Shown: positions 1-64,000 of the stretch, piece after piece
Position numbering within the stretch: the stretch's first letter is position 1
How the letters are laid out: the number at the start of each line of letters is the position of its first letter
NCBI GenBank assembly: GCA_963705215.1
Contig: CAVPJI010000002.1
Location: 49,818 to 113,817, forward strand
DNA from: an uncultured Chloroflexia bacterium
Lineage (GTDB): Bacteria; Chloroflexota; Limnocylindria; Limnocylindrales; CSP1-4
Length of the DNA: 64,000 bases
Direction of reading: 5' to 3'
Position numbers and translations under genes: made by a program
The notes under the pieces: model-generated
The model's database searches: none
Told to the model about the DNA's origin: nothing
What the model saw: only the letters and a program-made list of their open reading frames with translations

Positions 1-1305
1 GCGCGGGCCAACCTGATCGCCGGCTTCGGGCTCTCCGAGATCCAGGCCCAGGCCATCCTCGACATGCGGCTCGCCCGCCTGGCCGCGCTCGAGCGCAAGA
101 AGATCGAGGACGAGTACCTCGCGGTCATTCAGCTCATCGCGGAGCTGGAGGACATCCTCGCCAACCCCTCGCGCGTCCTGGCCATCATCAAGGACGAGCT
201 CACCGAGCTGAAGCGGAAGTACGCCGGCGAGCGCCGGACGCGCGTGGTCGACGACTCCAGCCGCGAGCTGACGGACGAGGACCTCATCGCGGACGAGGAC
301 GTCGTCGTCACGATCAGCCGGCGCGGCTACATCAAGCGCCAGCCGGTCGCCACCTACCGCCGCCAGGGCCGCGGGGGCAAGGGGATCATCGGCCACGTCA
401 CGCGCGAGGAGGACGCGGTCGACAGCCTCCTCGTGGCCAACACCCACGACTGGGGCCTCTTCTTCACGAACCGCGGCCGGGTCTTCTCGGCCAAGGTCCA
501 CTCGGTCGTCGACGCGAGCCGCCAGGCAAAGGGAATCCCGATCATCAACCTGCCCGGCGTCCAGGTGGAGGCGGGCGAGGTTCCCACGGCGACGCTCGTC
601 GTCCCGGACTTCAAGGCCGGCCGCTACCTGGTGATGGCAACCCGCCGCGGTGTGATCAAGAAGACGCCCCTCGAGCAGTTCGAGAAGGTCCGCTCGTCCG
701 GGATCCGGGCGATCACGCTCGCGGACGACGATGAGCTGGCCTGGGTTGGCGTGGCGGCCGGCCACGACGACGTGATCATCGCGACCGCGCTCGGCAAGCT
801 CGCCCGCTTCGCCGAGACCGAGGTCCGGGCCATGGGACGCGACGCGGCGGGGGTCATCGGGATCCGCCTCGCCCGGGCCGGCGACGAGGTCGTCTCGATG
901 AGCGTCGTCCAGCCGGAGCGCGACCTCCTCGTCCTCACCGAGACCGGCTACGGCAAGCGCGTGGCGCTCTCCGAGTTCCGGCGCAAGCACCGCGGCGGGC
1001 AGGGCGTGATGCTGATCCCGCTCGAGGGGCGCAAGACGGGCCGCGTGGCGGCCGTCCAGCAGGTCACCGAGGCCGACGAGGAGCTCCTCCTCATCAGCGC
1101 CGGCGGCCAGGTGGTCCGGACGCAGACCAACTCGATCAACCGGTACTCGTCCGGCGCCCGGGGAGTCATCACGATGCGCCTCAACGAGGGGGATCGGGTC
1201 GTGGGAATCGCCGCGTTCAGCGAAGGGCTGGCGGAGCGCGGGGGCATGGGCGACAATGACGATCCCGACACGGGACCCGGCTCCGGGGGCGGCACGCTCG
1301 CGTGA
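1..1305 (+). CDS. gyrA: DNA gyrase subunit A, C-terminal part (5' truncated by window)
   Basis: Frame open from base 1 (ARANLIAGFGLSEIQAQAILDMRL); GyrA-box-like YRRQGRGGKG; repeated beta-pinwheel blades (GYGKRV, GVIKKTP, SGARGV). Confidence 0.95.
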   Translation, partial: ARANLIAGFGLSEIQAQAILDMRLARLAALERKKIEDEYLAVIQLIAELEDILANPSRVLAIIKDELTELKRKYAGERRTRVVDDSSRELTDEDLIADEDVVVTISRRGYIKRQPVATYRRQGRGGKGIIGHVTREEDAVDSLLVANTHDWGLFFTNRGRVFSAKVHSVVDASRQAKGIPIINLPGVQVEAGEVPTATLVVPDFKAGRYLVMATRRGVIKKTPLEQFEKVRSSGIRAITLADDDELAWVGVAAGHDDVIIATALGKLARFAETEVRAMGRDAAGVIGIRLARAGDEVVSMSVVQPERDLLVLTETGYGKRVALSEFRRKHRGGQGVMLIPLEGRKTGRVAAVQQVTEADEELLLISAGGQVVRTQTNSINRYSSGARGVITMRLNEGDRVVGIAAFSEGLAERGGMGDNDDPDTGPGSGGGTLA

Positions 1306-2444
1306 GGGGGTTCGGCGCGGAGGAGGCGCCCGTGTACTCCGACTCGTTCGACGTCTACACCGGGAACGCCAACGCGGGCTTGGCCCGCAAGATCTGCCGC
1401 TACCTCGGGATGAAGCTCGGAGAGGCGGAGGTCTTCTCGTTCGCCAACGAGAACATCTTCGTCAAGATCCTGGACAACGTCCGGGAGAAGGACGTCTTCC
1501 TCGTCCAGCCGACCTGCCACCCCGTCAACCAGTCGATCATGGAGCTCCTGATCATGATCGACGCGTTCAAGCGAGCGAGCGCGGGGCGGATCACGGCCGT
1601 CATTCCGTTCTACAGCTACGGCCGCTCGGACAAGAAGGACCAGCCCCGGGTCCCGATCACCGCCCGCCTGGTCGCCGACATGATCACCGTGGCCGGGGCT
1701 GATCGGGTCCTCTCGATGGACCTCCACCAGGGCCAGATCCAGGGCTTCTTCAACATCCCCGTCGACGAGCTTACGGCCGTTCACCTCCTCTCGAACTACT
1801 TCCGCCAGAAGAGGCTCGAGAACCTCGTGGTCGTGACCGACCTCGGGTATGCGAAGCGGGCGCGGACGTTCGCCGAGCTGCTGGACGCGCCCCTTGCGAT
1901 CATCGAGAAGCGGCGCGTCGGCAACCTGGACCGGGCCGAGGTGCTGAACGTCATCGGCGAGGTCCGCAACCGGCGGGCGATCATCGTCGACGACGAGATC
2001 GACACGGGCGGCACGCTCTTCGAGGTGGTCCGCGCGCTCCAGGGCGAAGGGGTCGAGGAGATCTACGCCTGCGCGACGCACGGCGTGCTGTCCGACCCCG
2101 CGGTCGACCGGATCGCCGCGTCCGGCCTGCGCGAGGTCGTCCTGACGGATTCCATTCCCCTGCCGCCCGAGAAGCGCCTGCCGGTGATCACCACCCTCTC
2201 CGTCGCGCCGCTCATCGGCGAGGCGATCCGGCGCATCCATCGCGGCGAGTCGGTCGGAGCGCTCTTCTCCTCGGAGGTGACGCTCACCCAGGAGATGATC
2301 CTCTGGGAGGACGGGGTGGAGCACCTCATCGATGCCCGCACCGGTGCCCACCACGACGCCGGCCACAGCAGCCCGGTCGATCCGACAGCCCAGACCGCCC
2401 CCATCGCCGGTGTCACACCGGCCAGCATCGCGGGGGACCGATGA
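1302..2444 (+). CDS. prs: ribose-phosphate pyrophosphokinase
   Basis: FANENIFVKI, YGRSDKKDQPRVPITA, DLHQGQIQGFF, VDDEIDTGGT motifs; GTGA overlap with gyrA stop. Confidence 0.96.
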   Translation: MRGFGAEEAPVYSDSFDVYTGNANAGLARKICRYLGMKLGEAEVFSFANENIFVKILDNVREKDVFLVQPTCHPVNQSIMELLIMIDAFKRASAGRITAVIPFYSYGRSDKKDQPRVPITARLVADMITVAGADRVLSMDLHQGQIQGFFNIPVDELTAVHLLSNYFRQKRLENLVVVTDLGYAKRARTFAELLDAPLAIIEKRRVGNLDRAEVLNVIGEVRNRRAIIVDDEIDTGGTLFEVVRALQGEGVEEIYACATHGVLSDPAVDRIAASGLREVVLTDSIPLPPEKRLPVITTLSVAPLIGEAIRRIHRGESVGALFSSEVTLTQEMILWEDGVEHLIDARTGAHHDAGHSSPVDPTAQTAPIAGVTPASIAGDR

Positions 2445-2671
2445 CCCTCCAGCTTCACCGGCCCGACGGCCAGGGCGGCCTCGAGCCGCAGACGGAGACC
2501 CCGAAGGACTGGCGCGACCAGCTCGAATCGCCCCGCTGGAACCCGCCGGCCCTGAAGAACCCGGAGATGAACCCGACCCGGACCTCGGTCGCGGCCCTCT
2601 TCTGGATCGGCCTCGCGGTGCTCACGTTCGTCCTCCTCCTCGGGGGCTACGGCTCCGGCTTCTGGAAGTAG
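2441..2671 (+). CDS. small hypothetical membrane protein (single C-terminal TM helix)
   Basis: ATGA overlap with prs stop; hydrophobic ALFWIGLAVLTFVLLLGGYG segment. Confidence 0.7.
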   Translation: MTLQLHRPDGQGGLEPQTETPKDWRDQLESPRWNPPALKNPEMNPTRTSVAALFWIGLAVLTFVLLLGGYGSGFWK

Positions 2672-2722
2672 GCCGAGCGCCGCCGAGGCCCTCGAGGGGA
2701 CCGCCCGTATACTGGCCCGACT

Positions 2723-5686
<2,964 letters not shown>

Positions 5687-5749
5687 ACCGCGCGGTCGTG
5701 GGCCGCGGGTGCGGCCGCGCGCCCCGATCTACGGGACGAAAACTCCCTC

Positions 5750-5778
5750 TTGGCCACTCCGCGTTCGCCGCATATACT
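5750..5778 (+). promoter_or_regulatory. sigma70-like promoter for Cys-rich ORF/prfB
   Basis: TTGGCC (5750-5755), 17-nt spacer, TATACT (5773-5778). Confidence 0.6.
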
Positions 5779-5878
5779 CCGGCTGATGCTGCGCACGCGC
5801 ACGGCGAGCGCACCCGGTGACCCCACACGTCGGGCCACCACCTTGCCATACGCCCCAGCCGGTCGGAGCGGAGGAGTG

Positions 5879-6103
5879 GTGAAGCAGGTCGAGGAAGCCA
5901 GCTTCGTGGATCTGATCGCGTGCGAGCGCGATTGCCGTTCCTGCAGCTACGCCGCCGCGCTCGACTGCGACGGCAACTGCGGCGTCTGCGCGCACAACGC
6001 GTACTGCCCCTGCGTGAACCCCGTCGTCGCCCGGAGCAAGACGGCCCTGCGGCTGATCGAGCTCCGGCCGATCCTGCTCCAGGACGTTCGAGGCCGGATC
6101 TAG
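5879..6103 (+). CDS. small Cys-rich protein (8 Cys, two CX3CX2C motifs); alternative leaderless start at 5786
   Basis: MKQVEEASFVDLIACERDCRSCSYAAALDCDGNCGVCAHNAYCPC...; GGAGG upstream; stop TAG overlaps prfB GTG. Confidence 0.7.
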   Translation: MKQVEEASFVDLIACERDCRSCSYAAALDCDGNCGVCAHNAYCPCVNPVVARSKTALRLIELRPILLQDVRGRI

Positions 6104-7228
6104 TGGAACGATCCGAGCTGCGCGACCTCGTCGAGCGGATCCGCGCGACCTCGGGGCGGCTTTGACCTTCCCGCCCGGGAAGCCCGCCTGGCCGAGCTCG
6201 AGGCGCTGACCGGCGCGCCCGGATTCTGGGACGACCAGCGGGCAGCACAGAGGATCCTGCGCGAGGCCGACGGCCTGCGGACCGAAGTCGAGCTCTGGCG
6301 CGACCTCGAGGCCCGGGCTGCCAGCCTGGATGAGCTCTTCGACCTGGCCTCCGAGGCCGATGACGCCGAGATGCTCGCCGAGATCCTGCGCGACGGCGAG
6401 GCGCTGCTGGCCACGTACGAGCTCGAGCGCACCGCGCTCCTCTTCTCGGGGGAGTACGACGGCGGCGGGGCGATCATCTCGATCAGTGCGGGCGCCGGCG
6501 GTACGGAGGCCACCGACTGGGCGGAGATGCTCCTGCGGATGTACCTCCGCTGGGCGGAGCGGCACCGCTTCAGGACCGAGATCGTGGACCAGACCGAGGG
6601 CGAGCAGACGGGCCTCAAGAGCGTGACGGTCGAGATCGGCGGGCGGCGAGTGTACGGCTGGCTGCGCGCCGAACGCGGGGTCCACCGCCTGGTCCGGATC
6701 AGCCCGTACGATGCCCAGAAGCGCCGGCAGACGACGTTCGCGCTCGTCGAGGTCCTGCCCGAGGTCGACGACGACGTCGTCGAGATCGAGCTCGACTGGG
6801 ATGAGATCCGGGTCGACACCTATCGCAGCCAGGGCGCGGGCGGCCAGCACGTCAACAAGACCGACTCAGCGGTGCGGCTGACCCACTTCCCGTCGGGGAT
6901 CGTCGTGCAGAGCCAGAACGAGCGCTCGCAGACCCAGAACAGGGAGACCGCGACCCGCGTCCTGAAGGCCCGCCTCCTCGAGCGGGCACTGGAGGAGAAG
7001 GAGGCGGAGCTCCGCCGCCTCAAGGGGGAGCACGTCGAGGCGGGCTGGGGCAACCAGATCCGGAGCTACGTCCTGCACCCCTACCAGATGGTGAAGGACC
7101 ACCGCACCGCGTACGAGACCTCCAACACGGCCGCGGTGCTCGACGGCGCGCTGGACGGCTTCATGCAGGCCGAGATGGAGCGGGAGGCCACCGGGGCGCC
7201 GCTGGCGGGCGCCGGCGAGGTGGCGTGA
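6103..7228 (+). CDS. prfB: peptide chain release factor 2, translated via +1 programmed frameshift
   Basis: 20-codon ORF from GTG 6103 ends CTT TGA C (6160-6166); +1 frame continues DLPAREARL...FWDD; [12 protein letters not shown] (ISPYDAQ), [23 protein letters not shown] motifs. Confidence 0.95.
6151..6166 (+). promoter_or_regulatory. prfB +1 frameshift site
   Basis: TCGGGG-CGG-CTT-TGA-C: slippery CTT-TGA-C preceded by G-rich internal SD-like element. Confidence 0.9.
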
Positions 7229-8184
7229 CGGAGCGCCGGGACGGCCTCGTCCTGCGCGCGGCCCGGGAGGACGAGCTGCCGGCCTGCGCCGACGTATGGC
7301 GCGCCGGCCTCGACGGCTACGGGGTGGGGGTGGGCCGGCCCGCGATGATCTCGGCCCCGGGGCCCCTGGTGGCGCTGCTCGCCCATCTGCGCCGGACCGA
7401 TCCCGAGCGCTTCCTCGTGGCCGTGAGGCCGGGGGCCGACGGCGCCGAGCGCGTCGTGGCGTTCGCGTCGGCGAGCCGTCGCGGCCACGTCTGGTTTCTG
7501 GGCATGCTCTTCGTCCACCCCGACGAGCAGGCCCGCGGGCTCGGCCGGGCGCTCCTCGAGGCCGTTCTTCCGGCCGAAGGCGACCCCGCGACCCTGGCGA
7601 CCTGCACCGACGCCGCACAGCCGATCTCCAACGCCCTCTATGCCCGCCGCGGCATCGTGCCCCGCGTTCCCGTGCTGGAGCTCGTCGGGCGGCCCGACCG
7701 GGCGGCCCCGCCGGCGCTGCCCGGGGACGTCCGTGCGGTTTCCTTCGAGCTCCTCGCGGCCGGCCCGACCGATGGGCCCGGGCCGCGGCGGCTGGCCGCG
7801 GCGATCGAGACGCTGGACCGCGCGACGCTCGGCTACGCCCATCCGGAGGACCACGCGTACCTGCGCGAGACCGGGCGCCTGGGCCACCTGTACGAAGCCG
7901 GGGACGGGCGAGTCGTGGGCTACGGGTACGCCTCGCAGGTCGGGCGGATCGGGCCGCTGAACGTCGAGGACGCGGCGCTCCTGCCCGGCGTCCTGGGGCA
8001 TCTCCTTCGGTCCGTCGAGCCCCGGGGTGCCTTCTCCGCCTGGGTGCCGGGCGCGGCCGGTGGGGCCGTGACCGCGCTGCTCGAGGCCGGCCTCCGGATC
8101 GAGGACTTCCCCGCCCTCATCTGCTGGGATCGCCCGTTCGCGGACTTCTCCCGCTACGTCCCGATCACCCTCGCGGTGCTGTGA
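7225..8184 (+). CDS. GNAT family N-acetyltransferase (tandem GNAT-fold)
   Basis: [17 protein letters not shown] acetyl-CoA motif; IGPLNV second-domain pattern; GTGA overlap with prfB. Confidence 0.85.
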
Positions 8185-8233
8185 GGCGGGCAACGGGACG
8201 GATCCCGGCCGCGGTGGTAGCCTCGGGCCGATC

Positions 8234-9004
8234 GTGACGAGCGCCGCCCTCCCCCCGCCGGCATCCGAGCCCGCCTGGAGTCCCGAGCCGGCTCCCGGTC
8301 CCGGGCCCGCCTCACGTCCCGTCCTGGCCCTGCGCGGCGTTGGCAAGACGTATTCCAACGGCAAGGTCGCCCTGCGCGACGTGGACCTCACCCTCGGCGA
8401 AGGGGAGTTCGTCTTCCTTGTCGGGCCGTCGGGCGCGGGCAAGTCGACCCTTCTCAAGCTCCTGATCCGCGACGAGCTGCCGACCGCCGGCGAGGTGATG
8501 GTCGATGGCCGCGATCTCGCCCGTGTCGCGCGGCGCAAGGTGCCGGACCTGCGGCGCCGGATCGGGATCGTCTTCCAGGACTTCAAGCTGCTGCCCACCC
8601 GGTCCGTGCGCGAGAACGTCGCGTTCGCCCTCGAGGTGACGGGGACGCCGCGGCGGCGGATCCGCCCGGCCGTCGAGCAGGCGCTCGCGGTCGTCGGCCT
8701 GAGCGCCCAGGCCGACCAGCTCCCGACCACCCTCTCCGGCGGCGAGCAGCAGCGGACGGCGATCGCTCGAGCCCTCGTCCACGAGCCGCGCCTGATCATC
8801 GCCGACGAGCCGACGGGCAATCTCGACCCGCTCATCTCGTGGGAGATCATCCAGCTCCTCCTCCGGATCAACGAGCTGGGTGTCACGGTCCTCATGGCCA
8901 CCCACAACGCAGAGGTCGTCACCTCGCTCCGGCGACGGGTCGTCGCGTTGGAGGAGGGGCGCATCGTGCGCGACGGGGTCGGTGGCTACCATCGCGAGGA
9001 TTGA
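8234..9004 (+). CDS. ftsE: cell division ATP-binding protein FtsE
   Basis: GPSGAGKSTLLKL, IGIVFQDFKLL, LSGGEQQRTAIARA, IADEPTGNLDP; upstream of ftsX. Confidence 0.93.
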   Translation: MTSAALPPPASEPAWSPEPAPGPGPASRPVLALRGVGKTYSNGKVALRDVDLTLGEGEFVFLVGPSGAGKSTLLKLLIRDELPTAGEVMVDGRDLARVARRKVPDLRRRIGIVFQDFKLLPTRSVRENVAFALEVTGTPRRRIRPAVEQALAVVGLSAQADQLPTTLSGGEQQRTAIARALVHEPRLIIADEPTGNLDPLISWEIIQLLLRINELGVTVLMATHNAEVVTSLRRRVVALEEGRIVRDGVGGYHRED

Positions 9005-9013
9005 GGGGGTGAC

Positions 9014-9934
9014 ATGAGCGCCCTCATGGGCTTCCCCCGCTTCCTTGCCTTCAGCATCGGGCGCGCCCTCCAGGGGATTCGCCGCAACGCCCTGATGAGC
9101 CTCGCGGCGATCGCGACGATGGCCCTGATGCTCCTCCTGCTGGCCGGTTTCTGGCTGCTGCAGGCGGGGCTCACCGCGGGCGTGGCCTACGTCGAGGAGA
9201 AGGTGGAGATCGTGGCCGACCTCCGCGACGTGCCCGGCTCCGAGGCCGTCCTGGTGGTCCAGGCCCAGGCGCTCGCCGTCGAGGTCGCGACCATGCCCGA
9301 GGTCAGCGCCGTCCGGTACGTCTCGAAGGACGAGGCACTCGCCCGGTTCCAGGCCCGGCTGCGGGAGCGCGGGCAGGTCGACCTGACCGGATACCTGGAC
9401 CGCAACCCGCTCCCGGCGAGCCTCGAGGTGAGCCTCGTCGATCCCCGCGACTACCAGGCGGTGGTCGACCTCCTGTCGTCGCACGACGAGGTCGTCGAGG
9501 AGGTCGTGGAGGTCCAGCAGCTCGTCGACCGCCTCACCTCCGTCACGGACGTGCTGCGCACCGGCGGATTCGTGGTGCTCGTCGTCGTCGGATTCGTCGT
9601 CCTGTTCATCATCGTCAACACGATCCGGCTGGCCGTCGTCGCCCGGCGCGAGGAGATCGAGATCATGCGGCTCGTGGGCGCGTCGGACGCGTTCATCCGC
9701 TGGCCGTTCATCTTCGAGGGCGCCTTCGTCGGGCTGCTGGGGGCCGGGGTGACCATCCTGATCCTCGCGCTGGCCGCCGGACCGGTCGGCGAGATGATGT
9801 TCGGCTTCTTCCGCGTCCTGCCGCTCGAGCTCGGGACCCTGGCCCGCGACATCGTCCTCCTCGTCGTGGGAACGGGCCTCGGCGTGGGCGTCGTAGGCTC
9901 CTGGCTCTCGGTCCGGAGCTACCTCGCGCGCTGA
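9014..9934 (+). CDS. ftsX: cell division permease FtsX
   Basis: YVSKDEALARF, NPLPASLEV, IVNTIRLAVVARREEIEIMRLVGASDAFIRWPFIFEG. Confidence 0.93.
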   Translation: MSALMGFPRFLAFSIGRALQGIRRNALMSLAAIATMALMLLLLAGFWLLQAGLTAGVAYVEEKVEIVADLRDVPGSEAVLVVQAQALAVEVATMPEVSAVRYVSKDEALARFQARLRERGQVDLTGYLDRNPLPASLEVSLVDPRDYQAVVDLLSSHDEVVEEVVEVQQLVDRLTSVTDVLRTGGFVVLVVVGFVVLFIIVNTIRLAVVARREEIEIMRLVGASDAFIRWPFIFEGAFVGLLGAGVTILILALAAGPVGEMMFGFFRVLPLELGTLARDIVLLVVGTGLGVGVVGSWLSVRSYLAR

Positions 9935-10010
9935 GCCCGTGCGCTTGGCGGTCGATTCCGGCCTCCCGATGTACGCTTCCTCACGCCAGCGGCGCCCCGC
10001 AGACCCCCGG

Positions 10011-11372
10011 ATGGACCCACCGATGACCGACCCTGTCCCCCCCTCGCTCGAGCCCACGCTCGCCGCGCCGGAGCCCTCGATCGCCGCGCCGGAGCCGGCC
10101 CGCCGCCGGCGCCTCGGCTCCCTCCAGCTGGCGCTCACCGCCGTCGCGATCCTTGCCGGCGCGGCCCTCTTCCTGTCCGGCTTCTCGCTCGGCGCCCGAA
10201 CCGCGACGACACCGGGAACGCCCGCCGAGGACGCCGCGCGGTTCGCCCCGTTCTGGGACGTCTACGAGTCGATCACGAAGAGCTACGTCGGCGACGTCGA
10301 CCGCGAGAAGCTCATCCAGGGCGCCATCGACGGGATGGTCGGGGCCCTCGACGACCCGTATTCCGCGTACATGAGCCCCGACGAGCTCCGCAGGGCCCGC
10401 GAGTCGATCGGCGGCGAGTTCTCGGGTGTCGGGGCCGAGGTCACCACGCGCCCCACGGATTCGGCGGCCGACGCGTGCGCAACGATCGGCCCGTCCTGCC
10501 GGCTCGTCGTCGTCGCCCCGATCGACGGCTCGCCCGCGGAGCGGGCGGGGATCCGGGCGGGCGACGTCATCACGGCGGTCGACGGGCGCACCGTAGACGG
10601 CGAGACGCTCGACGAAGCCATCGCGCGCATCCGCGGCCCACGTGGCTCGACGGTCACGCTCACCCTGGTGCGCGACGGCAGGGCGCCGTTCGATGTGCCG
10701 ATCGTCCGCGACACGATCGTCTCCCGGCAGGTCGAGACGCGCGACCTCGCCGGCGGTACGGCCACGTACATCCGGGTCTCCGGGTTCTCGGACAACGCGG
10801 CGCGCCAGTTCGCGGCGGCGGTCCGGGCCGCCCGCGGGCAGGGTGTCACGAAGCTGGTCGTGGACCTGCGCGACAACCCCGGCGGCTACGTGACCGCCGC
10901 GCGTGCCATCGCCAGCCAGTTCATCGCGGAAGGCCCCATCTTCTGGGAGGAGGCGGCCGACGGCACCCAGGTGGCCACGAACGCTGAGCCCGGCGGCGCG
11001 GCGACGGGTGCCGACGTCCGGGTCGCCGTCCTCGTGAACGGCGGCAGCGCGTCGGCGAGCGAGATCGTCGCCGGCGCCCTGCAGGACACGGGGCGCGCCA
11101 CGCTGGTCGGCGAGACGACGTTCGGCAAGGGCACGATCCAGCAATGGGTGGACCTGACGGCGGAGTCGGGTGGATTCCGCCTCACGATCGCGAAATGGCT
11201 CACCCCCGACAAGCGCTGGATCCACAAGCAGGGGCTCGAGCCGGATGTCGTGGTTCCCGCGGACGGCGCGGGGGCCGGCGAACCCGGGCCGACAGGCGAC
11301 CCGTACATCGATGCCGCCCTCGACGCCCTCGGTGTGACGGCTTGGCTCCCGGGCCTCTCGCGCGCCGCCTGA
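10011..11372 (+). CDS. S41 family carboxy-terminal processing protease with PDZ domain (start 10011 or 10023)
   Basis: LDDPYSAYM, PIDGSPAERAGI, DLRDNPGG, NGGSASASEIVAGALQD, GETTFGKG. Confidence 0.92.
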   Translation: MDPPMTDPVPPSLEPTLAAPEPSIAAPEPARRRRLGSLQLALTAVAILAGAALFLSGFSLGARTATTPGTPAEDAARFAPFWDVYESITKSYVGDVDREKLIQGAIDGMVGALDDPYSAYMSPDELRRARESIGGEFSGVGAEVTTRPTDSAADACATIGPSCRLVVVAPIDGSPAERAGIRAGDVITAVDGRTVDGETLDEAIARIRGPRGSTVTLTLVRDGRAPFDVPIVRDTIVSRQVETRDLAGGTATYIRVSGFSDNAARQFAAAVRAARGQGVTKLVVDLRDNPGGYVTAARAIASQFIAEGPIFWEEAADGTQVATNAEPGGAATGADVRVAVLVNGGSASASEIVAGALQDTGRATLVGETTFGKGTIQQWVDLTAESGGFRLTIAKWLTPDKRWIHKQGLEPDVVVPADGAGAGEPGPTGDPYIDAALDALGVTAWLPGLSRAA

Positions 11373-11442
11373 CCACCGCTCCGGCGCCGGCCGGCCGCGC
11401 CCGCGTGGCGCGCGCCCACTTCACCTGGGCGCGTCCGGGGTC

Positions 11443-11471
11443 TTGCCAGATCGAACGACGTCTTGTACGGT
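11443..11471 (+). promoter_or_regulatory. sigma70-like promoter of small intergenic transcription unit
   Basis: TTGCCA (11443-11448), 17 nt, TACGGT (11466-11471). Confidence 0.55.
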
Positions 11472-11499
11472 TCGCCCGACCGAAAGGAGGTGATGTGCA

Positions 11500-11553
11500 G
11501 TGACAGACAGTAGTCCGCGTCGTTGCACCACCTCGCCGGAGGCGGCCGCCTGA
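11500..11553 (+). CDS. candidate 17-aa small ORF MTDSSPRRCTTSPEAAA within a structured RNA
   Basis: Extended SD AAAGGAGGTGAT (11483-11494) then GTG; SD pairs with 11524-11534. Confidence 0.4.
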   Translation: MTDSSPRRCTTSPEAAA

Positions 11554-11589
11554 CGGACGCCCCAGCGGGTGGGCAACCCGAAACGCGTT

Positions 11590-11620
11590 CGAACGCCGGT
11601 CCCGATGGGGCCGGCGTTCG
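11590..11620 (+). terminator. strong GC hairpin (terminator-like, no U-tract)
   Basis: CGAACGCCGGTCCC-GAT-GGGGCCGGCGTTCG, 14-bp stem including one G-U pair. Confidence 0.6.
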
Positions 11621-11731
11621 TGCGTCCGGAGCGCACCTGCGCGATGATCTCGAGAGCAGTCGTGGCCGTTCGCGCCGCCACCGCCCGCGCCGCGGCCGCG
11701 CCCGCCCCACCACGAAGGAGCAGTCGACCCC

Positions 11732-12196
11732 ATGGGCGAGAAGACCATCGCCCTCAACCGCAAGGCGCGCCACGAGTTCCACGTCGAGGAGACGTTCGAG
11801 GCGGGCATCGTCCTGACCGGGACCGAGATCAAATCGATCCGCGCCGGCCACGTCAGCCTCCAGGAGGCCTTTGCCCGGATCGATCGCGGCGAGGCCTGGC
11901 TCGTCGGCGCCCACATCGCCCCGTATGCGACGGGCAACCGCTACAACCACGAGGCGAAGCGGACCAGAAAGCTGCTCCTCCACAAGGACGAGATCCACGA
12001 GCTGCTCGGGACGACGAAGTCGAAGGGCCTGACGCTCGTGCCCCTGCGCCTGTACATCGACAGCCGCAGCCACGCCAAGCTCGAGATCGGGCTCGCGCGC
12101 GGCAAGCAGCTCCACGACCGGCGCCGCGACATCGCCGAGCGCGACGCGAAGCGCGACATCGCCCGCGAGATGGCCGACTCCCGCCGGGGGCGCTAG
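11732..12196 (+). CDS. smpB: SsrA-binding protein SmpB
   Basis: NRKARHEFHVEETFEAGIVLTGTEIKSIR, RTRKLLLHK, GKQLHDRR; SD AAGGAG. Confidence 0.97.
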   Translation: MGEKTIALNRKARHEFHVEETFEAGIVLTGTEIKSIRAGHVSLQEAFARIDRGEAWLVGAHIAPYATGNRYNHEAKRTRKLLLHKDEIHELLGTTKSKGLTLVPLRLYIDSRSHAKLEIGLARGKQLHDRRRDIAERDAKRDIAREMADSRRGR

Positions 12197-12456
12197 AGCC
12201 CGCCCGGGCGCCGAGAGCCGGCCAGCGGACGGGACCGCCGATCCAGGGATCCCCGACGGCGCGCCAGCACGACTCGGTGGTCACCGGGGTGGCGGCCCGG
12301 GGTCAAGACGCCCGCGCGAGCACACCAGCGCAGGCCCGCAGGCGCCAACCGCTTGCACGTGCTCCACGAGCACGCGTCGTCACCGCGCGGCCGGCAGCGC
12401 CCTCGCCCTCACCGCGCGGATGGGCGGCCTGCGGGGATCGCGGCGCCGGGCCGTGC

Positions 12457-12673
12457 TCAGCGAGGCAGCGAGAGGATGAGCAGGACCAGGACACACCCCG
12501 ACAAGGATCGCCAGGAGCGGGAGCCACGACCGGAGGCTGCGCGCGTCGGCGGCCGATCCCCCACCCGTCGCGTGGCGGCTCTCCACGTCCCGAACCTTCT
12601 GCTCGGCCTCGGCCTGGGACTGCATGGCCCAGGGGTCCAGGCCGGTGCGACCGCTCGTGTCGTCCCAGGGCAT
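12457..12673 (-). pseudogene. small single-TM membrane protein gene with apparent 1-nt frameshift
   Basis: SD AAGGAG 7 nt before ATG 12673; WLPLLAILVGV in one frame continues as VLVLLILSLPR* in another; span 217 nt = 3n+1. Confidence 0.55.
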
Positions 12674-12876
12674 CTTCCAACTCCTTCACGAGGTCTGGCT
12701 CGACCCGTGCATCTCGCCCGAGCATCGGGACAGACCCGGCGACGGTCAAGTGCCGAAGGGGACTCGTCGAAAGGGAAATCCACGCCCGCCGATGGTGGCG
12801 ACTGCCGGCGAGGGCGCCGACGGTCGACCCGACAGTGAGGCCCGACACAGTGAGGGCCCGCGCTCCCCGCCGGGGG

Positions 12877-12882
12877 TAGAAT
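12877..12882 (+). promoter_or_regulatory. -10 element probably driving tmRNA
   Basis: TAGAAT about 57 nt upstream of mature tmRNA 5' end. Confidence 0.5.
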
Positions 12883-12939
12883 GGTGGCTCGCCGGCGCGA
12901 GTGCCGGCGCGGAACGGCCAGCGTGCCGCTCCGATCGGT

Positions 12940-13313
12940 GGGGATGCGTGGTCTCGACGGGGCCCCGCAGCCCGGGAACGCGAGCCGAGGATGCCGCTCT
13001 GGCCTCGTTAAAAGGCGGCAAAACGAAGTAACTGCCAACAAGCAGCCTGCTCTCGCTTACGCCGCTTAGGCGGTAGAGTGAGCGTGGAAGCGGCCTCCCC
13101 TCCGTGGGCCGTGGAAGCGTCAATCAGCGGAGGTGCAGCCCCGGCAAGCGCCGCGTAGCCGGGAGTCAAGCCCGATCTAGGGACACGCAGCTGGGCCGGT
13201 CATCGCCCCTGCCGATGGGGGTGGGCCGGCCGAGATCAAGCATCGGACACGCTCGTAGTGGGCCCGGGTCACGGGTTTCGGACGGGGAGTTCGACTCTCC
13301 CCCATCTCCACCA
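12940..13313 (+). ncRNA. ssrA: tmRNA; tag (A)ANKQPALAYAA encoded at 13034-13069
   Basis: Acceptor stem GGGGATG/CATCTCC with G3-U pair, T-loop TTCGACT, 3' ACCA; GTAACT-GCC resume context; near smpB. Confidence 0.96.
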
Positions 13314-13365
13314 ACCTCCCCCGGCGTGGCGTCTCGCGCCAGTTGAGCTCTGCCTGAGAGATCCC

Positions 13366-14622
13366 ATGGTGATCGTCTCTCGACGCGCTCGCGCCCGGAG
13401 CCTGTGCGGGGTCGCGCTCGCGCTGGTGCTCGCTGCATGCTCGGCGGGCGAGGCCCGCGTGACCGACGCACCTGCGACGCCCGCGGTGGCGGAGTCCACC
13501 CCCCCGGCGATCCCGTGTCCCAGCCCCGCCATCTCGGCCGCAGGCCTGGGCATGCTCGCGCGCAGCGGGCCTGTGGACGGCGTGTGGGTCGGGATGAACA
13601 TCGACTGGGGCGCCGAGACGGTCGCGGACGTGGCGAGCCGCCTCGGCGACCCGCCGGCCGCCGTCGTGAGCTTCGTCAGCTTCCCGCTCGCCGCAGCGGA
13701 CGTGGAGAACCTCGACGCGGCGGCGCTCCAGGCCCGGGACGCGGGGGCCGTCCTCGTCACGACGCTCGAGCCGTGGGGCGGGCTCTCGACGGTGGATGTC
13801 CGGGCGGCCACGGACCTCGCCGGCCGGCTGGCCGGATACGGCGCGGACGGCGTGCCCACGATCGTCCGGTTCGCGCACGAGATGAACGGCTCGTGGTACC
13901 CGTGGGGCCAGGACCCGGCGACCTACGTCGCGACGTTCCGCCTCGTGGCCGACGTGATTCATGCCACCGCCGCGACCGCGGGGATGCTCTGGGCGCCCAA
14001 CCAGGGCGCGGGCTATCCGTACACCGGCGGCCGATACGAGGCGAAGCCCGGCGGCCCGGCCGCCCGGCTGCTCGATACCGACGGCGATGGCGTCCTGGAC
14101 GCCGGCGATGATCCGTATGCCCCGTACTGGCCGGGCGACGCCTACGTGGATTGGGTCGGGATGAGCCTCTATCACTGGGGAACCGCCTATCCCTGGGGCG
14201 AGAACGAGGTTCCGGCCGCCGGCACGTTCGCCGGGATGATCACGGGCTCGCCCCCGGGCGGCGGCGACCCGGCGCCGGACTTCTACGCTGGCTACGCCGA
14301 GCGGTACGACAAGCCCCTTGCCATCGTCGAATCGGCGGCGTTCTACCGTCCCGGTGGTGGAGGAGCGCCCGAGTCGACGATCAAGTCGGCCTGGCTGGCC
14401 GAGGCCTTCTCCGTCGAGGGGCGCTCGCGCTTCCCTCTTCTTCGGCTGGTCAACTGGTTCGAATGGCGGAAGTACGAGGCCGAGGTGGACGCCGTCGTCG
14501 ACTGGCGGATCACGGCCGACGCCGGGCTTCGCGCCCAATTCCTCGCCACGATGACCGGCGGATACAGGCTCGGCCCGGCGGTCCCGGAAGCAGCCCAGGC
14601 ATCGGCCTGCCCGGCGCCGTAG
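13366..14622 (+). CDS. glycoside hydrolase family 26 lipoprotein
   Basis: Lipobox LAAC; IVRFAHEMNGSWYPWG (acid/base Glu), YWPGDAYVDWVGMS, LAIVESAA (nucleophile Glu). Confidence 0.85.
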   Translation: MVIVSRRARARSLCGVALALVLAACSAGEARVTDAPATPAVAESTPPAIPCPSPAISAAGLGMLARSGPVDGVWVGMNIDWGAETVADVASRLGDPPAAVVSFVSFPLAAADVENLDAAALQARDAGAVLVTTLEPWGGLSTVDVRAATDLAGRLAGYGADGVPTIVRFAHEMNGSWYPWGQDPATYVATFRLVADVIHATAATAGMLWAPNQGAGYPYTGGRYEAKPGGPAARLLDTDGDGVLDAGDDPYAPYWPGDAYVDWVGMSLYHWGTAYPWGENEVPAAGTFAGMITGSPPGGGDPAPDFYAGYAERYDKPLAIVESAAFYRPGGGGAPESTIKSAWLAEAFSVEGRSRFPLLRLVNWFEWRKYEAEVDAVVDWRITADAGLRAQFLATMTGGYRLGPAVPEAAQASACPAP

Positions 14623-14664
14623 AACGCTTCGAAGGCGGCGTCCGCCGAGGGCGCCCGCCCGCCG

Positions 14665-16575
14665 TTACGGCGCTGGTGTGAGCTCGGGCGTGGGCTCCGG
14701 CGTGGGCGCAGGTGTCGGGACCGGCCCGGGGGTGGGCGTGGGTGCCGGCGTCGTCGCCTTCACGCCGACGAGCACGATCCCGTTGACCCGCTTGTAGTTC
14801 GAGTACCAGGTGTTGCTGTGGATGACCGTGCCGGTGGCGTCGCGCACGGTTCGGCTCACCCAGACCTGCATCCCCTTGACGGGATACTCGATCCGCTTCC
14901 GGGTGCCCGCGGGAATGGTGGTGGTCTCCTGGACCGAATCGGTCGCGGGCACGACGTTCTTGATGGTCGGCGCGCTGAACGTCACCGTGCGGCCGGTCGG
15001 CGGCCCCCAGATCTCGAAGCGGACGAAGTCGACGCCGGTGATCCCCCGGATCAGGAGCGGGTACGCGGTGTCGTTGCGGAACCGCATGCTCCGCGTCGCG
15101 CCGCCCGTCTTCCAGACGGTGGCATCGAGGCCCGTCGGGTAGCGGTCGATGTAGTAGTAGTGGTTGGCCCGCTCGAGAATCTCGAGCCCGGCTCGGGCGG
15201 CCGCGTTGAAGAGCGTCGTGGAGCAGGAGCAGATCCCGCCGGCCAGGGCTCCGGTCGGCTCGGTCCGCCCGTTGAGGATCGCGCCGCCGTCGCGGTAGCC
15301 GCGAGCGTAGGTCACAGGGCCGAGCGCAGCCCAGAAGTCGAAGATGGCGCCGGGCTGAACCACGTACCCGTTGATGTCGCTCGTCGGGATCGAGATGTTG
15401 TTGCCGAACCCGTTCGCCTCGTAGCGGTGGAACTTCGTGGTCCAGGACGACAGCCGTTGCATGAGCGGCGCGGCTTCCTTCGCCTCCTCGGTCGTCAGGT
15501 CCGGCGGCACGACCGCCATCGTGAGGGCGACCGGCTCAGGCGTCTCCATGGGGGCTGCCGTGCCGCGATCCATGACCGCCTGGGCCACGAGCGCCGCGGA
15601 CGCCGCGACATCCACCGCGCGGCCGTTCTTCGCGGCGACGACGCCAACCACGGCCGAGCCGCGTCCCACCAGGAACGACGCGTCCTTCGGGGCGCGGTCG
15701 ATCTTCTTCGCGAGACCGGCGAGCGCCGCTGTCGGCGCCGTCGGCGCGACCGCCGGACGGACGTCGCCTTCGGCGGTCGGGCTGAAGGTGATCCATGATC
15801 GAACAGTGGCCGCCGGGATGGTCCAGGTCTCCTTGTTGTAGGTGAGCGCGACATCCCGGGCCATCTGCTCGGCGACGGCGGCGGCGGCGGCGGCCTCCGC
15901 ATCGGTCACGAACGGCTCGATCGGGATGGCGTCAAACGAGAGCTCGAGCGTGTCGGGCGCGGCGGGGTCGACGAGGCGCTCGAGGAGAGCCTGGGCGAGC
16001 TCCTCCCGGGGGAGCCCGCGGCCCGCCCGGGCGGGGGTGATGGCAACGGATGTCTCAGTGACGGTCGCGGTCGCGCTCACCGGGGTCTCGGTGACCTCGC
16101 CCGCCGCCGCGGCCGCGGCGGCGCCGACCGCGGCGGGATCCAGCACGACCAGGGGATCGATCTGCGTCTCGTCGAAGAGGCCCCGCACTCCGGTCGCCGC
16201 TCGCCCGATCGGGTCGGGCTCGCCGCGCCCAACTGACCACGCGAGGTCGACGAGCGTGGCCACGTCGGCGCGCCGCCCCAGCGACGCGTAAGGGATGCGA
16301 AGGCGTGTCCCGGAGACGTCGACCACGGCCGCTCCCGCGGCGTAGCCGGCGAGCTCGCGCTCCAGGCGGGCCGTGGCCGCATCGCGCGACAGGCCGGCGA
16401 CGTCGACGCCGGCGACAGTCACGCCCGGGTAGATTCGCTCGGCGTACTGGCCCTGGTAGGCGAGCAGCGCTCCGGCCCCGAAGCCGAGGGCGAGGACGAA
16501 CCCGGCGACGACGCCGAGCACGAGCTTCCCGATCGGGAAGCCCCGGGAGGGCGGGGGTGTGGATGGATTCATCAT
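14665..16575 (-). CDS. VanW family protein with N-terminal anchor, PG-binding repeats and Pro/Thr tail
   Basis: GGICSCSTTLFNAA, ERANHYYYIDRYPTGLDATV, MRFRNDT; TM segment near N-terminus. Confidence 0.85.
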   Translation of the reverse strand: MMNPSTPPPSRGFPIGKLVLGVVAGFVLALGFGAGALLAYQGQYAERIYPGVTVAGVDVAGLSRDAATARLERELAGYAAGAAVVDVSGTRLRIPYASLGRRADVATLVDLAWSVGRGEPDPIGRAATGVRGLFDETQIDPLVVLDPAAVGAAAAAAAGEVTETPVSATATVTETSVAITPARAGRGLPREELAQALLERLVDPAAPDTLELSFDAIPIEPFVTDAEAAAAAAVAEQMARDVALTYNKETWTIPAATVRSWITFSPTAEGDVRPAVAPTAPTAALAGLAKKIDRAPKDASFLVGRGSAVVGVVAAKNGRAVDVAASAALVAQAVMDRGTAAPMETPEPVALTMAVVPPDLTTEEAKEAAPLMQRLSSWTTKFHRYEANGFGNNISIPTSDINGYVVQPGAIFDFWAALGPVTYARGYRDGGAILNGRTEPTGALAGGICSCSTTLFNAAARAGLEILERANHYYYIDRYPTGLDATVWKTGGATRSMRFRNDTAYPLLIRGITGVDFVRFEIWGPPTGRTVTFSAPTIKNVVPATDSVQETTTIPAGTRKRIEYPVKGMQVWVSRTVRDATGTVIHSNTWYSNYKRVNGIVLVGVKATTPAPTPTPGPVPTPAPTPEPTPELTPAP

Positions 16576-16670
16576 GGGGGCGCCGAATCTAACAGCATCG
16601 CGCGCATGGGACGCCGCACGCGATCTCCGCGTTACGCCCGGTCAGGCGGGCGCGCGCTCGGACAGCGGGC

Positions 16671-17660
16671 TCAGCCCGCGCGCGGGATGACAACGATCCG
16701 CCAATTCGGCTCCTCGCCGATCGACTGCGTTCCCACCAAGGCGTGCCCGCGAAGGGCGAGGTGGACCCAGCGTCGCTCGAGGGCCGGCATCGGCTCGAGC
16801 TGGAGCATCTTGCCGGACTCGATCACCTTGTCGGCCGCCCGGAGCGCGATCTCGCGAAGCTGCTGCTCGCGCCGCCCGCGGTAGCCCTCGACATCGACGA
16901 GGACGCGGGTCCACTCGCCCATCTGGCGCGAGAGCATCAGGTTCACGATGTGCTGGAGCGCGGAGAGCCGCTCGCCCTTGCGCCCGATGAGCGCGCCCAG
17001 GGCCTCGTGCTCTTCGTCATCCGTTCCTACGACGTTGAGGCGGTTCGTCTCGCCAGTCTCGACGACGACGTCCACGTCGAAGCCGAGGTGCTCCATGAGC
17101 TGGGTCAGGATCGCCTCCCCCGCAGCCAGCGCCGCCGGCGAGGCCTCTGCGGCCTGGAGCTCCTCACGCTCCCGGATGAGCGAGCGGGCGACCTGGACCA
17201 TCTCTTCCTCGAGGGTTGAGACGGGCGTGGCGGGGCGGCGATCGGGGGACCCGGTCGGGCGGGGGGCCTGGTCGTCGCGGGGCGGTCGTCGCGGCGGCCG
17301 GTCGTCGCGCGGCCGGTCGTCGCGGCGCGGGCCGCGGTCGTCGCGGCGTGGCGGCCGGTCGTCGCGGGGCCGGTCGTCGCGGCGTGGCGGCCGGTCGTCG
17401 CGGGGGCCTCGGTCCTCGCGCGGGGGGCGGGCGGGGAGGGGCGCGGCCTCCGCCGCCGAGCGCTTGGGAGCCTCGCCCCCGAGGGCGCTGCGTGGCGCGG
17501 CGACGATGCGGGCGGGCTCGGCGCCCATTCCCAGGACGCCCCGGCTGCCGGGCGTCAGGATCTCGAAGTCGAGCTCGTCGAGGCCCACGCCGAACGCTTC
17601 CCGGGCGTTGCGCAGGGCCTCCTCGACCGACTTGCCGGTGAAATCGCGGTATTCGCTCAT
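16671..17660 (-). CDS. khpB: RNA-binding Jag/EloR/KhpB protein
   Basis: FTGKSVEEAL Jag-N; LIGRKGERLSALQ KH domain; LEPMPALERRWVH R3H domain; last gene of yidC operon. Confidence 0.93.
   Translation of the reverse strand: MSEYRDFTGKSVEEALRNAREAFGVGLDELDFEILTPGSRGVLGMGAEPARIVAAPRSALGGEAPKRSAAEAAPLPARPPREDRGPRDDRPPRRDDRPRDDRPPRRDDRGPRRDDRPRDDRPPRRPPRDDQAPRPTGSPDRRPATPVSTLEEEMVQVARSLIREREELQAAEASPAALAAGEAILTQLMEHLGFDVDVVVETGETNRLNVVGTDDEEHEALGALIGRKGERLSALQHIVNLMLSRQMGEWTRVLVDVEGYRGRREQQLREIALRAADKVIESGKMLQLEPMPALERRWVHLALRGHALVGTQSIGEEPNWRIVVIPRAG
17262..17420 (-). repeat. low-complexity coding repeat (RDDRP/PPRR) in KhpB linker
   Basis: Recurrent GGTCGTCGCG(C/G) units on + strand encoding REDRGPRDDRPPRRDDRPRDDRPPRR... 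Confidence 0.85.
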
Positions 17661-17664
17661 GGTC

Positions 17665-18855
17665 TCAGCGCTTTCTCCCTCGGCGGCCCTGGCGGCCTCG
17701 CTCGCGCGGGCGCACGGTGGCCGCCGCGGATGCGGAGCGGTCGGCCTCGGTGCGCGCAGTGGGTCGTGGTTGGGTGGACGATCCCGGCTGCCCGTCGGGC
17801 GGGGCGGACCGGAGGGTGGGCGGCTGGACGGGGAACCGCGGAGTGTGGTCCTTCGCAAAACCGGGAGTCCACTTGAGGATCGGGAACATGGAGCCCCAGC
17901 CGACGATCAGGTACTGCTGGGCGATCCCGAAGATGGTGGTGACGATCCAGTAGATGAAGAGGCCGGCGGGCAGGAAGCCGCCGTACAGGATCGAGATGAG
18001 GGGGAGGAACAGGACCAGCTGGCGCTGCATCTTGCTGTTCTGGTCCTGGAAGGCCTGGTTCGCGGGCGGCATCGTCATCCGGCTCTGGACGAGCTGCAGG
18101 ACCGCTGCGACGAGGGCGAGAATGCTGAGCCCGCCGATCAGGGGGAGCTCGAAGAGCACCTGCGGCTTCGAGACGTCCATGTTCCCAAGCCAGGCCACGG
18201 TGGTATCGATGCACGGTAGGTACGGGTCGTAGGCGGGCGTCCCGAGCCCGTTGACGCACTGGACGTCGACGACCTGCACCCCAAAAACGGTGAGCATGGC
18301 CGTCGGGTCCGGGTTGGTCAGGCCCTGGCTGATCACCTGGTAGATGATCAGAAGCAGCGGCAACTGGAGCACCATCGGCAGGCAGCCCGAGGCGGGGTTG
18401 ACGCCGCGCTCCTTGTAGAGCTCCATCTGGGCCTGGCTGAACTTGGCCCGGTCGCCCTTGTAGCGCTTCTGCAGCTCCTTGAGCTCGGGTTGGATCAGCT
18501 GCGTCCGCTTCATCGAGACGATCTGGCGGCGGAAGAGCGGGATCAGGGCTGCGCGCACGATCAGGGTCATGATGATGATCGCGATCCCGATGTCGCCCGT
18601 GGTCTGCTCGAGCCAGACGAGGAGGATGAAGAGCGCCTGGAAGATGGGGTTGAAGATCCAGGCGAGAAGCGACATCGGGTCGCCGCCCGGCTCGGCGGGG
18701 GTGAGGGGCGGATGTGGCGTCGCCGTGGTGGATGGGGCGGCGGACCCGCCCGGCACGACGGCCGGCGCCTGCGCGCACGCGGCGACGACCAGGACGATCA
18801 GTGTCAGCAGCGCCAGGAGGAGGAGCTGGTCGCGCCGGATGCGGGGGAGGGTCAC
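17665..18855 (-). CDS. yidC: membrane protein insertase YidC
   Basis: QPELKELQKRYK, MELYKERGVNPASGCLP, LPAGLFIYW; lipobox-like VAAC. Confidence 0.95.
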   Translation of the reverse strand: MTLPRIRRDQLLLLALLTLIVLVVAACAQAPAVVPGGSAAPSTTATPHPPLTPAEPGGDPMSLLAWIFNPIFQALFILLVWLEQTTGDIGIAIIIMTLIVRAALIPLFRRQIVSMKRTQLIQPELKELQKRYKGDRAKFSQAQMELYKERGVNPASGCLPMVLQLPLLLIIYQVISQGLTNPDPTAMLTVFGVQVVDVQCVNGLGTPAYDPYLPCIDTTVAWLGNMDVSKPQVLFELPLIGGLSILALVAAVLQLVQSRMTMPPANQAFQDQNSKMQRQLVLFLPLISILYGGFLPAGLFIYWIVTTIFGIAQQYLIVGWGSMFPILKWTPGFAKDHTPRFPVQPPTLRSAPPDGQPGSSTQPRPTARTEADRSASAAATVRPRERGRQGRRGRKR

Positions 18856-18868
18856 GAGGTCCTCGGCT

Positions 18869-19075
18869 TCATCGCACGGGGTCGTAGCCGCCAGGGTGCC
18901 ACGGGTGACACCGGGCGATGCGCTTGGCGCCCATCCAGCTGCCGCGCGCGAGCCCGTACTTCTCGATTGCCTGCTCGGTGTAGTGAGAGCAGGTGGGGTA
19001 GTAGCGGCAGCTCGAGGGCAGCCACATGAAGACCGTCCGGTACAGGTGAATGAGCCCGATCCCGATCCGCTTCAC
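18869..19075 (-). CDS. yidD: membrane protein insertion efficiency factor YidD
   Basis: [10 protein letters not shown]...[16 protein letters not shown]; GTGA overlap with rnpA stop. Confidence 0.93.
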
Positions 19076-19410
19076 GCGTTCGCCGGTCCTCCGAGCACCC
19101 CTCCCCGCCGGAGGAGCCGCTCCAGCGCCTCGACGAGCGCTTCGTGGTCCGCGTCCACGAGCGCCGGCCGGGCGATGATCAGAACGTCCCAGCCGGGCTG
19201 GAACGAGGGCGCCATCACCCTGAGAGTCTCCCGGAGCCGACGTCGGACCCGGTTCCTGACGACCGCGCCCCCGAGGGCGCGGCTGGTGGCGAGGCCGAAT
19301 CGGACGCCGTCTGTGCCCGTCCGCAGGCATCGGATGGTCATCAGCGGGTGGGACCGCGAGGTCCCGCTGGCCTGGACCGCCGCGAAGTCCGCGGGCCGGG
19401 TGAGCGTCAC
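19072..19410 (-). CDS. rnpA: RNase P protein component (start approximate)
   Basis: LTRPADF...[25 protein letters not shown] (RNR motif). Confidence 0.92.
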
Positions 19411-19442
19411 GAGCCGTCCGCGGGGACGGCCCGGGGCCGGTA

Positions 19443-19577
19443 TCAGACTGCCAGCCGCTTGCGGCCCCGAGCTCGGCGAGCGGCCAGTATGCGCCGGCCG
19501 CCGGGGCTCTTCATCCGGGCGCGGAAGCCATGCTCCTTTGCGCGATGGCGCTTCTTCGGCTGGTAGGTCTGCTTCAT
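19443..19577 (-). CDS. rpmH: 50S ribosomal protein L34 (not called in ORF track)
   Basis: [44 protein letters not shown]. Confidence 0.96.
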
Positions 19578-19690
19578 CGGGCGTCGTGTCTTCCTCTTTG
19601 TGTCGAGCCTCCGGATCAAGCCGCCGCGCGACTCGAAGAGGCACGTAGACGCGCCGGGCGCACGAACGCCGGGCGCGTCACCGCCGGCCG

Positions 19691-19719
19691 ATTATGGAAC
19701 GCCGTCGCCGGGGTGTCAA
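19691..19719 (-). promoter_or_regulatory. sigma70 promoter of rpmH operon
   Basis: On minus strand TTGACA, 17 nt, CATAAT. Confidence 0.8.
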
Positions 19720-19785
19720 AGGACGCCCGAGCACGGCCGCGCACGATACCCCCTGGGAGTATAGTGGTTTGGGGTCCGAATCGCC

Positions 19786-19815
19786 TTGCGGGGCCCTCCG
19801 GGGCGGTGCTACCAT
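19786..19815 (+). promoter_or_regulatory. candidate dnaA promoter
   Basis: TTGCGG, 18 nt, TACCAT with TGn extension. Confidence 0.5.
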
Positions 19816-20001
19816 GCGGCGGCCCACGGTGCCGGAACGCCCCGGCGGAGACCTCGGGGGACGTCCTGTTGGATGGCCGGGGGCGGCTCCGGCGGCCCGG
19901 GGCCGTAGATACGCACACCCCGCGAATGCGGCTGTCCTCCCGGTTTCGTTCCCGTTTCCAGCCTCCCATCCGGCGCTTCGGCGCCGGGCCGACAGGGTCC
20001 C

Positions 20002-21357
20002 ATGGACGCGAAGCACATCTGGCGAGCGGCGCTCGGCGAGCTCCAGGTCGCCCTGTCTCCGGCCAACTTCGAGACGTGGCTGCGCCACACCTCGCTGGTC
20101 GACGTGGACGACACGCGCTTCCGGATCGCCGTGCCGAACGGCTTCGCGAAGGACTGGCTGGAGACGCGCTACCGCCCGCTCATCTCACAGACGCTGGCCC
20201 GGATTGTCGGCTACAGCGTCCAGGTGGAGTTCGTCGTTCGCGAGGACGCAGGGCAGCCGGCAGCCGCGCCCTCCGAGGCGCCCGCGCAGCAGGTCCGCGT
20301 CGAACCGACGCGGGTCGGCGCGGAGGGCGGCTCGACGAGCCTGAACCCGCGGTATGGGTTCGGGAACTTCATCGTCGGCTCGGCCAACCGGCTCGCCCAT
20401 GCGGCGGCCCTCTCGGTCGCCGAGCGCCCGGGCCACGCCTACAACCCGCTCTTCCTCTACGGCGGTGTGGGCCTGGGCAAGACACACCTGATGCACGCGA
20501 TCGGCAACGCCGTCATCGCCCGCTTCCCGCGCAAGAAGGTCGTCTACGCCACCAGCGAGAAGTTCACGAACGAGTTCATCACGAGCATCCAGCAGGGCCG
20601 CATCGACGACTTCCGGGCCCGCTACCGGCGGATCGACCTGCTCCTCATCGACGACATCCAGTTCATCGCCGACAAGGAGCGGACCCAGGAGGAGTTCTTC
20701 CACACCTTCAACACCATCCACGAGGACGGGAAGCAGATCGTCCTTTCCTCGGACCGGCCGCCCAAGCAGATCACCACGCTCGAGGAGCGGCTGCGCAGCC
20801 GATTCGAGTGGGGCCTCATCGCCGACCTCACGGCCCCCGACCTCGAGACGCGGATCGCCATCCTCCGGGCCAAGGCCGAGGAATCATCCGTGCCGATCGG
20901 GTCGGACGTGGTGGAGTTCATCGCTCGCAAGGTGGTGAGCAACATCCGTGAGCTCGAGGGGGCCCTGAACCGCGTCGTCGCCTACGCCAACATGGGGGCG
21001 ATGCCGATCACGATCGAGCTGGCCCAGGCGGTCCTCTCGAACGTCCTCTACAACCCCAAGAAGCGCCAGGTCACTCCGGAGAAGATCGCCAAGGCGGTGT
21101 CCGAGTATTACGGCGTGGGGATGGAGCAGCTGCGCGGCCAGAAGCGCGACCGGGCGATCGTCACGCCGCGCCAGATCGCGATGTTCCTGATGCGCGAGGA
21201 GACGGACGTCTCCCTCCTCCGGATCGGGGCGGAGCTCGGCGGCCGGGACCACTCGACGGTCCTGCACGCCTGCGACAAGATCAACCGCGAGGCCTCGGTC
21301 AACGACGAGCTGCGCCGCGACATCGCGGCGGTGCGCGAGCTGATCTACGCCGACTGA
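20002..21357 (+). CDS. dnaA: chromosomal replication initiator DnaA
   Basis: YNPLFLYGGVGLGKTHLMHA, LLIDDIQF, RLRSRFEWGL, NIRELEGAL, GGRDHSTVLHA. Confidence 0.98.
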   Translation: MDAKHIWRAALGELQVALSPANFETWLRHTSLVDVDDTRFRIAVPNGFAKDWLETRYRPLISQTLARIVGYSVQVEFVVREDAGQPAAAPSEAPAQQVRVEPTRVGAEGGSTSLNPRYGFGNFIVGSANRLAHAAALSVAERPGHAYNPLFLYGGVGLGKTHLMHAIGNAVIARFPRKKVVYATSEKFTNEFITSIQQGRIDDFRARYRRIDLLLIDDIQFIADKERTQEEFFHTFNTIHEDGKQIVLSSDRPPKQITTLEERLRSRFEWGLIADLTAPDLETRIAILRAKAEESSVPIGSDVVEFIARKVVSNIRELEGALNRVVAYANMGAMPITIELAQAVLSNVLYNPKKRQVTPEKIAKAVSEYYGVGMEQLRGQKRDRAIVTPRQIAMFLMREETDVSLLRIGAELGGRDHSTVLHACDKINREASVNDELRRDIAAVRELIYAD

Positions 21358-21777
21358 GCCTCCACCAGCCCGACAGGCGCGGGGGCACGGCGGGCCGCCG
21401 GCGTATGCGGTCGGCGCTTCAGCGGTGGACATCCTCGCCCGTCGTGGTGGGCTGCCGTGCGCGCAGTGAGGGCCGTGCTGTCGACAGCTCGGGCCTTCGG
21501 GGCTGTCGGCGCGCCCCCTCCCGCACTCGGCCGTCGCCCTGTCCACCGTTCGTCCCCAGCGTCACCCGGGCGCGGGCGGTTCGTGTCCACGGGCCGGGGT
21601 GGGCGCTCCACCGCCCTCGGCGTGGTCCCGCGAGCACGGCCGTCCACCGCGTCCACACCATGATGAATACGGTGATGATGTTCGTGCGAAGATGAGAGCA
21701 CCACGAATCCACCGGCGGCACCTGGCTCACACGCACCCGCCGATGCCTCCTTCCCGCCCATCCGGAGTGCCACGTCC
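21358..21777. other. putative oriC with degenerate DnaA boxes and trio-like array
   Basis: dnaA-dnaN intergenic region; NNGTCCACN-type 9-mers at 21424, 21539, 21583, 21640, 21649, CGCTCCACC at 21604; locally AT-richer ATG-periodic tract 21660-21683. Confidence 0.7.
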
Positions 21778-22893
21778 GTGAACCTGTCGGTCATCCAGGA
21801 GAACCTCGCCCGCGGCCTCTCGGTCGTCACCCACGCGGTGTCAGGTCGAAACACGCTGCCGGTACTCGCCAACGTCCTGCTCCGCACCGAGGATGCCGGA
21901 CTGAAGCTCACAGCCACGAACCTCGAGATCGGGATCACGTACTGGGTCCCGGGCAAGATCGAGACCGACGGGGCGATCACCGTCCCAGCACGGCTGCTCG
22001 CGGATGTCGTCAACTCCCTCCCGAACGAGCGGGTCGACCTCGAGCTCCGCGACGGCGATCGGCTCCACCTCCGGTGTGGACGCTTCGAGACGCATCTCCG
22101 CGGAATCAACGCCGACGAGTTCCCTGCGATCCCCGCCGCAGGCGAGCGGCCGACCACGCGGGTGAGCCAGAAGGTTCTCCGGCGCGCCCTGGCAGAGGTC
22201 ACGTTCGCCGCGGCGAGCGACGAGGCCCGCCCGATCCTGACCGGCGTGCTCACCCGCTTCGAGGGCGACCGGATCACGCTGGCCGCAGCCGACAACTACC
22301 GGATCGCGATCACCGTCGTCCCCGGCCTCGACGCGGTCGAGGAGACGAGCATCGTCGTCCCGGCCCGGTCGTACGCCGAGCTGGCACGCGTGCTCTCCGA
22401 CACCGACGACCCAGTCGAGATCATCCTGTCCGCCCAGAAGAACCAGGTCCTCTTCCACGTGGAGGGCGTCGACCTCGTCAGTCGCCTCATCGATGGCCAG
22501 TTCCCCAACTACCAGCAGGTCCTCCCGGCGACGTACGCGACGCGGGTCGAGCTCGACCGCGACGACCTGCTCAAGGCCGTTCGCCTGGCGGCCTACATCG
22601 CGAGCGCCTCGGCTAACATCGTCAAGGTGCAGGTGGCCCCAGATGGCGCGCCGCAGGTGACCGTGGGGGCTGTGGCGGACGTCGGCGACCACCAGGGCGT
22701 CGTCGACGCGACGATCGAGGGGGATGGCACAACGATCGCCTTCAACGCCCGGTACCTGGGCGACGTCCTCCAGAACGTGGACGCCGACCGCTTCATCATC
22801 GAGCTGAACGGGCCCCTTTCGCCGGGCGTCTTCCGGCCGGCCGACGGGCGTGACTACACGCACGTCGTGATGCCGGTCCGGACGACCTCCTAG
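21778..22893 (+). CDS. dnaN: DNA polymerase III beta sliding clamp
   Basis: LKLTATNLEIGI, DEARPILTGV, LAAADNYRIA, LIDGQFPNYQQV, IAFNARYL, VVMPVR. Confidence 0.97.
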   Translation: MNLSVIQENLARGLSVVTHAVSGRNTLPVLANVLLRTEDAGLKLTATNLEIGITYWVPGKIETDGAITVPARLLADVVNSLPNERVDLELRDGDRLHLRCGRFETHLRGINADEFPAIPAAGERPTTRVSQKVLRRALAEVTFAAASDEARPILTGVLTRFEGDRITLAAADNYRIAITVVPGLDAVEETSIVVPARSYAELARVLSDTDDPVEIILSAQKNQVLFHVEGVDLVSRLIDGQFPNYQQVLPATYATRVELDRDDLLKAVRLAAYIASASANIVKVQVAPDGAPQVTVGAVADVGDHQGVVDATIEGDGTTIAFNARYLGDVLQNVDADRFIIELNGPLSPGVFRPADGRDYTHVVMPVRTTS

Positions 22894-22932
22894 GCGGAGC
22901 CCCGGGAGGCCGGGCTCCCGCCCGGCACGACC

Positions 22933-24084
22933 CTGCTCACCACGCTGCGCCTCTCTGGCTTCCGTGCCTACGAGGCGCTCGAGGCGGCCTTCGGCCCTGG
23001 CCCCCACCTGGTCTGGGGCCAGAACGCCGCGGGCAAGACCAGCCTCCTCGAGGCGATCGTGCTCCTGTCCCGGGGCTCCTCGCATCGGACTGGCGCGGAC
23101 GTCGAGATGATCCGCTGGGCCGCGCCGTTCGCTCGCGTGGACGGGCGCCGCGCCGGTGCCGGCGGCGCGGCCGAGGTGGACGTGACGCTGGTGCGTGACG
23201 GCCCGTCGGGCGGCCGGAAGCGGATCCGCGTCAACGGCGTGCCACGGCGCGGCAGCGCGCTGGTTGGCGTCCTGCGCACGGTGGTCTTCGCGCCCGAGGA
23301 GATGCTTCTCGTCGTCGGTGCCCCCAGCCTGCGCCGGGCAGCCCTCGACGCACTGGCGTCCCAGCGCTTCCCGGCCTACGCCGCCGACCTCTCCGCGTAC
23401 GGGCGCGTGCTGACCCAGCGCAACCACCTGCTCCGGGCGATCCGCGAGGAGCAGGCGTCCCGCGACCAGCTCGCCTTCTGGGACGCGAAGCTGCTGGAGT
23501 CCGGGGCGGCAGTCCTGGCGGCCCGCCACCTTCTGCTGGGCGAGCTGGCCGCCCCCTTGGCATCAGCCCATGCGGAGATCGCCCCGGACGAGGGCCGCCT
23601 GGGGCTGTCGTACGTCACGAACGCCCCCGCCGGGGACGGCGAGACGCCCGCCGCCGCCCTCGCCCGGCGCCTGCGCGAGACGGCGGAGAAGGAGCTCTGG
23701 AACGGCACGACCCTGGTCGGCCCTCACCGCGACGACCTCGCCTTCGCACTCGACGGCCGGGAGCTCTCCTCGTTCGCCTCGCGCGGCCAGCAGCGGACCG
23801 CCATCCTCGCCCTCAAGCTCGCCGAGCTCGACCTCCTCACCACCCTCGACGGTGCGCCGCCCCTCCTGCTGCTGGACGACGTCTTCTCCGAGCTGGATCC
23901 CGCCCGTCGGGCGCACCTCGTCCGGCGGATCGCGGCCCTGCCCCAGGCGTTCGTGACGACCACGACGCTCGACGACCTCGATCCGGGTCTCCGCGCGGCC
24001 GGGACGGCATGGCGCGTGGACGGAGCGCCGCCAGGGCCCGGCGCTGCCGGCCCCGGCGCCCGGCTGGTCGAGGCGTCGGCGTGA
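22933..24084 (+). CDS. recF: DNA replication/repair protein RecF (start non-canonical; CTG 22933 tentative)
   Basis: LRLSGFRAY, GQNAAGKTSLLEAI Walker A, GPHRDDL, SRGQQRT, LLLDDVFSELD; Walker A lies upstream of first canonical start 23059. Confidence 0.9.
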   Translation: MLTTLRLSGFRAYEALEAAFGPGPHLVWGQNAAGKTSLLEAIVLLSRGSSHRTGADVEMIRWAAPFARVDGRRAGAGGAAEVDVTLVRDGPSGGRKRIRVNGVPRRGSALVGVLRTVVFAPEEMLLVVGAPSLRRAALDALASQRFPAYAADLSAYGRVLTQRNHLLRAIREEQASRDQLAFWDAKLLESGAAVLAARHLLLGELAAPLASAHAEIAPDEGRLGLSYVTNAPAGDGETPAAALARRLRETAEKELWNGTTLVGPHRDDLAFALDGRELSSFASRGQQRTAILALKLAELDLLTTLDGAPPLLLLDDVFSELDPARRAHLVRRIAALPQAFVTTTTLDDLDPGLRAAGTAWRVDGAPPGPGAAGPGARLVEASA

Positions 24085-24446
24085 GCCCGGCACGCCCCTT
24101 CGACGACCCGCGACGGCCGACCCGCCGTCCCGTACGCCGAATCGGCGAGCTTCTTCCCGACGCCGCCCGGGAGCTGGGAATCACGGAGCAGCTGCGCTGG
24201 GCGCTCGCGGGAGCCGCCTGGGAGGAGGTGGTCGGCGGGCTGGTTCCGGGCGCGGCCGGCGGGTCCCGCCCGGTGCGGATAGAGGGACACGGGACGCTGG
24301 TGGTCGAGGCGGCGTCGGCCGTCGTCGGGCAGGAGCTGCGAATCCGGGAGGAGGAGCTCCTCGAGGCGTTCGGCGGGCGACAGGGCGGCATCCGGGCCGA
24401 GCGGCTACGGGTCGTGGTGGGCCGGGGTATGATCCGGTCGCCCTAG
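24081..24446 (+). CDS. DUF721/DciA-like protein
   Basis: Position after recF with GTGA overlap; W-EEVVG...GTLVVEAASAVVGQEL pattern. Confidence 0.75.
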   Translation: MSPARPFDDPRRPTRRPVRRIGELLPDAARELGITEQLRWALAGAAWEEVVGGLVPGAAGGSRPVRIEGHGTLVVEAASAVVGQELRIREEELLEAFGGRQGGIRAERLRVVVGRGMIRSP

Positions 24447-24525
24447 GCCGGGCGAGCCGCCCGCACGCGGCTCGAACTGGCCGGCCGGCGTCACGCCGAC
24501 CACCTCTCCACCGTCGTGTGAGCCG

Positions 24526-26796
24526 ATGGCCGTCCGATTGCAGATGAAGCTCGGCGTGGTCGCCGAGGCCGAACGCCTGGAGGACTCCCCGGACACGATC
24601 GCCGTCGTCGAGCCGACGATCGGGGCGACGACGCGGTCCAAGGGGAGTCTCTATATCGTCGTCTCCGGAATCGGGCGCGCCCGGCGCCTCCAGGAGGCCA
24701 CCCGGCTCGTCGCGGACACGGTGCAGGGCGAGTACTACTACGACGAGTCGGCGGGGCTGATCGCCTGCCTGGAGAAGTCGATCCGGACCGCCAACCGGAA
24801 GCTCGCCGCGAGCAGCGATCGCCTGGGCCTCGGCGACGCTGCCGGCTCCGTCGGGCTGGGTGTCGCGGTGGTGCGCGGCAGCGAGCTCTACGTGACGACG
24901 GTAGGCCCCGTGGAGGCCTACCTCGTCCACCAGGCGCACCTCCTGACGCTCCCCGACCCCAGCGCCGACAGCGTGCTGCCCGCGGACGACCTCGCGCCGC
25001 ACATCTGGCGCGGCGAGGTGGCGGCGGGCGACACGCTCGTCCTGGTCTCGCGCAACATCATGGCGGTGCTCGGCGCCGACGAGCTGAAGGACGCGCTCAA
25101 CACGCTGCATCCCCAGGCGGCGATGGAGCGTGTCCACGCACGCTTCACGGCCGCCGGTGGCACCGGCAGCGACGGGGCCATCGCCATCGAGGCGGTGGAG
25201 GTCTCGTCGACAAGCCAGCGGGGCCGCCTGGTTCCCGTCCGGCCACCTGAGCCGCTGGCCGGCGCCCCCGACCGCTCGCCGATCCCACTCGCCGACTCGG
25301 TCGGGGGCGGCGTGGCGGCGGTCAGCTCAGGGGCCACCCGCGCCCGCTCAGCCGCCGGCCGTGCCGCCGGAGGCGCCGTCACCAGGTTCCAGGACCTCCT
25401 CCCGCGCCGTGGGCCCCGCTACCGGCGCGTCACGCCCGCGGCGACGCGCCGGGAGTCACAGCGGCGAGCCGCCGTCGCCGTGCTGGCCTTCATCGCGATC
25501 GCGGCGACCCTGGGCATGGTGCTCTGGATCGCCGGGGGACCCGGCAGTGGCGGCGTCATCGATGAGGTGACCGCCGGCGAGAAGGCGCTCGCGCTCGCCC
25601 GCGATGACCTTCGGCTCGTCTTCCGCAACGGCGCCGACCTCGTGGTCGATGATCCAGCCAAGGCAGAGGAGCTCCTGCGGGACGCCCACGCGCGGCTCGA
25701 CGAGGCCGCCGCCAACGGCGTCCCGGCCACGACGCTCCGCCCGCTCCGCGCCGAGGTCACCGGGGGCCTCGACGACCTGTATGGCGTTGTCGACGTGGCC
25801 CCGCGGACGGCCTTCTCGTTCGAGGGCCAGGAGCAACCCTTCGACCTCACGGCGATGGTGCTGGGGCCGGATGGCGTCCCCTACGTCCTCGATCAGGCGA
25901 CGAAGACCGTCTACCGGGTCGACCTGCGGGCCAAGAAGGCCACCGCGGTCGTGCGCTCCGGGGCGACCGTGGGGGGAGCGAAGGTCGGCGACCCGAAGCT
26001 TCTTGCGACGGGCGGCCCGGACGTCGTCGTGGTCGACGCCAAGAACGCGCTGTGGCGGTGGCGCCCAGCCGACCCCAAGGGCAAGGGGACGCTGGCCCGC
26101 ATCCGTGTCGCCGAATCGGCGACGTGGGGCGCCGACATCCTCGCGATCGGCACGTACGTCCGCAACGCCGACGACGGCCTCTACAACCTCTACGTGCTGG
26201 ACCCCTCGGAGCAGCAGATCCTGCGCTACTCGCCGGCCCAGGACGGTAGCGGCTACCCGGCCCCCGCCTCCGGGTACCTCACGACGCCCCAGGACGTGTC
26301 CGCCGTCACCTCGATGTACATCGACGGCGAGGTCTACCTTGCGGACGCCGGGGTCATCGAGCGGTTCGTCGCGGGACGGAGCGGCGACTGGAGCCCCCAG
26401 GCGCCGCCCGACGACCTCCTGAGGCCGGCGCCAGCCTACCGGGTGATCACGTCGCCGGGGACCCGTGGCGAAGGGGCCATGTACGGGTACGACCACATCA
26501 GCGACCGGATCATCGCCTTCGACAAGGCGAACGGGAAGTACCAGGCCCAGTTCCGGATCGCGGGGCAGGGCAAGGACTGGGCCGACCTGCGGGCGTTCTT
26601 CGTCGTGAACCGGGCGAGCGGGCAGGCCCCGATCCTCTACTGGATCGATGCGCAGCGCATCGGCGTGGCGACGCTCCAGGACATCTCCACGCCGCCGACG
26701 CCTCCACCGGCTGGCTCGGGGAGCCCCGTCGCGTCCCCGGCGGGCTCGGCCAAGCCGACCGCGAAGCCCAAGCCGAGCGCGACGCCCGCCCCGTAG
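24526..26796 (+). CDS. membrane protein: PP2C-like N-terminal domain lacking catalytic Asp residues, TM helix, extracellular beta-propeller-like domain
   Basis: VGPVEAYL, GDTLVLVSRNI and GGTGSDG at PP2C motif positions; TM AAVAVLAFIAIAATLGMVLWI; YVLD repeats. Confidence 0.6.
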   Translation: MAVRLQMKLGVVAEAERLEDSPDTIAVVEPTIGATTRSKGSLYIVVSGIGRARRLQEATRLVADTVQGEYYYDESAGLIACLEKSIRTANRKLAASSDRLGLGDAAGSVGLGVAVVRGSELYVTTVGPVEAYLVHQAHLLTLPDPSADSVLPADDLAPHIWRGEVAAGDTLVLVSRNIMAVLGADELKDALNTLHPQAAMERVHARFTAAGGTGSDGAIAIEAVEVSSTSQRGRLVPVRPPEPLAGAPDRSPIPLADSVGGGVAAVSSGATRARSAAGRAAGGAVTRFQDLLPRRGPRYRRVTPAATRRESQRRAAVAVLAFIAIAATLGMVLWIAGGPGSGGVIDEVTAGEKALALARDDLRLVFRNGADLVVDDPAKAEELLRDAHARLDEAAANGVPATTLRPLRAEVTGGLDDLYGVVDVAPRTAFSFEGQEQPFDLTAMVLGPDGVPYVLDQATKTVYRVDLRAKKATAVVRSGATVGGAKVGDPKLLATGGPDVVVVDAKNALWRWRPADPKGKGTLARIRVAESATWGADILAIGTYVRNADDGLYNLYVLDPSEQQILRYSPAQDGSGYPAPASGYLTTPQDVSAVTSMYIDGEVYLADAGVIERFVAGRSGDWSPQAPPDDLLRPAPAYRVITSPGTRGEGAMYGYDHISDRIIAFDKANGKYQAQFRIAGQGKDWADLRAFFVVNRASGQAPILYWIDAQRIGVATLQDISTPPTPPPAGSGSPVASPAGSAKPTAKPKPSATPAP

Positions 26797-26857
26797 CTGA
26801 CGCGGACCGGCGGTCGCCCGCCGGTCCGCGCGCGATGTCGCGTGGGATAATCGCCCC

Positions 26858-27388
26858 ATGAACGGGCGCCTGGTGGAGATGGCCGTCGAGAGCGTACGGG
26901 TGCACATGCTCTCGACCCAGCACGTCGTGATCCTCAGGGACCTGGCGCGCCCGCGCTTCCTGCCGATCTGGATCGGGCCGTGGGAGGCGAACGCGATCGC
27001 GATGAAGCTCCAGGGGCTCACCCCCGAGCGGCCGCTCACGCATGACCTGTTCGCGGGCGTCCTGGCGGAGCTGGGGGCGACGATCCGCGAGGTCGTCATC
27101 GCCGATCTGGCCGACGAGACGTTTCATGCCCGGATCCTCCTGGAGGCCGGCGGCCGGGTCCTCGAGGTCGACTCGCGGCCGTCCGACGCCCTGGCGCTCG
27201 CGGTGCGGATGGGCGTGCGCATCTTTGCGACGGAGGAGGTCCTCGATCGGGCCGCGGTGGAGGGCGACGGGGACGACGACGAGGAGGCTCCCGACGAAGA
27301 GCGCCTCTCGATCTTCCGCGACTTCGTGAACTCCCTCGACGCGGAGCCCGGGTCGAGCGGGCCCCGTGAAGGGCCCCCGCTCGAGTAG
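26858..27388 (+). CDS. bifunctional nuclease family protein (DUF151)
   Basis: FLPIWIGPWEANAI, PERPLTHDL, DETFHARI, VDSRPSDALALAVR. Confidence 0.93.
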   Translation: MNGRLVEMAVESVRVHMLSTQHVVILRDLARPRFLPIWIGPWEANAIAMKLQGLTPERPLTHDLFAGVLAELGATIREVVIADLADETFHARILLEAGGRVLEVDSRPSDALALAVRMGVRIFATEEVLDRAAVEGDGDDDEEAPDEERLSIFRDFVNSLDAEPGSSGPREGPPLE

Positions 27389-27414
27389 GAGGGCGGGGCT
27401 CGGCGCGGCGAGCG

Positions 27415-28197
27415 TCAGGCTCCGGGGGCGGCGATCACGATCGCCTCGCCGCGGCGCAGGGCGCGGGCCCGGTTCGACCACATGCGCAGCCGGAGCCCCC
27501 AGAAGTCCTTGACCGCGCGCCAGATGACCGAGGGGTGGGCGCCCGTCGGGGAGCCGGCTGTTCGCGGATAGTGGGGCACCCCCACCTCGACGACCTCCCG
27601 GCCGGCGGCGCGCATCTTGATGAGCAGCTCGGCCGAGAAGAAGGCACCGCCCAATTCGACCCGGACGCCTTCGAGCGCGGCACGCCGGAAGAGCTTGCAG
27701 GCGCAGTCCACGTCGCGGACCCGGAGACCGAACCAGACGCGATTCGCGAGCTTGTAGAGCCGGGCGTAGATCGTGCGGATCGGCGGATCGGCTCGCCTGA
27801 TGCGGTAGCCGACGACGGCGTCCGGGGCATCAGCCTCGTCGAGCCGAGCAACCAGCCGACCGAGGTCGGCAACTCGAAACTGGCGATCCCCGTCGGTGAA
27901 GCAGACGAGGTCGTAGCGGGCCGCCCGGAAGCCTGAACGGAGCGCCGCACCGTAGCCCAGGTTCACCGGGTGGTGGATCGCGCGGACGATGTCCGGATAG
28001 GCGCTCGCGAGGCGATCGGCGATGGCCGGGGTCGCGTCCTTCGAGCCGTCGTCGACGGCGATGATCTCGAAGCGGTCAGCGAGAGCCGGCAACGCGCCCA
28101 GGGCCTCCTCCACGAGCGCCTCGAGGTTGGCCTCCTCGTTGTGGGCCGGGAAGAAGTACGAGAGGGCGGCGACGCGGGCCGGAGTGTCGAGGCTCAT
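27415..28197 (-). CDS. GT2 polyprenol-phosphate mannose synthase-like glycosyltransferase
   Basis: FPAHNEE, AVDDGSKD, NLGYGAALRSG, FTDGDRQF, DVDCACKLFRR. Confidence 0.85.
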   Translation of the reverse strand: MSLDTPARVAALSYFFPAHNEEANLEALVEEALGALPALADRFEIIAVDDGSKDATPAIADRLASAYPDIVRAIHHPVNLGYGAALRSGFRAARYDLVCFTDGDRQFRVADLGRLVARLDEADAPDAVVGYRIRRADPPIRTIYARLYKLANRVWFGLRVRDVDCACKLFRRAALEGVRVELGGAFFSAELLIKMRAAGREVVEVGVPHYPRTAGSPTGAHPSVIWRAVKDFWGLRLRMWSNRARALRRGEAIVIAAPGA

Positions 28198-28247
28198 GGC
28201 GCCATCGTAGCGGCCCGAGCCCCGCGCGGTGGCGGAGCGCATGGCCG

Positions 28248-29795
28248 TCACGCCTCGGGCCGCGGGCCGATCACCCGATAGAGCGGCTGGATGCCACCTG
28301 GATCGGGAACGATCTCCAGGATCCACGTCTCCTCGAGCGCATTGATCTCGGCGGGGTGGCGCACGAGGAAGACTGGCCGCACCGCGACGTTCGCCCGGAT
28401 GACATCGTCCACGCTTCCCAGGCTCTCGTCGAGGCGGTCGCGGTCGTCGACGACCTGGACGTCGGGCCGCTCACCGAGGACGACGGTGCGGTACCAGAGC
28501 GGTGTGGAGAAGCTCCACCACGAGACGATCACCGCGTCCGTGCCCATGGCCGCGAGGGCCCAGCGGCTCCAGTCCGTCGCCCGCGCGTCGTTGGACATGT
28601 CGACCCGCGAGGCTGTGGCGGGGGCGGCCGCGGCCGCCGGGAGTATCAGCGCGACGGCCAGGACGCCCGCGAGGACGCGCGCCCCCAGGCGGCCCCGCCC
28701 TTCCACGGCGGGCAGGAGGGCATCCACGAGGAGTCCGGCGGCGACACCCAGCCAGGCGACCATGACGAGCACGGGCCCCAGGTAGTAGCGGTCGATCGAG
28801 GCATTCGTGTACGAGGACGCGAACCAGCAGGTGACGACCAGCCATGTGCCGGTGAGGAGGACGAACCGGGGGCGCCGCAGGGCGGCCAGCAGGAACGCCG
28901 CGGGCACGGCCACCGCGAGGGCGCCGAGCTGGTCGCCGACGATCCTCACGAGGTCGGCGACCTTGCGCCCGAGATCGCCGAAGGGGTCGACCAGGTCCCC
29001 GCGGAACTGCTCTCCCAGGACGACGTACCAGAAGCCGGCCCACGTGTCCGGATGCCCGTACACGAGGGGAGCGCCCATTGCTGCGCGGATCGGCAGCTCC
29101 AGGTAGACGGCAACCGTGGTGCCGATCAGCGCTCCCGCACAGAGGCCAACCAGGCGCGGGCTGCGGAGGATCCGGCGGTCGACGGCCAGCACGAAGAGGG
29201 CGATGCCGGGCGCCAGCAGGATCGTCAACGTGTGGTTCCCCAGCATTGCCCCGTAGAGGGCGGCGGCGGCCACGAGCCAGCGGTCGGCCCGGGGCGACCC
29301 TGCGTGCCCGCTCCGCTCCCAGCCCACGAGCAGCACCAGCAGCCCCGCCATGAGCGCGAGATGGAGGGTGTGCGGGTCGGCGAAGCCACCCATCCGCCAG
29401 GGGATGGGCGTGAGCACGAGGAGCAGCCCGGCACCCACGGCGACGCTTGTCCGGCCCGCCAGCTGGCGCACGAGGACGACCGTGAGGCCGGCGGCCACGG
29501 CAAGCAGGAGCGCCGAGAGCAGGTTCATCCGGAGGGCTGCTTCGCCGAGCGGTGTCAGCACGATGGTCGCGAGCCAGCCCAGGATGACGTAGCTGGGGTA
29601 GCCGGTCGGGTGGGCCGTGCCGAGGACCGGCGGCACGGACTGGAACTCACCGGTGTCCCAGAACCCCTGGCCGGGCAGGAGGATGCTGCGGGCGAGGCCG
29701 AGGGCAACGAACCCCACGAGGGCCGGCGCGGCCGCGGCCGCCAGCCAGGCCCCCGACGCGGCCGCGACCCAGGAGCGCGCAGCGGGTCCGGTCAC
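28248..29795 (-). CDS. DUF2723 (TMEM260-like) GT-C glycosyltransferase
   Basis: WDTGEFQ...LGTAHPTGYPSYVILG motif; multiple TM; GTGA overlap with upstream gene. Confidence 0.8.
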   Translation of the reverse strand: MTGPAARSWVAAASGAWLAAAAAPALVGFVALGLARSILLPGQGFWDTGEFQSVPPVLGTAHPTGYPSYVILGWLATIVLTPLGEAALRMNLLSALLLAVAAGLTVVLVRQLAGRTSVAVGAGLLLVLTPIPWRMGGFADPHTLHLALMAGLLVLLVGWERSGHAGSPRADRWLVAAAALYGAMLGNHTLTILLAPGIALFVLAVDRRILRSPRLVGLCAGALIGTTVAVYLELPIRAAMGAPLVYGHPDTWAGFWYVVLGEQFRGDLVDPFGDLGRKVADLVRIVGDQLGALAVAVPAAFLLAALRRPRFVLLTGTWLVVTCWFASSYTNASIDRYYLGPVLVMVAWLGVAAGLLVDALLPAVEGRGRLGARVLAGVLAVALILPAAAAAPATASRVDMSNDARATDWSRWALAAMGTDAVIVSWWSFSTPLWYRTVVLGERPDVQVVDDRDRLDESLGSVDDVIRANVAVRPVFLVRHPAEINALEETWILEIVPDPGGIQPLYRVIGPRPEA

Positions 29796-31231
29796 CAGCC
29801 GAGGGTCCGGGCCCAGGCGATACCCCAGGCCTGGATCGCGATGGAGGCCGCCACGAGGACGACCACGACCGCGAGGCGCCCGGGGCGACGCTCCTCCCGC
29901 GGGCCCAGGAACCGCTCCGCCCCCAGCGCCACCGCCACGAGGAGGAAGGGCGCGAAGTCCAGGCTGAACCGATACCCGAACTGGACCCAGCCCTGGCTGA
30001 AGTGCATCAGGTTCACCACCGCGATCGCCGCCGTCGCCACGAGGGCGCCGACGACGCGTCGATCGCGCAGATGCCCCAGGGCCGGGATGGCCAGCAGCCA
30101 GGCCGGGCTGGCCAGCACGAAGCTCATCCCGCGCTGCTCCGGCACGAGCCACGAGCAGCCGGCCGCGCTCCAGGGCGTACGGGCGACGCCGGGGTCGCAG
30201 GGCGGGAGGAGTGTGGGCAGGCCGGCGAGCATGATCCCGAGATTCTGGGGGATGTAGCGGAGATCCTGGAGGGACCACGAGGCCCGGTAGCCGAGATCAG
30301 GGTAGGCGCCGATCTCGTACCGGTAGAGCCCCTCGTAGACGGGGTTGAAGAGCGTTCCCGTCGCCGCCAGGTTGTAGGCGAGGAGCCCGAGGATGGGGAC
30401 GGCCATGCCGATCGCCGCGGACGACCCCCGCCGCCGCCACCCGCCCGCCCCGACGAGCAGCAGGAACGGGAACCCGAACGCGACCGTGAGCCGGCTCGTC
30501 GCGGCCAGCCCGAGCAGGAAGCCGGCGGCCAGCTGGTGGCCGTCGAGCCGTCGCCAGGGGGCTCGCCCTGCCCAGCGCTCCCGCGTTCCGCCGCCCATCC
30601 GCCCCCGCGCCTCCGCGTGCGCCTCGCCGTCGAGGGCGAGCCCGACGGCCGCCAGCGTGAGGCCGACGGCCACGACGTGGGCGAAGTACCAGGTGGAGCC
30701 GAGCGACGCCGCATACCAGAGCGCCGCGCCGGCTCCGATGAAGAGCGTCAGAAGGTTGCGGACCGCCGGACGCACGGCCAACCGGCCGAGGAGCCAGAAC
30801 GCAACCGCCACGTCGAAGGCGCCGATCACGATTGCGAGGAGGGTCTGGTCGGTCGCTAGGCCGAACAGGGCGACGAACGGGAGGAGGACGACCGCCGGAA
30901 GTGGCGGGAACGGGATCATCCCGCGCCCGGTCGGCGCCCCCCGCTCGTCGATGACGACGATCACGTCGTTGAAGTAGTCGTTGCCCGGGCCGGCGGCCGA
31001 TTCGACGACGGGGAACCGGATGGAGAACTGGCCGTCGAGCCAGCCCTCAGCCTGCCAGGCGAAGTGGTTGTAGACGGTCTGGTAGGCCGGCCGAGTGAGC
31101 TGGTAGAGCGCGAAGCAGGCCAGCACGAGACCGAGGCCGACGACCAGCGCGGTCCGGGCCCGGGGGGCGGCCGTCGTGGCAAGGACGCCGCCGGGATCGG
31201 GCGGCGGGCCCTGGGCTATACTCCGGTCCAC
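29792..31231 (-). CDS. GT-C-like polytopic membrane glycosyltransferase (start uncertain, 31231 or 31264)
   Basis: YNHFAWQA, FPPLPAVVLLP, GSTWYFAHV, FGYRFSLD; many TM helices. Confidence 0.65.
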   Translation of the reverse strand: MDRSIAQGPPPDPGGVLATTAAPRARTALVVGLGLVLACFALYQLTRPAYQTVYNHFAWQAEGWLDGQFSIRFPVVESAAGPGNDYFNDVIVVIDERGAPTGRGMIPFPPLPAVVLLPFVALFGLATDQTLLAIVIGAFDVAVAFWLLGRLAVRPAVRNLLTLFIGAGAALWYAASLGSTWYFAHVVAVGLTLAAVGLALDGEAHAEARGRMGGGTRERWAGRAPWRRLDGHQLAAGFLLGLAATSRLTVAFGFPFLLLVGAGGWRRRGSSAAIGMAVPILGLLAYNLAATGTLFNPVYEGLYRYEIGAYPDLGYRASWSLQDLRYIPQNLGIMLAGLPTLLPPCDPGVARTPWSAAGCSWLVPEQRGMSFVLASPAWLLAIPALGHLRDRRVVGALVATAAIAVVNLMHFSQGWVQFGYRFSLDFAPFLLVAVALGAERFLGPREERRPGRLAVVVVLVAASIAIQAWGIAWARTLGW

Positions 31232-31323
31232 CTCAGCGCTCGTTTCAGGAGGCCGTACCAACACCCGTGCCAGGCCCCGCTGCGGGCGAGAGCGCGCGGG
31301 CCGGCGAGCAGGCCCGGGTTCGC

Positions 31324-34300
31324 ATGCGGGACGCGATCATCCCGCTCGCGGTCCTTCTTGCGCTCGGCCTCGCCCTTCGACTCATCATCGCATACGTCCT
31401 GCTGCCCGGCTCCGGGTTCAAGGTCGACCTCGGCAGCTTCGCAGGCTGGGCGATGGAGCTGGCCAAGAACGGGCCGTGGGGCCTCTACGACCGCCCGATC
31501 TTCGTCGACTACACGCCGGGCTATCTCTACGTCCTGTGGGCGCTCGGTCTCGTCTCGCAGGCGTTCGCCATCCCGATCGGCGAGCTGCTCAAGCTGCCCG
31601 CGATCGTCGCCGACCTCGCCCTCGCACTGGCGATCTTCTCCCTCGCCGCCGAGCTCGGGGCGAGCCGCCGGGGCGCCATCGCCGCGGCCGGCATCTTCCT
31701 GCTCGTGCCCGTGACCTGGTTCGACAGCGCCGTGTGGGCCCAGGTCGACTCCGTGGGGACGCTCTTCCTCGTGCTCGCGGTGCGGGAGCTGTGGCGCGGC
31801 AGGTCGGAACGAGCCGCCATCCTGACCACGATCGCGGCGATCATCAAGCCACAATTCGGGATCCTCATCCCCCTCGCCGCCGTCGTCATCATCCGCCGCC
31901 ACTGGGTCGAGCGCCCGGACGACGGCAGCCGGCTGGGCGGCGGCCCCGTCCGGATCGTGACCACGACGCTCGCCGGCCTCGTGACGGCCACGCTGATCTG
32001 CCTGCCCTTCGGGATCACGATCGTGGGCCTGCTGCAGCAGATCGTCCAGACTGCCGGCGGCTACCCGTACCTCACGGTGAACGCCTACAACCCGTGGGCC
32101 CTCGTCACGATGGACGGAGCCGGGCTCGCCTCCTCGGGGACGTGGATCCGCGACGCGCCCAACCCGGAGAACGCGGCCGACCCGTTCTTCACGGTGCTCG
32201 GCATCCCCGCCGTCATGGTGGGAACCACGTTCATCGGGGCCGCGATCGTGGCCCTGATGGTGGTCCTGTGGCGGCGGCACGACGACCGCCGCGCGCTGCT
32301 GGTGGCGCTGGCCGTGATGGCGATCGCGTTCTTCGTCCTGCCCACGCGCGTCCACGAGCGCTACCTCTACCCGTTCTTCGCGCTGGGCGCGATCCTGCTG
32401 GCCCTCCAGCCGCGCTGGGCGGCCATCTACGCGGTGCTCGCGGCCGCCAACTTCGCGAACCTTTACGCGATCCTGACGCTGCCCTTCTATGACAGCCCCG
32501 GCCTGGGGCCGATACTCGACGCGCTGGGTGGCCTGGGGAGGCAGCTCGGGGAGTGGTTCCGCTCGACCGCGGGCGTCACCGCGGCCTCGCTCGCCCATGC
32601 CGGGGGGCTCGTGGCGGCGGCGGTCTTTCTGGCCCGGCCCGCGCGGGGCGAGACGGATCGGACGCTCGACGACGAAGCGGCCGACGACGAAGCGGCCGAC
32701 GACGAAGCGGCTCCGGCGGCGGTCATCGAGACCGCGCCCCGGGCGCCTGCGCCCTTGGCCGTCGCGCCCGCGGCCGTGGCGGCGGCGGCCACCCCGCACG
32801 AGGCCGGCACTGCCCCGCCCCCCGCCTCTCCGGCACTTGACCCACCCGACCTGGCCTACCCGGAGGAGCGCGCCCCCTTCGACCGGTCCCGCGCGCTCGC
32901 CCGCGAGGGCGGCGGACGTCTCGGCCGCATCGACCTGTGGCTTCTCATCGTCCTCGTCGTCGCGGCGCTCTTCCTGCGGACGTTCCGCCTCGGCGAGCCC
33001 ATGCGGATGCACTTCGACGAGGTCTACCACGCGCGAACGGCGATCGAGTTTCTCCAGCACTGGGAGTACGGCGAGCCGCACGGGATCTACGAGTACACCC
33101 ATCCCCATCTCGCGAAGTACGCGATGGCCGTGGGAATCGAGCTCTTCGGGAACAACCAGGTCGTCGCGCAGGCCGACCTCGGGACGGCGGTCGACGACGC
33201 GGCGGTGGAGCCGCGCTGGGACGAACCCGGCGGGACCGGCCCGGGCGCGATGACCCGCGGGGGCGAGCGCCTGTACCTGGCGACGTCGGATGGGCTGGAG
33301 GTGCACGACCTGCGCACGCGCGCCCTGATCGTCCGCTACGCCGTGCCGGGCGCCCTGTCGGTCGCCATCGACACGGACTCGCACGTGGCATACGTGGGAA
33401 CGGCCGGAGGCGAGATCCTCGCCTTCGCCACGGACGTCCCCGCGGACGAGCTGAAGACTGCCCCTCCCGCCCGCGGGCCGGCTCTCCTCGCCGTCGCGGG
33501 CGCACCGGTCCAGCGGCTCTGGGCCGCGGGCGACGGCGACTACCTCGTGGCGGGGACGCCGGACGGGGGCCTCGTCACGATCGACGCGGCAAGCGGGATC
33601 GAGCTCTCACGGACGACGCTGGATGGGCGTGCCGAGGTCGTCGACGCCGGGCGTGTCACCGCCCTGGTCGCCACGCCCGCGGAGGTCCCCGACCCCGCCG
33701 CCGCGGCCGCCGAGGTCGTCCTCCTCGTCGGTGGCGACGAGGCCGCCCATCGCGCCCGACTGGAGCAGGACCTGCCGCGCGTGGTCGTGACCACGGACGT
33801 CGCGGCCAACCGCGAGGCGATCGATGCCGCGATCGCGGACGGCTCCCTGGCCGGGTTCTCCGTCGAGGACGTGCCGCGGGTCGCTGTCGCCGACGCGGCC
33901 GGCGTCACGTTCCTCGAGCCGGCCACGGGGAGCATCACGGGCGCCGTGCCCCTCGCCGATCCCGCGACGGGGCTCGTGGCCGTGACGGGCCTGGATGCGC
34001 CCACCCTCTACGCGGCAAGCGGAAGCACGCTCTCAGTCGTGGAGATCCCCACGGGCGACTCGGCCGCCTCGCTCAAGCAGAGCGTCTGGATGCCGGGCGC
34101 TGTCGAGCGGATCGCCTTCAACGACGCGACCCAGCTCGTCCACGTCCTGGGCCGGACCCCGGACGGCGCCGCCAGCACCGTCTACGTGGTCGAGCCGCGC
34201 GGCAACTCCGTCTTCGCCGACGCGGCCATCCCCTTCGCGCCGGCCGCCTGGGCCATGGATACGGCTGCCGCATACCCGAGCGACGACCGCCAGCAGCTCT

Positions 34301-36471
34301 TGCTGTTCGCCGCGGACGGCCCGAGCGCGTCGGTGGGCCTGGGCCAGAACGCCTTCGCGTGGCGCGTGCCGGGCATGGCCGCCGGCGCCCTGATGGCTGG
34401 TCTGCTCTTCCTGCTGGCCCGCGTCCTCTTCCGGCGTCGCTCGATCGCGGTGATCGCCGGCCTGCTGGTCCTCGCCGACGGGATGCTCTTTGCGCAGTCC
34501 CGGATCGCGATGAACGACGCCTACGTGGCCCTCTTCATCGTGGCCGCGCTGGCGGTCTTCGCCCCGATCTGGACGGGAGCCTGGCGCTGGCGCGGCGCCT
34601 TCTGGGTGGGGCTGCCGGTGGTCGGCCTCCTCCTGGGGCTCGCCCTGGCCTCGAAGTGGGTGGGCCTCTATGCGATCGGCGGGATCGCGCTCCTGGTCCT
34701 GCTCCGCTCCGCCCTCGGCCGGGCGCTCATCGTGGTGGGCCTCGCGGCCATTGCGGCCAGCCTGGGCTACATCGGCATCTCCACGGGCCCCGAGGCGACG
34801 AGTGGCGGCAACGTGGCCTTCCTGCTGCTCATGATCGCCCTGACGATGATCGCCTCGGCGGTGGCGGTCCTCCATCCTGTGGCCTGGACGGTGGAGGAGG
34901 TCCGGATCGCCGTGGGCGGCCCGGCCGTGGTGGGTGCCCTCATCGGACTGGCATCCATCCCGCTCGGCCTCGGCTCGACCGCACAGGCCCTGGCCGTCGG
35001 CCTGATGGCGATCGGCGGCGCCGCGGCCGGGGCGTTCTGGCTGGCCGCGCGCCTCGGCCTCGGGCCGCTCGCCCTGCCGCCGGCGCCCGACGACCCGGCC
35101 GCCCTGCTGGAGCCGGCGGAGCCGGCGCCGGCCGGATGGCTGCGGCCGGGCTGGCTGGCGGGCCTGCCGATCGTGTGGGCGGGCCTCTGCCTGCTCGGGA
35201 TCCCCGCGCTCGTCTACGTCGTCTCCTATCTCCCGTGGGCCGCCCTGGGGAACCAGATCGTGACCGGGTGGCCGGCCGGGCACGACGGGCAGACGCTCGC
35301 TGACCTCATCCGCGGGATGTACGACTACCACAACAACCTGCGGGCGACCCACGCCGCGGCGTCGCCGTGGTGGGCCTGGCCGGCCAACCTGAAGCCCGTC
35401 TGGTTCTACCAGGAGTCCTTCGCCGGCAACACGGTCGCTGCGATCTACGACAGCGGCAACCTTGCGGCGTGGTGGCTCTCGATCCCGGCCTTCGCCTTTG
35501 CCGCGTGGCAGGCCTTCCGAAGACGCAGCCTCGCCCTGGCGTTCATCACGATCATGTTCGCGTCGCTCTGGCTGCCCTGGGCGCGCATCGACCGGGCGAC
35601 GTTCCAGTACCACTACTACACCGCGCTGCCCTTCGTTCTCCTGGCCCTGGCCTATCTCGCGGCCGAGGTCTGGCACGGGCCGAGCCGCCGGACATGGCGC
35701 CTGGCCCGGGCAGCCGCCGCGGGCGCCCTCCTGGCCCCGGTCGTGATGTGGCTCTTCCGGGGCCCCCTCTGTGCCCTCATCGACGTGGAGAAGGCGAACC
35801 CGGGGTCCCAGGCCTGCACGATGGCCGCCGCCCTGCCCATCACCCTCACCCAGCAGGCCGTCGGCCTCATGCTCATCATCGCCGTCGCCGGCACTGCCCT
35901 CGTCTGGCAGCTCCTCCGGACGGACCGGGCCGTGCGCCGCGGGGCCGGGTCGGATGAGACCCGCCCCGGGGTCGTCCGGATCTGGCTCACCGCCGCGGTC
36001 GCCCTTGGGGCCCTCGTCGTCGCGGCCGTGCTCCTTCCCCCGACGCCGCTGGTCGAGACCGCGAGCATCCCGGGCGAGCTCCTCGCCCTGCTCCTGCTCG
36101 GGGTCCTCGGCCCGCTCGCCTGGGTCACCTGGCGAGCGACCTCGCCGCGCCGCTACGCCGTGGGCGTCGTCCTCGCGGCCGGCTTCATGTTCGTGCTGTT
36201 CTACCCGAACATCGCGGGCCTGCCGCTTCCGAGCGCCGTCTACAACTGGTACCAGGGCCTGCTTCCAACCTGGCTCTACCCGTTCCAGTTCCCGGTCAAC
36301 ACCGACCCGGCCGTGAGCGTCCCGCTCCTGAGCCCGTGGCCGTTCATCCTCTTCGCGGCCGTGCTGATCGCCGCGGCTGTCGTGGCCTACTCCGCGTGGG
36401 TCTGGCGGCTGGCGCTGGCGGAGCGGACGGCGGAGGGCGACGGCACCGAGAACGGGGCCCCCTCGGCCTGA
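31324..36471 (+). CDS. giant double GT-C protein: GT87/PIG-M-like N-domain fused to PMT-type (GT39) mannosyltransferase with large soluble insertion
   Basis: N-part DYTPGY, WAQVDS, IKPQ, RVHERY; C-part FDEVYH, THPHLAK, SRIAMND, ASKWVG, HAAASPWWAWP, FQYHY. Confidence 0.8.
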   Translation: MRDAIIPLAVLLALGLALRLIIAYVLLPGSGFKVDLGSFAGWAMELAKNGPWGLYDRPIFVDYTPGYLYVLWALGLVSQAFAIPIGELLKLPAIVADLALALAIFSLAAELGASRRGAIAAAGIFLLVPVTWFDSAVWAQVDSVGTLFLVLAVRELWRGRSERAAILTTIAAIIKPQFGILIPLAAVVIIRRHWVERPDDGSRLGGGPVRIVTTTLAGLVTATLICLPFGITIVGLLQQIVQTAGGYPYLTVNAYNPWALVTMDGAGLASSGTWIRDAPNPENAADPFFTVLGIPAVMVGTTFIGAAIVALMVVLWRRHDDRRALLVALAVMAIAFFVLPTRVHERYLYPFFALGAILLALQPRWAAIYAVLAAANFANLYAILTLPFYDSPGLGPILDALGGLGRQLGEWFRSTAGVTAASLAHAGGLVAAAVFLARPARGETDRTLDDEAADDEAADDEAAPAAVIETAPRAPAPLAVAPAAVAAAATPHEAGTAPPPASPALDPPDLAYPEERAPFDRSRALAREGGGRLGRIDLWLLIVLVVAALFLRTFRLGEPMRMHFDEVYHARTAIEFLQHWEYGEPHGIYEYTHPHLAKYAMAVGIELFGNNQVVAQADLGTAVDDAAVEPRWDEPGGTGPGAMTRGGERLYLATSDGLEVHDLRTRALIVRYAVPGALSVAIDTDSHVAYVGTAGGEILAFATDVPADELKTAPPARGPALLAVAGAPVQRLWAAGDGDYLVAGTPDGGLVTIDAASGIELSRTTLDGRAEVVDAGRVTALVATPAEVPDPAAAAAEVVLLVGGDEAAHRARLEQDLPRVVVTTDVAANREAIDAAIADGSLAGFSVEDVPRVAVADAAGVTFLEPATGSITGAVPLADPATGLVAVTGLDAPTLYAASGSTLSVVEIPTGDSAASLKQSVWMPGAVERIAFNDATQLVHVLGRTPDGAASTVYVVEPRGNSVFADAAIPFAPAAWAMDTAAAYPSDDRQQLLLFAADGPSASVGLGQNAFAWRVPGMAAGALMAGLLFLLARVLFRRRSIAVIAGLLVLADGMLFAQSRIAMNDAYVALFIVAALAVFAPIWTGAWRWRGAFWVGLPVVGLLLGLALASKWVGLYAIGGIALLVLLRSALGRALIVVGLAAIAASLGYIGISTGPEATSGGNVAFLLLMIALTMIASAVAVLHPVAWTVEEVRIAVGGPAVVGALIGLASIPLGLGSTAQALAVGLMAIGGAAAGAFWLAARLGLGPLALPPAPDDPAALLEPAEPAPAGWLRPGWLAGLPIVWAGLCLLGIPALVYVVSYLPWAALGNQIVTGWPAGHDGQTLADLIRGMYDYHNNLRATHAAASPWWAWPANLKPVWFYQESFAGNTVAAIYDSGNLAAWWLSIPAFAFAAWQAFRRRSLALAFITIMFASLWLPWARIDRATFQYHYYTALPFVLLALAYLAAEVWHGPSRRTWRLARAAAAGALLAPVVMWLFRGPLCALIDVEKANPGSQACTMAAALPITLTQQAVGLMLIIAVAGTALVWQLLRTDRAVRRGAGSDETRPGVVRIWLTAAVALGALVVAAVLLPPTPLVETASIPGELLALLLLGVLGPLAWVTWRATSPRRYAVGVVLAAGFMFVLFYPNIAGLPLPSAVYNWYQGLLPTWLYPFQFPVNTDPAVSVPLLSPWPFILFAAVLIAAAVVAYSAWVWRLALAERTAEGDGTENGAPSA
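32668..32712 (+). repeat. 15-bp coding tandem repeat x3 (DDEAA) in interdomain linker
   Basis: GACGACGAAGCGGCC repeated three times (last ends ...GCT). Confidence 0.85.
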
Positions 36472-36474
36472 CGA

Positions 36475-37653
36475 TCAGCCGAGAAGGCGCCGGTCCGGGG
36501 GCACGTCGGCCGTGAAGTGGGCCGGCAGCCCCCCCTGCGCCGCGAGACGGCGGACGACGAACCCGTAGTAGGACTCGACGCGAGCAGCGATCCGGTCCCA
36601 GCCGAACTCCTGGACGCGGACGAGGCCGCTTTCCCGCATGCGTTCGCGGAGCACGGCATCCGCGAGCAGGCGAAGGATCGCCTTGGCGAGCAGCCGGTGG
36701 TCGCCCGGCGGCACGAGGAGGGCCTGCTCGTCGCGCTTCACGACGCCCTTGTAGCCGTGGATGTCACTGCAGACGATCGCGGTGCCGGCCGCCATCGCCT
36801 CGAGCAGGACGATCCCGAAGCTCTCCCGTCCGGTCGCCGGCGAGACGTAGACGTCGGCCGTCTTGTAGAGCTGGATCTTCTCCTGGTCCGAGACGCGCCC
36901 CAGGAACTCGACGCCCGCGAGACGCCGGGTCATCACGTACCGCCGGGCCTCGCGCTCGAGCGGCCCGGAGCCGACGACCAGGAGGCGGGCGTCGCTGCCG
37001 GTCCGGCGGACCAGCCGGAACGCCTTGAGGAGGTGCAGGAGGCCCTTGCGCGGCTCCAGGCGCCCCACGAAGAGGATGTTCGGCCGGCCATCCTGCCAGC
37101 GGGCCAGCGGGACCGCGTGGGCGAAGAGGCGGAGGTCCACGCCGTTCGGGATCACCTTGTAGTCGCCCGGCAGGTAGCGGTCCGCGAAGTGGCGGGCGGC
37201 GGCGCTGACGGCAATGCGCCCGTGGAGCCGGCTTGCGGCGACCGGGCCGAGCATCCGACCGCCGATCTGGTAGCCCGGGGCGTAGCCGGCGAAGGCGTGG
37301 AACGTGGCGACGTTCACGCTCCTGGATTCACGCAGGGTCATCAGGGTCAGGAACGGGACGAAGGGCTCGTGGAAGTGGAGCAGGTCGAACTGCTCGTGCT
37401 CCAGCACGTCCCGGATCTGGGACCGGTAGCGCGGGGAGACCGTCAGGGTGCCGACTGAGCCGTTGGCCGGCACGGAGAAGCCCTTGCCGATCCGGATCAC
37501 ATCGCCCTCCGACCTGCGCTGCAGGCCGTGGCTGGCGGTCAGGATCCGGACGTCGTGGCCCCGGACGCGCAGGCTCTCGTAGAGGTGGCCGACGTGGTCG
37601 TTGACGCCGCCCGGGAGCGGGTAGACGTACGGCGTCACCAGGCCGATCTTCAC
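36475..37653 (-). CDS. pimA: GT4 phosphatidylinositol alpha-mannosyltransferase PimA-like
   Basis: MKIGLVTPY...PGGVNDH, VPANGSV, LHFHEP, FVGRLEPRKG, GRESFGIVLLEAMAAG; operon with pgsA/ino1/acyltransferases. Confidence 0.82.
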   Translation of the reverse strand: MKIGLVTPYVYPLPGGVNDHVGHLYESLRVRGHDVRILTASHGLQRRSEGDVIRIGKGFSVPANGSVGTLTVSPRYRSQIRDVLEHEQFDLLHFHEPFVPFLTLMTLRESRSVNVATFHAFAGYAPGYQIGGRMLGPVAASRLHGRIAVSAAARHFADRYLPGDYKVIPNGVDLRLFAHAVPLARWQDGRPNILFVGRLEPRKGLLHLLKAFRLVRRTGSDARLLVVGSGPLEREARRYVMTRRLAGVEFLGRVSDQEKIQLYKTADVYVSPATGRESFGIVLLEAMAAGTAIVCSDIHGYKGVVKRDEQALLVPPGDHRLLAKAILRLLADAVLRERMRESGLVRVQEFGWDRIAARVESYYGFVVRRLAAQGGLPAHFTADVPPDRRLLG

Positions 37654-38516
37654 GGAGGCCCCCCTCCTCGGGTGGGGAGGATCGCCGACCCATCCAGCCT
37701 CGGTGGCCGCCGGTCGCCGCCCGGGTAGCCGTGATCGCGCCCCGTGCCGTCGCGCCGGACCCGACCCCCGACCTCGGCCCGGATGTCCCGCCCGTACTTG
37801 CGGAGCTGGCGGCCGAAGGTCGGGAGCTGGGACGCCGTGCCGTGGAAGCTCCCATGCCAGCCGGTCCGATGCTCCAGGATGGCGTTCCGGACGTCCTCCG
37901 CGGTGTGCCCGGGGAACGTCGTCCAGCCGATCCCGACGCTGGCCGCCTCGTGGGCGTCGCTGTTCCCCACGACCGCCAGGCCGAGCTCCTCGGCGAAGGC
38001 GACCACGCGGCGGTGCACGGGCCGCCCGAATGTCGTCGGGTTGAAGGCCTCGACGCCGTCCGGCCGGACGCGCGGGTCGGGGGAGGCGAGGAGCGCCCGC
38101 AGCGTCCAGGCCTGGGCGCACAGGGGATAGGGGAAGAGCGGGTGGGCCGGGATGGCCAGGCCACCCTGCTCGTGGACGAGGCCGATCGATTCGCGCAGCG
38201 AGCGGAGCGGGGGCACGGCCTCCTCGATGAAGAGGGCCAGGAGGTGGCCGCCGCGGGTCGACACCTCCTCGCCGATCACGACCTCCACGGGCAGGTCGCG
38301 CGCCCGGGCGATGGTCCGGGCGGCGTGGGCGGCGTCGACGCGCTCATGGTCGGCGATGCCGATGACGTCGAGCTGGGTGTGCTCGAGGACGTACGCCAGG
38401 ATCTCCTCGACCCCGCTCACGCCGTCGGAGGCGAGCGTGTGCACGTGGAGGTCGGCGCGGCCATGGGCGACATCGAGGTCGGGGCCGGTCGCTGAATGGA
38501 GGATGGCCGCGGTCAT
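37650..38516 (-). CDS. PHP domain phosphoesterase
   Basis: ADLHVHTLASDG, ADHE, GEEVSTRGGHLL, IPAHP, GNSDAH. Confidence 0.88.
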   Translation of the reverse strand: MTAAILHSATGPDLDVAHGRADLHVHTLASDGVSGVEEILAYVLEHTQLDVIGIADHERVDAAHAARTIARARDLPVEVVIGEEVSTRGGHLLALFIEEAVPPLRSLRESIGLVHEQGGLAIPAHPLFPYPLCAQAWTLRALLASPDPRVRPDGVEAFNPTTFGRPVHRRVVAFAEELGLAVVGNSDAHEAASVGIGWTTFPGHTAEDVRNAILEHRTGWHGSFHGTASQLPTFGRQLRKYGRDIRAEVGGRVRRDGTGRDHGYPGGDRRPPRLDGSAILPTRGGGPP

Positions 38517-39541
38517 CGCGCCGGCCCGCCGGCTGTCGGTGATCCCGCCGTCGTGGTGCCGCTCCGACGCGCGCGCGGCCCGACCTCCTCCCAGATCGGG
38601 AAGAAGACGGTCCACCACTGTTCCGGAGCGAGCGCGATGAACGCCTCGAACGCCTCTGCCTCGGCTTGGAGCAGAGCCTCGATCCGGGCGCGGCGGGGCA
38701 GGTCGGCGGGCGGGTGCGGCACCGTGATGAGCCCGCCCCGGAACGCCTCACCGTTCGCGCGCCAGACGGCGGCGACGTGGAGCGGCACCCCGTGCTCGAG
38801 GGCGAGGTAGGCTGGCCCCATCGGGAGCCTCGTCGGCCGGCCGAAGAGCGTGACCGGCACGCCGCCACCGGCGATGTCGCGGTCGGCCACGATCCCGACG
38901 CCCTCCCCCCGCGCGAGGGCGTCGCCGAGCGCGCGCCGGGCCTGGTCGAGGCCCACGATCCGCGCCCCGCCGCTCTCACGCGCCCGCCGCAGGAGCCGCT
39001 GGAGCTCCGGATCGTCGATGGTCTCCATCGGCCCGGTGATGGGGACCCGGCAGCGATCGCCGAGCACGGTGGCGGCGCCGGCCATCGACCCGAAGTGGGC
39101 CGTCACGAAGACCACTGGGCCCGGCGTCGCGAACGCTGCGTCGACCGGGGCGGGAACCTCGATCAGCAGGCGGCGGCGGAGGTCACGGGCGCTCGCCGCG
39201 CCGCGCAGCGTCTCCGCGTACATCCGCACGCTGTGCCGGAAGGCCGCTCGCACGAGGTGCTCCAGGGCCGCCTGATCCGTGGCAGCCGAACGCGCCCGGG
39301 CGCTGCCGCGGCCGGTCGCCGCCAGCCGGGCCGCCACGTGGGCGAGGTTGCCACGGGCGCGAGCCGCACGACCGGGGGCGGCCCGGTACCAGAGCTCGCC
39401 GGCCGCGTCGCACAGCCCGCCGACCACGGTCGCAGGGAGGTGCGCGAGAACGGTTCCCAGGGCGCCGACGAGGCTCGCCCGGGCACGCTGCATGGTCGTG
39501 CCGCGCGTCTCTGCCGGCCGGCCCACGCCCGCCCCGGTCAT
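38513..39541 (-). CDS. PatA-like lysophospholipid/PIM acyltransferase, paralog 2
   Basis: TAHFGSM, IVADRD, FGRPTRLPMGPAYLAL, APEQWWTVFFPIW. Confidence 0.78.
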   Translation of the reverse strand: MTGAGVGRPAETRGTTMQRARASLVGALGTVLAHLPATVVGGLCDAAGELWYRAAPGRAARARGNLAHVAARLAATGRGSARARSAATDQAALEHLVRAAFRHSVRMYAETLRGAASARDLRRRLLIEVPAPVDAAFATPGPVVFVTAHFGSMAGAATVLGDRCRVPITGPMETIDDPELQRLLRRARESGGARIVGLDQARRALGDALARGEGVGIVADRDIAGGGVPVTLFGRPTRLPMGPAYLALEHGVPLHVAAVWRANGEAFRGGLITVPHPPADLPRRARIEALLQAEAEAFEAFIALAPEQWWTVFFPIWEEVGPRARRSGTTTAGSPTAGGPAR

Positions 39542-40596
39542 CCGGCGGCTCCCTGCGTGGCCGAGCCCAGGTCTCGCAGCGCGCGCTCGGCGAGAAGCGC
39601 TTCTTCGGTCGGGTCTTGGGGCCACATCGGCTTGAAGACGCACCACTGCTCGGGCGCCTCGCGGACGGCCACCTCGAGGGCATCGGCGATGGCCTGCGTC
39701 GCGCGCGCGATCTCGGCCGGCTCGGCGGAGGCCACGAGGATGGGCGTGCCGATCTCGCCGAGGAAGGTGCCGTCCGGGCGGCGGATGGTCCAGAAGGGGA
39801 CGATGGTCGCACCGGTGCGCGCGGCCAGGATGGCCGGGCCGGACGGCAGCGTGGTCCACGACCCCAGGAAGCGGACCGGCTGTCCATCCGGGCGGTAGCC
39901 CCAGTCGACCAGGAGCCCGAGGATCTTGCCGTTGCGCAGGACGCGGTAGACCTCGCGCAGGTTGCGCCAGCGGATGACCTCGATGCCCCAGGCTCGTCGC
40001 TGGGCGACGAAGCGCTCGAAGAGGTCGTCGTACGCCGTGTCGTCGGCGAGGTAGTGAACCGGCCAGCCACGGCCCGCGAGCGCGGCGGCCGCGACCTCCC
40101 CGTTCCCGATGTGAAGCCCGGCCAGGATCACGCTGCTCGAGGCCAGCCACGCTTCGTGGAGGCGATCAGGCCCTTCGCCCGTGAACATGGCGACGTGCTC
40201 CGCGTTCGTCATCCGGACGAGGTGCATGCCCTCGAGGACCCAGCGGACCTGGCTGCGGAAGACGGCCCTGCCCAGGGTGTCGACCCGCGGGTCGGTCGGC
40301 GGCAGGGCCAGGATGCGCGCGGCGTTGGCGCGCACGTAGCGGCGCTTCTCCGGCCAGAGCCGGTAGACAACGTCGGAGATCCAGCCGCCGATGCGGACGC
40401 TCGGCTCGAGCGGGAGCCGACCCAGGACCCACGACCCGCCGCGATAGGCCGCGACCACGAGCTTCTCGCGGAGTCGCGGCCCGCTCTTCTCCCGACGATG
40501 GGGCGCCCGAAAGCGCCCCTCGTCGTCGTTCGTCGCCTCGGAGCCCGGCGCCGCGGCGGGTGCCGCGCCGGCCGGGGATCCAGGGGCGGATGTCAC
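39538..40596 (-). CDS. PatA-like lysophospholipid/PIM acyltransferase, paralog 1
   Basis: [42 protein letters not shown]. Confidence 0.8.
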
Positions 40597-41849
40597 GTGG
40601 CGGCGACCTTGGCGGGCGCCTTGGCGAGAGTCCGGAGCTTGCGCTCGACCGTCTTCTCGGTTCCGATGAGGGTCTCGTTGTCATCGCCGCGGATGAACGC
40701 CTCGACCCGGTTGAAGGCGATGTCGTCGTGGAGCTGCGCCGGGGGGCTCTTCATGAAGTAGCTCGACGGAGCGACGAGGGTGCCCTTGAGGCCGCGGTCC
40801 AGGCCCAGCTTCATGCAGCGGATGGCGTCGGTGATGACGCCGGCGCTGTTCGGGCTGTCCCAGACCTCGAGCTTGAGCTCGGCGCGGAGCGGCACGTCAC
40901 CGTAGGTCGTGCCCTCCATCTGGATGTAGCAGAACTTGCGGTCGGTCAGCCACGGAACGTGGTCGCTGGGGCCGACGTGGACGTCGCCGGGCTCGAGCTC
41001 GTAGTCGAGCATCGAGGTGACCGCGTTCGTCTTGCTGATCTTCTTGCTCTCGAGGCGCTCGCGCTCGAGCATGTTCAGGAAGTCGGTGTTGCCGCCGAAG
41101 TTCAGCTGGTAGGTCCGGTCGAGGCGGACGCCGCGATCCATGAAGAGGCGGGTCATGACGCGGTGGGTGATCGTCGCGCCGACCTGGCTCTTGATGTCAT
41201 CGCCGATGATCGGGAGGCCCTCCTCAGCGAAGCGGCGCTGCCAGTAGGGCTCACGGCCGATGAAGACCGGGATCGCGTTGACGAAGCCGACCCCGGCCTT
41301 GAGGGCCTGCTCGGCGTACCACTTCGTCGCCTCCTCGCTCCCGACCGGGAGGTAGGAGACCATCACGTCGACCTCGCGCTCCTTGAGGATCCCGACGATG
41401 TCGGCCGTGGGGCCGGGGGCCTTCTCGATGACCTGGCTGAGGTACTTGCCCAGGCCGTCGTGGGTCATCCCGCGATCGACCTTGACGCCCATGTGCGGGA
41501 CCTGCTGGAAGACGATCGTGTTGTTCGGGTGCGCGTAGATCGCCTCGGAGAGATCCTTGCCCACCTTCGTCTTGTTGATGTCGAAGGCGGCCACGAACTC
41601 GATGTCGCGGACGTGGTAGCCACCGAGGCTCACGTGCATGAGGCCGGGGACGAAGTCCGTCTCCTTGGCGTTCTCGTAGTAGTAGCGGCCCTGGACGAGG
41701 CTGCTCGCGCAGTTCCCGACGCCCACGATGGCGACGCGGACCTTGCCGTCCTTGCGGTTCGCGCCGGCCCAGGCCTTGCCCGTTCCGCTGGCGGCCTTCG
41801 CGCCGTTGCCGTTGCCGCTCACGCTGGTGCTTCCATTCTTCTTCGCCAT
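40593..41849 (-). CDS. ino1: myo-inositol-3-phosphate synthase
   Basis: [62 protein letters not shown]. Confidence 0.96.
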
Positions 41850-41902
41850 GATGTGGTTCCTGGTGCCTCCTGCGATGGGTGGGTGGGTGTGGGTTAGTAA
41901 GG

Positions 41903-42622
41903 TCAGCTCGCCCGGGTCTCGCCCTCCGTCGCTGATGCGGCCGCGTCGAGCGCGGCCGAGCGGGCCTGGGCGCGCGTGTGGAGCACGCGCTGGATGACCG
42001 TGATGGTGGCGCCGAGGGCGATGATCGCGAGGGCGCCCTCGATGACCAGGATCCCGATCGGGGTCGCCGCGCCACCCGCCCCGTCGCCGGACGAGACGGC
42101 CTCGGTGCCGAGCAGGCCGCCCAGGACCAGGCCGCCGCACAGGATCACGAGGCGGATCTCGCGGGGCATCACCCCGACGGCCGCCATGCCGGTCCCGGCG
42201 GAGAAGCCGAGCCCCTCCGACTTGGCCCGGGCGTAGCTGACGAGGAAGGCGGAGGCCATCGCGGCGGCGGCGAGGATCGGGGCGTTTGCCCAGCCGCTGG
42301 CCGACAGGCCGGCCACGAGGCCGACGTAGACCAGGGCCTCGCCCCAGCGATCGAAGACCGAGTCCATGAAGGCCCCGAGCTTGCTGACCTTGCCCGTCGC
42401 GCGGGCCAGGGTCCCGTCGAACATGTCGAAGACGCCGCCGGCGAAGACGACGAGGCCGCCGGCCACCCACAGCTGGAGGCCGAGGAGAATGGCGCCGATC
42501 GTCGTGATCCCGAACCCGATGAGCGTCAGCCCGTCGGGGGTCAGGCCGAGCCGCCCGAAGAAGAGGGCGATCGGCTCGCCGATCTTCTTGACGCGGCCGC
42601 GCGTGTCGTTCGAGATCGTCAT
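41903..42622 (-). CDS. pgsA: CDP-alcohol phosphatidyltransferase (phosphatidylinositol phosphate synthase)
   Basis: [43 protein letters not shown]. Confidence 0.9.
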
Positions 42623-42624
42623 GC

Positions 42625-42957
42625 TCAGCTCATTCCAAGGATGGCCCGCTCGCGCGCCGCGACCTCGCCGAATGCCTCGGGGCGCAGGGAGCAGATCGTC
42701 TCGCGGCCGGCCCGGCGGGAGACGACCAGGCCTGCCTCGCGAAGACGGCGCAGGTGATGGCTGACAAGCGGCTGGCTGAGGCCGACGTGGTCGATGAGAT
42801 CGCCGACGCTGGCCGGGCCGTCGGCAAGGCGACGGACGATCCGCAGCCGGTTCACGTCGGCCAGGGCCTTGTGGAAGGTGCGGATCTCGCGGAGGTCATC
42901 CGGCTGGTCGACGATCGAGGCGATCGTGGAGCGGAAGCGCGCGGGCGAGGGGCTCAG
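42625..42957 (-). CDS. ArsR/SmtB family transcriptional regulator (probable CTG start at 42957)
   Basis: [43 protein letters not shown]; SD GGAG 7 nt before in-frame CTG. Confidence 0.85.
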
Positions 42958-43004
42958 GGGTTCGCTCCGATCGGGTCGGGGTCTCGCCGGCGACGGCGAG
43001 CAGC

Positions 43005-43062
43005 AACGCTCGTTTATATAAAGCGTCGTTGATGGTAGGCGCGTGCCGCGCGACGTGTCAAG
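43005..43062 (-). promoter_or_regulatory. promoter and palindromic operator of arsR-pgsA-ino1-patA-patA-PHP-pimA operon
   Basis: Minus strand TTGACA, 18 nt, TACCAT, immediately followed by CAACGacgcTTTATATAAAcgagCGTTG (20/28 symmetric). Confidence 0.7.
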
Positions 43063-43130
43063 AACCTGAACCTGACCCGGTGGCGGCGAGCCCGCCCGAA
43101 GAGCCGGCTCCGGCCTCCCGCCCTCGCCAA

Positions 43131-43333
43131 TGCCCGCGTGGGCGTCACCAACGAGAATCCTCGCCGACGCCGGGCGCCTGAGCAGGGCCGGGATCGCCGG
43201 TGGCGGCCGCACTCCTTCGCTTCTGCATCTCCTCGAGGACAGTGACGAGGAATTGCAGCCACCCCGGGCCTCGCTGCCCGCGCCGGATCTCCTGATTGGG
43301 GCGAGTCGTCCGACGGTGACGCCCACAGCGGCA
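43131..43333. ncRNA. candidate ~200-nt rod-shaped structured RNA (strand unknown)
   Basis: Nested in-register helices: 43138-49/43315-26 (perfect 12 bp), 43160-65/43300-05, 43199-204/43258-63, 43223-27/43254-58, 43230-35/43246-51. Confidence 0.4.
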
Positions 43334-43373
43334 TATGCGAGGAAGTTGGCGGCGCGCGCGGCAAGCACGACCG

Positions 43374-43676
43374 TCACGGGCGCTTCGAGTCGCCACCGTG
43401 CTTCCGGCGCCGCGGGACAGACTCCCCTTTGGGGGGTGGCAGATCATCGTCGGCTCCCGCCGCACCGGCGGCACCGGCTGCATCGGCGGACCCCGCCGCC
43501 CCGGCGGCCCGGCCGCGCTTCACCTGGGCATCGAGAACCTGCTTGAACTGCTTGGCCAGGCCGGTCCGCATCCCGGCGCGCCGGGCCGCCGCCGCGTCGT
43601 GGTCGCGCCGGCGGGCGCGCGCGGCCTCGGCCGGCGGCAGCTCGTCGGATTGGTCGTCGGGCTGCTTGGGCGTCAT
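43374..43676 (-). CDS. small hypothetical protein
   Basis: 100-aa ORF downstream of CYTH gene; helical core GMRTGLAKQFKQVLDAQVK. Confidence 0.55.
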   Translation of the reverse strand: MTPKQPDDQSDELPPAEAARARRRDHDAAAARRAGMRTGLAKQFKQVLDAQVKRGRAAGAAGSADAAGAAGAAGADDDLPPPKGESVPRRRKHGGDSKRP

Positions 43677-43707
43677 CGGGACGAGGGGCTGCAGGAGGCC
43701 GCGGGCG

Positions 43708-44226
43708 TCAGCCCGGCTCGGCGGGGGGCCGGAGCGCCAGCACGTGGTTGGTGTAGGCAGCCTCCGTGCTCACCTCGCGCACGATGAGGGCCGCGATCGG
43801 AGGCGGCATCTCGGGTGTGTCCGCGGCGTCGTCGAGCTCGACCTCGAGCAGGACGAGCCCCGGCGGCTCTTCGAAGACATCGAGCTCGAGGGTCCAGCGG
43901 CCGCTGGTGAACACGTGCCGGGTCTTGCGGATCACCCGCCGGGCCGGGTCGGCCTCGGCCATGAGGCGCGCGTACTCTTCGGCCGTCAGGTCGCTCTCGA
44001 GCTCCTCGCGCACGATCCCCGCGACGTCGCGCTTGCGCGTGAACACGTGCCGGACCGTTCCTCCGCGATCGCTCCGCCGGACCCGACGAACCCAGTCGTC
44101 CTCGACGCGCAGGTAGGCCTGCTCGATCCGGACCTGGCGCGCGCCGAGCGCCGCGAGGTCGGACGCGGCCGGCGCGCCCGCCAGGAGGTACTTGCGCTCG
44201 ATCTCGAGGCCGGTGTCGTTGCCCAC
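43708..44226 (-). CDS. CYTH (triphosphate tunnel metalloenzyme) protein
   Basis: EIERKYLL (ExExK), IEQAYL, VRRVR, IRKTRH, LELDVF, LLEVEL. Confidence 0.9.
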   Translation of the reverse strand: MGNDTGLEIERKYLLAGAPAASDLAALGARQVRIEQAYLRVEDDWVRRVRRSDRGGTVRHVFTRKRDVAGIVREELESDLTAEEYARLMAEADPARRVIRKTRHVFTSGRWTLELDVFEEPPGLVLLEVELDDAADTPEMPPPIAALIVREVSTEAAYTNHVLALRPPAEPG

Positions 44227-44478
44227 GAAGCTGAGTATGCATCGACCGGTCCCGCGGGTCGACGGGCCGGACGCGGCCGGACCCGTCCTCGACCCTCAGC
44301 ATCAGCAGCCTTGCCGCTGAGAAGTCGCGAGTGGACGCTCGGGCGTCCCGGGGAGCGGGCGGTTCGGCGGAACCTCTGAGCGTACCCCGGTCGAATCCCA
44401 GCAGGCCGACTGCTGGGACTCCCGCCGCGCGGCCGCCGAGCGGGTGGCCCGCGCGGGCAGCGGCCCTACACTCCACGC

Positions 44479-46146
44479 ATGAATCGCCGGGTCGCGCTCG
44501 TGCTGCTCGCCGTCCTGGGCACCGGCGTCTTCCTGGCCGGGCTCGAGCTGATGATCACCGCGGTGGCGCTCCCGGCGATCATCGCCGACCTGGGCAGCTG
44601 GACCGAGCTGCGCCATGCCAGCTGGATCATCAATGCCTATCTCCTCGTCTACGTCGGGACGATGCCCCTCGCGGGCCGCCTGGCCGACACCTGGGGTGTG
44701 CGGCGCCTCTTCCTTGCCGCTCTCGTCTTCTTCACCCTGGGCTCGTTGCTGGCCGGTATGGCCCAGTCCCTCGACCAGCTGATCGCTGCCCGCGCGGTCC
44801 AGGCGCTGGGGGGAGGCGCGCTGGTCCCGGTCGCAACGGCGGCCGCGTCGCACCTCTTCGAGGGTCACGATCGGCCGCGCGCGCTCGGCGTGATCGGCGC
44901 GCTGACCTTCCTGGGGATGGCCGCCGGGCCGTTTCTCGGGGCGGCGATCCTCGACTTGGTCCAGCCGGCGGCGGCCCTCGCCAGGCTGGGCCTGCTCAAC
45001 GAGCCCGTGGCGGACTTCCTGGCGCCCGCCTGGCGGTACGTCTTCTACATCAACGTTCCCATCGGGCTGGCCGCGCTGGCCATCGGCTGGGCGGCAACCG
45101 CCGGCTGGGACACCCCGCGCTCGAAGGCGCGGGTGGACGTGCTGGGCGCCCTCCTCTTCACGGTCGCCCTCGGGGCGCTCCTGCTCGGCGTCACGCTCCT
45201 CGGCGAGGGGGGCGGAGCGCAGGCGGGTGGTCCGGACCCCGCTGCCATCTCCACCATCCTCATCGCCGTCGGGCTGGCCGCCGGGGCCGCGGCCGTCGTC
45301 CTGGGTCTGCGCCGCCGGGATCCCTTCCTCGACCCGCGACTCTTCGCGGACCGGGTCTTCGCGTCAGCCGCGCTCGTGAGCCTCCTGACCGGCTATGCGT
45401 TCGCCACCGCGATCGTCGGGTCGGCCGTCTTCGTCGACCGCGTGCTGTACGGGGGGCCGGACGACCAGCGCCTGGCCCTGGGCGCCCTCGCCGGCGCCAC
45501 GGCCGCGGGCACCCTGGCCTCCGGGTGGCTCGTCCGGCGCTGGTCGCTGCGCACCGTGACGGCCGTCGGCCTGTCCGCCTCGACCGCCGGCCTCCTCTGG
45601 ATGGGCACCTGGGACGCGCAGGTGTCCTACCCGGTCGTCGCCGGCGCAGCCGCCCTCTTCGGCCTCGGCTTCGGCCTGACCGTGACGCCGCGCAGCACGG
45701 CCGCCGTGGAGGCCGTGGGCCGGGCCCGGTTCGGGACGGCCTCGGCGACGGTGACGGTGGCCCGCATGATCGGGATGGCCGTCGGCCTCGCGATCCTGAC
45801 GGCCTACGGTTCGACGACCATCGCCCGCCTCTCGGACCAGGTCTTCGGGTCACCGGATGCCTACCGCGACATCGTGCCGCCGGCGCTCGCGGACCGGCCG
45901 TTGCGCGACCCACTGGTCGTCGACGCCCTCGAGGCGTGGGCGGCGGCCCGCGCCGCCGAGACGATGGTCGCCCTCTTCCTCGTGGCCGCCGGAGTCACCG
46001 TGGCTGCGTTCCCGGCCGGCGTCGCGCTCGGCGCGCGGCCGCGTATGCTCCGCGACGAGGCCGCCAGCGCCGCGGTCGCAGCGGGAGGTCCCGATGACGG
46101 AGGAGCCGGGCCCGACGGGGAATCTGAGCCAACCCTCGCCCTCTGA
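44479..46146 (+). CDS. MFS transporter (DHA2-like, about 14 TM)
   Basis: WIINAYLL, PLAGRLADTWGVRRLF, ARAVQALGGG, GPFLGA, FYINVPIG. Confidence 0.9.
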   Translation: MNRRVALVLLAVLGTGVFLAGLELMITAVALPAIIADLGSWTELRHASWIINAYLLVYVGTMPLAGRLADTWGVRRLFLAALVFFTLGSLLAGMAQSLDQLIAARAVQALGGGALVPVATAAASHLFEGHDRPRALGVIGALTFLGMAAGPFLGAAILDLVQPAAALARLGLLNEPVADFLAPAWRYVFYINVPIGLAALAIGWAATAGWDTPRSKARVDVLGALLFTVALGALLLGVTLLGEGGGAQAGGPDPAAISTILIAVGLAAGAAAVVLGLRRRDPFLDPRLFADRVFASAALVSLLTGYAFATAIVGSAVFVDRVLYGGPDDQRLALGALAGATAAGTLASGWLVRRWSLRTVTAVGLSASTAGLLWMGTWDAQVSYPVVAGAAALFGLGFGLTVTPRSTAAVEAVGRARFGTASATVTVARMIGMAVGLAILTAYGSTTIARLSDQVFGSPDAYRDIVPPALADRPLRDPLVVDALEAWAAARAAETMVALFLVAAGVTVAAFPAGVALGARPRMLRDEAASAAVAAGGPDDGGAGPDGESEPTLAL

Positions 46147-47128
46147 CGCGCTCCGCCTCGAGGCCGAGGCGTCGCTCCGGATCGAGCACTGGCGTGACGG
46201 CGAGCACCGGACGCTGACCGGGCTGGAGGCCCTGCACCACGCCGTCGGTGAATCGAGCGCGCGCCACTGGGTAGACCTGACGGACCCGTCCCCGGCTCTC
46301 GTCGAGGCAGTCTCGGACGAGCTCGGTCTGCACCCCCTGATCGCGGAGGACATCCTCGAGCGCAACCAGCGCCCCAAGCTGGAGCTGACCGACGGCTTCG
46401 CCCACCTCGTGGTCTTCGCCGTCGCCTGGGAGCGCGAGCTCCTCGTCGACGAGATCGACCTGGTCCTGGGCCGCTCGTTCCTGCTGTCCGTCCACACGGC
46501 GTTCTGGGATCCGCGCGCGGCGGAGCACCTGCGGGACGGCGTGGAGCCGGTCATCGCTCGCGGGACGGACTACCTGCTGTGGGCGCTCCTCGATCACGTG
46601 GTCGACCAGTACTACCCGGTCTTCGACCGGATCGAGGACGTGGTCGACGATCTCGAGGACCGGATCGTCAGCCGGCCGGACAACGACACGCTCGAGCAGC
46701 TCTTCGGCCTCAAGCGCCAGCTCGTGGAGCTGCGCCACGTCAGCTCGCCCCAGCGCGAGGTCTTCAACCAGCTGACGAACCGGACGCTCCCGTTCATCGA
46801 CCCGGAGCACGTCATCTACTTCCGGGACATCTACGACCACGCCGTCCACCTCTCCGACGAGTACGACTCGTTCCGGGAGCTCGTCTCGGCGGCCCTCGAC
46901 GTCTACCTCTCCACGATCAACAACAACCTGTCGCTGATCATGAAGCGGCTGACCGGGATCACCGTCATCCTGGCCGGGATCGGCGCCTTCGCCGGGATCT
47001 TCGGCATGAGCGAGGCAGGCGCGGCGTTCAAGCTCGGCGAGGCGCCCGGATTCTGGATCGTCACCTTCGGGATCATCGCGCTCGCGCTGGGGCTCGCAGT
47101 GGTGCTGCGCCGGATCCGCTGGATCTGA
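46094..47128 (+). CDS. corA: CorA family Mg2+/Co2+ transporter
   Basis: LGLHPLIAEDI, QRPKLE, YFRDIYDH, NNLSLIMKRLT, GIFGMS; SD GGAGGT before ATG 46094. Confidence 0.9.
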   Translation: MTEEPGPTGNLSQPSPSDALRLEAEASLRIEHWRDGEHRTLTGLEALHHAVGESSARHWVDLTDPSPALVEAVSDELGLHPLIAEDILERNQRPKLELTDGFAHLVVFAVAWERELLVDEIDLVLGRSFLLSVHTAFWDPRAAEHLRDGVEPVIARGTDYLLWALLDHVVDQYYPVFDRIEDVVDDLEDRIVSRPDNDTLEQLFGLKRQLVELRHVSSPQREVFNQLTNRTLPFIDPEHVIYFRDIYDHAVHLSDEYDSFRELVSAALDVYLSTINNNLSLIMKRLTGITVILAGIGAFAGIFGMSEAGAAFKLGEAPGFWIVTFGIIALALGLAVVLRRIRWI

Positions 47129-47196
47129 CGGGCGCTGCGCAGGATCGCGAAGGGCCGTCGCCCGCCGGCCAGCGACCGAGCGGGGCCGGATCGCGC

Positions 47197-47922
47197 TTAC
47201 TCGCAGACGAGCGGCTTTGCGATCGGGTTGGCGGCCTTCGGGTCGGCCGGCCCGACGCTCAGCGGTCGAGCCACGACCATCATCACCAGGCCGGTGTAGC
47301 CGGGCAGGCCCTCCTTCGGCCCTTCCGACGTCTGGAGGACGAGCTGCTCCGCGGTCGCCCGGAAGGCGAAGTCGAGGCTGTCCTGGTTGCGCATGACCCG
47401 GGTGATCTCGTAGAGGAAGAGCTGGTTGTCGTTCGTGTACACCTGGACCAGCATCCCCACCATCTTCGTGTCCGCGGTCCGGAGCAGGGGCAGGAACATC
47501 CCCTCGCGGGCGTGGGCGGAGAGGTAGGTCGTGCCCGGGGAGCCCGGCTGCTTGAGCTGAGGGAGGTACTCGGCGACGTTGCAGTACGGGAAGTGGTCCG
47601 GATCCCCGGGGGGCCGCACCACGGGGAGGTCAATTCGCAGAGCCGGGACGACCACCCGGCTCGCCACGCGGGCCGCCGAGGCGCTCGCCGACGGCGCGGC
47701 CGACGCGGAGGGTGCCCCGGTGGGGAGCGGCGGGAGGCTCGGCCGGGGCGTCCGGGCGACAGGGCCGGAGGGCTCCGCGGATGGGGCTGCCGACGGTGCA
47801 AGCGCCACGGCCTGCGGGGCGTCCTGGTAGCTGAGCAGCCCGACCGTGAGCAGCACGACACCGGCCGCCGTCACGAGGGCGGGCAGCAGGCGGCGGGCGA
47901 TCCAGTCGAGGAGCGAGCGCAT
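47197..47922 (-). CDS. sortase-fold membrane protein with Cys-to-Ser change at catalytic position
   Basis: N-terminal TM, Pro/Ala linker, RVVVPALRIDLPV, TTYLSAH, LFLYEIT, LVLQTSEG (TLxTC equivalent). Confidence 0.7.
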   Translation of the reverse strand: MRSLLDWIARRLLPALVTAAGVVLLTVGLLSYQDAPQAVALAPSAAPSAEPSGPVARTPRPSLPPLPTGAPSASAAPSASASAARVASRVVVPALRIDLPVVRPPGDPDHFPYCNVAEYLPQLKQPGSPGTTYLSAHAREGMFLPLLRTADTKMVGMLVQVYTNDNQLFLYEITRVMRNQDSLDFAFRATAEQLVLQTSEGPKEGLPGYTGLVMMVVARPLSVGPADPKAANPIAKPLVCE

Positions 47923-48109
47923 CGGTGAAGGCATCCTAGCAAGGAGATCGGGTGAGGCCACCCGGCGGTTTGTCCGGTGCTGGGACGCCGGAGGTCCCGG
48001 ACCTGTTGCGGGGCTGGAGCACGGCCGGTGACGCGCCGCACAATCGGTCCGGGCGCCTCTACCGTGCCGCGCGCGCAGCGCCGGCGCGAGTGGGCTACGC
48101 TCCCCGCCG

Positions 48110-48775
48110 ATGCGCTCCTTCGTCGCGATCGCGCTCGGGCTGGTCGTCGGCGCCGCGGCCGCCCTCGGGCTGGCCGTCGCCGTCTACTCGATCGTGCCCC
48201 GCACGCCCGCGCCAACGCCGGCGCCCTCGCCGACGCCTGTCGCCCTGCTGCCCTCGCCGACGCCCGCCGTCACGCCGGTGCCGCCGACGCCCGTCGCCAC
48301 GCCCGCGTCGAGCGCGAGCCGCAGCCCGTCTCCCTTCCCGCTTGTCGGGAAGCCGGCCCCGCCCCTCGTCGCGCCCGGCCTGGACGGCTCCACGATCGAC
48401 CTCGCCGCCTACCGCGGAAAGCCGGTCTGGATGGTCTTCACCGGCACCTACTGCCCGCCCTGTCGCGACGAATACCCGCTCATGAACGGGTTTGCCGTCC
48501 GCTACGCCGAGACGGGCCTGGTCGTCCTCGCGATCCACGTGAAGGAGGACGCGGCGACCGTCAAGCCGTTCGTCGACGAGCTCAATGTGACCTTCCCGGT
48601 CGGCCTGGACGAGGACGGGAGTCGTGCGGCTGCCTGGGACGCGCTCGCACTGCCGTTCCACTACTGGATCGACGAGGCGGGCATCGTGCAGGAAGCGGCG
48701 CTCGGCGGGCTGGGGCCGGACCAGATGGCTGCGGGCCTCTCGACGATCCTGCCCGGCGTCACGATCGGCGAGTAG
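48110..48775 (+). CDS. TlpA/ResA-like membrane-anchored thiol:disulfide oxidoreductase
   Basis: GKPVWMVFTGTYCPPCRDEYP (CxxC), ALPFHYWIDEAG. Confidence 0.88.
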   Translation: MRSFVAIALGLVVGAAAALGLAVAVYSIVPRTPAPTPAPSPTPVALLPSPTPAVTPVPPTPVATPASSASRSPSPFPLVGKPAPPLVAPGLDGSTIDLAAYRGKPVWMVFTGTYCPPCRDEYPLMNGFAVRYAETGLVVLAIHVKEDAATVKPFVDELNVTFPVGLDEDGSRAAAWDALALPFHYWIDEAGIVQEAALGGLGPDQMAAGLSTILPGVTIGE

Positions 48776-48787
48776 ACCGCCGCGCGG

Positions 48788-50263
48788 CTACGGCAGCGCC
48801 GCGCCCACCGCAGCGGCGGCCGAGCCGACCGCCTCGAGGAGCGGGCCCGGAAAGAGGCCCAGGAGAATCGTGCCCACGCCGGTGATCGTCAGCCCAACGC
48901 GGAGCAGCATCCCGTGGGCGACGGGCGTCGCGTCGCCCTGCGGCTCGCGCATGTACATGTAGACGATGACGCGCAGGTAGTAGAAGGCGGCCGCCGCGGC
49001 GTTGAGGACCGCGATCACCGCGAGCAGGGTCAGCCAGCCGCCGCCCTGGACCGCTGCCAGGATCACGTACGCCTTGCCGAAGAAGCCAGCCGTCGGCGGG
49101 ATCCCTGTCAGGGACAGCAGGAAGAGGACCATCAGGACCCCGAGGATCGGCTCGCGGCGGCCCAGGCCAGCGAACGTCTCGAGCCTGCTCGTCACGCCGG
49201 GGCGCTTCTGGAGCGCCGTGATGACGGCAAAGGCACCAAGGTTCATGAAGGTATAGGCGGCGGCGTAGAACAGGAGCCCTTCGAGGCCCTCGATCTGGCC
49301 CGCGGCGTACGCCGTGAGGCCCACCATCATGTAGCCGGTGTGGGCGATCGAGGAGTAGGCGAGCATTCGCTTCACGTTGTCCTGGGTGAGCGCGACGAGG
49401 TTGCCCAGGGTCATCGTGAAGGCCGCCAGGACGAAGAAGACGATGGCCCACTCGTCCTTCAGCGGTCCGAGCGCCTCGGCGAAGACCCGCAGGATCACCG
49501 CGAAGGCGCCGACCTTCGGCAGCACCGAGAGATAGCCCGTGATCGGCGTCGGCGAGCCCTGGTAGGCGTCGGGCGTCCAGTAGTGGAACGGGACGGCCGC
49601 AATCTTGAAGGCGACGCCGGTGGTCAGGAAGGCGAGGCCCAGGGCAAGGCCCGGCGAGAGGGCCGCCTGGCCTTCGACGATGGCCTCCAGCGCGGCAGCC
49701 ACGTCGCCGACCCGGGTGGAGCCGGTGAGCCCCCAGACGAAGGCCAGCCCGAAGAGAAAGATCGCGCTCGAGAACGAGCCGAGGAGGAAGTACTTGACCG
49801 CACCCTCCGTGGAGAGCGCGTCGCGCTTGTGGTAGCCGGCCAGCATGTAGCCGGGGATCACCATCAGCTCCAGGCCCAGGAAGAGCACCAGGAGATCGGC
49901 CGACGCCGCGATGAGCATCGCTCCCGCGAGGGCGAAGACCAGGATGACGGCGAACTCCGGCACGGGCAGCCCGCGCGCGGCGAGATACTCCGGCCCGAAG
50001 AGGATCGTGAGGGCCACGATCGCCACGAAGACGAGGTCGAGGAAGGTCGTCAGGTCGTCCACGCGGTAGGAGCCGCCGAAGGCGGTTCCGGGCGTTGCCC
50101 CGGCCCATGCGACGAGGGCTGCGACGACCGCCAGGCCCACCAGGCTCACCCCGATGGCGGCCCGTGCACTCGCCGGGGCGACGATGTCGGCCACGATGAT
50201 GAGCGCGGCGAGCAGGACGACCGCGACGAGCGGCGCGATGACGGCGAGGTCGGCAGTGGACAT
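48788..50263 (-). CDS. nuoN: NADH-quinone oxidoreductase subunit N
   Basis: LFLGLELM, EGAVKYFLLGS, FKIAAVPFHYWTPDAYQGSP, KRMLAYSSIAHTG, GIPPTAGFFGK. Confidence 0.95.
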   Translation of the reverse strand: MSTADLAVIAPLVAVVLLAALIIVADIVAPASARAAIGVSLVGLAVVAALVAWAGATPGTAFGGSYRVDDLTTFLDLVFVAIVALTILFGPEYLAARGLPVPEFAVILVFALAGAMLIAASADLLVLFLGLELMVIPGYMLAGYHKRDALSTEGAVKYFLLGSFSSAIFLFGLAFVWGLTGSTRVGDVAAALEAIVEGQAALSPGLALGLAFLTTGVAFKIAAVPFHYWTPDAYQGSPTPITGYLSVLPKVGAFAVILRVFAEALGPLKDEWAIVFFVLAAFTMTLGNLVALTQDNVKRMLAYSSIAHTGYMMVGLTAYAAGQIEGLEGLLFYAAAYTFMNLGAFAVITALQKRPGVTSRLETFAGLGRREPILGVLMVLFLLSLTGIPPTAGFFGKAYVILAAVQGGGWLTLLAVIAVLNAAAAAFYYLRVIVYMYMREPQGDATPVAHGMLLRVGLTITGVGTILLGLFPGPLLEAVGSAAAAVGAALP

Positions 50264-50277
50264 CGGCGGGGCTCCCG

Positions 50278-51822
50278 TCAGTTCCCGAGCGCCGTCGCGA
50301 GCGACGGGTCGACGGCGGCGAGCGCGGCCTTCACGGAGCCGGCGATGAGATCGAGCACCAGGCCGGGGAAGAGGCCGAAGATCACCGTGAGCGCGCCGAG
50401 CGGTGCCAGGGTCAGGATCTCCACCGGCCGCATGTCGGTCAGATGGTGCCCAAGCCCCTTCAGGAAGTCCGAGAGCGGCCCGAAGAGGACCCGCTGCTGC
50501 ATCCAGAGGAGGTAGGCGGCGGCGAGGATCATCACGAAGGTGATCATGACCGCCGTCCACGGGCTGAACGCGAACGTGCCCTGGAAGACGAGGAACTCCC
50601 CGACGAAGCCGGCCAGGCCGGGCAGGCCGACCGAGGCCAAGACGAAGAAGCCGAGCGCGGCCGAGAAGACCGGGACCGGAGCCCCGAGGCCGCCCATGTT
50701 CGCGATCGTCCGGTCGTGCGTCCGCTCGTAGATGACGCCGACGAGGATGAAGAGGGCCCCTGTGATCAGGCCGTGGTTGACCATCTGGAGGATCGCGCCC
50801 TGCATCCCCTGCTCCTGGAAGATGAAGATCCCCAGGGTCACGAAGCCCATGTGGCTGACCGAGCTGTAGGCCACCAGCTTCTTGAGGTCGGGCTGGACGA
50901 GGGCCACGATCGCGCCGTAGATGATGGCGATGACCGAGAGCACGATGATCAGGGGGGCGAAGGCCTGTGCCCCCTCCGGGAAGATCGGCAGGGCGAAGCG
51001 GATGAACCCGTAGGCGCCCAGCTTGAGGAGGACGCCGGCCAGGATCACCGATCCCGCCGTGGGTGCCTCCACGTGGGCATCGGGCAGCCAGGTGTGGAAC
51101 GGGAACATCGGGACCTTGATCGCGAACGCGAGCGCGAAGGCGGCGAACGCGAACAGCTGGAAGGTGCGGTCGAAGCCGTGGCCGGCCAGGTTCTGCAGGT
51201 CGAACGCCCCGTCCCAGCTGCCGGTCGCTGCCTGGTAGGTGAACGCCGTGGCCAGGATCGCCACGAGCATCAGGAGCGACCCCACCAGGGTGTAGAGGAC
51301 GAACTTGATCGTGGCGTAGATCCGGTTGACCCCGCCCCAGATCCCGATGATCAGGTACATCGGGACTAGGACGACTTCCCAGAAGATGTAGAAGAGGAAA
51401 AGGTCGAGCGACACGAAGACGCCCAGCATCCCGACCTCGAGGATCAGGAAGGCGATCATGTACTCCTTCACCCGCTCCTTGATCGGGGAGAAGCTGGCCA
51501 GGATGGAGATCCAGGTGAGGGTCGTGGTGAGGACGACCATCGCCACGGAGAGCCCGTCCACGCCGAGCTTGTACTGGATCCCGAAGAGGGGGATCCAGTC
51601 GAGCTGCTCCACGTACTGGAAGGCCAGCCCGGGGCCTGTCTCGCGCCCCGGCAGGTAGCCCAGGAGGAGCCACAGGCTGACGACCCATGCTGCCAGCGAG
51701 AAGACGAGCGCCGCGCCCCTGATCGCGCCCACGTTGCGGCGCGGGATGAGCGCCACGACGAGCGCGCCGACCAGCGGCAGGAAGGTGATGACGCTCAGGA
51801 TCGGGAAGTCGCCGATGTTCAT
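50278..51822 (-). CDS. nuoM: NADH-quinone oxidoreductase subunit M
   Basis: GVDGLS, FYIFWEVVLVPMY, AIKVPMFPFHTWLPDAHVEAPTAGS, KKLVAYSSVSHMG. Confidence 0.96.
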   Translation of the reverse strand: MNIGDFPILSVITFLPLVGALVVALIPRRNVGAIRGAALVFSLAAWVVSLWLLLGYLPGRETGPGLAFQYVEQLDWIPLFGIQYKLGVDGLSVAMVVLTTTLTWISILASFSPIKERVKEYMIAFLILEVGMLGVFVSLDLFLFYIFWEVVLVPMYLIIGIWGGVNRIYATIKFVLYTLVGSLLMLVAILATAFTYQAATGSWDGAFDLQNLAGHGFDRTFQLFAFAAFALAFAIKVPMFPFHTWLPDAHVEAPTAGSVILAGVLLKLGAYGFIRFALPIFPEGAQAFAPLIIVLSVIAIIYGAIVALVQPDLKKLVAYSSVSHMGFVTLGIFIFQEQGMQGAILQMVNHGLITGALFILVGVIYERTHDRTIANMGGLGAPVPVFSAALGFFVLASVGLPGLAGFVGEFLVFQGTFAFSPWTAVMITFVMILAAAYLLWMQQRVLFGPLSDFLKGLGHHLTDMRPVEILTLAPLGALTVIFGLFPGLVLDLIAGSVKAALAAVDPSLATALGN

Positions 51823-51833
51823 CGTCGTCCTCC

Positions 51834-53849
51834 CTACCTGGCCGCGATCGCGAGGTACGCGCCGGCCATGACGATCAGCCCGATCGCGATGCCCAGCGCG
51901 TAGTTCTGGACGCGCCCGGTCTGCACCCGGCGCAGGCCGCGGCCGGCATCAACCGTGAGGCGGCCCACCCCGTTCACCGTTCCGTCGACGACCGTCCGAT
52001 CGAACCACCACGTCACCGCCGCGACGCGGCCGCCGACGACGATGAACAGGAGGTGGTTCAGGTCATCGAACCACCACTTGTTGAGGCTGGCCCGGTAGAG
52101 GAAGCGGGTGGCGCCGTTGGCGTTCGTGATGGCCTGGACGCGCTCCGGGTGGCCGGCCCGGCGGAAGGCGCCGAAGAGCCAGATCCCGACGACGAGACCC
52201 ACCGTGGCGATGGCGACGCTGACGAGGATGAGGACGCCGTCGATGCCGAACAGCTCGTAGGCCGGCTTGTCCGGGTGGAGCATCTCCTCCGACTCGGCGA
52301 AGACCGGCTCCAGCCAGTGGGTGATCCGCGAATCGCCCAGCGGCGTGCCCAGGAAGGCGCCGAGGAGCGCCGACGGGATGGCCAGCAGGACCAGCGACAG
52401 GGTCATCGTCCACGCTGACTCGTGGATCTGATCCCAGATGCGGCGCACGTACGCCGACGGCTGCCCGTAGAACGTCTTGGCCATCAGGCGCCACATGTAG
52501 AAGGCGGTCATCCCGGCCACGACGAAGCCGATCGCCCAGACCCAGTAGAAGCCGAACTTGAAGCTCTCGGCGAGGATCTCGTCCTTGCTGAAGAAGCCCG
52601 CCAGCGGCGGGATCCCGGCAATCGCCAGCGTGCCAATGAGCATGGTCCAGTGGGTGACGGGGATCTTCCGGCGCAGCCCCCCCATGTTGTTCATGTCCTG
52701 CTCCTCGTGGACGGCGTGGATCACGCTGCCCGAGCCGAGGAAGAGGAGGCCCTTGAAGAACCCGTGGGCCATCAGGTGGAAGATCGCGGCCACGAAGGCG
52801 CCCACGCCGAGCGCGGCGAACATCAGGCCCAGCTGGGACAGGGTCGAGTAGGCCAGGACGCGTTTGATGTCGGTCTGGGTGAAGGCGATCGACGCCGCCA
52901 GGATCGAGGTGAAGATGCCGATCGCGGCCACCACGACCATGACACCCGGGGCCTCGGCGAAGATCGGGTTGGCCCGGGCGATGAGGTAGACGCCCGCGTT
53001 GACCATCGTCGCGGCATGGATGAGAGCCGAGACCGGGGTCGGGCCTTCCATCGCGTCGGGCAGCCAGACGTGGAGCGGGAACTGGGCGCTCTTGCCCACT
53101 GCGCCGCAGAAGACGAGAAACGCGATCGCGGCGATCGTCGCCTGGTCGAGCTCCGCGATCAGCTCGAACGACTCGCGGATGTCGAGCGTCCCGGTGCTGA
53201 CCCAGATGAGCATGATTCCCAGGGCGAACCCGACGTCGCCGACGCGGTTCACGATGAACGCCTTCTTGGCCGCGAGGGCGGCCGAGCGCCTCTGGTACCA
53301 GAACCCGATGAGGAGGTACGAGCTGAGGCCCACCAGCTCCCAGGCGGCGAAGACGGTCAGCCAGCTGTCGCCCAGGACGAGCAGGAGCATGCTGAACATG
53401 AAGAGGTTGAGGTAGGCGAAGAAGCGCCAGCGCCCCGGGTCGTGGGCCATGTAGCCCACCGAGTAGAGGTGGACGATCATGCCGATCGTCGTCACGACGA
53501 TGAGGAGGCAGGCCGTCAGCTGGTCCACGTAGAGACCCATCTCCACCTGGAAGGCCCCGGCCGGGATCCAGGTCCAGAGGGTGATCCCGGCCCCGTGCTC
53601 GCCGAGGCCGCCGCTGAGCGCCTCGTAGACGACCACCATCGCGATCGCCCAGGTGGCGACGATCAGGAGGAGCGGGACCAGGAAGGCGAAGCGCCCGATC
53701 CGGCGCCCGAAGAGCGCCGTGAAGACGAAGCCGGCAAGGGGCAGGACCAGCAGCAGCGGCACGAGGTTGATCACGCCCGCGGCGGCGCTCGACTCGGCCT
53801 CGGCGGCGGCGAGCAGGGGGGCGGCGTGCAGGGCCACGGATTCGAACAC
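51834..53849 (-). CDS. nuoL: NADH-quinone oxidoreductase subunit L
   Basis: YSVGYMAHD, KAFIVNRVGD, GKSAQFPLHVWLPDAMEGPTPVSALIHAATMV, IKRVLAYST. Confidence 0.96.
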   Translation of the reverse strand: MFESVALHAAPLLAAAEAESSAAAGVINLVPLLLVLPLAGFVFTALFGRRIGRFAFLVPLLLIVATWAIAMVVVYEALSGGLGEHGAGITLWTWIPAGAFQVEMGLYVDQLTACLLIVVTTIGMIVHLYSVGYMAHDPGRWRFFAYLNLFMFSMLLLVLGDSWLTVFAAWELVGLSSYLLIGFWYQRRSAALAAKKAFIVNRVGDVGFALGIMLIWVSTGTLDIRESFELIAELDQATIAAIAFLVFCGAVGKSAQFPLHVWLPDAMEGPTPVSALIHAATMVNAGVYLIARANPIFAEAPGVMVVVAAIGIFTSILAASIAFTQTDIKRVLAYSTLSQLGLMFAALGVGAFVAAIFHLMAHGFFKGLLFLGSGSVIHAVHEEQDMNNMGGLRRKIPVTHWTMLIGTLAIAGIPPLAGFFSKDEILAESFKFGFYWVWAIGFVVAGMTAFYMWRLMAKTFYGQPSAYVRRIWDQIHESAWTMTLSLVLLAIPSALLGAFLGTPLGDSRITHWLEPVFAESEEMLHPDKPAYELFGIDGVLILVSVAIATVGLVVGIWLFGAFRRAGHPERVQAITNANGATRFLYRASLNKWWFDDLNHLLFIVVGGRVAAVTWWFDRTVVDGTVNGVGRLTVDAGRGLRRVQTGRVQNYALGIAIGLIVMAGAYLAIAAR

Positions 53850-53874
53850 GCGGGTCTCTCGGGCTCCTCGCGGG

Positions 53875-54186
53875 CTACTGGCGCATGGCGTCGTACTCGT
53901 CGACGAGCGGCGTCCGCCGGTTGCGGTAGATCGCCAAGACGATGGCGAGGCCGACGGTCGCCTCGGCCGCGGCCACCGCCATCACCATGAGGGCGATCAC
54001 CGAGGCGTCGACGTTGAGCTCCGGCACGAAGGCGCCGAAGGCGACGATGGCGAGGTTGACGGCGTTGAGCATCAGCTCGATCGACATGAGCATGCTGATC
54101 GCGTTGCGCCGGGCCAGGAAGCCGAAGCTCCCCACGGCGAAGAGGATGCCGGCAAGGATGAGATAGGCGTCGAGCGACTGGCTCAC
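53875..54186 (-). CDS. nuoK: NADH-quinone oxidoreductase subunit K
   Basis: [26 protein letters not shown]; GTGA overlap with nuoJ. Confidence 0.95.
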
Positions 54187-54716
54187 GCGTCCCGGTCCTC
54201 CCGCTTCGCGAGGAAGACGCTGCCGATGACGGCCGCCAGCAGGAGCACGCTCACGACCTCGAACGGCAGGATGTACTCGTTGAAGAGGAGGCGCGCCAGG
54301 GCGTCGGTGGCGGTCGCGAGCCGGGTGCTTACGTCGCCCCAGTCGGTGGATACGACCGCCAGGGCCACGATGACCGCGATCACGACCGCTGCGATCGCCG
54401 CGGGGACCGCCTGGGTCTGGAAGACGAGGCGAGCCGGCGCGCTCTTGGCCTGGGTCAGCATGACCGCGAAGAGGATGAGGACGGCGATCGCCCCGATATA
54501 GATGAGGACCTGGGCAGCGGCCACGAGCGGCGCACCGAGCATGACGTAGATGCCGGCCAGGGCGCCGAACGCGACGATCATCGCGATCCCGCAACGGATG
54601 ATGTCGCGCAGGGTGACGACCAGCAGGGCACTGCCCAGGAGGATGCCCGCGAGGACGACGAAGAGGACGTCGTTCCAGCTGATCCCCAGGAGCGGCACGG
54701 TGTCCGGGATTGCCAC
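54183..54716 (-). CDS. nuoJ: NADH-quinone oxidoreductase subunit J
   Basis: [37 protein letters not shown]. Confidence 0.95.
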
Positions 54717-54728
54717 CTCTCGCCTCGC

Positions 54729-57377
54729 TCAGTCGGTGCCGTGGGAGGATGGCGCGTGCGTGGTGTCGTGCGCCGTGTCGTGCGCCCCGCCGCCTTGGCC
54801 ATGGCCGTGGTGCCCGGAGCCGTTCCCGTTCCCGCTGCCGCCCGCGATCGACGCCGGGAGGACGGGCAGCATGCGCGGCCCGATGTCACGCCCCGCGGCG
54901 AGCGCCCGCTCGGCCCAGTCGGGCTCGCGCCGGATGTAGGTCATCTCCGTCTCGCGGTCCACGGCCGCGATCGCGATGAGGTCGATCATCGGCTCTTCGC
55001 GGCTCGTGTGGGCCAGCTCGAAGTCCGGGCCGCAGCGGAGCGCGTCGTAGGGGCAGGCGTCCACGCAGATGCCGCACAGGATGCAGCGGCTCTCGTCCAC
55101 CTCGTACTTCTCGAGGATCCGCGGCTTGGGCATGAGGGCGCCCGTTGGGCATGTCTCGGCGCACCGGCCGCACGAGACGCAGGGCGTGTCGTTGAGGCTC
55201 ATGTCGAGTGGCGTCGTGACCAGCGTGTCGAAGCCGATCCGCATGAAGTCGTAGCACGCCGCGCCCACCACCTCCGCGCACACGTTCGCGCAGCGGCCAC
55301 AGTCGATGCAGCGCGAAGGCTCGCGCAGGATGAAGGCGTGGCTGTCGTCGCGGAGGTAGTCGTGGTTGGTGCCGGTGAAGCGGTTCTCGGTGACGCTGCG
55401 GAAGCCGGCCCCGCGGTTGTTCTGCGGCTCCAGCGTGCGCAGGGTCGTCCCATACTCGATGCCCAGGCGGCGCAGGTCGCAGAACCCGATCGCCTCGCAG
55501 GTGCACTGGAGGCAGCGCGTGCTCTCCGCGACCGCCGCCTCGCGGCTGTACGGGATCTCGTACTCGATGTACGAGTCGCGCCGCGCCTCGCCGGGCATGC
55601 TGGAGAGGCGGTGCCGGGATTCCTTGACCTCGGAGGTGAAGGGGACGATGGAGAGGAATTCCGGCTGCGGCTCGGCCAGCGTCTGGCGGGTTCGGATCGC
55701 CGCCAGGTCCAGGCCCTGCAGGAAGGCGTCGACGGCGTACGCGGCACGCCGGCCGTCGGCGATCGCCTGGACGACCGTGGCGGCGCCGGTGCGGACGTCG
55801 CCCGTCCCGAAGATGCCGGGCCGGCCCGTCTCGAACGTAACCGGATCCACCTTGAGGCGCCACTGCTTCGTCTTCTCCAGCCCCGCGTTGCCGCCCCCGA
55901 GCCAGGTCAGGTCCGGCCCCTGGCCGATGGCGAGGAGGACGCGGTCGCACTCGATGACGAACTCGGTCCCGGCCGCCGGTTCGGGGCGCCGGCGGCCCGA
56001 GGCGTCGGGAGCGCCGAGCTGCATCCGGATGAACTCCACGCCGGAGACCTTGCCGGTCGCCTCGTCCACCAGGACGCGGGTCGGGCCGGCCTGGAAGATC
56101 ATGGTGACGCCTTCCTCGATCGCCTCGTGGACCTCGCTGGACGCCGGCATGTCCTTCATGTCACGGCGGTAGACGAGCGTCACCTCGTCGGCGTGCTGGC
56201 GGACCGACGTCCGCGAGCAGTCCATCGCGGTGAAGCCGCCGCCGATCACGACGACGCGGGTGCCGGCGTGGCCCGGGTAGGTCAGGCCGAGGGTGGCGAT
56301 CTTGAGGTACTCGAGCCCGTCGATGACGCCGTCGGCGTCCTCGCTGGGGATTCCCAGCTTGTTCGTGTCGTAGCAGCCGATGGCGACCACGACCGCGTCG
56401 AACCCCTGGTTCTGCAGGTCATCGAGGCTGAAGTCGCGCCCCAGCGCCTGGCCGCACACGAAGCGCCCGCCCAGGCGGGTGACGCTCTCGTACTCGGGGT
56501 CGAGGACGCGTTCCTTCGGCAGGCGGTACTCGGGGATGCCGTAGCGGAGCATGCCGCCGGGGGCCTCGTCGCGCTCGAGGATCGTGACGTCGTGACCCGC
56601 GATCAGGAGGTAGTAGGCAGCCGACGCGCCGGCCGGCCCGGAGCCGATCACTGCCACACGCTTGCCCGTCTTCGGCTGCAGCTCGAAGGGGAGCGGCGGG
56701 TCGATGTCCTGCTCGCGCATCTCCCGCAGGACCTGGTCGCCGGCGTAGCGGTGGCTGTCGCGGATCGCGATCGCCTCGTCCACCTCGTCGCGGCGGCAGT
56801 GCTCCTCGCAGGGCGCCGGGCAGACGCGGCCCAGGATCGAGGGGAAGGGGATCGTCCGCTTGAAGATGCGGGCCGACTCGCGGAACTCGCCCTCGGCGTT
56901 CGCCTTGAGGAAGCCCGGAATGTCGATGTGGCTGGGGCACTTGTTCTGGCAGGGCGGGAGGCAGTACGCGTTGTGGTCGGAGAAGATCAGCTCCAGGTTC
57001 GTCCGCCGGATCCGCCGGATCTCCTCGGTCTGGGTCCGCACCACCATCCCGGCCTCGGCCGCGCGCGAGCACGAGATGGGCGGATGCTCCTCGCCTTCCA
57101 CCTCCACCACGCACATCCGGCAGGCGCCGAAGCCGGGCAGCTTGGGCTCGTAGCAGAGGGTCGGGATCTCGATCCCGTTGTCGCGGCAGACTTCCAGGAT
57201 CGTCTGTCCCTCGCGGCCCTCGACGAGCCGCCCGTCGACCTCGAGCCGGATTGCGGGAGTCGACTGCGGCCGCTGGGGCGCCTGCGTCCGGAAGAGGCGC
57301 TCGGCGAGGCTGTCGACGGCCGGCTCGGGGCTGGTCGGCGGGGCGATGTCGGCGGGGCGCGAGATCAGGTCGGCCAT
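54729..57377 (-). CDS. fusion: NuoG-type 2Fe-2S + GltD-like flavin/NAD(P)H domain + NuoG-type 4Fe-4S clusters + C-terminal half of NuoI
   Basis: PTLCYEP...GACRMCVVE...ISC; [18 protein letters not shown]; GSGPAG; [11 protein letters not shown]; RCLQCTC..CDL; [11 protein letters not shown]; [12 protein letters not shown]; [30 protein letters not shown]. Confidence 0.85.
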
Positions 57378-57391
57378 CGTTCGGTCGTCGC

Positions 57392-58771
57392 CTACCTTCC
57401 GGCGGCGGCGGCTGGCAGCCGGATCGGGCTGCAGACGCCGGCGGGGCAGACGCCCCGGAGGATGTGGTCGTCGATCTCGGGACCGAAGTATCGCATCGCG
57501 GTCCGGAGGGGACCGGACGCCAGCCGCTCGTGGTCGCACAGGGCGCTCGCGGCGCAGTCGTCGGCAAGCTCCGCGAGCAGCTTCGGGTCGCCGGGGAGGG
57601 CCGTGCCCTCGACGTAGCGCTGGCCGATCTCGGCGAGGCGGCGCAGGCCGATCCGGCAGGGGATCGTCTTGCCGCAGGCCTCGTCAGCCCCGAAGCGGAC
57701 CAGCAGCCGCGCCAGGTCCACGACGCAGGCGCGCTCGTCGGCGATCACGACGGCGCCCGACCCGACGTGGGCGCCGGTCGCGCGGAGCGCGTCGAACGAG
57801 TAGGGCGTGTCGAGCAGCTCTTCCGGCAGGAGGCCGCCGGTCGGGCCGCCGACGAGGGCCGCCTTGAACGTGTGCCCGGCGGCCACGCCACCGGCCAGGT
57901 CCACGAGATCGCGGAGCGTGGTCCCGGTCGCGACCTCGACGATCCCGGGGTTCGCGACCGCGCCGGATACTCCCACGAGGACGGTGCCCGGGGCGTCGGG
58001 GTCGCCGATGGCTCGGAACGCGTCAGCACCGTTGGTGACGATCCAGGGCAGCGACGCGAGGGTGGCCACGTTGTGGACGAGGGTGGGGCGGCCCCACAGG
58101 CCGCGCTCGGCGGGATACGGCGGGCGCTGCTCGGGCTGCCCTCGGCGCCCTTCGAGGGCGGCGATGAGGACCGTCTCCTCGCCCAGCATGTACGCGCCCT
58201 GCACCGTGCGGACCGTGACGGCGACGTCGCGGCCGGAGCGCAGGATGTCCCGGCCAAGGAACCCGGCCTCTTCGGCGGCGAAGACGGCCGCCTCCAGGGC
58301 CGCCACCGCGTCGGCGTACTCGGCCCGGACCGCGATGATCGCCTGGCGCGCGCCGACCGCGAGGGCCGCGATCGCGATCCCTTCCACCACGGCAAAGGGG
58401 CGTGCCTGCATGAGGACCCGGTTAGTGGCCTGGGCCGGGTCCGCCTCGTACCCGTTGCCCACGACGTACCGGACCGGGTCGGCGGCACCTGCGACGGCCC
58501 GCCACTTGGCGCCCGCCGGGTAGCCGGCCCCGCCCCGGCCGCGCAGGCCGGACGCGACGATCGTGAGCAGGGTGCCGGTGGGCCCCAGGTTGCCGACCAC
58601 GGAGCGAAGCGCGGCGAACGCGCCGCCCGCAACCGCGGCCGCGAGGTCCGGCGCGCGGTCGGGCGCGCCGTCGGGCGCGCCGTCGGGCGCGCGGTCGGGC
58701 GCGATCGTCGCCACGGCGTCGCCCAGGATCGGGCGGGGCTGGCCGGCCGGACTCGTGAGGATCGTCGTCAT
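57392..58771 (-). CDS. nuoF: NuoF/HydB-like FMN flavoprotein with degenerate Fe-S motif
   Basis: SGLRGRGGAGYP, GAYMLGEETVL, GLWGRPTLVHNVATL, VGGPTGG, EACGKTIPCRIG, HILRGVCPAGVC. Confidence 0.85.
   Translation of the reverse strand: MTTILTSPAGQPRPILGDAVATIAPDRAPDGAPDGAPDRAPDLAAAVAGGAFAALRSVVGNLGPTGTLLTIVASGLRGRGGAGYPAGAKWRAVAGAADPVRYVVGNGYEADPAQATNRVLMQARPFAVVEGIAIAALAVGARQAIIAVRAEYADAVAALEAAVFAAEEAGFLGRDILRSGRDVAVTVRTVQGAYMLGEETVLIAALEGRRGQPEQRPPYPAERGLWGRPTLVHNVATLASLPWIVTNGADAFRAIGDPDAPGTVLVGVSGAVANPGIVEVATGTTLRDLVDLAGGVAAGHTFKAALVGGPTGGLLPEELLDTPYSFDALRATGAHVGSGAVVIADERACVVDLARLLVRFGADEACGKTIPCRIGLRRLAEIGQRYVEGTALPGDPKLLAELADDCAASALCDHERLASGPLRTAMRYFGPEIDDHILRGVCPAGVCSPIRLPAAAAGR
58648..58703 (-). 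repeat. 12-bp coding tandem repeat (PDRA/PDGA) near NuoF N-terminus
   Basis: GTCGGGCGCGC(C/G) units on + strand encoding PDRAPDGAPDGAPDRAPD. Confidence 0.8.
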
Positions 58772-58775
58772 CGGT

Positions 58776-59609
58776 TCAGTGGACCGTGCGGGTGGCCGGG
58801 TGCTCCCCGGCAAGCGCCTGGGCCCAGGCGGTGGCATTCGCGGTCGTCACTTCCGGCTGGACCTCGCCGTCGAGGGCCACGAGCGGGGCGGCCGCGCCGG
58901 GCGGGTGCGTCGGCAGCCACGCGTAGCGGATCCGGCCGTCGGGCGTGGGCCGGCCAAGCTCCGTCCGGAGGCCTGCGCCGATCGCGTCCGCAAGCCGACC
59001 ACCGCCGGCCATGAGGCAGGCCGTGCAGCGGCAGACGGCAACCTCCTCCACGGCCCGCTCGAGCCGGAGGTGGCGGTAGTAGCTGGCGGTGCCGTAGATC
59101 ATCGCGTACCAGGCGCCCGTCCGGTGGCTGATCCGCTTGAGCGCCGCGATCGGCAGGTGCCCGCACTCGGCCTGGACCGCCTCGAGGATCGAGAGCATCT
59201 GGTGGGGGTCGTGGTCGTGCGCCTCGAGGATCGCGTCGATCACCGCCAGGTCGACGGATTCGAAGTGCGCGTACAGCTCATCCGGAACCTCGCGCCCGGC
59301 GCGGCGGAGCGCCGATTCAGTGCGCCGCTCGCCGTACGTCTCGGCTGCGCCCCAGTGGACCGCATAGCGGCCCTTCGTGTCCCGGCCGCCCATGTCGATG
59401 CACTCGATCGGGCAGGCCTGGGCGCACTGGAAGCAGGTCTCGCACTTGAGCGTGCCGTGCTCGTCGTACAGGAGCTGGAGCCGCCCGCGGTACTTCACCG
59501 CGATGTCCGGGTCCACCTCGGGGTACTTGATCGTGAGCGGGGGCTGGAAGAAGCGGCGCATGGTGAGGGCCATCCCCTTGACCAGCCCGAGACCAGGGAT
59601 GCTGCTCAT
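58776..59609 (-). CDS. fusion: N-terminal half of NuoI + NuoE-like domain with degenerate 2Fe-2S site
   Basis: GMALTMRRFF..TIKYPE..YRGRLQL..KCETCFQCAQACPIECI (single motif), then ILEAVQAECGHLP, YGTASYY, VCRCTACLMAG, TPDGRI. Confidence 0.85.
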   Translation of the reverse strand: MSSIPGLGLVKGMALTMRRFFQPPLTIKYPEVDPDIAVKYRGRLQLLYDEHGTLKCETCFQCAQACPIECIDMGGRDTKGRYAVHWGAAETYGERRTESALRRAGREVPDELYAHFESVDLAVIDAILEAHDHDPHQMLSILEAVQAECGHLPIAALKRISHRTGAWYAMIYGTASYYRHLRLERAVEEVAVCRCTACLMAGGGRLADAIGAGLRTELGRPTPDGRIRYAWLPTHPPGAAAPLVALDGEVQPEVTTANATAWAQALAGEHPATRTVH

Positions 59610-59619
59610 CGCCGCCTCC

Positions 59620-60963
59620 TCACCCGTTGGCCAGGATCGAGACCGCCATGGCGGTCGCGAAGATGTTGAGGAGGGCGGCCGGCAGGAGCCACTTCCAGGC
59701 GAAGCCCATGAGCTGGTCCACCCGGACCCGCGGGAACGTTGCCCGCATCTGGACGAAGACGATGACGAAGAGGTAGCTCTTGGCCATCATCCAGAAGAGC
59801 CCGGCGACCCAGTCGAGGCTGATGAACGCCCAGCCCAGGAGGGCGCCGACCGCCAGGACGTTGAAGAGGATGAAGCCGATAGCGAGCGCCTGGAGGGTCG
59901 AGACGCGCGAGGAGCCGAGCCAGAAGGGCAGGGCAAGAAGGAGGGTTCCCAGCAACGGGACCAGTGCCACGTAGAAGAGGAGGCCCAGCCCCAGGCTCCC
60001 CGGGTCGAGGTTCAGCTCGATCGCGAAGGGCCAGTCGAACGGAGCGTTCCAGCCGCCGAAGAAGAGGACGGCGATCATCGCCGACATCACGAACACGTTG
60101 ACGTACTCGGCGAAGAAGAAGAAGCCGAAGCGCATCCCGGAGTACTCGGTGGCGAAGCCGGCCACGATCTCCTGGTCGGCCTCGGTCATGTCGAGCGGGG
60201 TCCGGTTCGTCTCGGCGATGCCGGCGATGAAGAAGATGAGCAGGCCCAGCGGCTGCTTGAAGACGTTCCAATCCAGGACCGAGCCGGCCTGCTGCTCCAC
60301 GATGGAATTCAGGCTCAGCGTGCCGGCCAGGATGATGATGCCCACCACCGAGAGGGTGAGCGGGATCTCGTAGCTGATCGCCTGGGCCGCCGCGCGCAGC
60401 GCCCCGAGGAGGCTGTACTTGTTGAAGCTGGCCCAGCCGGCCATCATCAGGCCGACGACGTTCAGGCCGCCGATCGCGAAGAAGTAGAGCAGGGCGATAT
60501 TGAAGTCCTGCGCCACGAGGCCGGGCGCGAACGGGATCACGAGGAAGCTCATGATCGTCGCGAGGAAGACGGCGACCGGGGCGACCGTGAAGATCGGGAC
60601 GTCCACGCCGCGCGGGGTGTAGTCCTCCTTCGCGAGCACCTTCAGGCCGTGGACCACGCTCATCGCGAGCCCGAAGGGCCCCACCCGGTCCGGCCCCACC
60701 CGGAGGTTCATCCGCGCGATCACCTTGAGCTCGAGCAGGATGATCAGGAAGGCCGTGGGGATCGTCATCACGATCACGACCGTCGCGGCGACGATGAAGC
60801 GCACCAGGTCCGGGTTCGCGGCCAGGAAGTCGAGGAGCGGGGGCACGAGCAGGGCGATGGCGACCGTGGCCACGCCTCCCAGCACGAGGAGCGTCGGCAG
60901 GCCGACCAGGACGACTCGCGACGGGATAGAGAGCCGGTTCCAGTAGGACGTCACGGCGGTCAT
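59620..60963 (-). CDS. nuoH: NADH-quinone oxidoreductase subunit H (with extra hydrophobic insertion)
   Basis: RVGPDRVGPFG, LAKED, KYSLLGALRAAAQAISYE, AETNRTPLDMTEADQEIVAGFATEYSG, ATFPRVRVDQLM. Confidence 0.95.
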   Translation of the reverse strand: MTAVTSYWNRLSIPSRVVLVGLPTLLVLGGVATVAIALLVPPLLDFLAANPDLVRFIVAATVVIVMTIPTAFLIILLELKVIARMNLRVGPDRVGPFGLAMSVVHGLKVLAKEDYTPRGVDVPIFTVAPVAVFLATIMSFLVIPFAPGLVAQDFNIALLYFFAIGGLNVVGLMMAGWASFNKYSLLGALRAAAQAISYEIPLTLSVVGIIILAGTLSLNSIVEQQAGSVLDWNVFKQPLGLLIFFIAGIAETNRTPLDMTEADQEIVAGFATEYSGMRFGFFFFAEYVNVFVMSAMIAVLFFGGWNAPFDWPFAIELNLDPGSLGLGLLFYVALVPLLGTLLLALPFWLGSSRVSTLQALAIGFILFNVLAVGALLGWAFISLDWVAGLFWMMAKSYLFVIVFVQMRATFPRVRVDQLMGFAWKWLLPAALLNIFATAMAVSILANG

Positions 60964-60976
60964 CGGCGGACGGCCT

Positions 60977-62191
60977 TCACTTGTCCACCCCGCCCATGAC
61001 CGGGTCGAGCGAGGCCATGATCGCCATCGTGTCCGGGATGAGGTTGCCCGGCATGAGCAGGCTCATCAGCTGGAGGTGGAGGAAGCTGGGGTCGTGGATC
61101 CGCATCCGGAAGGGCTGGTCCGTGCCGTCGCTGATCACGTAGGTGGAGTACTGTCCGCGCGGCGCCTCCACCGCGGCAAAGGCGCGGCCGGGACGCGGCC
61201 GCAAGAGCCGCGGCAGCCGCGCCGAGACGGGCCCGTCGGGCATCTGGTGGAGGCACTGGTCGATGATCCGCAGGCTCTGGCGCACCTCGTCCATCCGGAG
61301 CAGGTAGCGGGCCAGCGAATCGCCCTCGCTCCGCGTCGGGATGTCGAAGTCGAGCTCCGGGTAGACGCTGTACGGGTGGGCCCGGCGGAGGTCGAAGGGG
61401 ACGCCCGACGCCCGCAGGTTCGGGCCGCTCACGCACATCCGGAGGGCCGTCTCGCGATCGATCACGCCCATGCCCCGGGCGCGCCGGACGAAGATCTCGT
61501 TCTCGTTGAGGAGGCCCATGCCGGCCTCGACCTGCCCGCCGGCGCGGCTCATCCAGTCGCCCAGGCGGCTCATGAACTCGTGGTTCAGGTCGCCGTTGAC
61601 GCCGCCGATCCGGAAGTAGTTGAAAAGGAGCTTCTGGCCGGTCAGGGCGGCCAGCATCTCCATGATCTCGTCGCGCTCGGCAAAGCTCCACAGGATCGGG
61701 GTGATCCCGCCAAGGTCCAGGGCGAACCAGCCCATGTAGAGCATGTGGCTCGCCACCCGGTTGAGCTCGGCGGAGAGGACCCGGATGTACTCGGCGCGCC
61801 GCGGCACCTCGAGGTCCAGGAGCTTCTCGAAGGAGAGGACCGCCCCCCACTCGTTGAAGAGCGAGCTGATGTACTCGAGGGGGTCCACCTGGCTGATGAC
61901 CTGGTGGTAGTCGGCGTTCTCGCAGAGCTTCTCGACGCCGCGATGGAGATAGCCCAGCACGGGGTCCAGGTCGGTGACCTGCTCGCCGTTGATCTTGAGG
62001 ATCACCCGCAGCACGCCGTGGGTGGACGGATGCTGCGGCCCCATGTTGAGGAGCATCTCGCCGTCCTTGAGGGCGAGGAACTCCCGCTGGCGCTCGGTCC
62101 GGGCGAGCGGGATCGGGTCGAAGATGCCGGCGTGGTCGACCGGGATCGTGAGCGCCGGGTCGTCGAGGCTGGGCCGCGTCGGGGTCGTCAT
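60977..62191 (-). CDS. nuoD: NADH-quinone oxidoreductase subunit D
   Basis: NMGPQHPSTHGVLR, GYLHRGVEK, YFRIGGV, VEAPRG, RMRIHDPSF. Confidence 0.96.
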   Translation of the reverse strand: MTTPTRPSLDDPALTIPVDHAGIFDPIPLARTERQREFLALKDGEMLLNMGPQHPSTHGVLRVILKINGEQVTDLDPVLGYLHRGVEKLCENADYHQVISQVDPLEYISSLFNEWGAVLSFEKLLDLEVPRRAEYIRVLSAELNRVASHMLYMGWFALDLGGITPILWSFAERDEIMEMLAALTGQKLLFNYFRIGGVNGDLNHEFMSRLGDWMSRAGGQVEAGMGLLNENEIFVRRARGMGVIDRETALRMCVSGPNLRASGVPFDLRRAHPYSVYPELDFDIPTRSEGDSLARYLLRMDEVRQSLRIIDQCLHQMPDGPVSARLPRLLRPRPGRAFAAVEAPRGQYSTYVISDGTDQPFRMRIHDPSFLHLQLMSLLMPGNLIPDTMAIMASLDPVMGGVDK

Positions 62192-62201
62192 GTCCTCTCG
62201 C

Positions 62202-62753
62202 CTACGCCCCGGGCGTCGTGCGGCGCAGGGTGGTCTCGTCGGCGTCCTTCGGAGCGACCGCCCGCTCCATCGGCCGGATGCCGCCGCCCGGCGAGCGCGC
62301 GGCGTCGTCGGCGAGGTGGAAGTCCTTGCGCAGCGGGAAGCTCACGAAGTCGTCCGGCAGGTAGATGCGCCGGAGGTCGCGGTTCCCCTCGAAGACGAGG
62401 CCGAACATGTCGTAGGCCTCGCGCTCCATCCACTCGGCTCCCTTCCACAGGAAGGTGAGCGAGGGAACGCGCGGCTCCTCGCGGGGGATCTCGTCCACGA
62501 CGACCCGCAGCCAGTCGGGGGTCACGTCGCTCCACAGGTGGTAGACCACCTGGAACGTCGTCCCGGTGTCAACGCCGCACAGGTCGGCGAGATATTCGAA
62601 GCGCAGGTCCGGCTCGTCGTGCAGGGTCCGCATGACCTGGGGCAGGTCGCCCGGCCGGATCCGGATCTCGGTCTGGTCCTGGCGCTGGCGGACGGGGCCC
62701 TCCATCGAGGATCCCAGCTTCCGCTCCAGGAGCGCCTTGAGCGCACGGTCCAC
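62202..62753 (-). CDS. nuoC: NADH-quinone oxidoreductase subunit C
   Basis: FEYLADLCGVD, AEWMEREAYDMFG, DLRRI, FPLRKDF. Confidence 0.94.
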   Translation of the reverse strand: MDRALKALLERKLGSSMEGPVRQRQDQTEIRIRPGDLPQVMRTLHDEPDLRFEYLADLCGVDTGTTFQVVYHLWSDVTPDWLRVVVDEIPREEPRVPSLTFLWKGAEWMEREAYDMFGLVFEGNRDLRRIYLPDDFVSFPLRKDFHLADDAARSPGGGIRPMERAVAPKDADETTLRRTTPGA

Positions 62754-62755
62754 GG

Positions 62756-63508
62756 TCAGATCCCCTCCGGAACCGTGGGGCCGATGTTGCGCTCGGGCCA
62801 GTGTCCGCGGCGGTCGCGGACGAGGTGCTGGAGCTTCATCATCCCGTAGATGAGGCCCTCGGGGCGGGGCGGGCAGCCGGGGATGTAGACGTCCACGGGG
62901 AGGACCCGATCGATCCCCTGGATCGTGCTGTAGCTCCGCTTGTAACGGCCCCCGGAGCAGGTGCAGTCGCCCATCGCGACCACCCACTTCGGCTCCGGCA
63001 TCTCCTCCCAGAGCCGGATGAGCGGCTCGGCCATCTTCGTCGTCAGGGTGCCGGCCACGATCAGCACGTCGGCCTGGCGGGGCGAGGCCCGGAACGGGAA
63101 CATGCCCCAGCGATCGATGTCGTTGCGGCTCGTCGCGGTCGACATCATCTCGATCGCACAGCAGGCCAGCCCGGAGAGGAGCGGCCAGAGACTGTTGAGA
63201 CGGATCAGATCCAGGACGTAGTCGGCCTTCGTGGGGACCACGTCGAGGGCGCCCCAGCGGCCGTCATTCCTGCGCCCCTCGCCGGTCTCGTCGTAGCGCT
63301 TGAGGGCGAGCGTCGGCGCCTCGTCGAGAGGAACGCCGTCGTAGGCCTCGCTGTCGGCCGGCGTCCAGAGCATGTTCGGGACGACGACCGGCTCGGCGAC
63401 CGCGTCGGCCGCAGTCGTGGCCGGGATGGGAAGGCGGCTGCCGGGCGTGCCGGGCGGCGGGCCGCCGGCGGGCGGGGTGCTGTCGGCTGGCGGCGGGGTC
63501 AGCGCCAC
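62756..63508 (-). CDS. nuoB: NADH-quinone oxidoreductase subunit B (Pro-rich N-terminal extension)
   Basis: [38 protein letters not shown]. Confidence 0.95.
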
Positions 63509-63855
63509 GTCAGCACTCCCTTGCGCCACGCGTAGGCCAGCCCCAGGAGCAGGATGCCGACGAAGATCATCATCGAGGCCATCAGGCCCGGGATCGGGTC
63601 GCGCACGACGAGCGCCCACAGGAAGATGAAGACGACCTCGATGTCGAAGGCGACGAAGAGCAGCGCGTAGATGTAGTACGAAACGCCGAACCGCCCATGG
63701 GTGTCGCCGTAGGTCGGAATGCCGCTCTCGTACGGGAGCCCCTTGAGCGGGCTCCCCTTCGTGCGGTGGCTGATCAGCCACGAAGCGCCGATCGTCAGGA
63801 AGACGAACGTGACGCCCGCGAAGGCGAAGCCGACGACGTACCAGATGCCTTCCAT
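63499..63855 (-). CDS. nuoA: NADH-quinone oxidoreductase subunit A
   Basis: [34 protein letters not shown]; SD GAGGTG. Confidence 0.95.
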
Positions 63856-64000
63856 CGCACCTCTCTGCGACCGGCGGGTTCACGAATCCGTGGCGGGTCC
63901 GCCGGTCCGGCGGGAAGCTCGGGTGAGACGCGCGCACGAACGCGCCCCGGGGGCCCGGACGTGCGTCGGCATGGTAGCAGGGGCGGCCCGAAGGTTGCGC

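Follow-up and report, generated by a model that had tools for sequence, protein, structure and literature searches.

The window, by which we mean the whole 64,000-nt stretch of DNA analyzed here, contains at positions 11443–11629 of the forward strand a unit that, from comparison of its sequence across genomes, is a real, strongly conserved and unannotated gene for an RNA of about 150 bases. Its downstream neighbor on the same strand is smpB (11732–12196; Pfam SmpB, 3e-60), which starts 102 nt after the tail of the element. The initial annotation had described a self-contained, structured small transcript upstream of smpB, and this description holds: the unit combines a conserved promoter geometry, a masked extended SD sequence, a short ORF and a covarying terminal hairpin.

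A conserved, putative transcription unit

By its sequence, the promoter of the element (11443–11471, forward strand) resembles the sigma-70 type, with the previously noted −35 hexamer TTGCCA at 11443–48, a 17-nt spacer and a −10 hexamer TACGGT at 11466–71. Both hexamers and their spacing are kept across genera; in 24 genomes of the genus they are invariant or nearly so, and the sequence of the spacer differs. Other genera and families have the equivalent geometry TTGCGC-17-TAnnnT, followed after about 10 nt by GAAAGG. The predicted transcription start lies at about 11477–11479, 3 to 5 nt ahead of a complement to the 16S rRNA. A scan for promoter and terminator consensus sequences flagged nothing at the element's locus; the promoter was missed because its −10 hexamer agrees with the consensus at only three of six bases.

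At the other end of the unit, the 14-bp terminal hairpin claimed by the initial annotation is present (H8; G+C-rich, 11590–11603 paired with 11607–11620 around the loop GAU, forward strand). All 14 of its pairs covary, with 97% of cells paired, and it is probably an intrinsic terminator or a 3′-end hairpin, as judged from the sequence. It has no clear U-tract here, and lower-GC relatives (loci L077, L080 and L089) have one after it. Directly behind H8 comes a conserved 3′ tail (11621–11629, forward strand, UGCGUCCGG); conservation extends to about column 205 of our alignment A2.

Of 24 genomes of the genus, 23 carry the element, at 82 to 99% identity; it occurs once per genome and is flanked by intergenic DNA that cannot be aligned. 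It is present in all four sampled families of Ca. Limnocylindria (f1 to f4), each time directly upstream of smpB, and covariance models recover it in every sampled f1, f2 and f4 genome and in sampled f3 genomes. The same models find weaker relatives in at least eight other Chloroflexota families. A 198-nt stretch containing the element folds with a z-score of −4.4 relative to shuffled sequences and is more stable than all 200 shuffles.

Two exclusive folds around a complement of 16S rRNA

The extreme 5′ region carries 13 nt that are perfectly complementary to the 3′ tail of 16S rRNA (11482–11494, forward strand; RNA GAAAGGAGGUGAU, DNA GAAAGGAGGTGAT). A complement of the 16S 3′ end had been proposed from the window alone, and the 13 nt prove to be an exact reverse complement of that end as encoded in this very genome (...GGATCACCTCCTTTCT); a 16S tail of this type, written as an oligonucleotide, is GAUCACCUCCUUUCU. 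Elsewhere in the 2.5-Mb assembly the 13-mer is found in the 16S gene itself and in no other copy. It is invariant in the genus, and the class loci read GAAAGGAGGTG(A/G)T, two of them with GGAAGG-. Beyond the 13-nt match, the element has GTGCA where continued complementarity calls for CCAGC, and the start codon follows 5 nt further on. The predicted duplex with the 16S tail has a free energy of −23.2 kcal/mol, versus −10.3 kcal/mol for the smpB ribosome binding site. The first five nucleotides of the complement, GAAAG (11482–86), are unpaired in both folds described below; their computed probability of being unpaired is 0.62 to 1.0, and that of most of the GGAGGUG core is below 0.1, so that in the folding model GAAAG is a candidate seed, or toehold, for the 16S tail. 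The 13-mer is invariant even though GAAAG has no partner in cis, and it agrees with the 16S end of the same genome; together, these observations point to the 16S tail as the source of the constraint.

In the first fold (fold A), the SD core and start codon (11487–11504) pair with an anti-SD mimic that lies inside the ORF (11519–34), forming the hairpin H1/H2/H3 (11487–11534, forward strand). This is the SD occlusion that had been claimed: GAGGTG/GTGCAGTGAC pairs with GTCGTTGCAC/CACCTC at −24.2 kcal/mol, the RNA form of the mimic being GUCGUUGCAC-CACCUC. Class-wide, 93 to 97% of the hairpin's cells are paired. Opposite the invariant SD side, C-to-U substitutions are the only changes, and G-U pairs are kept despite the resulting amino-acid change.

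In the second fold (fold B), the mimic is taken up by another partner. A pseudo-SD strand, r3 (11565–11577, forward strand, GCGGGUGGGCAAC), pairs with the mimic strand at 11522–11536 and frees the SD sequence; in fold A, r3 instead forms helix H7 with 11576–80. The two folds are mutually exclusive and isoenergetic (−85.4 versus −85.7 kcal/mol), and both are supported by the covariation check across homologs that the initial annotation had suggested. The fold A consensus has 92% of cells paired in 47 class-wide sequences, versus 79.5% in shuffles and 34 to 41% in slid controls, with compensatory changes in 38 of 51 pairs; the alignment fitted to fold B likewise has 92% of cells paired, versus 74.7% in shuffles, with compensatory changes in 36 of 44 pairs, including all five of the flank helix. 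These figures come from covariance alignments each fitted to its own structure, and their shuffle controls ignore phylogeny. A model built on fold B (R3) scores class members as high as or higher than the fold A model does, with 57 versus 35 bits in family f2. Cognate duplexes between mimic and pseudo-SD are stronger than non-cognate ones. When class sequences are folded with the SD forced open, the cost is about 0.4 to 12 kcal/mol (mean 4.3), and the mimic re-pairs with GGGUG or GAGCG in most parsable sequences.

The remaining helices surround the end of the ORF. Hairpin H5 (11546–11556, forward strand; CCG/CGG) presents the stop codon in its loop, CCUGA; its pairs covary among CG, GC and UA, and the stop codon sits in this loop in the class loci that we read through. 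The 5′ strand of H4 (11538–11544, forward strand; GGA.GCG) consists of the last ORF codons and includes an internal GGAGG. Its fold A partner is the 3′ tail at 11621–11627, just past the terminal hairpin; in fold B the tail pairs with 11578–11588. H4 is the weakest helix, with 82% of cells paired and changes on both sides in five of six pairs. A further helix had been proposed, between GGACGC at 11555 and GCGTCC at 11622, and it fails on comparison, being broken by substitutions in three genomes (G011, G019 and G008); the change in G019 preserves H5 pair 72–82, converting it from CG to GC. We also considered a riboswitch aptamer and rejected it, as across genera the junctions have no conserved nucleotides.

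The mini-ORF and its peptide

The mini-ORF occupies 11500–11553 of the forward strand, as the initial annotation had placed it, with a GTG start, 17 codons (MTDSSPRRCTTSPEAAA) and a TGA stop at 11551–53. Every class locus has an ORF in the corresponding position, with 13 to 17 codons in families f1, f2 and f4 and 23 to 28 in f3; in every locus an RTG follows GGTGRT by 3 to 7 nt and opens a closed reading frame of 11 to 28 codons. TGA, TAG and TAA are all used as stops across the class. In a by-eye comparison of the class peptide table, the ORF length differences (at least seven counted) are all multiples of three. Because insertions and deletions preserve the frame and the three stop codons interchange, the sequences argue that the mini-ORF is translated. 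Two other short ORFs, from ATG 11493 (six codons) and GTG 11495 (two codons), are not conserved and were set aside.

In contrast to the frame, the peptide sequence is poorly conserved. Its C-terminal AAA had been read as the 'AA' degron recognized by ClpXP, and this idea is not sustained: the ending is not conserved, and AAA is limited to some members of the genus. Further C-termini are QGASA, QETAV and QELSA within the genus and EMAV and EAVR in other genera, and the class peptide table holds the endings AAA, ASA, TAV, LSA, MAV, AVR and VSA. The tmRNA tag of this organism is ANKQPALAYAA, ending in LAYAA. The analogy to type I toxins that had been drawn likewise falls away, the peptide being hydrophilic and variable; the 17-residue sequence and its orthologs are rich in Ser, Thr, Cys and Arg and have no membrane segment. 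Such Ser/Thr/Cys-rich peptides might recall an amino-acid-sensing leader, a candidate that we rejected, as smpB, birA, greA and lysS are unrelated to such pathways and the compositional bias tracks the RNA pairing.

Possible kinship, smpB linkage and interpretation

The architecture closely matches the rre small mRNAs, comprising rreB of Bradyrhizobiaceae and rreR of Rhodobacterales (Hahn et al., RNA Biol 2017;14:1353, PMC5711450). As described there, rreB of Bradyrhizobium is an mRNA of 165 nt whose 16S complement measures 17 nt and whose GTG-started ORF has 14 codons; the RNA sediments together with 30S subunits, is weakly translated, and has a stability that depends on its start codon, and the first 5 nt of its complement, the only single-stranded ones, are proposed as a seed. 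Shared features are a perfect and over-long complement of the 16S 3′ tail at the extreme 5′ end and, right behind the extended SD, a GTG-started short ORF (14 to 18 codons in rre, 17 here). The rre RNAs are stand-alone transcripts of about 165 nt that have a promoter and a terminator of their own; for the element, a predicted RNA of about 150 nt, the conserved promoter geometry and the covarying terminal hairpin, with its U-tracts in lower-GC relatives, favor such an arrangement, whereas smpB starts 4 to 30 nt downstream in some relatives, which implies read-through there. The complement is in both cases single-stranded in its first 5 or so nucleotides only, with the remainder in a conserved first hairpin (H1/H2 class-wide here); the peptide is conserved within a lineage only, and the genomic context within the family and not beyond.

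The differences are as specific. [quoted passage not shown] The 13-nt complement stops short of the start codon, and rreB's 'too strong to clear' behavior may not apply. The second, exclusive fold with mimic and pseudo-SD is documented here and is not mentioned for rre in the accessible text of PMC5711450, which reports rre in Alphaproteobacteria only, whereas the element belongs to Chloroflexota. The element is, moreover, fixed class-wide directly upstream of smpB. Our literature search turned up no later studies of rreB.

An Rfam search, which the initial annotation had called for, returned tmRNA as the sole match in the window at gathering thresholds and, below threshold, CC2171 (RF01867; 29.1 bits against a gathering threshold of 75 bits, E 2e-4, full model). 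CC2171 is the only Rfam family matching the element's region; the alignment takes in cGAAAGGAGGUGAU..CAGUG and the terminal hairpin, and relatives of the element score 24 to 28 bits. In Rfam, this Caulobacter sRNA stands for the rre family of Alphaproteobacteria; our element differs in that the middle domain stays unaligned and the Rfam consensus leaves the SD unpaired. The actinobacterial sRNA Ms_IGR-5 (RF02471) had no match at E ≤ 10 in window positions 11300–11800, and an f2 relative (L072) scored 27.2 bits against it, under the gathering threshold of 45. Ms_IGR-5 shares a 5′ ACACAAGGAAGGAGGUGGU leader, an SD in the first hairpin, a second hairpin and a terminator, and homology is putative. 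Both families are expressed as discrete units, CC2171 by Northern blot in Methylorubrum and Ms_IGR-5 in Streptomyces. The element is unannotated, as had been claimed, and its architecture is not undescribed, given the published rre small mRNAs (PMC5711450) and the sub-threshold CC2171 and Ms_IGR-5 matches. A Chloroflexota covariance model (R2) aligns over its full length to alphaproteobacterial rre/CC2171 loci at 20 to 48 bits, and the DNA pattern that finds the element also recovers RreB-type (14 aa) and RreR-type (18 aa) ORFs. Because the Rfam scores are far below threshold, homology to rre is architectural and could be convergence. For annotation practice, we observe that the element escapes both the Rfam thresholds and the gene callers.

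The 5′-proximal GAAAGGAGG of Bacillus cryIIIA, the STAB-SD reportedly described by Agaisse and Lereclus in 1996, is said to bind the 16S tail of a 30S subunit. By analogy, the 5′ module of the element could possibly stabilize a downstream message such as smpB. A STAB-SD is followed by neither a start codon nor an ORF and is not self-masked, whereas the element has the following start codon and ORF and masks itself. Leader-peptide attenuators of the trpL type resemble the element in their short ORF, their mutually exclusive helices and their terminator hairpin ahead of a translation-related gene; the element's helices, unlike theirs, trade partners among SD, anti-SD mimic and pseudo-SD and do not involve the terminator hairpin.

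We conclude that the unit is likely a stand-alone small-mRNA gene of rre type, found in the class Ca. Limnocylindria of Chloroflexota, whose product would be a ribosome-docking mini-mRNA, and that it is plausibly linked with ribosomes. Docking of 30S subunits, translation of the ORF and any influence on smpB are inferred from its conserved architecture, as follows. A sigma-70-like promoter would yield an RNA of about 150 nt whose extreme 5′ end is the 13-nt 16S complement, with the GUG 5 nt later. In fold A, the anti-SD copy ending in CACCUC within the ORF would hide the SD core and start codon, leaving GAAAG alone single-stranded. A free 30S subunit could then dock by its 16S tail on the GAAAG seed, with the tail invading the fold A hairpin by strand displacement, while the pseudo-SD (GCGGGUGGGCAAC) would capture the displaced mimic, giving fold B with its SD free. 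Translation of the mini-ORF would unzip the remaining fold up to the stop codon in its hairpin loop. The RNA would thus alternate between two states, closed when free of ribosomes and open when a ribosome is engaged, and ribosome engagement, not the peptide, would be what matters.

An alternative that overlaps with the ribosome-docking mini-mRNA, and does not exclude it, is that the element is a dedicated cis-acting leader of smpB that senses ribosome or rescue status; we regard it as possible, at somewhat less than an even chance. It could act through terminator read-through, through stabilization of the mRNA by a 30S subunit bound at the 5′ end (as in STAB-SD), or through unmasking of the smpB ribosome binding site when translation opens H4. 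Each of the 48 class loci examined has smpB immediately behind the element, at spacers of 4 to 223 nt, and this adjacency persists in family f3, where the upstream neighbor differs and the ctpA-like gene is absent. In about 12 loci, about a quarter, the spacer is 30 nt or less (4 to 30 nt), too small for a separate promoter; because smpB starts so close in these genomes, the element and smpB are probably co-transcribed there, to judge by the spacing, with the element at the 5′ end of the smpB message. In L085, L088 and L050 the SD of smpB directly adjoins the tail strand of H4, and L077 has a U-rich terminator and, 14 nt beyond it, an smpB start that lacks an SD. A cis role also agrees with the speculation of Hahn et al. 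that rreB traps ribosomes, leading to cleavage and ribosome rescue (PMC5711450), and with a Bosea genome in which an rre gene stands upstream of an RNase R-like (RNB-domain) gene. Against these points, units of this type precede birA, greA or lysS, or stand in unrelated contexts, in other Chloroflexota classes (the weaker relatives), Alphaproteobacteria, Planctomycetota and Acidobacteriota; no common neighbor emerged among the alphaproteobacterial rre genes, and some units have no same-strand downstream gene at all. Adjacency within one class can be plain inheritance, and a separate smpB promoter has room in the longer spacers, some with promoter-like motifs: the spacer here is 102 nt, and genus g3 has a conserved TGCGACACTGG motif. 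An attenuator, which we rejected, would require an antiterminator competing with H8, which is absent from both conserved folds, and a by-eye reading of the sequence places r4, just upstream, so near to the 5′ strand of H8 that the two could not pair. The alternative pairings involve SD, mimic, pseudo-SD and tail only; both folds spare the terminator hairpin, which leaves no sign of attenuator logic.

Three further readings differ over the role of the ORF. A micropeptide of 13 to 17 aa, for example a ribosome- or protein-binding one, might be the functional product, with the RNA structure merely tuning its synthesis. The retention of reading frame and stop everywhere would suit this, as would conservation at the level of lineages (MIDSTRSCTTSQEMAV is identical in at least nine loci from several f1 genomes, and RreB and RreR are conserved inside their clades). 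Yet the conserved residues coincide with RNA pairing (CTTS is encoded by UGCACCACCUC, the anti-SD mimic), non-synonymous C-to-U changes are tolerated where G-U pairs stay, the C-terminal halves differ freely with no likeness between families or phyla, and synthetic RreB and RreR are unstructured and their overproduction had no phenotype (PMC5711450); we find this product-centered explanation very unlikely. We hold an equally low opinion of a purely non-coding sRNA whose ORF is untranslated and which acts by base pairing in trans or as a decoy titrating either 30S subunits or some protein with affinity for the 16S tail. Rfam does list CC2171 and Ms_IGR-5 as sRNAs, seen as discrete bands or transcription units, and the structure is compact with a masked SD in fold A, but frame-preserving indels and interchanging stop codons are unexpected for an untranslated RNA, and rreB-egfp fusions are translated, though weakly (PMC5711450). 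The 'ribosome sponge' role was judged unlikely for rreB by Hahn et al. from copy numbers and from overexpression having no growth effect or other phenotype (PMC5711450). Finally, SD sequestration and 5′–3′ pairing recall hok-type mRNAs, and G+C-rich DNA folds easily, but a type I toxin mRNA or a chance structure is scarcely credible for a single-copy element of the core genome with class-wide covariation, a fold more stable than every shuffle and a hydrophilic, variable peptide that has no membrane segment.

For the ribosome-docking mini-mRNA, several consequences follow. A pattern scan places RNAs of the rre/CC2171/Ms_IGR-5 type in Chloroflexota, Alphaproteobacteria, Planctomycetota and Acidobacteriota, with one match in Gemmatimonadota; such enigmatic RNAs are widespread, expressed and ribosome-binding. 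The class reaches beyond Alphaproteobacteria, and a complement of only 13 nt implies that the essential part is the seed plus the SD core. From the conserved two-state switch between SD, anti-SD mimic and pseudo-SD, one would expect the RNA to respond to the 16S tail by strand displacement. Across the whole class of Ca. Limnocylindria, the element is locked to smpB, a ribosome-rescue gene, echoing the published speculation that rreB traps ribosomes needing rescue. A more speculative proposal, which we consider rather unlikely as it stands, is that the element is a sentinel substrate of ribosome rescue: a 30S or 70S ribosome, caught through the 13-nt super-SD together with the self-masking switch, would report how many ribosomes are free or how much rescue capacity there is, and this state would feed back in cis on smpB by read-through, 5′-end stabilization or unmasking of its ribosome binding site. 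If this were true, the class-wide linkage of rre, smpB and ssrA would provide the first functional context for the multi-phylum rre/CC2171/Ms_IGR-5 RNAs.

The smpB-proximal unit and its conservation

The element (about 11443–11629) lies in a 359-nt intergenic gap (11373–11731) between a gene for an S41/PDZ carboxy-terminal protease (9939–11372; Pfam S41, 1e-49) and smpB (11732–12196; Pfam SmpB, 3e-60). The tmRNA gene (12940–13313; Rfam 113 bits; tag ANKQPALAYAA) follows about 740 nt downstream of smpB, and ORFs resembling ftsE/ftsX, read by eye, lie farther upstream of the element. The features named in the initial annotation, including an extended SD masked by a 17-codon ORF from GTG 11500, are all present at the positions assigned to them. 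The sequence GAAAGGAGGTGAT (11482–11494) has two copies in the 2.5-Mb assembly, and the other copy lies, in reverse complement, at the 3′ end of the 16S rRNA gene (...GCGGCTGGATCACCTCCTTTCTAAGGA); consequently, the element contains a 13-nt perfect complement of the organism's own 16S tail. The first five bases of this invariant complement have no partner in cis. On folding, a 198-nt stretch was more stable than all 200 of its shuffles (z = -4.4).

BLAST against relatives found one copy, with 82–99% identity, in 23 of 24 same-genus genomes. When these were aligned in orientation, the conserved block began exactly at the -35 hexamer and stopped about 10 nt beyond the terminal hairpin, with variable flanks and a variable promoter spacer. 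A covariance model built on 19 genus sequences (R1) gave one full-length match per genome across family f1; in three other families of the class, f2 (1.1-Mb genomes), f3 and f4, its matches were weaker. A broader model (R2) recovered all sampled members of the class, Candidatus Limnocylindria, and reached units in at least eight further Chloroflexota families. About 15 nt beyond the element, the motif CTGCGCGATGATC (11637–11650; CTGGGGCATGATCC in relatives) is kept in about half of the genus, and could act as a processing signal or as the -10-like part of an independent smpB promoter.

Two exclusive folds around a short reading frame

The consensus fold A, derived from 47 class-wide sequences, has eight helices. 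In H1, H2 and H3, an anti-SD mimic lying within the ORF binds the SD core and the start codon; H4 joins the ORF end to the tail beyond the terminator, H5 is a hairpin whose loop holds the stop codon, H6 and H7 are further helices, and H8 is the 14-bp terminal hairpin. Pairing reached 92.0%, compared to 79.5% in shuffles and 34–41% when partners were shifted by 1–3 columns. The structured RNA proposed initially is borne out by covariation across homologs, with changes on both sides in 38 of 51 pairs, under controls that leave phylogenetic signal in. The SD side of the hairpin has zero variation; the mimic side changes from C to U only, which retains G-U pairs and alters the amino acid (T to I, R to C). 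A proposed GGACGC/GCGTCC helix is disrupted by substitutions in three genomes, and the C-terminal AAA of the mini-ORF, also singled out initially, is limited to part of the genus.

For the window RNA (11478–11632), a second, isoenergetic fold is predicted (-85.7 versus -85.4 kcal/mol). In this fold B, the mimic strand GUUGCaCCACCuCGC (11522–11536) would pair with a pseudo-SD, GCGgGUGGgGCAAC (11565–11577), releasing the SD, while the 3′ tail switches its partner. Forcing the SD to be single-stranded in folded class sequences cost about 0.4–12 kcal/mol (mean 4.3), and in most parsable folds the mimic then took a new partner some 35 nt downstream, a GGGUG or GAGCG motif. Cognate mimic/pseudo-SD duplexes were stronger, at -16.3 kcal/mol, than non-cognate ones, at -14.6 kcal/mol, and none of 5000 permutations, which ignore kinship, was as good; in f2, the pair consists of quite different sequences, CAGUUGUACCGCCGCCUC with GAGAGCGGUAAAAACUG. 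A third model (R3), using the 19 sequences of R1 and the structure of fold B, scored distant members equally to or better than R1 (45–57 versus 27–35 bits in f2). In the R3-fitted alignment, pairing was 92.0% versus 74.7% in shuffles and 36 of 44 pairs were compensated, including all five in the helix flank; each alignment is biased to its own model, but both folds were treated symmetrically, and the controls retain phylogenetic signal. Both mutually exclusive folds appear to be maintained. A classical terminator/antiterminator switch is ruled out, because H8 is intact in both.

We collected about 190 unique loci, within the class, elsewhere in the phylum and beyond it. In nearly all, an ATG or GTG stands 3–7 nt past GGTGRT, with a closed ORF of 11–28 codons; a few pattern matches stand before ordinary longer genes instead of a mini-ORF. 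ORF lengths in the class are 13, 14, 15, 16 and 17 codons, and 23–28 in f3, and by our own count in the class peptide table there are at least seven length differences between lineages, each a multiple of three. They sit in hairpin loops, where untranslated RNA would accept any length, and the stop codon, located in the H5 loop in the aligned sequences checked, interchanges between TGA, TAG and TAA. Together, these patterns argue for translation of the mini-ORF. The peptide has no conservation beyond what RNA pairing needs, as CTTS corresponds to UGCACCACCUC and the recurrent [ST]xE[VAM] to an internal GAGG. Two rival frames, of six codons (ATG 11493) and two codons (GTG 11495), have no conservation among relatives. 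In the f4 member L077, a second, perfect anti-SD copy (GCACCUCCC, about 1570–1590) lies 3′ of the stop codon, besides the in-ORF mimic.

Genomic neighbourhoods

By tblastn, smpB lies directly downstream on the same strand in 48 of 48 class loci, and the S41 protease gene lies upstream in f1, f2 and f4 and is absent there in f3. None of 17 out-of-class Chloroflexota units has smpB within 1.5 kb (tblastn). Where checked, their next gene encodes a birA-type ligase (L108, L117 and L119) or is greA followed by lysS (L111), as identified by Pfam; L110, L113, L115 and L118 have one or the other neighbourhood as judged by eye only. Besides smpB, this type of unit has a second conserved setting in other classes of Chloroflexota, upstream of a biotin-protein ligase gene or of greA-lysS.

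Between the end of the element and the start of smpB lie 4 to 223 nt; here, the count from the tail end is 102 nt. About 12 loci, spread over several genera and families, have spacers of 30 nt or less, and in L077 an SD-less ATG stands 14 nt after a U-rich terminator (CUCUUUCGUUUGUUUG). An smpB promoter is hardly possible in such short spacers; judging from this arrangement, the hairpin probably leaks and the unit probably forms the 5′ part of the smpB mRNA. A second promoter has room in this genome and in genus g3, which has a conserved TGCGACACTGG motif. The spacers of L052, L054, L056, L057, L058, L061 and L062, from a genus of the family other than that of this genome, contain a conserved (G/A)TGCGACACTGG some 25–30 nt ahead of smpB that may be an extended -10 promoter.

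Resemblance to rre mRNAs and a proposed mechanism

The RNA is unannotated, as was proposed initially, and all Rfam matches of the element and its relatives are below threshold. CC2171 scored 29 bits for the window, its top score genome-wide (threshold 75), and Ms_IGR-5 scored 27 bits for an f2 relative (threshold 45). Separately, an out-of-class unit from family f27 (L105, 1537–1635) matched the Thr operon leader at 41.6 bits (threshold 55), probably an effect of its terminator and overall structure; its peptide (MSDQPIGITSGKVS) is not Thr/Ile-rich.

A contig scan with the pattern GAAAGGAGGTGRTN{2,4}AGTG gave at least 120 matches. Those listed include Limnocylindria, other Chloroflexota, many Alphaproteobacteria (GAAAGGAGGTGATCCAGTG...), Planctomycetota, Acidobacteriota and others, and most of them have a mini-ORF and terminal hairpin. 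The anti-SD mimic (CCUGGAUC..GCCUC) is also found in the alphaproteobacterial sequences inspected. R2 aligned to alphaproteobacterial loci over its full length with 20–48 bits, scores that are inflated by the pre-selected pattern, though the best matches gain clearly beyond it.

By the account of Hahn et al. (2017, PMC5711450), rreB of Bradyrhizobium is a 165-nt, weakly translated mRNA that co-sediments with 30S subunits and has a 17-nt 16S complement and a 14-codon GTG ORF. That complement is single-stranded in its first five nucleotides only, a proposed seed; decay depends on the start codon, and the authors speculate that ribosomes are trapped, followed by cleavage and rescue. The same account confines the rre family to Alphaproteobacteria and leaves its function unexplained (PMC5711450). 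Two ORFs from our scan table, the 14-aa MS.KRCHLAGIAR and the 18-aa MSRVILERGVGTVRGAVA, have the same length, start codon and host lineage as the RreB and RreR of that study. Compared to rre mRNAs as described there, the window element has the same whole architecture at the sequence level, a likeness that may reflect either homology or convergence; its complement is 13 nt long, rather than 16–17 nt, and ends 5 nt before the GUG. In Caulobacter, just 24.6% of genes have any SD (PMC4117421), which stresses how unusual extended 16S-complement sites are.

The rreR-type RNAs of Rhodobacterales (L124, L133, L137, L142, L149, L156 and others) have a different element order: the ORF contains the pseudo-SD (GAGGUG), and the anti-SD mimic (CCACCUCC) follows some 130 nt later, just 5′ of the terminator. 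To judge by these layouts, the three-element design may be general and its arrangement variable. In Bosea sp. (L170, 3025–5632), the gene about 100 nt downstream of an rre/CC2171 unit, in the same orientation, is RNase R-like (RNB, CSD2, S1); L176 has an identical mini-ORF. RNase R is a trans-translation partner. This adjacency may be a coincidence, as other Alphaproteobacteria have different contexts.

By analogy with the rreB experiments, a 30S subunit would bind through the single-stranded seed, its 16S tail docking on GAAAG and displacing the mimic. The predicted duplex with the 16S tail has -23.2 kcal/mol versus -24.2 kcal/mol for the hairpin, and capture of the mimic by the pseudo-SD would keep the net opening cost to just a few kcal/mol. 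Translation of the ORF would then unzip the fold as far as the H5 loop with its stop codon. An effect on smpB is speculative, and might be read-through, stabilisation of the mRNA by a 5′-bound 30S subunit, or unmasking of a ribosome binding site abutting the H4 tail strand. What the analysis shows directly is the invariant 16S complement, two exclusive conserved folds, a maintained frame, a single copy and synteny. The element is real and, in kind, an ordinary member of the published but unexplained rre class; it is also a new Chloroflexota variant of these RNAs, with a two-state design documented here and a link to smpB throughout its bacterial class.

Follow-up and report, generated by a model that had tools for sequence, protein, structure and literature searches.

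A predicted phosphatidylinositol mannoside operon beside a set of membrane glycosyltransferase genes in a Chloroflexota genome

Two functional units seem to lie side by side in the genome of an uncultured member of the Chloroflexota: a seven-gene operon (unit 1) predicted to make an acylated phosphatidylinositol mannoside of the PIM1 type, and a neighbouring group of GT-C and GT2 genes (unit 2) predicted to act in extracytoplasmic glycosylation. We give this reading a probability of about 0.7. Phosphatidylinositol (PI) and its acylated mannosyl derivative, lipids that are usually taken as an actinobacterial hallmark, are thereby predicted for the Chloroflexota. The window analyzed is a stretch of 64,000 nucleotides from a metagenome-assembled genome of the class Limnocylindria, order Limnocylindrales, and not from the Actinomycetota. 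Since Omp85 was not found in any of 16 genomes of the host's family (16/16), the suggestion in a preliminary description of this DNA that the host is a non-actinobacterial monoderm is supported; a sortase gene also adjoins the locus.

A coupled operon predicted to make inositol lipids

Gene coordinates were checked with Pfam, NCBIfam and GC3 frame plots, and all the genes of the preliminary description were found where it had placed them. Unit 1 is one translationally coupled operon on the minus strand (36475–42957), encoding in order an ArsR-family regulator, a phosphatidylinositol phosphate (PIP) synthase, Ino1, two acyltransferases (AT1 and AT2), a PHP phosphoesterase and a PimA-like GT4. 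Four start/stop overlaps of 4 nt (GTGA or ATGA) are found at 37650–37653, 38513–38516, 39538–39541 and 40593–40596; the gap between the ArsR gene and the PIP synthase gene (pgsA) is 2 nt and that between pgsA and ino1 is 53 nt. A convergent giant open reading frame of unit 2 ends 3 nt from the GT4 stop (36475). The ArsR-family HTH regulator (42625–42957, minus strand; Pfam HTH_5, 62 bits) heads the PI cluster in many Chloroflexota families. Its gene has no canonical start codon, with CTG at 42957 or ATC at 42924 as candidates and no ATG, GTG or TTG between the HTH and an upstream promoter-like site (TTGACA-18-TACCAT, 43032–43061, minus strand). This site, a consensus match only, is the sole sigma-70-like match in 42500–44500, where shuffled sequences gave a mean of 0.0.

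The PIP synthase (PIPS; 41903–42622, minus strand), a CDP-alcohol phosphatidyltransferase of PF01066, has the PIP synthases 5D91/5D92, 6H53 and 6WM5 as its top PDB matches, and archaetidylinositol-phosphate synthase (124.8 bits) and PIPSynth (108.6 bits, equivalog cut-off 170) as its top NCBIfam matches. It retains the DxxDG...DxxxD motif. Alignment to the inositol-phosphate pocket described for PIP synthase (PMC6506517) showed equivalents of R94, S132, Y133, R152, R155 and R195, with R in place of K135 and K in place of R137; judged from this alignment, all pocket residues are conserved, two of them as K/R swaps. The gene is the only PF01066 member of the genome and the only one in 12 of 13 high-quality genomes of the host's family, which makes it probable that inositol lipids are among the major lipids of the membrane there. 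PI has been reported as a major polar lipid in a cultured Chloroflexota species (PMC12453558). The adjoining gene encodes myo-inositol-3-phosphate (L-myo-inositol-1-phosphate) synthase, Ino1 (40593–41849, minus strand; PF01658, 118 bits), which is 64–83% identical across the phylum and scores 531 bits against TIGR03450 over positions 1–355 (cut-off 638).

Both acyltransferases belong to PF03279 (Lip_A_acyltrans). AT1, the upstream copy (39538–40596, minus strand; 96.8 bits), has PatA as its top PDB match (7OJT/5F2T, 1e-16; LpxM 6e-4) and reaches 140.7 bits against NCBIfam PRK07920; the values for AT2, the PatA/LpxL-family downstream copy (38513–39541, minus strand), are 78 bits for the Pfam domain, 3e-11 for PatA 5F2T and 109.7 bits, the PatA equivalog cut-off being 209. 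In the tree, AT1 is on the side that also holds M. smegmatis PatA and acyltransferases present as single copies; the 15 downstream copies, drawn from 13 families, all belong to one clade (100/98 support). This topology points to AT1 as the PatA orthologue and to AT2 as an old, separate paralogue specific to the Chloroflexota. Glu200 of PatA is replaced by Asp in both proteins, which counts against the reading of the operon as one for PI and acylated PIM (AcPIM). As all the NCBIfam equivalog cut-offs were missed, the unit 1 proteins are divergent members of their families.

The last gene encodes the PimA-like GT4 (36475–37653, minus strand), which among PDB entries is closest to M. smegmatis PimA (2.4e-59; 204 bits over residues 1–364); the next solved GT4 scores 83 bits, PimB' 71 and MshA 63. 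In a reverse tblastn search of the genome with M. smegmatis PimA, the same gene ranked first (37.7% identity, 188 bits; next 54 bits). An identity of 38% is too low for reading sugar or acceptor specificity. Homology for unit 1 is thus strong and argues for the PI/AcPIM reading, and the pgsA-patA-pimA-like operon of the preliminary description stands: the GT4 is far closer to PimA than to all other solved GT4 enzymes, both acyltransferases have PatA as their top match and the PIPS pocket is kept.

For these genes we infer the following activities and sugars. Ino1 would convert glucose-6-phosphate to inositol-3-phosphate, which the CDP-alcohol transferase would join to CDP-diacylglycerol to give PIP. 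The PHP phosphoesterase, to judge from its context only, would remove the phosphate to yield PI; the GT4 would then attach a single hexose, most likely mannose with GDP-mannose as donor, to form PIM1, and AT1 and AT2 would acylate this to mono- or di-acylated PIM1. Unit 1 would thus assemble an inositol glycolipid at the cytoplasmic face of the membrane.

Another inositol product is conceivable for the GT4 and the CDP-alcohol transferase, either a mycothiol-type GlcNAc-inositol formed on inositol phosphate by an MshA-like enzyme or the compatible solute di-myo-inositol phosphate formed by a DIPPS-like one. The best Ino1 model is indeed named 'mycothiol_INO1', and DIPPS and MshA are among the weaker matches. 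MshA, however, scores 63–74 bits against 204 for PimA, and DIPPS 31–46 against 55–125 for PIPS/AIPS; a cytidylyltransferase domain is neither fused nor adjacent to the CDP-alcohol transferase, no mshB/C/D-like genes were found in the cluster, and the same operon holds two PatA-type lipid acyltransferases. We therefore regard such a product as very improbable.

The closest known system to the predicted glycolipid operon is the actinobacterial pgsA1-patA-pimA operon (M. tuberculosis Rv2612c-Rv2611c-Rv2610c; structures 6H53, 5F2T and 2GEJ), which combines the same three enzyme families and with which the present one shares the PIPS catalytic and pocket residues, a PimA match that is best in both directions and an acyltransferase on the PatA side. 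It differs in its host phylum, in containing ino1 and the ArsR regulator, in the second acyltransferase clade, in the PHP phosphoesterase inserted ahead of pimA, in its scores below all equivalog cut-offs and in that no PimB' was found in the genome. Unlike the M. tuberculosis locus, it also has no Nudix or HIT neighbour.

The PHP phosphoesterase and the spread of the operon

Of 301 Chloroflexota genomes, 226 encode a PimA-like protein. The cluster [ArsR]-Ino1-AT-AT-[PHP]-GT4-PIPS was found in at least 20 diverse loci, its PI core is shared by at least 20 distant families, and about 80 related (Limnocylindrales-type) loci have the full gene order of units 1 and 2; the arrangement is therefore not due to chance. 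Unit 1 is ancestral and widespread in the Chloroflexota.

The PHP-family metal phosphoesterase (37650–38516, minus strand; PHP_C 47 bits, PHP 21 bits) has His/Asp/Glu metal-ligand motifs that are invariant in 20 relatives. Among 98 comparable genomes, 81 have its gene directly next to the PimA-like one; they represent at least 16 families, and all of the top 42 matches show this arrangement. No bacterial family of PIP phosphatases other than PgpA is known, and no member of PgpA was found in the genome; the PHP protein is thus the leading candidate for converting PIP to PI, an assignment drawn from genomic context. Where PimA is missing, PHP stays with PIPS in a mini-cluster, and where PHP orthologues stand alone the genome still has Ino1 in 16 of 17 cases and a PIPS-like gene in 15 of 17. 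A similar clustering of MIPS (BT_1526), PIPS (BT_1523) and a dedicated PIP phosphatase (BT_1525), with PI made by way of PIP, is known from the inositol-lipid cluster of Bacteroides thetaiotaomicron (Heaver et al. 2022, PMC9246714). The phosphatase there is of the PgpA family whereas the candidate here has an unrelated PHP fold, and the Bacteroides pathway proceeds to inositol sphingolipids rather than to mannosylated and acylated PI.

We consider it somewhat less likely, though a serious alternative, that the PHP protein is a nucleotide or RNA phosphoesterase like TrpH/RNase AM, or a phosphatase of inositol phosphate or another small molecule, whose place in the operon has regulatory or unrelated causes, while another enzyme dephosphorylates PIP as in mycobacteria. 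Its closest folds are RNase AM and TM0559, and its nearest solved relatives (RNase AM, the pAp phosphatase Cv1693 and PolIII PHP domains) act on nucleic acids or nucleotides; in NCBIfam it matches RNase RNM (9e-13) and nucleoside bisphosphate phosphatase (1.5e-7). No transmembrane (TM) helix was predicted in it, and its AF2 model is poor (pLDDT 61). Many PI clusters have no PHP gene, such as those of a small-genome family with Ino1-GT4-PIPS only, and a single genome encodes PHP but neither Ino1 nor PIPS. The full metal-binding motif set and the fold are shared with TrpH/YciV (RNase AM) and Cv1693-type enzymes, which give its best sequence and structure matches (9ETK, 7UG9 and 2YB1), but identity to them is only about 16–24%. 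Unlike them, the PHP protein and all its orthologues carry a conserved basic/aromatic C-terminal tail beyond the PHP core, a feature that would fit attachment at the membrane interface. Its gene is translationally coupled within the lipid operon and keeps its position, with the acyltransferase gene on one side and pimA on the other, in at least 16 families. All copies also form a single orthogroup, separate from the genome's other PHP paralogue. Together with the retention of PHP beside PIPS after loss of PimA and the missing PgpA, these features favour the role as PIP 3-phosphatase.

Membrane glycosyltransferases of unit 2

The giant gene of unit 2 (31324–36471, plus strand) encodes a protein of 1715 amino acids with PMT (47–57 bits) and PMT_4TMC (44–47 bits) domains. 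Its module A (residues 1–450, about 10 TM helices) is weakly ALG6/GT87-like (residues 1–520: Alg6_Alg8 7e-4, GT87 3e-3) and is followed by a TM helix (533–551), a weakly propeller-like soluble region (552–1017) and a PMT/GT39-like module (about 1018–1700). Three blocks are conserved in all relatives, and the fused form occurs in 33 of 33 sampled genomes of the class. The name 'giant double GT-C' given to it earlier captured the two GT-C modules, and missed the soluble region of about 465 amino acids between them.

Three minus-strand genes, running divergently from the giant gene, make up a second coupled operon, with GTGA overlaps at 29792–29795 and 28248–28251. orfC (29792–31231; 11 predicted TM helices) gave no Pfam match and no PDB sequence match. 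The top Foldseek matches of its AF2 model (pLDDT 77, pTM 0.82) are all GT-C proteins (Pmt4, PimE, AglB, ALG3 and AftD; probability 0.99–1.0, TM-score only 0.33–0.46), and the model indicates that orfC has a GT-C fold. The next gene (28248–29795) encodes a TMEM260-like/DUF2723 GT-C glycosyltransferase with 9 predicted TM helices (PF11028, 72 bits; PMT_2, 25 bits). The third encodes a soluble GT2 (27415–28251; PF00535, 102 bits), without predicted TM helices, of the ArnC/DPM1/GtrB-like polyprenyl-phosphate glycosyltransferase type (PDB: ArnC 56 bits, P. furiosus DPMS 41, GtrB 30; NCBIfam: ArnC 58.5 and PpgS 57.9, both far under their cut-offs). An earlier label for it, polyprenol-P-mannose synthase, is right as to the enzyme type, with mannose no more than its probable sugar.

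The GT2 would load a sugar, probably mannose, onto polyprenyl phosphate, and the four GT-C modules would pass this sugar on outside the membrane. The families to which these enzymes belong point to Ser/Thr of secreted or wall proteins as acceptor; extension of a PIM anchor is possible. A GT2 polyprenyl-phosphate sugar synthase beside PMT-type and TMEM260-type GT-Cs resembles actinobacterial O-mannosylation by Ppm1/Pmt (GT39) and eukaryotic TMEM260, and the PMT and PMT_4TMC domains exceed the Pfam cut-offs. The PMT module here, however, is fused after a GT-C module and the soluble region in a protein found in this class only, the GT2 is nearer to ArnC than to DPMS, and the match to the NCBIfam Pmt equivalog reaches 44.5 bits, where the cut-off is 800.

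Relation between the two units

The preliminary description had proposed a complete locus for an inositol-anchored mannan glycolipid and/or a mannoprotein surface layer. For the mannan, acylated PIM1 would be flipped and then elongated outside by the neighbouring GT-Cs using polyprenyl-P-mannose made by the GT2, to give a Chloroflexota counterpart of lipomannan/LAM. PimE, MptA and MptB (GT87) are the enzymes of polyprenyl-P-mannose-dependent elongation of PIMs and lipomannan. PimE (9DM5) is among the best structural matches of orfC, module A has its weak GT87 and ALG6 matches, a single clear GT87 gene occurs elsewhere in the genome, very few other glycosyltransferases of the unit 2 types are present in the genome, and the units are immediately adjacent in all of the about 80 related loci fetched and 5–8 kb apart in the sister family. 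The GT87 score of module A (18–19 bits) is nevertheless below the cut-off of 25, the TM-scores of orfC are low, and the GT87 gene lies on a different contig from the locus. The only GT-C matches above cut-off, GT39 PMT and TMEM260-like, are to protein O-mannosyltransferase families and not to the GT87 enzymes that elongate PIM and lipomannan. Because no PimB'-type second GT4 was found in the genome, the mycobacterial intermediates AcPIM2 to AcPIM4 could not be made by the known route. The GT-C and GT2 genes form transcription units separate from the PI operon and abut it only in the host's own family; in a member of the same order whose genome measures 1.2 Mb, 27 kb separate the giant gene from it, and elsewhere in the phylum, outside the class, the genes are unlinked or absent while the PI operon persists.

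We thus consider a single mannan pathway unlikely. The mannoprotein half of the earlier proposal is the better supported one, and a link of the GT-C cluster to the inositol lipid is no more than plausible. For the two units read as separate functions, conserved synteny near oriC may by itself explain their position side by side: dnaN, recF, CorA, an MFS gene and the sortase gene belong to a conserved block shared with both.

The predicted inositol lipid operon and its PimA-like glycosyltransferase

The window is about 72% G+C, so open reading frames were selected by third-position GC and start codons were set from frame switches and start/stop overlaps. On the minus strand, an ArsR-type HTH gene (42625-42957) is followed by genes for a CDP-alcohol phosphatidyltransferase, here called PIPS for phosphatidylinositol phosphate (PIP) synthase (41903-42622), Ino1 (40593-41849), two Lip_A_acyltrans proteins, AT1 (39538-40596) and AT2 (38513-39541), a PHP/PHP_C phosphoesterase (37650-38516) and a PimA-like GT4 glycosyltransferase (36475-37653). 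Four junctions of this operon are 4-nt GTGA or ATGA overlaps. Only 3 nt lie between the GT4 stop codon and that of a convergent, plus-strand open reading frame of 1715 aa (31324-36471), the giant gene. Divergent from the latter is a second coupled operon on the minus strand, which consists of orfC (29792-31231), a TMEM260-like gene (28248-29795) and a GT2 gene (27415-28251), with GTGA overlaps again at the junctions. Pfam and NCBIfam searches confirmed every gene that the preliminary description had listed here.

A promoter-like sequence, TTGACA-18-TACCAT (43061-43032, minus strand), lies upstream of the ArsR gene. From this site to the HTH (42924-43061, minus strand) there is no ATG, GTG or TTG, and the gene therefore likely starts at the CTG at 42957 that was chosen in the preliminary description or at an ATC at 42924; the ATC at 42915 is also a candidate. 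Adjoining the ArsR gene, upstream of the operon, is a 172-aa open reading frame (43708-44226, minus strand) that is conserved in the host's family only. It has zero Pfam matches at E < 0.01, and its sequence begins MGNDTGLEIERKYLL, resembling the ExExK signature of CYTH/triphosphate-tunnel enzymes.

The GT4 protein aligns with Mycobacterium smegmatis PimA (2GEJ/4N9W) over residues 1-364 (2.4e-59, 204 bits). The next of the other solved GT4 enzymes scores 83 bits, PimB' 71 and MshA 63. A reverse tblastn search of the host genome with M. smegmatis PimA returned the GT4 gene on top (37.7% identity, 188 bits), and the next match was a partial one of 54 bits on contig C10 of that genome. In the alignment GRLEPRKG of the host protein pairs with GRYDEPRKG, ESFGIVLLEAMAAG with ESFGIVLVEAMAAG and HFHEP with HIHEP. 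The RxxxxxK and ExFG...E motifs contribute to the nucleotide-sugar site of PimA, and all the nucleotide-sugar motifs in the alignment are retained. The assignment of this protein as a PimA-type enzyme is well supported by homology; the predicted reaction would be the transfer of mannose to the inositol 2-OH of phosphatidylinositol (PI). Mycothiol (by an MshA-type enzyme) and di-myo-inositol-phosphate (by DIPPS) were considered as alternative products, and both were rejected on scores and domain content.

The PIPS protein keeps the D1xxD2G...D3xxxD4 signature when aligned to 5D92 and 6H53, and among solved structures it best matches PIP synthases from Renibacterium and Mycobacterium. The inositol-phosphate pocket of the Mycobacterium tuberculosis enzyme is formed by R94, S132, Y133, K135, R137, R152, R155 and R195 (Grave et al., PMC6506517). 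All eight basic-pocket positions are kept in the alignment with that enzyme, K135 being replaced by R and R137 by K. The best NCBIfam families are PIPSynth (108.6 bits against an equivalog cut-off of 170) and archaetidylinositol-P synthase (124.8 against 180); both cut-offs are missed, and by sequence PIPS is a divergent member. Ino1 scores 118 bits with PF01658 (cut-off 27) and 531 bits with TIGR03450 over model positions 1-355 of 355, missing the trusted cut-off of 638. Since GT4, PIPS, Ino1 and the acyltransferases all fall under the NCBIfam equivalog cut-offs, they are divergent members of their families.

Distribution across Chloroflexota and the probable lipid repertoire of the host family

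The window corresponds to positions 49818-113817 of contig C2 of the host MAG, which is 2.54 Mb long and 81% complete. Proteins 63-88% identical to its PHP protein, encoded in loci that are syntenic over all 20 kb of the neighbourhood, come almost all from Chloroflexota MAGs (Candidatus Limnocylindrales, uncultured Chloroflexia). The related MAG records are environmental; Limnocylindria are common in soil and fresh water. Omp85/BamA was found in none of 16 genomes of the host family, while seven diderm controls scored, and a sortase gene is present in the window (47197-48183). These results support the earlier view of the host as a non-actinobacterial monoderm, and the possibility that it is an actinobacterium does not apply to this Chloroflexota lineage. 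The same operon, at 68-82% identity to Limnocylindrales genes, also turns up under the labels Verrucomicrobiia, Sulfomarinibacteraceae and 'Patescibacteria group' (L043, L070 and protein P0062), probably in mis-binned contigs.

The PimA-like gene was found at E ≤ 1e-30 in 226 of the 301 sampled Chloroflexota genomes and in 138 of 171 genera, typically at 41-49% identity and full length. Twenty diverse loci exhibit an [ArsR]-Ino1-AT-AT-[PHP]-GT4-PIPS cluster; in the class to which the host belongs, PIPS is shifted to the front of the operon. Because of this presence and the conserved clusters, the operon is best regarded as an old, phylum-wide feature, neither peculiar to the host genome nor obviously a recent import. 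The earlier proposal of a PI/AcPIM pathway is well supported by homology and by synteny across the phylum. In small single-contig genomes of 1.4-1.9 Mb the cluster is reduced to Ino1-GT4-PIPS. Genomes of 1.5-1.9 Mb from other families of the phylum (loci L086, L087, L089 and L094 of genomes G132, G021, G008 and G123, of which G021 and G132 are single-contig) include this minimal Ino1-PimA-like-PIPS set with no acyltransferases and no PHP gene, which suggests a non-acylated glycosyl-PI and a different PIP phosphatase in these lineages.

Inositol lipids have been described as uncommon in bacteria and for the most part confined to Actinobacteria, Spirochaetes and Bacteroidetes, or to the first two of these phyla (Heaver et al., PMC9246714). 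PI is a reported major polar lipid in a cultured Chloroflexota species (PMC12453558), and Ktedonobacteria are among the groups in which it has been reported. The literature searched for Chloroflexi together with pimA or phosphatidylinositol mannoside (PIM) contained no paper linking them. Compared with the early PIM pathway of actinobacteria, the operon described here occurs in another phylum and includes an added phosphatase candidate of the PHP family and a second acyltransferase clade; its unique giant GT-C neighbour is found only in this class. A PimA/PatA/PIPS operon that is ancestral and widespread in Chloroflexota, if shown, would change the view of PIMs and the PI anchor as a hallmark of Actinomycetota, and would also bear on the evolution of PI-based glycolipids in Terrabacteria.

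The host genome contains no PF01066 gene other than that of PIPS, and the same holds for 12 of the 13 high-quality genomes from its family; other families of the class encode an extra, strong PgsA-like gene. Synthases of the PLD type are weak or absent in most members of the host family. As possible Cls or Pss enzymes, the host genome has just two 21-bit PLDc_2 matches, both inside a 1114-aa frame that is left unassigned. Host-family bacteria may thus do without PG, PS and CL and depend on inositol lipids. If these patterns hold, inositol lipids would be their main CDP-diacylglycerol-derived lipids. For Limnocylindria, this suggests an unusual membrane, made mainly of inositol lipids, alongside a class-specific giant glycosyltransferase.

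Candidate functions of the PHP protein and the two acyltransferases

The operon provides testable candidates for two enzyme assignments, those of the PIP phosphatase and of a second PIM acyltransferase. The PHP protein has the full set of metal-binding motifs and a basic C-terminal tail. Across 20 relatives, each of its ligands H24, H26, D56-H57, E83, H91, H125 and D187-H189 is either invariant or conserved to at least 90%. Foldseek matched it with probability 1.0 to 7UG9, 2ANU and 3E38, and its fold is nearest to RNase AM, TM0559 and the pAp phosphatase Cv1693; the AF2 model is weak (pLDDT 61) and was used for the fold only.

Among the 150 best PHP matches in 301 Chloroflexota genomes, the gene abuts the PimA-like gene in 42 of the 42 top matches and in 81 of 98 comparable ones, in at least 16 families. 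Where PimA is missing, the PHP gene is located beside PIPS in the order ArsR-PHP-x-PIPS (loci L120 and L123) or stands alone; 16 of 17 such genomes encode Ino1, and 15 of 17 a PIPS-like gene. A tree of PHP proteins unites the copies in the operon, those beside PIPS and those standing alone in a single orthogroup, which tracks taxonomy. A second PHP gene of the host (contig C2, 13470-13994, outside the window) is 33% identical to the operon copy and falls far outside this orthogroup. PgpA, the Bacteroides-type PIP phosphatase family, was not found in the 81% complete host genome, and the mycobacterial PIP phosphatase has been described as 'yet-unidentified' (PMC6506517). Because of the linkage to the operon or to PIPS, the single orthogroup, the absence of PgpA and the status of the mycobacterial enzyme, the PHP protein is the best candidate for the step from PIP to PI, the hydrolysis of the inositol 3-phosphate of PIP-DAG. 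However, many PI clusters do not include a PHP gene, one genome has the gene but neither Ino1 nor PIPS, and the nearest solved PHP relatives act on nucleotides or RNA, so that we favour the PIP phosphatase role by a narrow margin. Literature searches on PHP phosphatases returned protein phosphatases only.

The mini-cluster found without PimA in family f23 consists of ArsR, PHP, a 174-aa protein and PIPS (L120, 8978-12040; L123, 8917-11297), and in L120 it is followed by a gene for a large NYN-domain protein. In loci L113 and L114, which are close relatives of these, PHP and NYN genes occur with no PIPS between them.

AT1 and AT2 score 96.8 and 78 bits with PF03279 and match PatA with E values of 1e-16 and 3e-11, respectively, as compared to 6e-4 or weaker for LpxM. 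Against the NCBIfam PatA cut-off of 209 they score 140.7 and 109.7. The catalytic pair of PatA consists of His126 and Glu200. The catalytic histidine is retained in both proteins (LHIGNGE in AT1, AHFGSMA in AT2), and the position of Glu200 is occupied by Asp in both. A lipid A (LpxL/LpxM) function of the two proteins was considered and rejected, given the far higher PatA scores and the absence of Omp85 from the 16 genomes of the family.

A maximum likelihood tree was built from 33 acyltransferases of 20 clusters and M. smegmatis PatA. All 15 downstream copies, including AT2, form one clade with 100/98 support. Across this split all upstream copies, including AT1, group with PatA and with the acyltransferases of clusters that encode just one. 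From its place on the PatA side, AT1 would be the PatA counterpart, in a tree that is unrooted and in which M. smegmatis PatA has a long branch. AT2 appears to be an old, separate paralogue that presumably acylates a different target. We know of no enzyme for the Ac2PIM step, the acylation of the inositol ring.

The giant GT-C gene and its neighbours

Three blocks of the giant protein are kept in all relatives. Module A (residues 1-450) has about ten transmembrane helices and weak matches to ALG6/ALG8 and to GT87 (PF09594, 17.9-19.3 bits against a cut-off of 25). A transmembrane helix (533-551) precedes some 465 aa of soluble sequence (552-1017; window positions 32980-34375) with a weak PQQ_2/beta-propeller match; this region sits where the first outside loop of a PMT module is expected. 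The PMT/GT39-type module exceeds the Pfam cut-offs of PMT (47-57 bits, cut-off 22.7) and PMT_4TMC (44-47 bits, cut-off 32.4) and scores 44.5 bits with the bacterial Pmt equivalog NF058602 (cut-off 800). The PMT alignment of the giant protein does not include positions 1-79 of the Pfam model, at the N-terminal end of the domain.

The TMEM260-like protein matches PF11028 (DUF2723) with 72.3 bits (cut-off 24.2). No sequence match to OrfC was found anywhere, and nothing meaningful emerged when OrfC and module A were compared as profiles with the sequences in the PDB. The top fold matches of the OrfC AF2 model (pLDDT 77, pTM 0.82) are all GT-C enzymes, namely Pmt4, PimE, AglB, ALG3 and AftD, but at low TM-scores (0.33-0.46). 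The earlier count of three GT-C genes was correct, and these contain four GT-C modules altogether.

The GT2 protein (PF00535, 102 bits) is soluble and by its sequence belongs to the clade of polyprenyl-phosphate glycosyltransferases. It had been described as a polyprenol-P-mannose synthase; the enzyme type stands, but among PDB proteins ArnC (56 bits) outscores the Pyrococcus furiosus DPMS (41) and GtrB (30), NCBIfam equivalogs are not approached, and mannose is not assignable from these matches. The donor of the known GT39 and TMEM260 enzymes is polyprenyl- or dolichyl-P-mannose, and for this reason the two neighbouring families would point to mannose as the sugar. Translational coupling of the GT2 gene to two GT-C genes supports its predicted role as a donor synthase.

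The gene order sortase-CorA-MFS-orf172-ArsR...GT4-giant-orfC-TMEM260-GT2-BFN recurs in about 80 related loci. This synteny is not specific, because the block contains plainly unrelated genes and adjoins dnaN-recF. Each of the 33 genomes sampled from the class encodes a fused giant gene. In the host family alone it adjoins the operon; the distance is 5-8 kb in the sister family and 27 kb in a small-genome member of the order. Outside the class, in a phylum-wide survey for which module A alone was the query, homologues are weak and stand-alone, and the PI operon persists.

The preliminary description had proposed a complete mannan locus. The genes are as it listed them, but the proposal is supported in part only. 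No PimB'-type second GT4 was found in the host genome (81% complete), nor any further GT4 like the PimA-like protein at E < 1e-5. Moreover, the only GT87 match above cut-off in the genome is on another contig (C22, 19585-20595, plus strand, locus L102; 47.7 bits), and the recognisable GT-C families, GT39 and TMEM260, point by sequence to protein O-mannosylation. Because of these families and of the loss of linkage outside the class, we view the two gene groups as neighbours with a possible functional link, and elongation of the PIM anchor by the GT-C enzymes seems doubtful.

The most inclusive reading joins all of these genes. With PIPS as the sole CDP-alcohol phosphatidyltransferase in Limnocylindrales, the membrane would have PI and its acyl-mannosides as its chief and perhaps its only glycerophospholipids. 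The PHP protein would be a new, non-PgpA class of PI3P phosphatase and would fill a step to which no enzyme has been assigned in mycobacteria and archaea. AT2 would be the inositol-ring acylase that forms Ac2PIM, and the giant double GT-C with OrfC, the TMEM260-like protein and GT2 would extend the PIM anchor to a lipomannan-like polymer. We give this reading as a whole a probability of about 0.15. If true, it would describe a monoderm outside Actinomycetota with an inositol-anchored glycan coat.

The GT87 frame on contig C22 spans about 337 aa, less than is usual in that family, and has no linkage to the PI operon. By far the closest module-A homologue outside the class is encoded in genome G140 of family f25 (contig C25, 3499-4833). 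It is 47% identical, lies in a frame of 805 aa, and could be either a transfer or the unfused ancestral form.

What the first reader, a model, noticed from the sequence alone, without database searches (positions are those of the whole stretch)
54729..59609. Complex I with a split nuoI: a NuoE-NuoF-NuoG/GltD input module sits between the two halves of NuoI
Seen: the operon reads nuoA-B-C-D-H-[X]-[F]-[Y]-J-K-L-M-N with no intact nuoI. X (58776-59609) begins like NuoI (amphipathic N-terminus, TIKYPE, YRGR, one CETCFQCAQACP motif) and then switches to a NuoE fold. Y (54729-57377) ends with the missing NuoI C-half ([32 protein letters not shown]) after its own paired NuoG-type motifs, so each protein has one unpaired CxxCxxCxxxCP motif. 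Known: in 2[4Fe-4S] ferredoxin folds such as NuoI (N6a/N6b), each cluster takes three Cys from one motif and the fourth from the other. Inference: an E-F-G module inserted into the inter-motif loop of nuoI. N6a/N6b would then be ligated in trans by two polypeptides, tying the input module to the Q module. I know of no description of this architecture but could not search.
Basis: partly seen in the sequence, partly recalled or inferred. Interest (0 to 1): 0.93.

Follow-up and report, generated by a model that had tools for sequence, protein, structure and literature searches.

The report
Complex I with a split NuoI
In this soil/freshwater Chloroflexota bacterium, and in every sampled genome of its class, the complex I iron-sulfur subunit NuoI is encoded as two halves, each fused to one end of a three-gene NADPH/NADH flavoprotein module that sits between them; I found no paper describing this design.

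Summary
The operon reads nuoA-B-C-D-H-X-F-Y-J-K-L-M-N. X residues 12-76 match positions 1-64 of the NuoI model. Y residues 753-798 match positions 71-116. Joined in silico, the halves give one unbroken NuoI match with all eight cysteines aligned (100 bits; curated cut-off 113).

None of 41 relatives, including a closed chromosome, has an intact nuoI. In 301 Chloroflexota genomes, 35 have the split form and 205 score above the NuoI cut-off; no genome has both. The 35 include every sampled genome of the window's class (Limnocylindria). Gene order is identical in all 52 full-length loci, which come from independent short- and long-read projects. All parts are under purifying selection (dN/dS 0.04-0.23).

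The inserted module is closest to the soluble Stn/Nfn-Bfu transhydrogenases, in their native A-B-C order, not to NuoEFG. It has lost the ferredoxin-branch parts I could check. Most likely NuoI re-forms from two chains and NADPH enters at Y's FAD. NADH entry at F is plausible but unsure.

Re-formation in trans is inferred, not shown. Multimer folding was unavailable and read mapping was closed. I rate this a new variant of a known kind.

The parts
63499..63855 (-). nuoA
   Evidence: PF00507, E 3.9e-29
62756..63496 (-). nuoB (start approximate). The N2-cluster cysteines are present: [18 protein letters not shown].
   Evidence: PF01058, E 1e-28; translation
62202..62780 (-). nuoC (start approximate)
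   Evidence: PF00329, E 7.6e-40
60977..62191 (-). nuoD. The C-terminus reads DPVMGGVDK, with no NiFe cysteines.
   Evidence: PF00346, E 7.8e-84; translation
59620..60963 (-). nuoH
   Evidence: PF00146, E 7.9e-103
59370..59609 (-). X residues 1-80: the NuoI N-terminal half. It has the amphipathic N-terminus, TIKYPE, YRGR, and motif 1 (C56-x2-C59-x2-C62-x3-C66-P, nt 59409-59444).
   Evidence: TIGR01971 positions 1-64. Aligns to TYKY and Paracoccus NuoI. The four cysteines are invariant in 94 homologues.
59250..59369 (-). X residues 81-120: a family-specific linker (RY.VHWG..ETYGERR.ESALRR.GR.VPD). It is highly conserved and has no counterpart in NuoI or NuoE.
   Evidence: Invariant W86, G87, E90, E94, R95, R96, E98, R102, R103, G105, P109. 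AF2 predicts a helix at 89-103 with low confidence.
58776..59249 (-). X residues 121-277 plus stop: the NuoE/StnA-like thioredoxin-like domain. Only C193, C195 and C198 (plus H235) are conserved. The second canonical CxxxC pair is absent.
   Evidence: PF01257, E 1.8e-17. Best PDB hits 9bov_C and 8oh5_A, with alignment. Conservation. AF2 pLDDT is mostly above 90.
57392..58771 (-). F: a NuoF/StnB/HydB-like flavoprotein core (Complex1_51K, SLBB, NADH_4Fe-4S). It lacks the N-terminal 2Fe-2S domain and the C-terminal ferredoxin domain of Bfu B subunits. The N3/B1 motif reads ACGKTIPCRIG, with the middle Cys replaced by Thr. LCDHER and CPAGVC are invariant.
   Evidence: PDB 7q4w_B and 9bov_B at E about 1e-105, against NuoF 8e9g_F at 2e-82. 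Family conservation.
57027..57254 (-). Y residues 42-117: the NuoG/HydA-type [2Fe-2S] domain
   Evidence: PF13510, E 3.7e-20. The cysteines are at least 90% conserved.
55698..56981 (-). Y residues 133-560: the GltD/NfnB-type insertion. It carries two [4Fe-4S] sites (Fer4_20), an FAD site (GSGPAG) and an NAD(P)H site (GGGFTAMD ... VYRR).
   Evidence: PF14691 and PF07992; PRK12814, 566 bits. Aligns to StnC, where this domain binds FAD and NADPH. Motifs are at least 90% conserved.
55134..55331 (-). Y residues 683-748: the ferredoxin-like domain with motifs a (C690/693/696/700) and b (C733/736/739/743-P)
   Evidence: PF22117 Fer4_Nqo3, positions 4-66 of 67. Aligned column by column to 9bov_A and 8oh5_C. 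Invariant.
54978..55121 (-). Y residues 753-800: the NuoI C-terminal half. It reads [10 protein letters not shown], then motif 2 (C765/768/771/775-P, nt 55050-55085), then [13 protein letters not shown].
   Evidence: TIGR01971 positions 71-116. Aligns to TYKY '[33 protein letters not shown]'. Invariant. dN/dS 0.04-0.13.
54729..54977 (-). Y residues 801-882 plus stop: the C-terminal extension. It is partly conserved to about residue 841, then becomes a lineage-specific Gly/His-rich tail.
   Evidence: 12-nt repeat at 54755-54786
54183..54716 (-). nuoJ
   Evidence: PF00499, E 6e-32
53875..54180 (-). nuoK (start approximate)
   Evidence: PF00420, E 8.7e-25
51834..53849 (-). nuoL
   Evidence: PF00361, PF00662 and PF01010
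50278..51822 (-). nuoM
   Evidence: PF00361, E 4.8e-78
48788..50281 (-). nuoN (start approximate)
   Evidence: PF00361, E 5.6e-71

Best explanation
This is a functional 13-gene respiratory complex I in which NuoI is made from two polypeptides.

**Origin (inferred).** A three-gene flavoprotein operon of the Stn/Nfn-Bfu type (NuoE-like, NuoF-like, NuoG+GltD-like, in that order) lies in frame inside the loop between NuoI's two cysteine motifs. X is therefore NuoI N-half plus the E-like domain. Y is the StnC-like protein plus the NuoI C-half. The C-half replaces the formate-dehydrogenase-like domain that ends StnC.

**Assembly (inferred).** X residues about 45-80 and Y residues about 753-800 fold together into the normal 2x[4Fe-4S] ferredoxin fold. 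In such folds each cluster takes three Cys from one motif and the fourth from the other, so N6a and N6b would each be ligated by both chains. This would lock the input module onto the Q module.

**Electron path (inferred from homology to solved StnABC/NfnABC).** NADPH is oxidised at the FAD of Y's GltD-like domain. Electrons pass through its two [4Fe-4S] clusters to the NuoG-like clusters of Y (motifs a and b). From there they go to N6a/N6b, to N2 in NuoB, and to quinone, driving the normal proton-pumping membrane arm.

**Second entry.** F probably still binds FMN and NADH and may be a second entry point. This is less certain because its FMN pocket and its N3-type cluster are altered.

**Bifurcation.** The ferredoxin-reducing, bifurcating branch of the ancestral module looks lost.
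For: **Shown**
- The NuoI halves are complementary.
- The joined halves give one unbroken NuoI match over positions 1-116 of 121, at 100.4 bits.
- The joined halves align to TYKY 7ar7_I at E 7.5e-23, with all 8 Cys in register and only a 2-residue gap at the joint.
- No intact NuoI scores over the cut-off in 41 relatives, or in a closed chromosome and three near-closed genomes.
- In 301 Chloroflexota genomes, 35 have the split form, 205 score above the NuoI cut-off and 243 have a NuoI-type match at E<=1e-20. None of the 35 is among the 243. The 35 include all sampled genomes of the window's class.
- Gene order A-B-C-D-H-X-F-Y-J-K-L-M is identical in all 52 full-flank loci and in the divergent family f3.
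- dN/dS is 0.04-0.13 for Y and 0.11-0.23 for X and F, like NuoB/D/H/J.
- X, F and Y each hit the subunits of the same solved Bfu complex 9bov at or near the top of their PDB lists. X and Y hit it best. F scores 9bov_B level with HydB 7q4w_B.
- All Fe-S, FAD and NADPH (VYRR) motifs checked in Y are at least 90% conserved. They are also kept in f3.
- A streamlined 1.2-Mb relative (G025, 93% complete) has F as its only NuoF homologue.

**Literature basis**
- The StnC GltD domain binds FAD and NADPH and passes electrons along a cluster wire (PMC10482914).
- Bfu bifurcation needs the NuoE-type 2Fe-2S cluster, the B-subunit ferredoxin domain and the AFM motif (PMC12018979). Here two of the four 2Fe-2S cysteine ligands are missing, the ferredoxin domain is absent, and the AFM motif is lost.

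**Suggestive**
- AF2 of X alone folds the E-like domain with pLDDT mostly above 90. It leaves the most conserved segment, the NuoI half at residues 23-115, at pLDDT 39-60.
Against: - Assembly in trans was not tested directly. No multimer prediction was possible.
- The AF2 model of Y was too poor to use (mean pLDDT 48.5).
- The joined NuoI scores 100.4 bits, below the curated 113.05 cut-off.
- Motifs b and c of Y are only 20 residues apart, the spacing of a classical 2[4Fe-4S] ferredoxin. Pfam Fer4_7 spans them (733-779).
- In F, the conserved Asp of the NADE motif is Tyr.
- In F, the middle Cys of the N3/B1 motif is Thr, or Ala in f3.
- In f3, the F flavin-pocket residues differ further.
- X keeps only two of the four canonical NuoE cluster cysteines.
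- NADPH specificity rests on homology only.
- The window's genome is a MAG, 81% complete.
Confidence: 0.72

Rival explanations
1. NADPH-only enzyme. The E-like domain of X and the whole of F are catalytically dead scaffolds kept for assembly. All electrons enter at the FAD of Y.
For: - The N3/B1 motif lacks its middle Cys across the whole class: Thr in f1/f2, Ala in f3.
- The NADE Asp is Tyr.
- In f3 the GAY...GEET pocket reads GAAALVAGEET and NADE reads NLIG.
- The E-like domain lacks the second Cys pair. In f3-type proteins it no longer hits PF01257.
- Y is clearly the most constrained part, with dN/dS 0.06-0.12 against 0.18-0.22 for F. Identity to f3 is 58-60% for Y, 48% for F and 37% for X.
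Against: - F is under purifying selection as strong as NuoH and NuoJ.
- In families f1 and f2 these motifs are nearly invariant: GRGGAG..KW, GEET (including the Glu that selects NADH), GGPTGG, three of the four cluster cysteines, and LCDHER with a possible replacement His ligand.
Confidence: 0.25
2. Y alone supplies a complete NuoI-like ferredoxin domain from motifs b and c. Motif a of Y and motif 1 of X are then orphan, or bind separate non-canonical clusters. X would be only an anchor.
For: The b-to-c spacing is 20 residues, typical of clostridial ferredoxins. Pfam dicluster models Fer4_7 and Fer4_9 span 733-779.
Against: - Motifs a and b align column by column with the ferredoxin-like domain of StnC, 9bov_A, HydA and NuoG (Fer4_Nqo3 4-66 of 67).
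- X carries the NuoI-specific N-terminal elements and four invariant cysteines.
- X and Y joined reproduce the full NuoI alignment with 8 Cys.
- If b and c paired, two invariant 4-Cys motifs would be left without partners.
Confidence: 0.06
3. The complex is a membrane-coupled, electron-bifurcating or confurcating transhydrogenase. It would keep the flavin-based bifurcation of its Stn/Nfn ancestor, with quinone replacing ferredoxin as one branch.
For: - All three module proteins are closest to bifurcating Bfu enzymes.
- The cluster wire would link an NADPH site, an NAD(H) site and the quinone site.
Against: - The elements tied to bifurcation in PMC12018979 are missing or changed.
- The C-terminal 2x[4Fe-4S] ferredoxin domain and the N-terminal domain of the B subunit are absent.
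- The AFM motif is lost and the Phe of the GAF loop is Tyr, as in NuoF.
- The flavin-proximal Asp is Tyr.
- The NuoE-type cluster lacks two ligands.
Confidence: 0.05
4. Artefact: a misassembly, a frameshifted pseudogene, or a chimeric contig creates the apparent split.
For: The genome is a MAG. Some related long-read loci do show frame breaks (L101).
Against: - The same architecture is seen, with intact reading frames in nearly all cases, in 39 of 40 relatives.
- At least 579 stretches in species-representative genomes encode it, from unrelated short- and long-read projects.
- Gene order is identical in all 52 full-flank loci.
- dN/dS is well below 1.
- The genes are tightly packed, with 4-14 nt gaps.
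Confidence: 0.01

Closest known systems
Canonical bacterial complex I (NDH-1, NuoA-N; e.g. Thermus thermophilus Nqo1-15, Paracoccus, E. coli, Mycobacterium smegmatis structures)
   Same: - Ten of the eleven core Q-module and P-module subunits are present as ordinary single genes in the usual order.
- The N2 cysteines of NuoB are present.
- NuoD has no NiFe ligands.
- All NuoI sequence elements and all 8 cysteines are present.
   Different: - NuoI is divided between two polypeptides.
- The N module sits between nuoH and nuoJ, inside nuoI.
- The N module is not orthologous to NuoEFG. F scores 358 bits against a NuoF cut-off of 559.
- Y has a GltD flavoprotein insertion and no molybdopterin-like domain.
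StnABC / NfnABC (Nfn-Bfu) soluble electron-bifurcating transhydrogenases (PDB 8oh5, 9n5u, 9bov; PMC10482914, PMC12018979)
   Same: - The same three proteins occur in the same A-B-C order.
- Y 43-774 aligns with StnC/NfnA, including the 2Fe-2S domain, the GltD insertion with FAD and NADPH sites, and the a+b ferredoxin-like domain (E 1e-157 to 1e-138).
- F is closest to HydB/NfnB/StnB.
- The E-like domain of X is closest to the NuoE-like subunits of 9bov and 8oh5.
   Different: - This module is membrane-bound through fusion to NuoI.
- The FdhF-like C-terminal domain of StnC is replaced by the NuoI C-half.
- The B subunit lacks its N-terminal 2Fe-2S (or Zn) domain and its C-terminal ferredoxin domain.
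- The bifurcation signatures are lost.
- The NuoE-type cluster ligands are incomplete.
Mbx-like operons in which a gltD-related flavoprotein takes the place of NuoI (noted by Degli Esposti 2015, PMC4758237)
   Same: A GltD-type NAD(P)H flavoprotein is attached to a complex-I-related membrane module at the NuoI position.
   Different: There the flavoprotein is said to substitute for NuoI and to be the acceptor (NADP+) site. Here both NuoI halves are kept and fused to the module, in a bona fide nuo operon. I did not examine those operons.
Complex I variants with alternative or missing N modules (11-subunit NDH-1 of cyanobacteria and chloroplasts, Fpo with FpoF, Campylobacter/Helicobacter Nuo with NuoE and NuoF replaced)
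   Same: The Q and P modules are conserved while the electron-input module is exchanged (own knowledge; PMC3144371).
   Different: To my knowledge, all of these keep NuoI (NdhI, FpoI) as a single polypeptide, and the input module is a separate, non-covalent partner.

Membership tests
Respiratory complex I (NDH-1 / Nuo) | Membrane-arm subunits A, H, J, K, L, M, N in one operon | tested here: met
   All seven match their Pfam families at E 8.7e-25 or better.
Respiratory complex I (NDH-1 / Nuo) | Q-module subunits B, C, D, with N2 cysteines in NuoB and no NiFe cysteines in NuoD | tested here: met
   Pfam hits. NuoB has [14 protein letters not shown] and GCPP. NuoD ends DPVMGGVDK. The cysteine reading is by eye and uses family knowledge.
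Respiratory complex I (NDH-1 / Nuo) | NuoI as one polypeptide with two CxxCxxCxxxCP motifs | tested here: not met
   The motifs lie on two proteins about 4.3 kb apart. No intact copy exists in the genome or in its relatives.
Respiratory complex I (NDH-1 / Nuo) | Orthologous NuoE, NuoF and NuoG N module | tested here: not met
   X scores 40-42 bits against NuoE cut-offs of 141-142. F scores 358.5 against 558.65. Y scores 95.8 against 470 for NuoG. All three hit Bfu enzymes more strongly than complex I subunits.
NuoI (TIGR01971) | Score above the curated cut-off of 113.05 bits | tested here: not met
   The halves score 46.8 and 53.5 bits. Joined in silico they score 100.4 bits over model positions 1-116.
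NuoI (TIGR01971) | Eight cluster cysteines plus the NuoI-specific N-terminal (YPE, RG) and C-terminal (GP.FE.A) elements | tested here: met
   All are aligned with TYKY and Paracoccus NuoI in the joined sequence, but they are spread over two chains.
Stn/Nfn-Bfu transhydrogenase | Three subunits: NuoE-like, NuoF-like, and NuoG-like with a GltD insertion carrying FAD and NADPH sites | tested here: met
.
Stn/Nfn-Bfu transhydrogenase | B subunit with a C-terminal 2x[4Fe-4S] ferredoxin domain (ferredoxin site) and an N-terminal thioredoxin-like domain | tested here: not met
   F's alignments to the B subunits begin at about chain residue 117-138 and stop at about 525-540 of chains 584-602 residues long. 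F ends about 10 residues after CPAGVC.
Stn/Nfn-Bfu transhydrogenase | Bifurcation signatures: the AFM motif, Phe in the GAF loop, the flavin-proximal Asp, and a four-Cys [2Fe-2S] in the NuoE-like subunit | tested here: not met
   AFM is replaced by variable residues, GAF reads GAY, and Asp is Tyr (definitions). The NuoE-like domain lacks the second Cys pair.
Stn/Nfn-Bfu transhydrogenase | Soluble enzyme, and a C subunit ending in an FdhF-like domain | tested here: not met
   Y's homology to StnC and 9bov_A ends at about chain residue 700 of about 1175. The NuoI C-half follows. The genes lie inside a nuo operon.

The most novel reading that the evidence does not exclude
Limnocylindria, an abundant soil and freshwater class, would run a previously unrecognised form of complex I. 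A transhydrogenase-derived operon was spliced in frame into nuoI. This produced a natural two-chain ferredoxin subunit whose clusters N6a and N6b are each ligated by two polypeptides. It also produced a proton-pumping enzyme that oxidises NADPH directly, alone or alongside NADH. That would be an acquisition of a nucleotide-input module independent of the classical NuoEFG event.
Probability: 0.45. Interest if true: 0.9.

Novelty: new variant of a known kind. Interest (0 to 1): 0.82.

Why it matters
- **NuoI's role.** NuoI (TYKY/NDUFS8) is one of the most conserved subunits of complex I and is the only electron bridge between the input module and cluster N2. A natural version built from two chains would show that the 2x[4Fe-4S] ferredoxin fold tolerates fission at its inter-motif loop.
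- **How modules attach.** It shows how a new input module can be attached by gene insertion rather than by docking. This bears on how the modular complex I family evolved.
- **NADPH respiration.** If NADPH enters at the GltD-like FAD, this would be a proton-pumping NADPH:quinone oxidoreductase. I know of no described one (own knowledge). It would change how redox balance and energy yield are modelled for a bacterial class that is common in soils, peat, permafrost and lakes.
- **Annotation.** Pipelines currently label X as 'NuoE' or 'formate dehydrogenase gamma', so metabolic reconstructions may score these genomes as lacking NuoI.

Tried and rejected
- **AF2 of Y** (38-sequence alignment). Mean pLDDT was 48.5 and all Fe-S regions were below 50, so it cannot say which motifs pair. 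I ran no fold search on it.
- **Other NuoI-like hit in the genome** (C6:43350-43547). It is an unrelated 491-aa Fe-S protein next to a TetR-like gene.
- **145/157-aa NuoI-like proteins in some same-genus genomes.** In the one examined (G005), the protein sits in a separate cluster with NuoD/NiFe-hydrogenase-like, NuoH-like and NuoL-like genes. This is probably a group-4 hydrogenase-type complex. The 114-aa hit in the closed genome G041 is a small ferredoxin with no complex I neighbours.
- **F-Y single-ORF fusion.** I rejected it as the norm. The long 'open frames' are high-GC read-through in another frame. F and Y are separate in 68 of 70 loci.
- **Split type outside this class.** An exhaustive phmmer search with X 1-115 found about 58 representatives of the split type. 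Below them are only ordinary NuoI proteins. The one named cluster is Candidatus Limnocylindria.
- **Thermoleophilia.** The earlier notes' claim that Thermoleophilia share the design could not be tested.
- **Literature.** Eight searches found no description.

Full report
**1. What is in the sequence**

The region is part of a 13-gene operon on the minus strand: nuoA-B-C-D-H-X-F-Y-J-K-L-M-N, window 48788-63855. The ten ordinary subunits all match their Pfam families.

- X is 58776-59609, 277 aa.
- F is 57392-58771, 459 aa.
- Y is 54729-57377, 882 aa.
- The three genes are packed tightly. The F ATG lies 4 nt after the X stop, and the Y ATG lies 14 nt after the F stop.
- No internal promoter-like sites were found, and terminator-like sites were no more frequent than in shuffled sequence.

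**2. The split is real and precise**

- X residues 12-76 match positions 1-64 of the 121-position NuoI model TIGR01971. Y residues 753-798 match positions 71-116.
- I joined X 1-80 to Y 754-839 in silico. The result is one unbroken match to positions 1-116, at 100.4 bits and E 4.7e-29. This is 13 bits short of the curated cut-off.
- Against solved structures the joined sequence aligns end to end with plant TYKY (7ar7_I, E 7.5e-23) and Paracoccus NuoI (8qby_I). There is a 2-residue gap at the joint.
- All eight cysteines and the flanking NuoI-specific elements are in register...YP......RG..., CP..AI, RYDID..C, GP.FE.A.
- The break therefore sits at the tip of the loop between the two motifs.
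- Motifs a and b of Y (C690-C700 and C733-C743) belong to the Nqo3/HydA/StnC ferredoxin-like domain. Pfam Fer4_Nqo3 covers positions 4-66 of 67, and they align column by column with 9bov_A and 8oh5_C.
- Motif c of Y and motif 1 of X are therefore the only unpaired motifs.

**3. It is not an artefact, and there is no spare nuoI**

- Full-length X homologues occur in 39 of 40 related genomes.
- A pattern scan of species-representative genomes found at least 579 stretches encoding relatives of X. The top 80 are all Chloroflexota, and many are labelled Limnocylindria, Limnocylindrales or Limnocylindrus. They come from unrelated projects: peat, fen, permafrost, glacier, lakes and Danish soils, with both short and long reads.
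- All 52 loci with full flanks show A-B-C-D-H-X-F-Y-J-K-L-M. F and Y are separate ORFs in 68 of 70 loci.
- No NuoI match above the cut-off exists in the window's genome, in 41 relatives, or in a closed 3.68-Mb chromosome and three near-closed genomes.
- Each genome instead shows the pair of half-matches about 4.3 kb apart.
- In an even sample of 301 Chloroflexota genomes at least 85% complete, 205 have an intact NuoI above the cut-off and 243 have a NuoI-type match at E<=1e-20. Thirty-five have the split-type N-half at E<=1e-25.
- None of the 35 appears among the 243. The 35 include every sampled genome of the window's class (families f1, f2, f3).
- NuoI-like small proteins seen in a few same-genus genomes are not spares. 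The one examined belongs to a separate hydrogenase-like cluster. The other NuoI-like hit in this genome is an unrelated Fe-S protein.

**4. Selection**

Nei-Gojobori dN/dS against eight relatives:

| Part | dN/dS |
|---|---|
| Y residues 1-745 | 0.06-0.12 |
| Y NuoI C-half | 0.04-0.13 |
| X N-half | 0.11-0.23 |
| X E-like domain | 0.11-0.22 |
| F | 0.18-0.22 |
| NuoB, D, H, J | 0.08-0.31 |

- Nothing here is decaying.
- Within X, the N-half and the following linker (residues 81-110) hold most of the invariant columns.
- AF2 of X alone folds the E-like domain confidently (pLDDT mostly above 90). It leaves residues 23-115 at pLDDT 39-60.
- That contrast fits a segment that folds only with partners. 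It is suggestive, not proof.

**5. What the inserted module is**

- Each of the three proteins hits solved Bfu-family enzymes more strongly than any complex I subunit.
  - The E-like domain of X hits 9bov_C and 8oh5_A (StnA) best.
  - F hits HydB 7q4w_B and 9bov_B at about 1e-105, StnB and NfnB at about 1e-101, and NuoF at 2e-82 at best.
  - Y 43-774 hits 9bov_A at 1e-157, StnC 8oh5_C at 1e-139 and NfnA 9n5u_A at 2e-138.
- The order X-F-Y equals the A-B-C subunit order (E-like, F-like, G/GltD-like) of Stn. This is consistent with a single in-frame insertion of a whole operon. That origin is an inference.
- In StnC, the GltD-like domain binds FAD and NADPH and feeds a linear cluster wire. The C-terminal FdhF-like domain is an electron-transfer dead end (PMC10482914).
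- In Y that dead-end domain is gone, and the NuoI C-half follows motif b after 20 residues.
- Every cofactor motif checked in Y is at least 90% conserved. This covers the 2Fe-2S cysteines, the GltD cluster motifs, [25 protein letters not shown], and motifs a, b and c.
- These motifs persist in the divergent family f3.

**6. What has been lost or changed**

- F lacks the N-terminal domain and the C-terminal 2x[4Fe-4S] ferredoxin domain of Bfu B subunits.
- F's N3/B1 motif is ACGKTIPCRIG. The middle Cys is Thr (54 of 56 sequences) or Ser (2 of 56) in f1 and f2, and Ala in f3. LCDHER is nearly invariant in f1 and f2 and could offer a His ligand. That last point is speculative.
- In F, the NADE Asp is Tyr and the AFM motif is gone. 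GAF reads GAY, as in NuoF.
- F keeps GRGGAG..KW, GEET (including the Glu that selects NADH), GGPTGG and the Zn-hinge H...CPAGVC (definitions in PMC12018979).
- The E-like domain keeps C193, C195 and C198 (and H235 in f1 and f2) but lacks the second canonical Cys pair.
- Together these changes argue against retained flavin-based bifurcation. They leave the NADH route through F uncertain.
- In f3 the flavin pocket of F is further altered.
- A 1.2-Mb streamlined relative has F as its only NuoF homologue. The window's own genome has two other NuoF-like genes elsewhere, probably in soluble enzymes.

**7. Most likely mechanism**

- Shown: the two NuoI halves exist, are complementary, replace intact NuoI class-wide, and are fused to the ends of an Stn/Nfn-type module.
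- Inferred: the halves co-fold into one 2x[4Fe-4S] domain. N6a and N6b would each be ligated by both chains, because in this fold each cluster takes three Cys from one motif and one from the other (established ferredoxin chemistry).
- Inferred from homology: NADPH goes to FAD in Y, then the two GltD clusters, then the NuoG-like clusters, then N6a/N6b, then N2, then quinone. The normal membrane arm pumps protons.
- NADH oxidation at F's FMN is a plausible second input.
- Because one wire would link both flavins, non-energy-linked NADPH/NAD+ transhydrogenation is also conceivable.

**8. Comparison and novelty**

- Functionally this is complex I. By membership it fails two defining features: a single-chain NuoI and an orthologous NuoEFG.
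- It resembles Stn/Nfn-Bfu in its input module but fails that family's ferredoxin-branch and bifurcation features.
- The nearest published hint I found is the remark that a gltD-like flavoprotein substitutes for NuoI in some mbx-like operons (PMC4758237). That is a different arrangement.
- Eight literature searches found no description of a split NuoI or of this operon.
- Earlier AI notes of this scan describe the same architecture in other genomes. I treated them as leads and re-derived the points independently. Their claim about Thermoleophilia remains untested.
- My exhaustive search with the N-half found the split type only in one sequence family. Its one named cluster is Limnocylindria.

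**9. Limits**

- There was no multimer model.
- The AF2 model of Y was unusable.
- Cofactor content and nucleotide specificity rest on homology.
- The genome is an 81%-complete MAG, although closed relatives give the same picture.

Noticed in passing
window 58636-58703 (5' part of F): A 12-nt tandem repeat, 5.7 copies, encodes APDRAPDGAPDGAPDRAPD in the non-conserved N-terminal leader of F. It looks like a lineage-specific low-complexity expansion.
   Followed up: partly
window 54732-54850 (3' end of Y): Y ends in a Gly/His-rich tail ([37 protein letters not shown]). It contains a 12-nt repeat at 54755-54786 and is not conserved in relatives. A metal-binding role is possible but untested.
   Followed up: partly
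G000:C6:29567-30763 and G000:C17:17851-19032 (outside the window): The genome has two further NuoF-like genes (471 and 442 bits to TIGR01959, both below cut-off). A NuoE-like hit at C6:31447-31782 and several Fe-S proteins lie nearby on C6. They are probably soluble NAD-linked formate dehydrogenase or hydrogenase-type modules.
   Followed up: no
L103 (G005:C8:587000-599000), ORFs 5798-10927 minus strand: Some same-genus genomes carry a separate cluster: a NuoL-like gene, a NuoH-like gene, a NuoD/NiFe-hydrogenase-like large subunit, and a 145-aa NuoI-like ferredoxin subunit. This is probably a group-4 membrane-bound hydrogenase-type complex. It was not found in the window's genome.
   Followed up: partly
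L045 and L060 (related loci): In 2 of 70 loci F and Y lie in one open frame, so they would be fused. This may be a real rare fusion or a frameshift error in a long-read assembly.
   Followed up: no
L101 (G053:C2:603000-618000) and L102 (G066): The divergent family f3 keeps the same operon order. X there has Ala instead of C70 and no H235. F reads NLIG, GAAALVAGEET, CGKAVPC and LCHLES. L101 shows several frame breaks in nuoH, F and Y, and L102 shows one in Y. These are likely assembly errors.
   Followed up: partly
window 45857-47128 (+) and 47197-47961 (-): Downstream of nuoN lie a CorA-type Mg2+ transporter gene and a sortase-domain gene. They appear unrelated to the operon.
   Followed up: no
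X homologues in public databases: Source annotations call X 'NADH:ubiquinone oxidoreductase subunit E', 'formate dehydrogenase subunit gamma' or 'NAD(P)H-dependent oxidoreductase subunit E'. Precomputed Pfam lists only PF01257, so the NuoI half is not annotated.
   Followed up: yes
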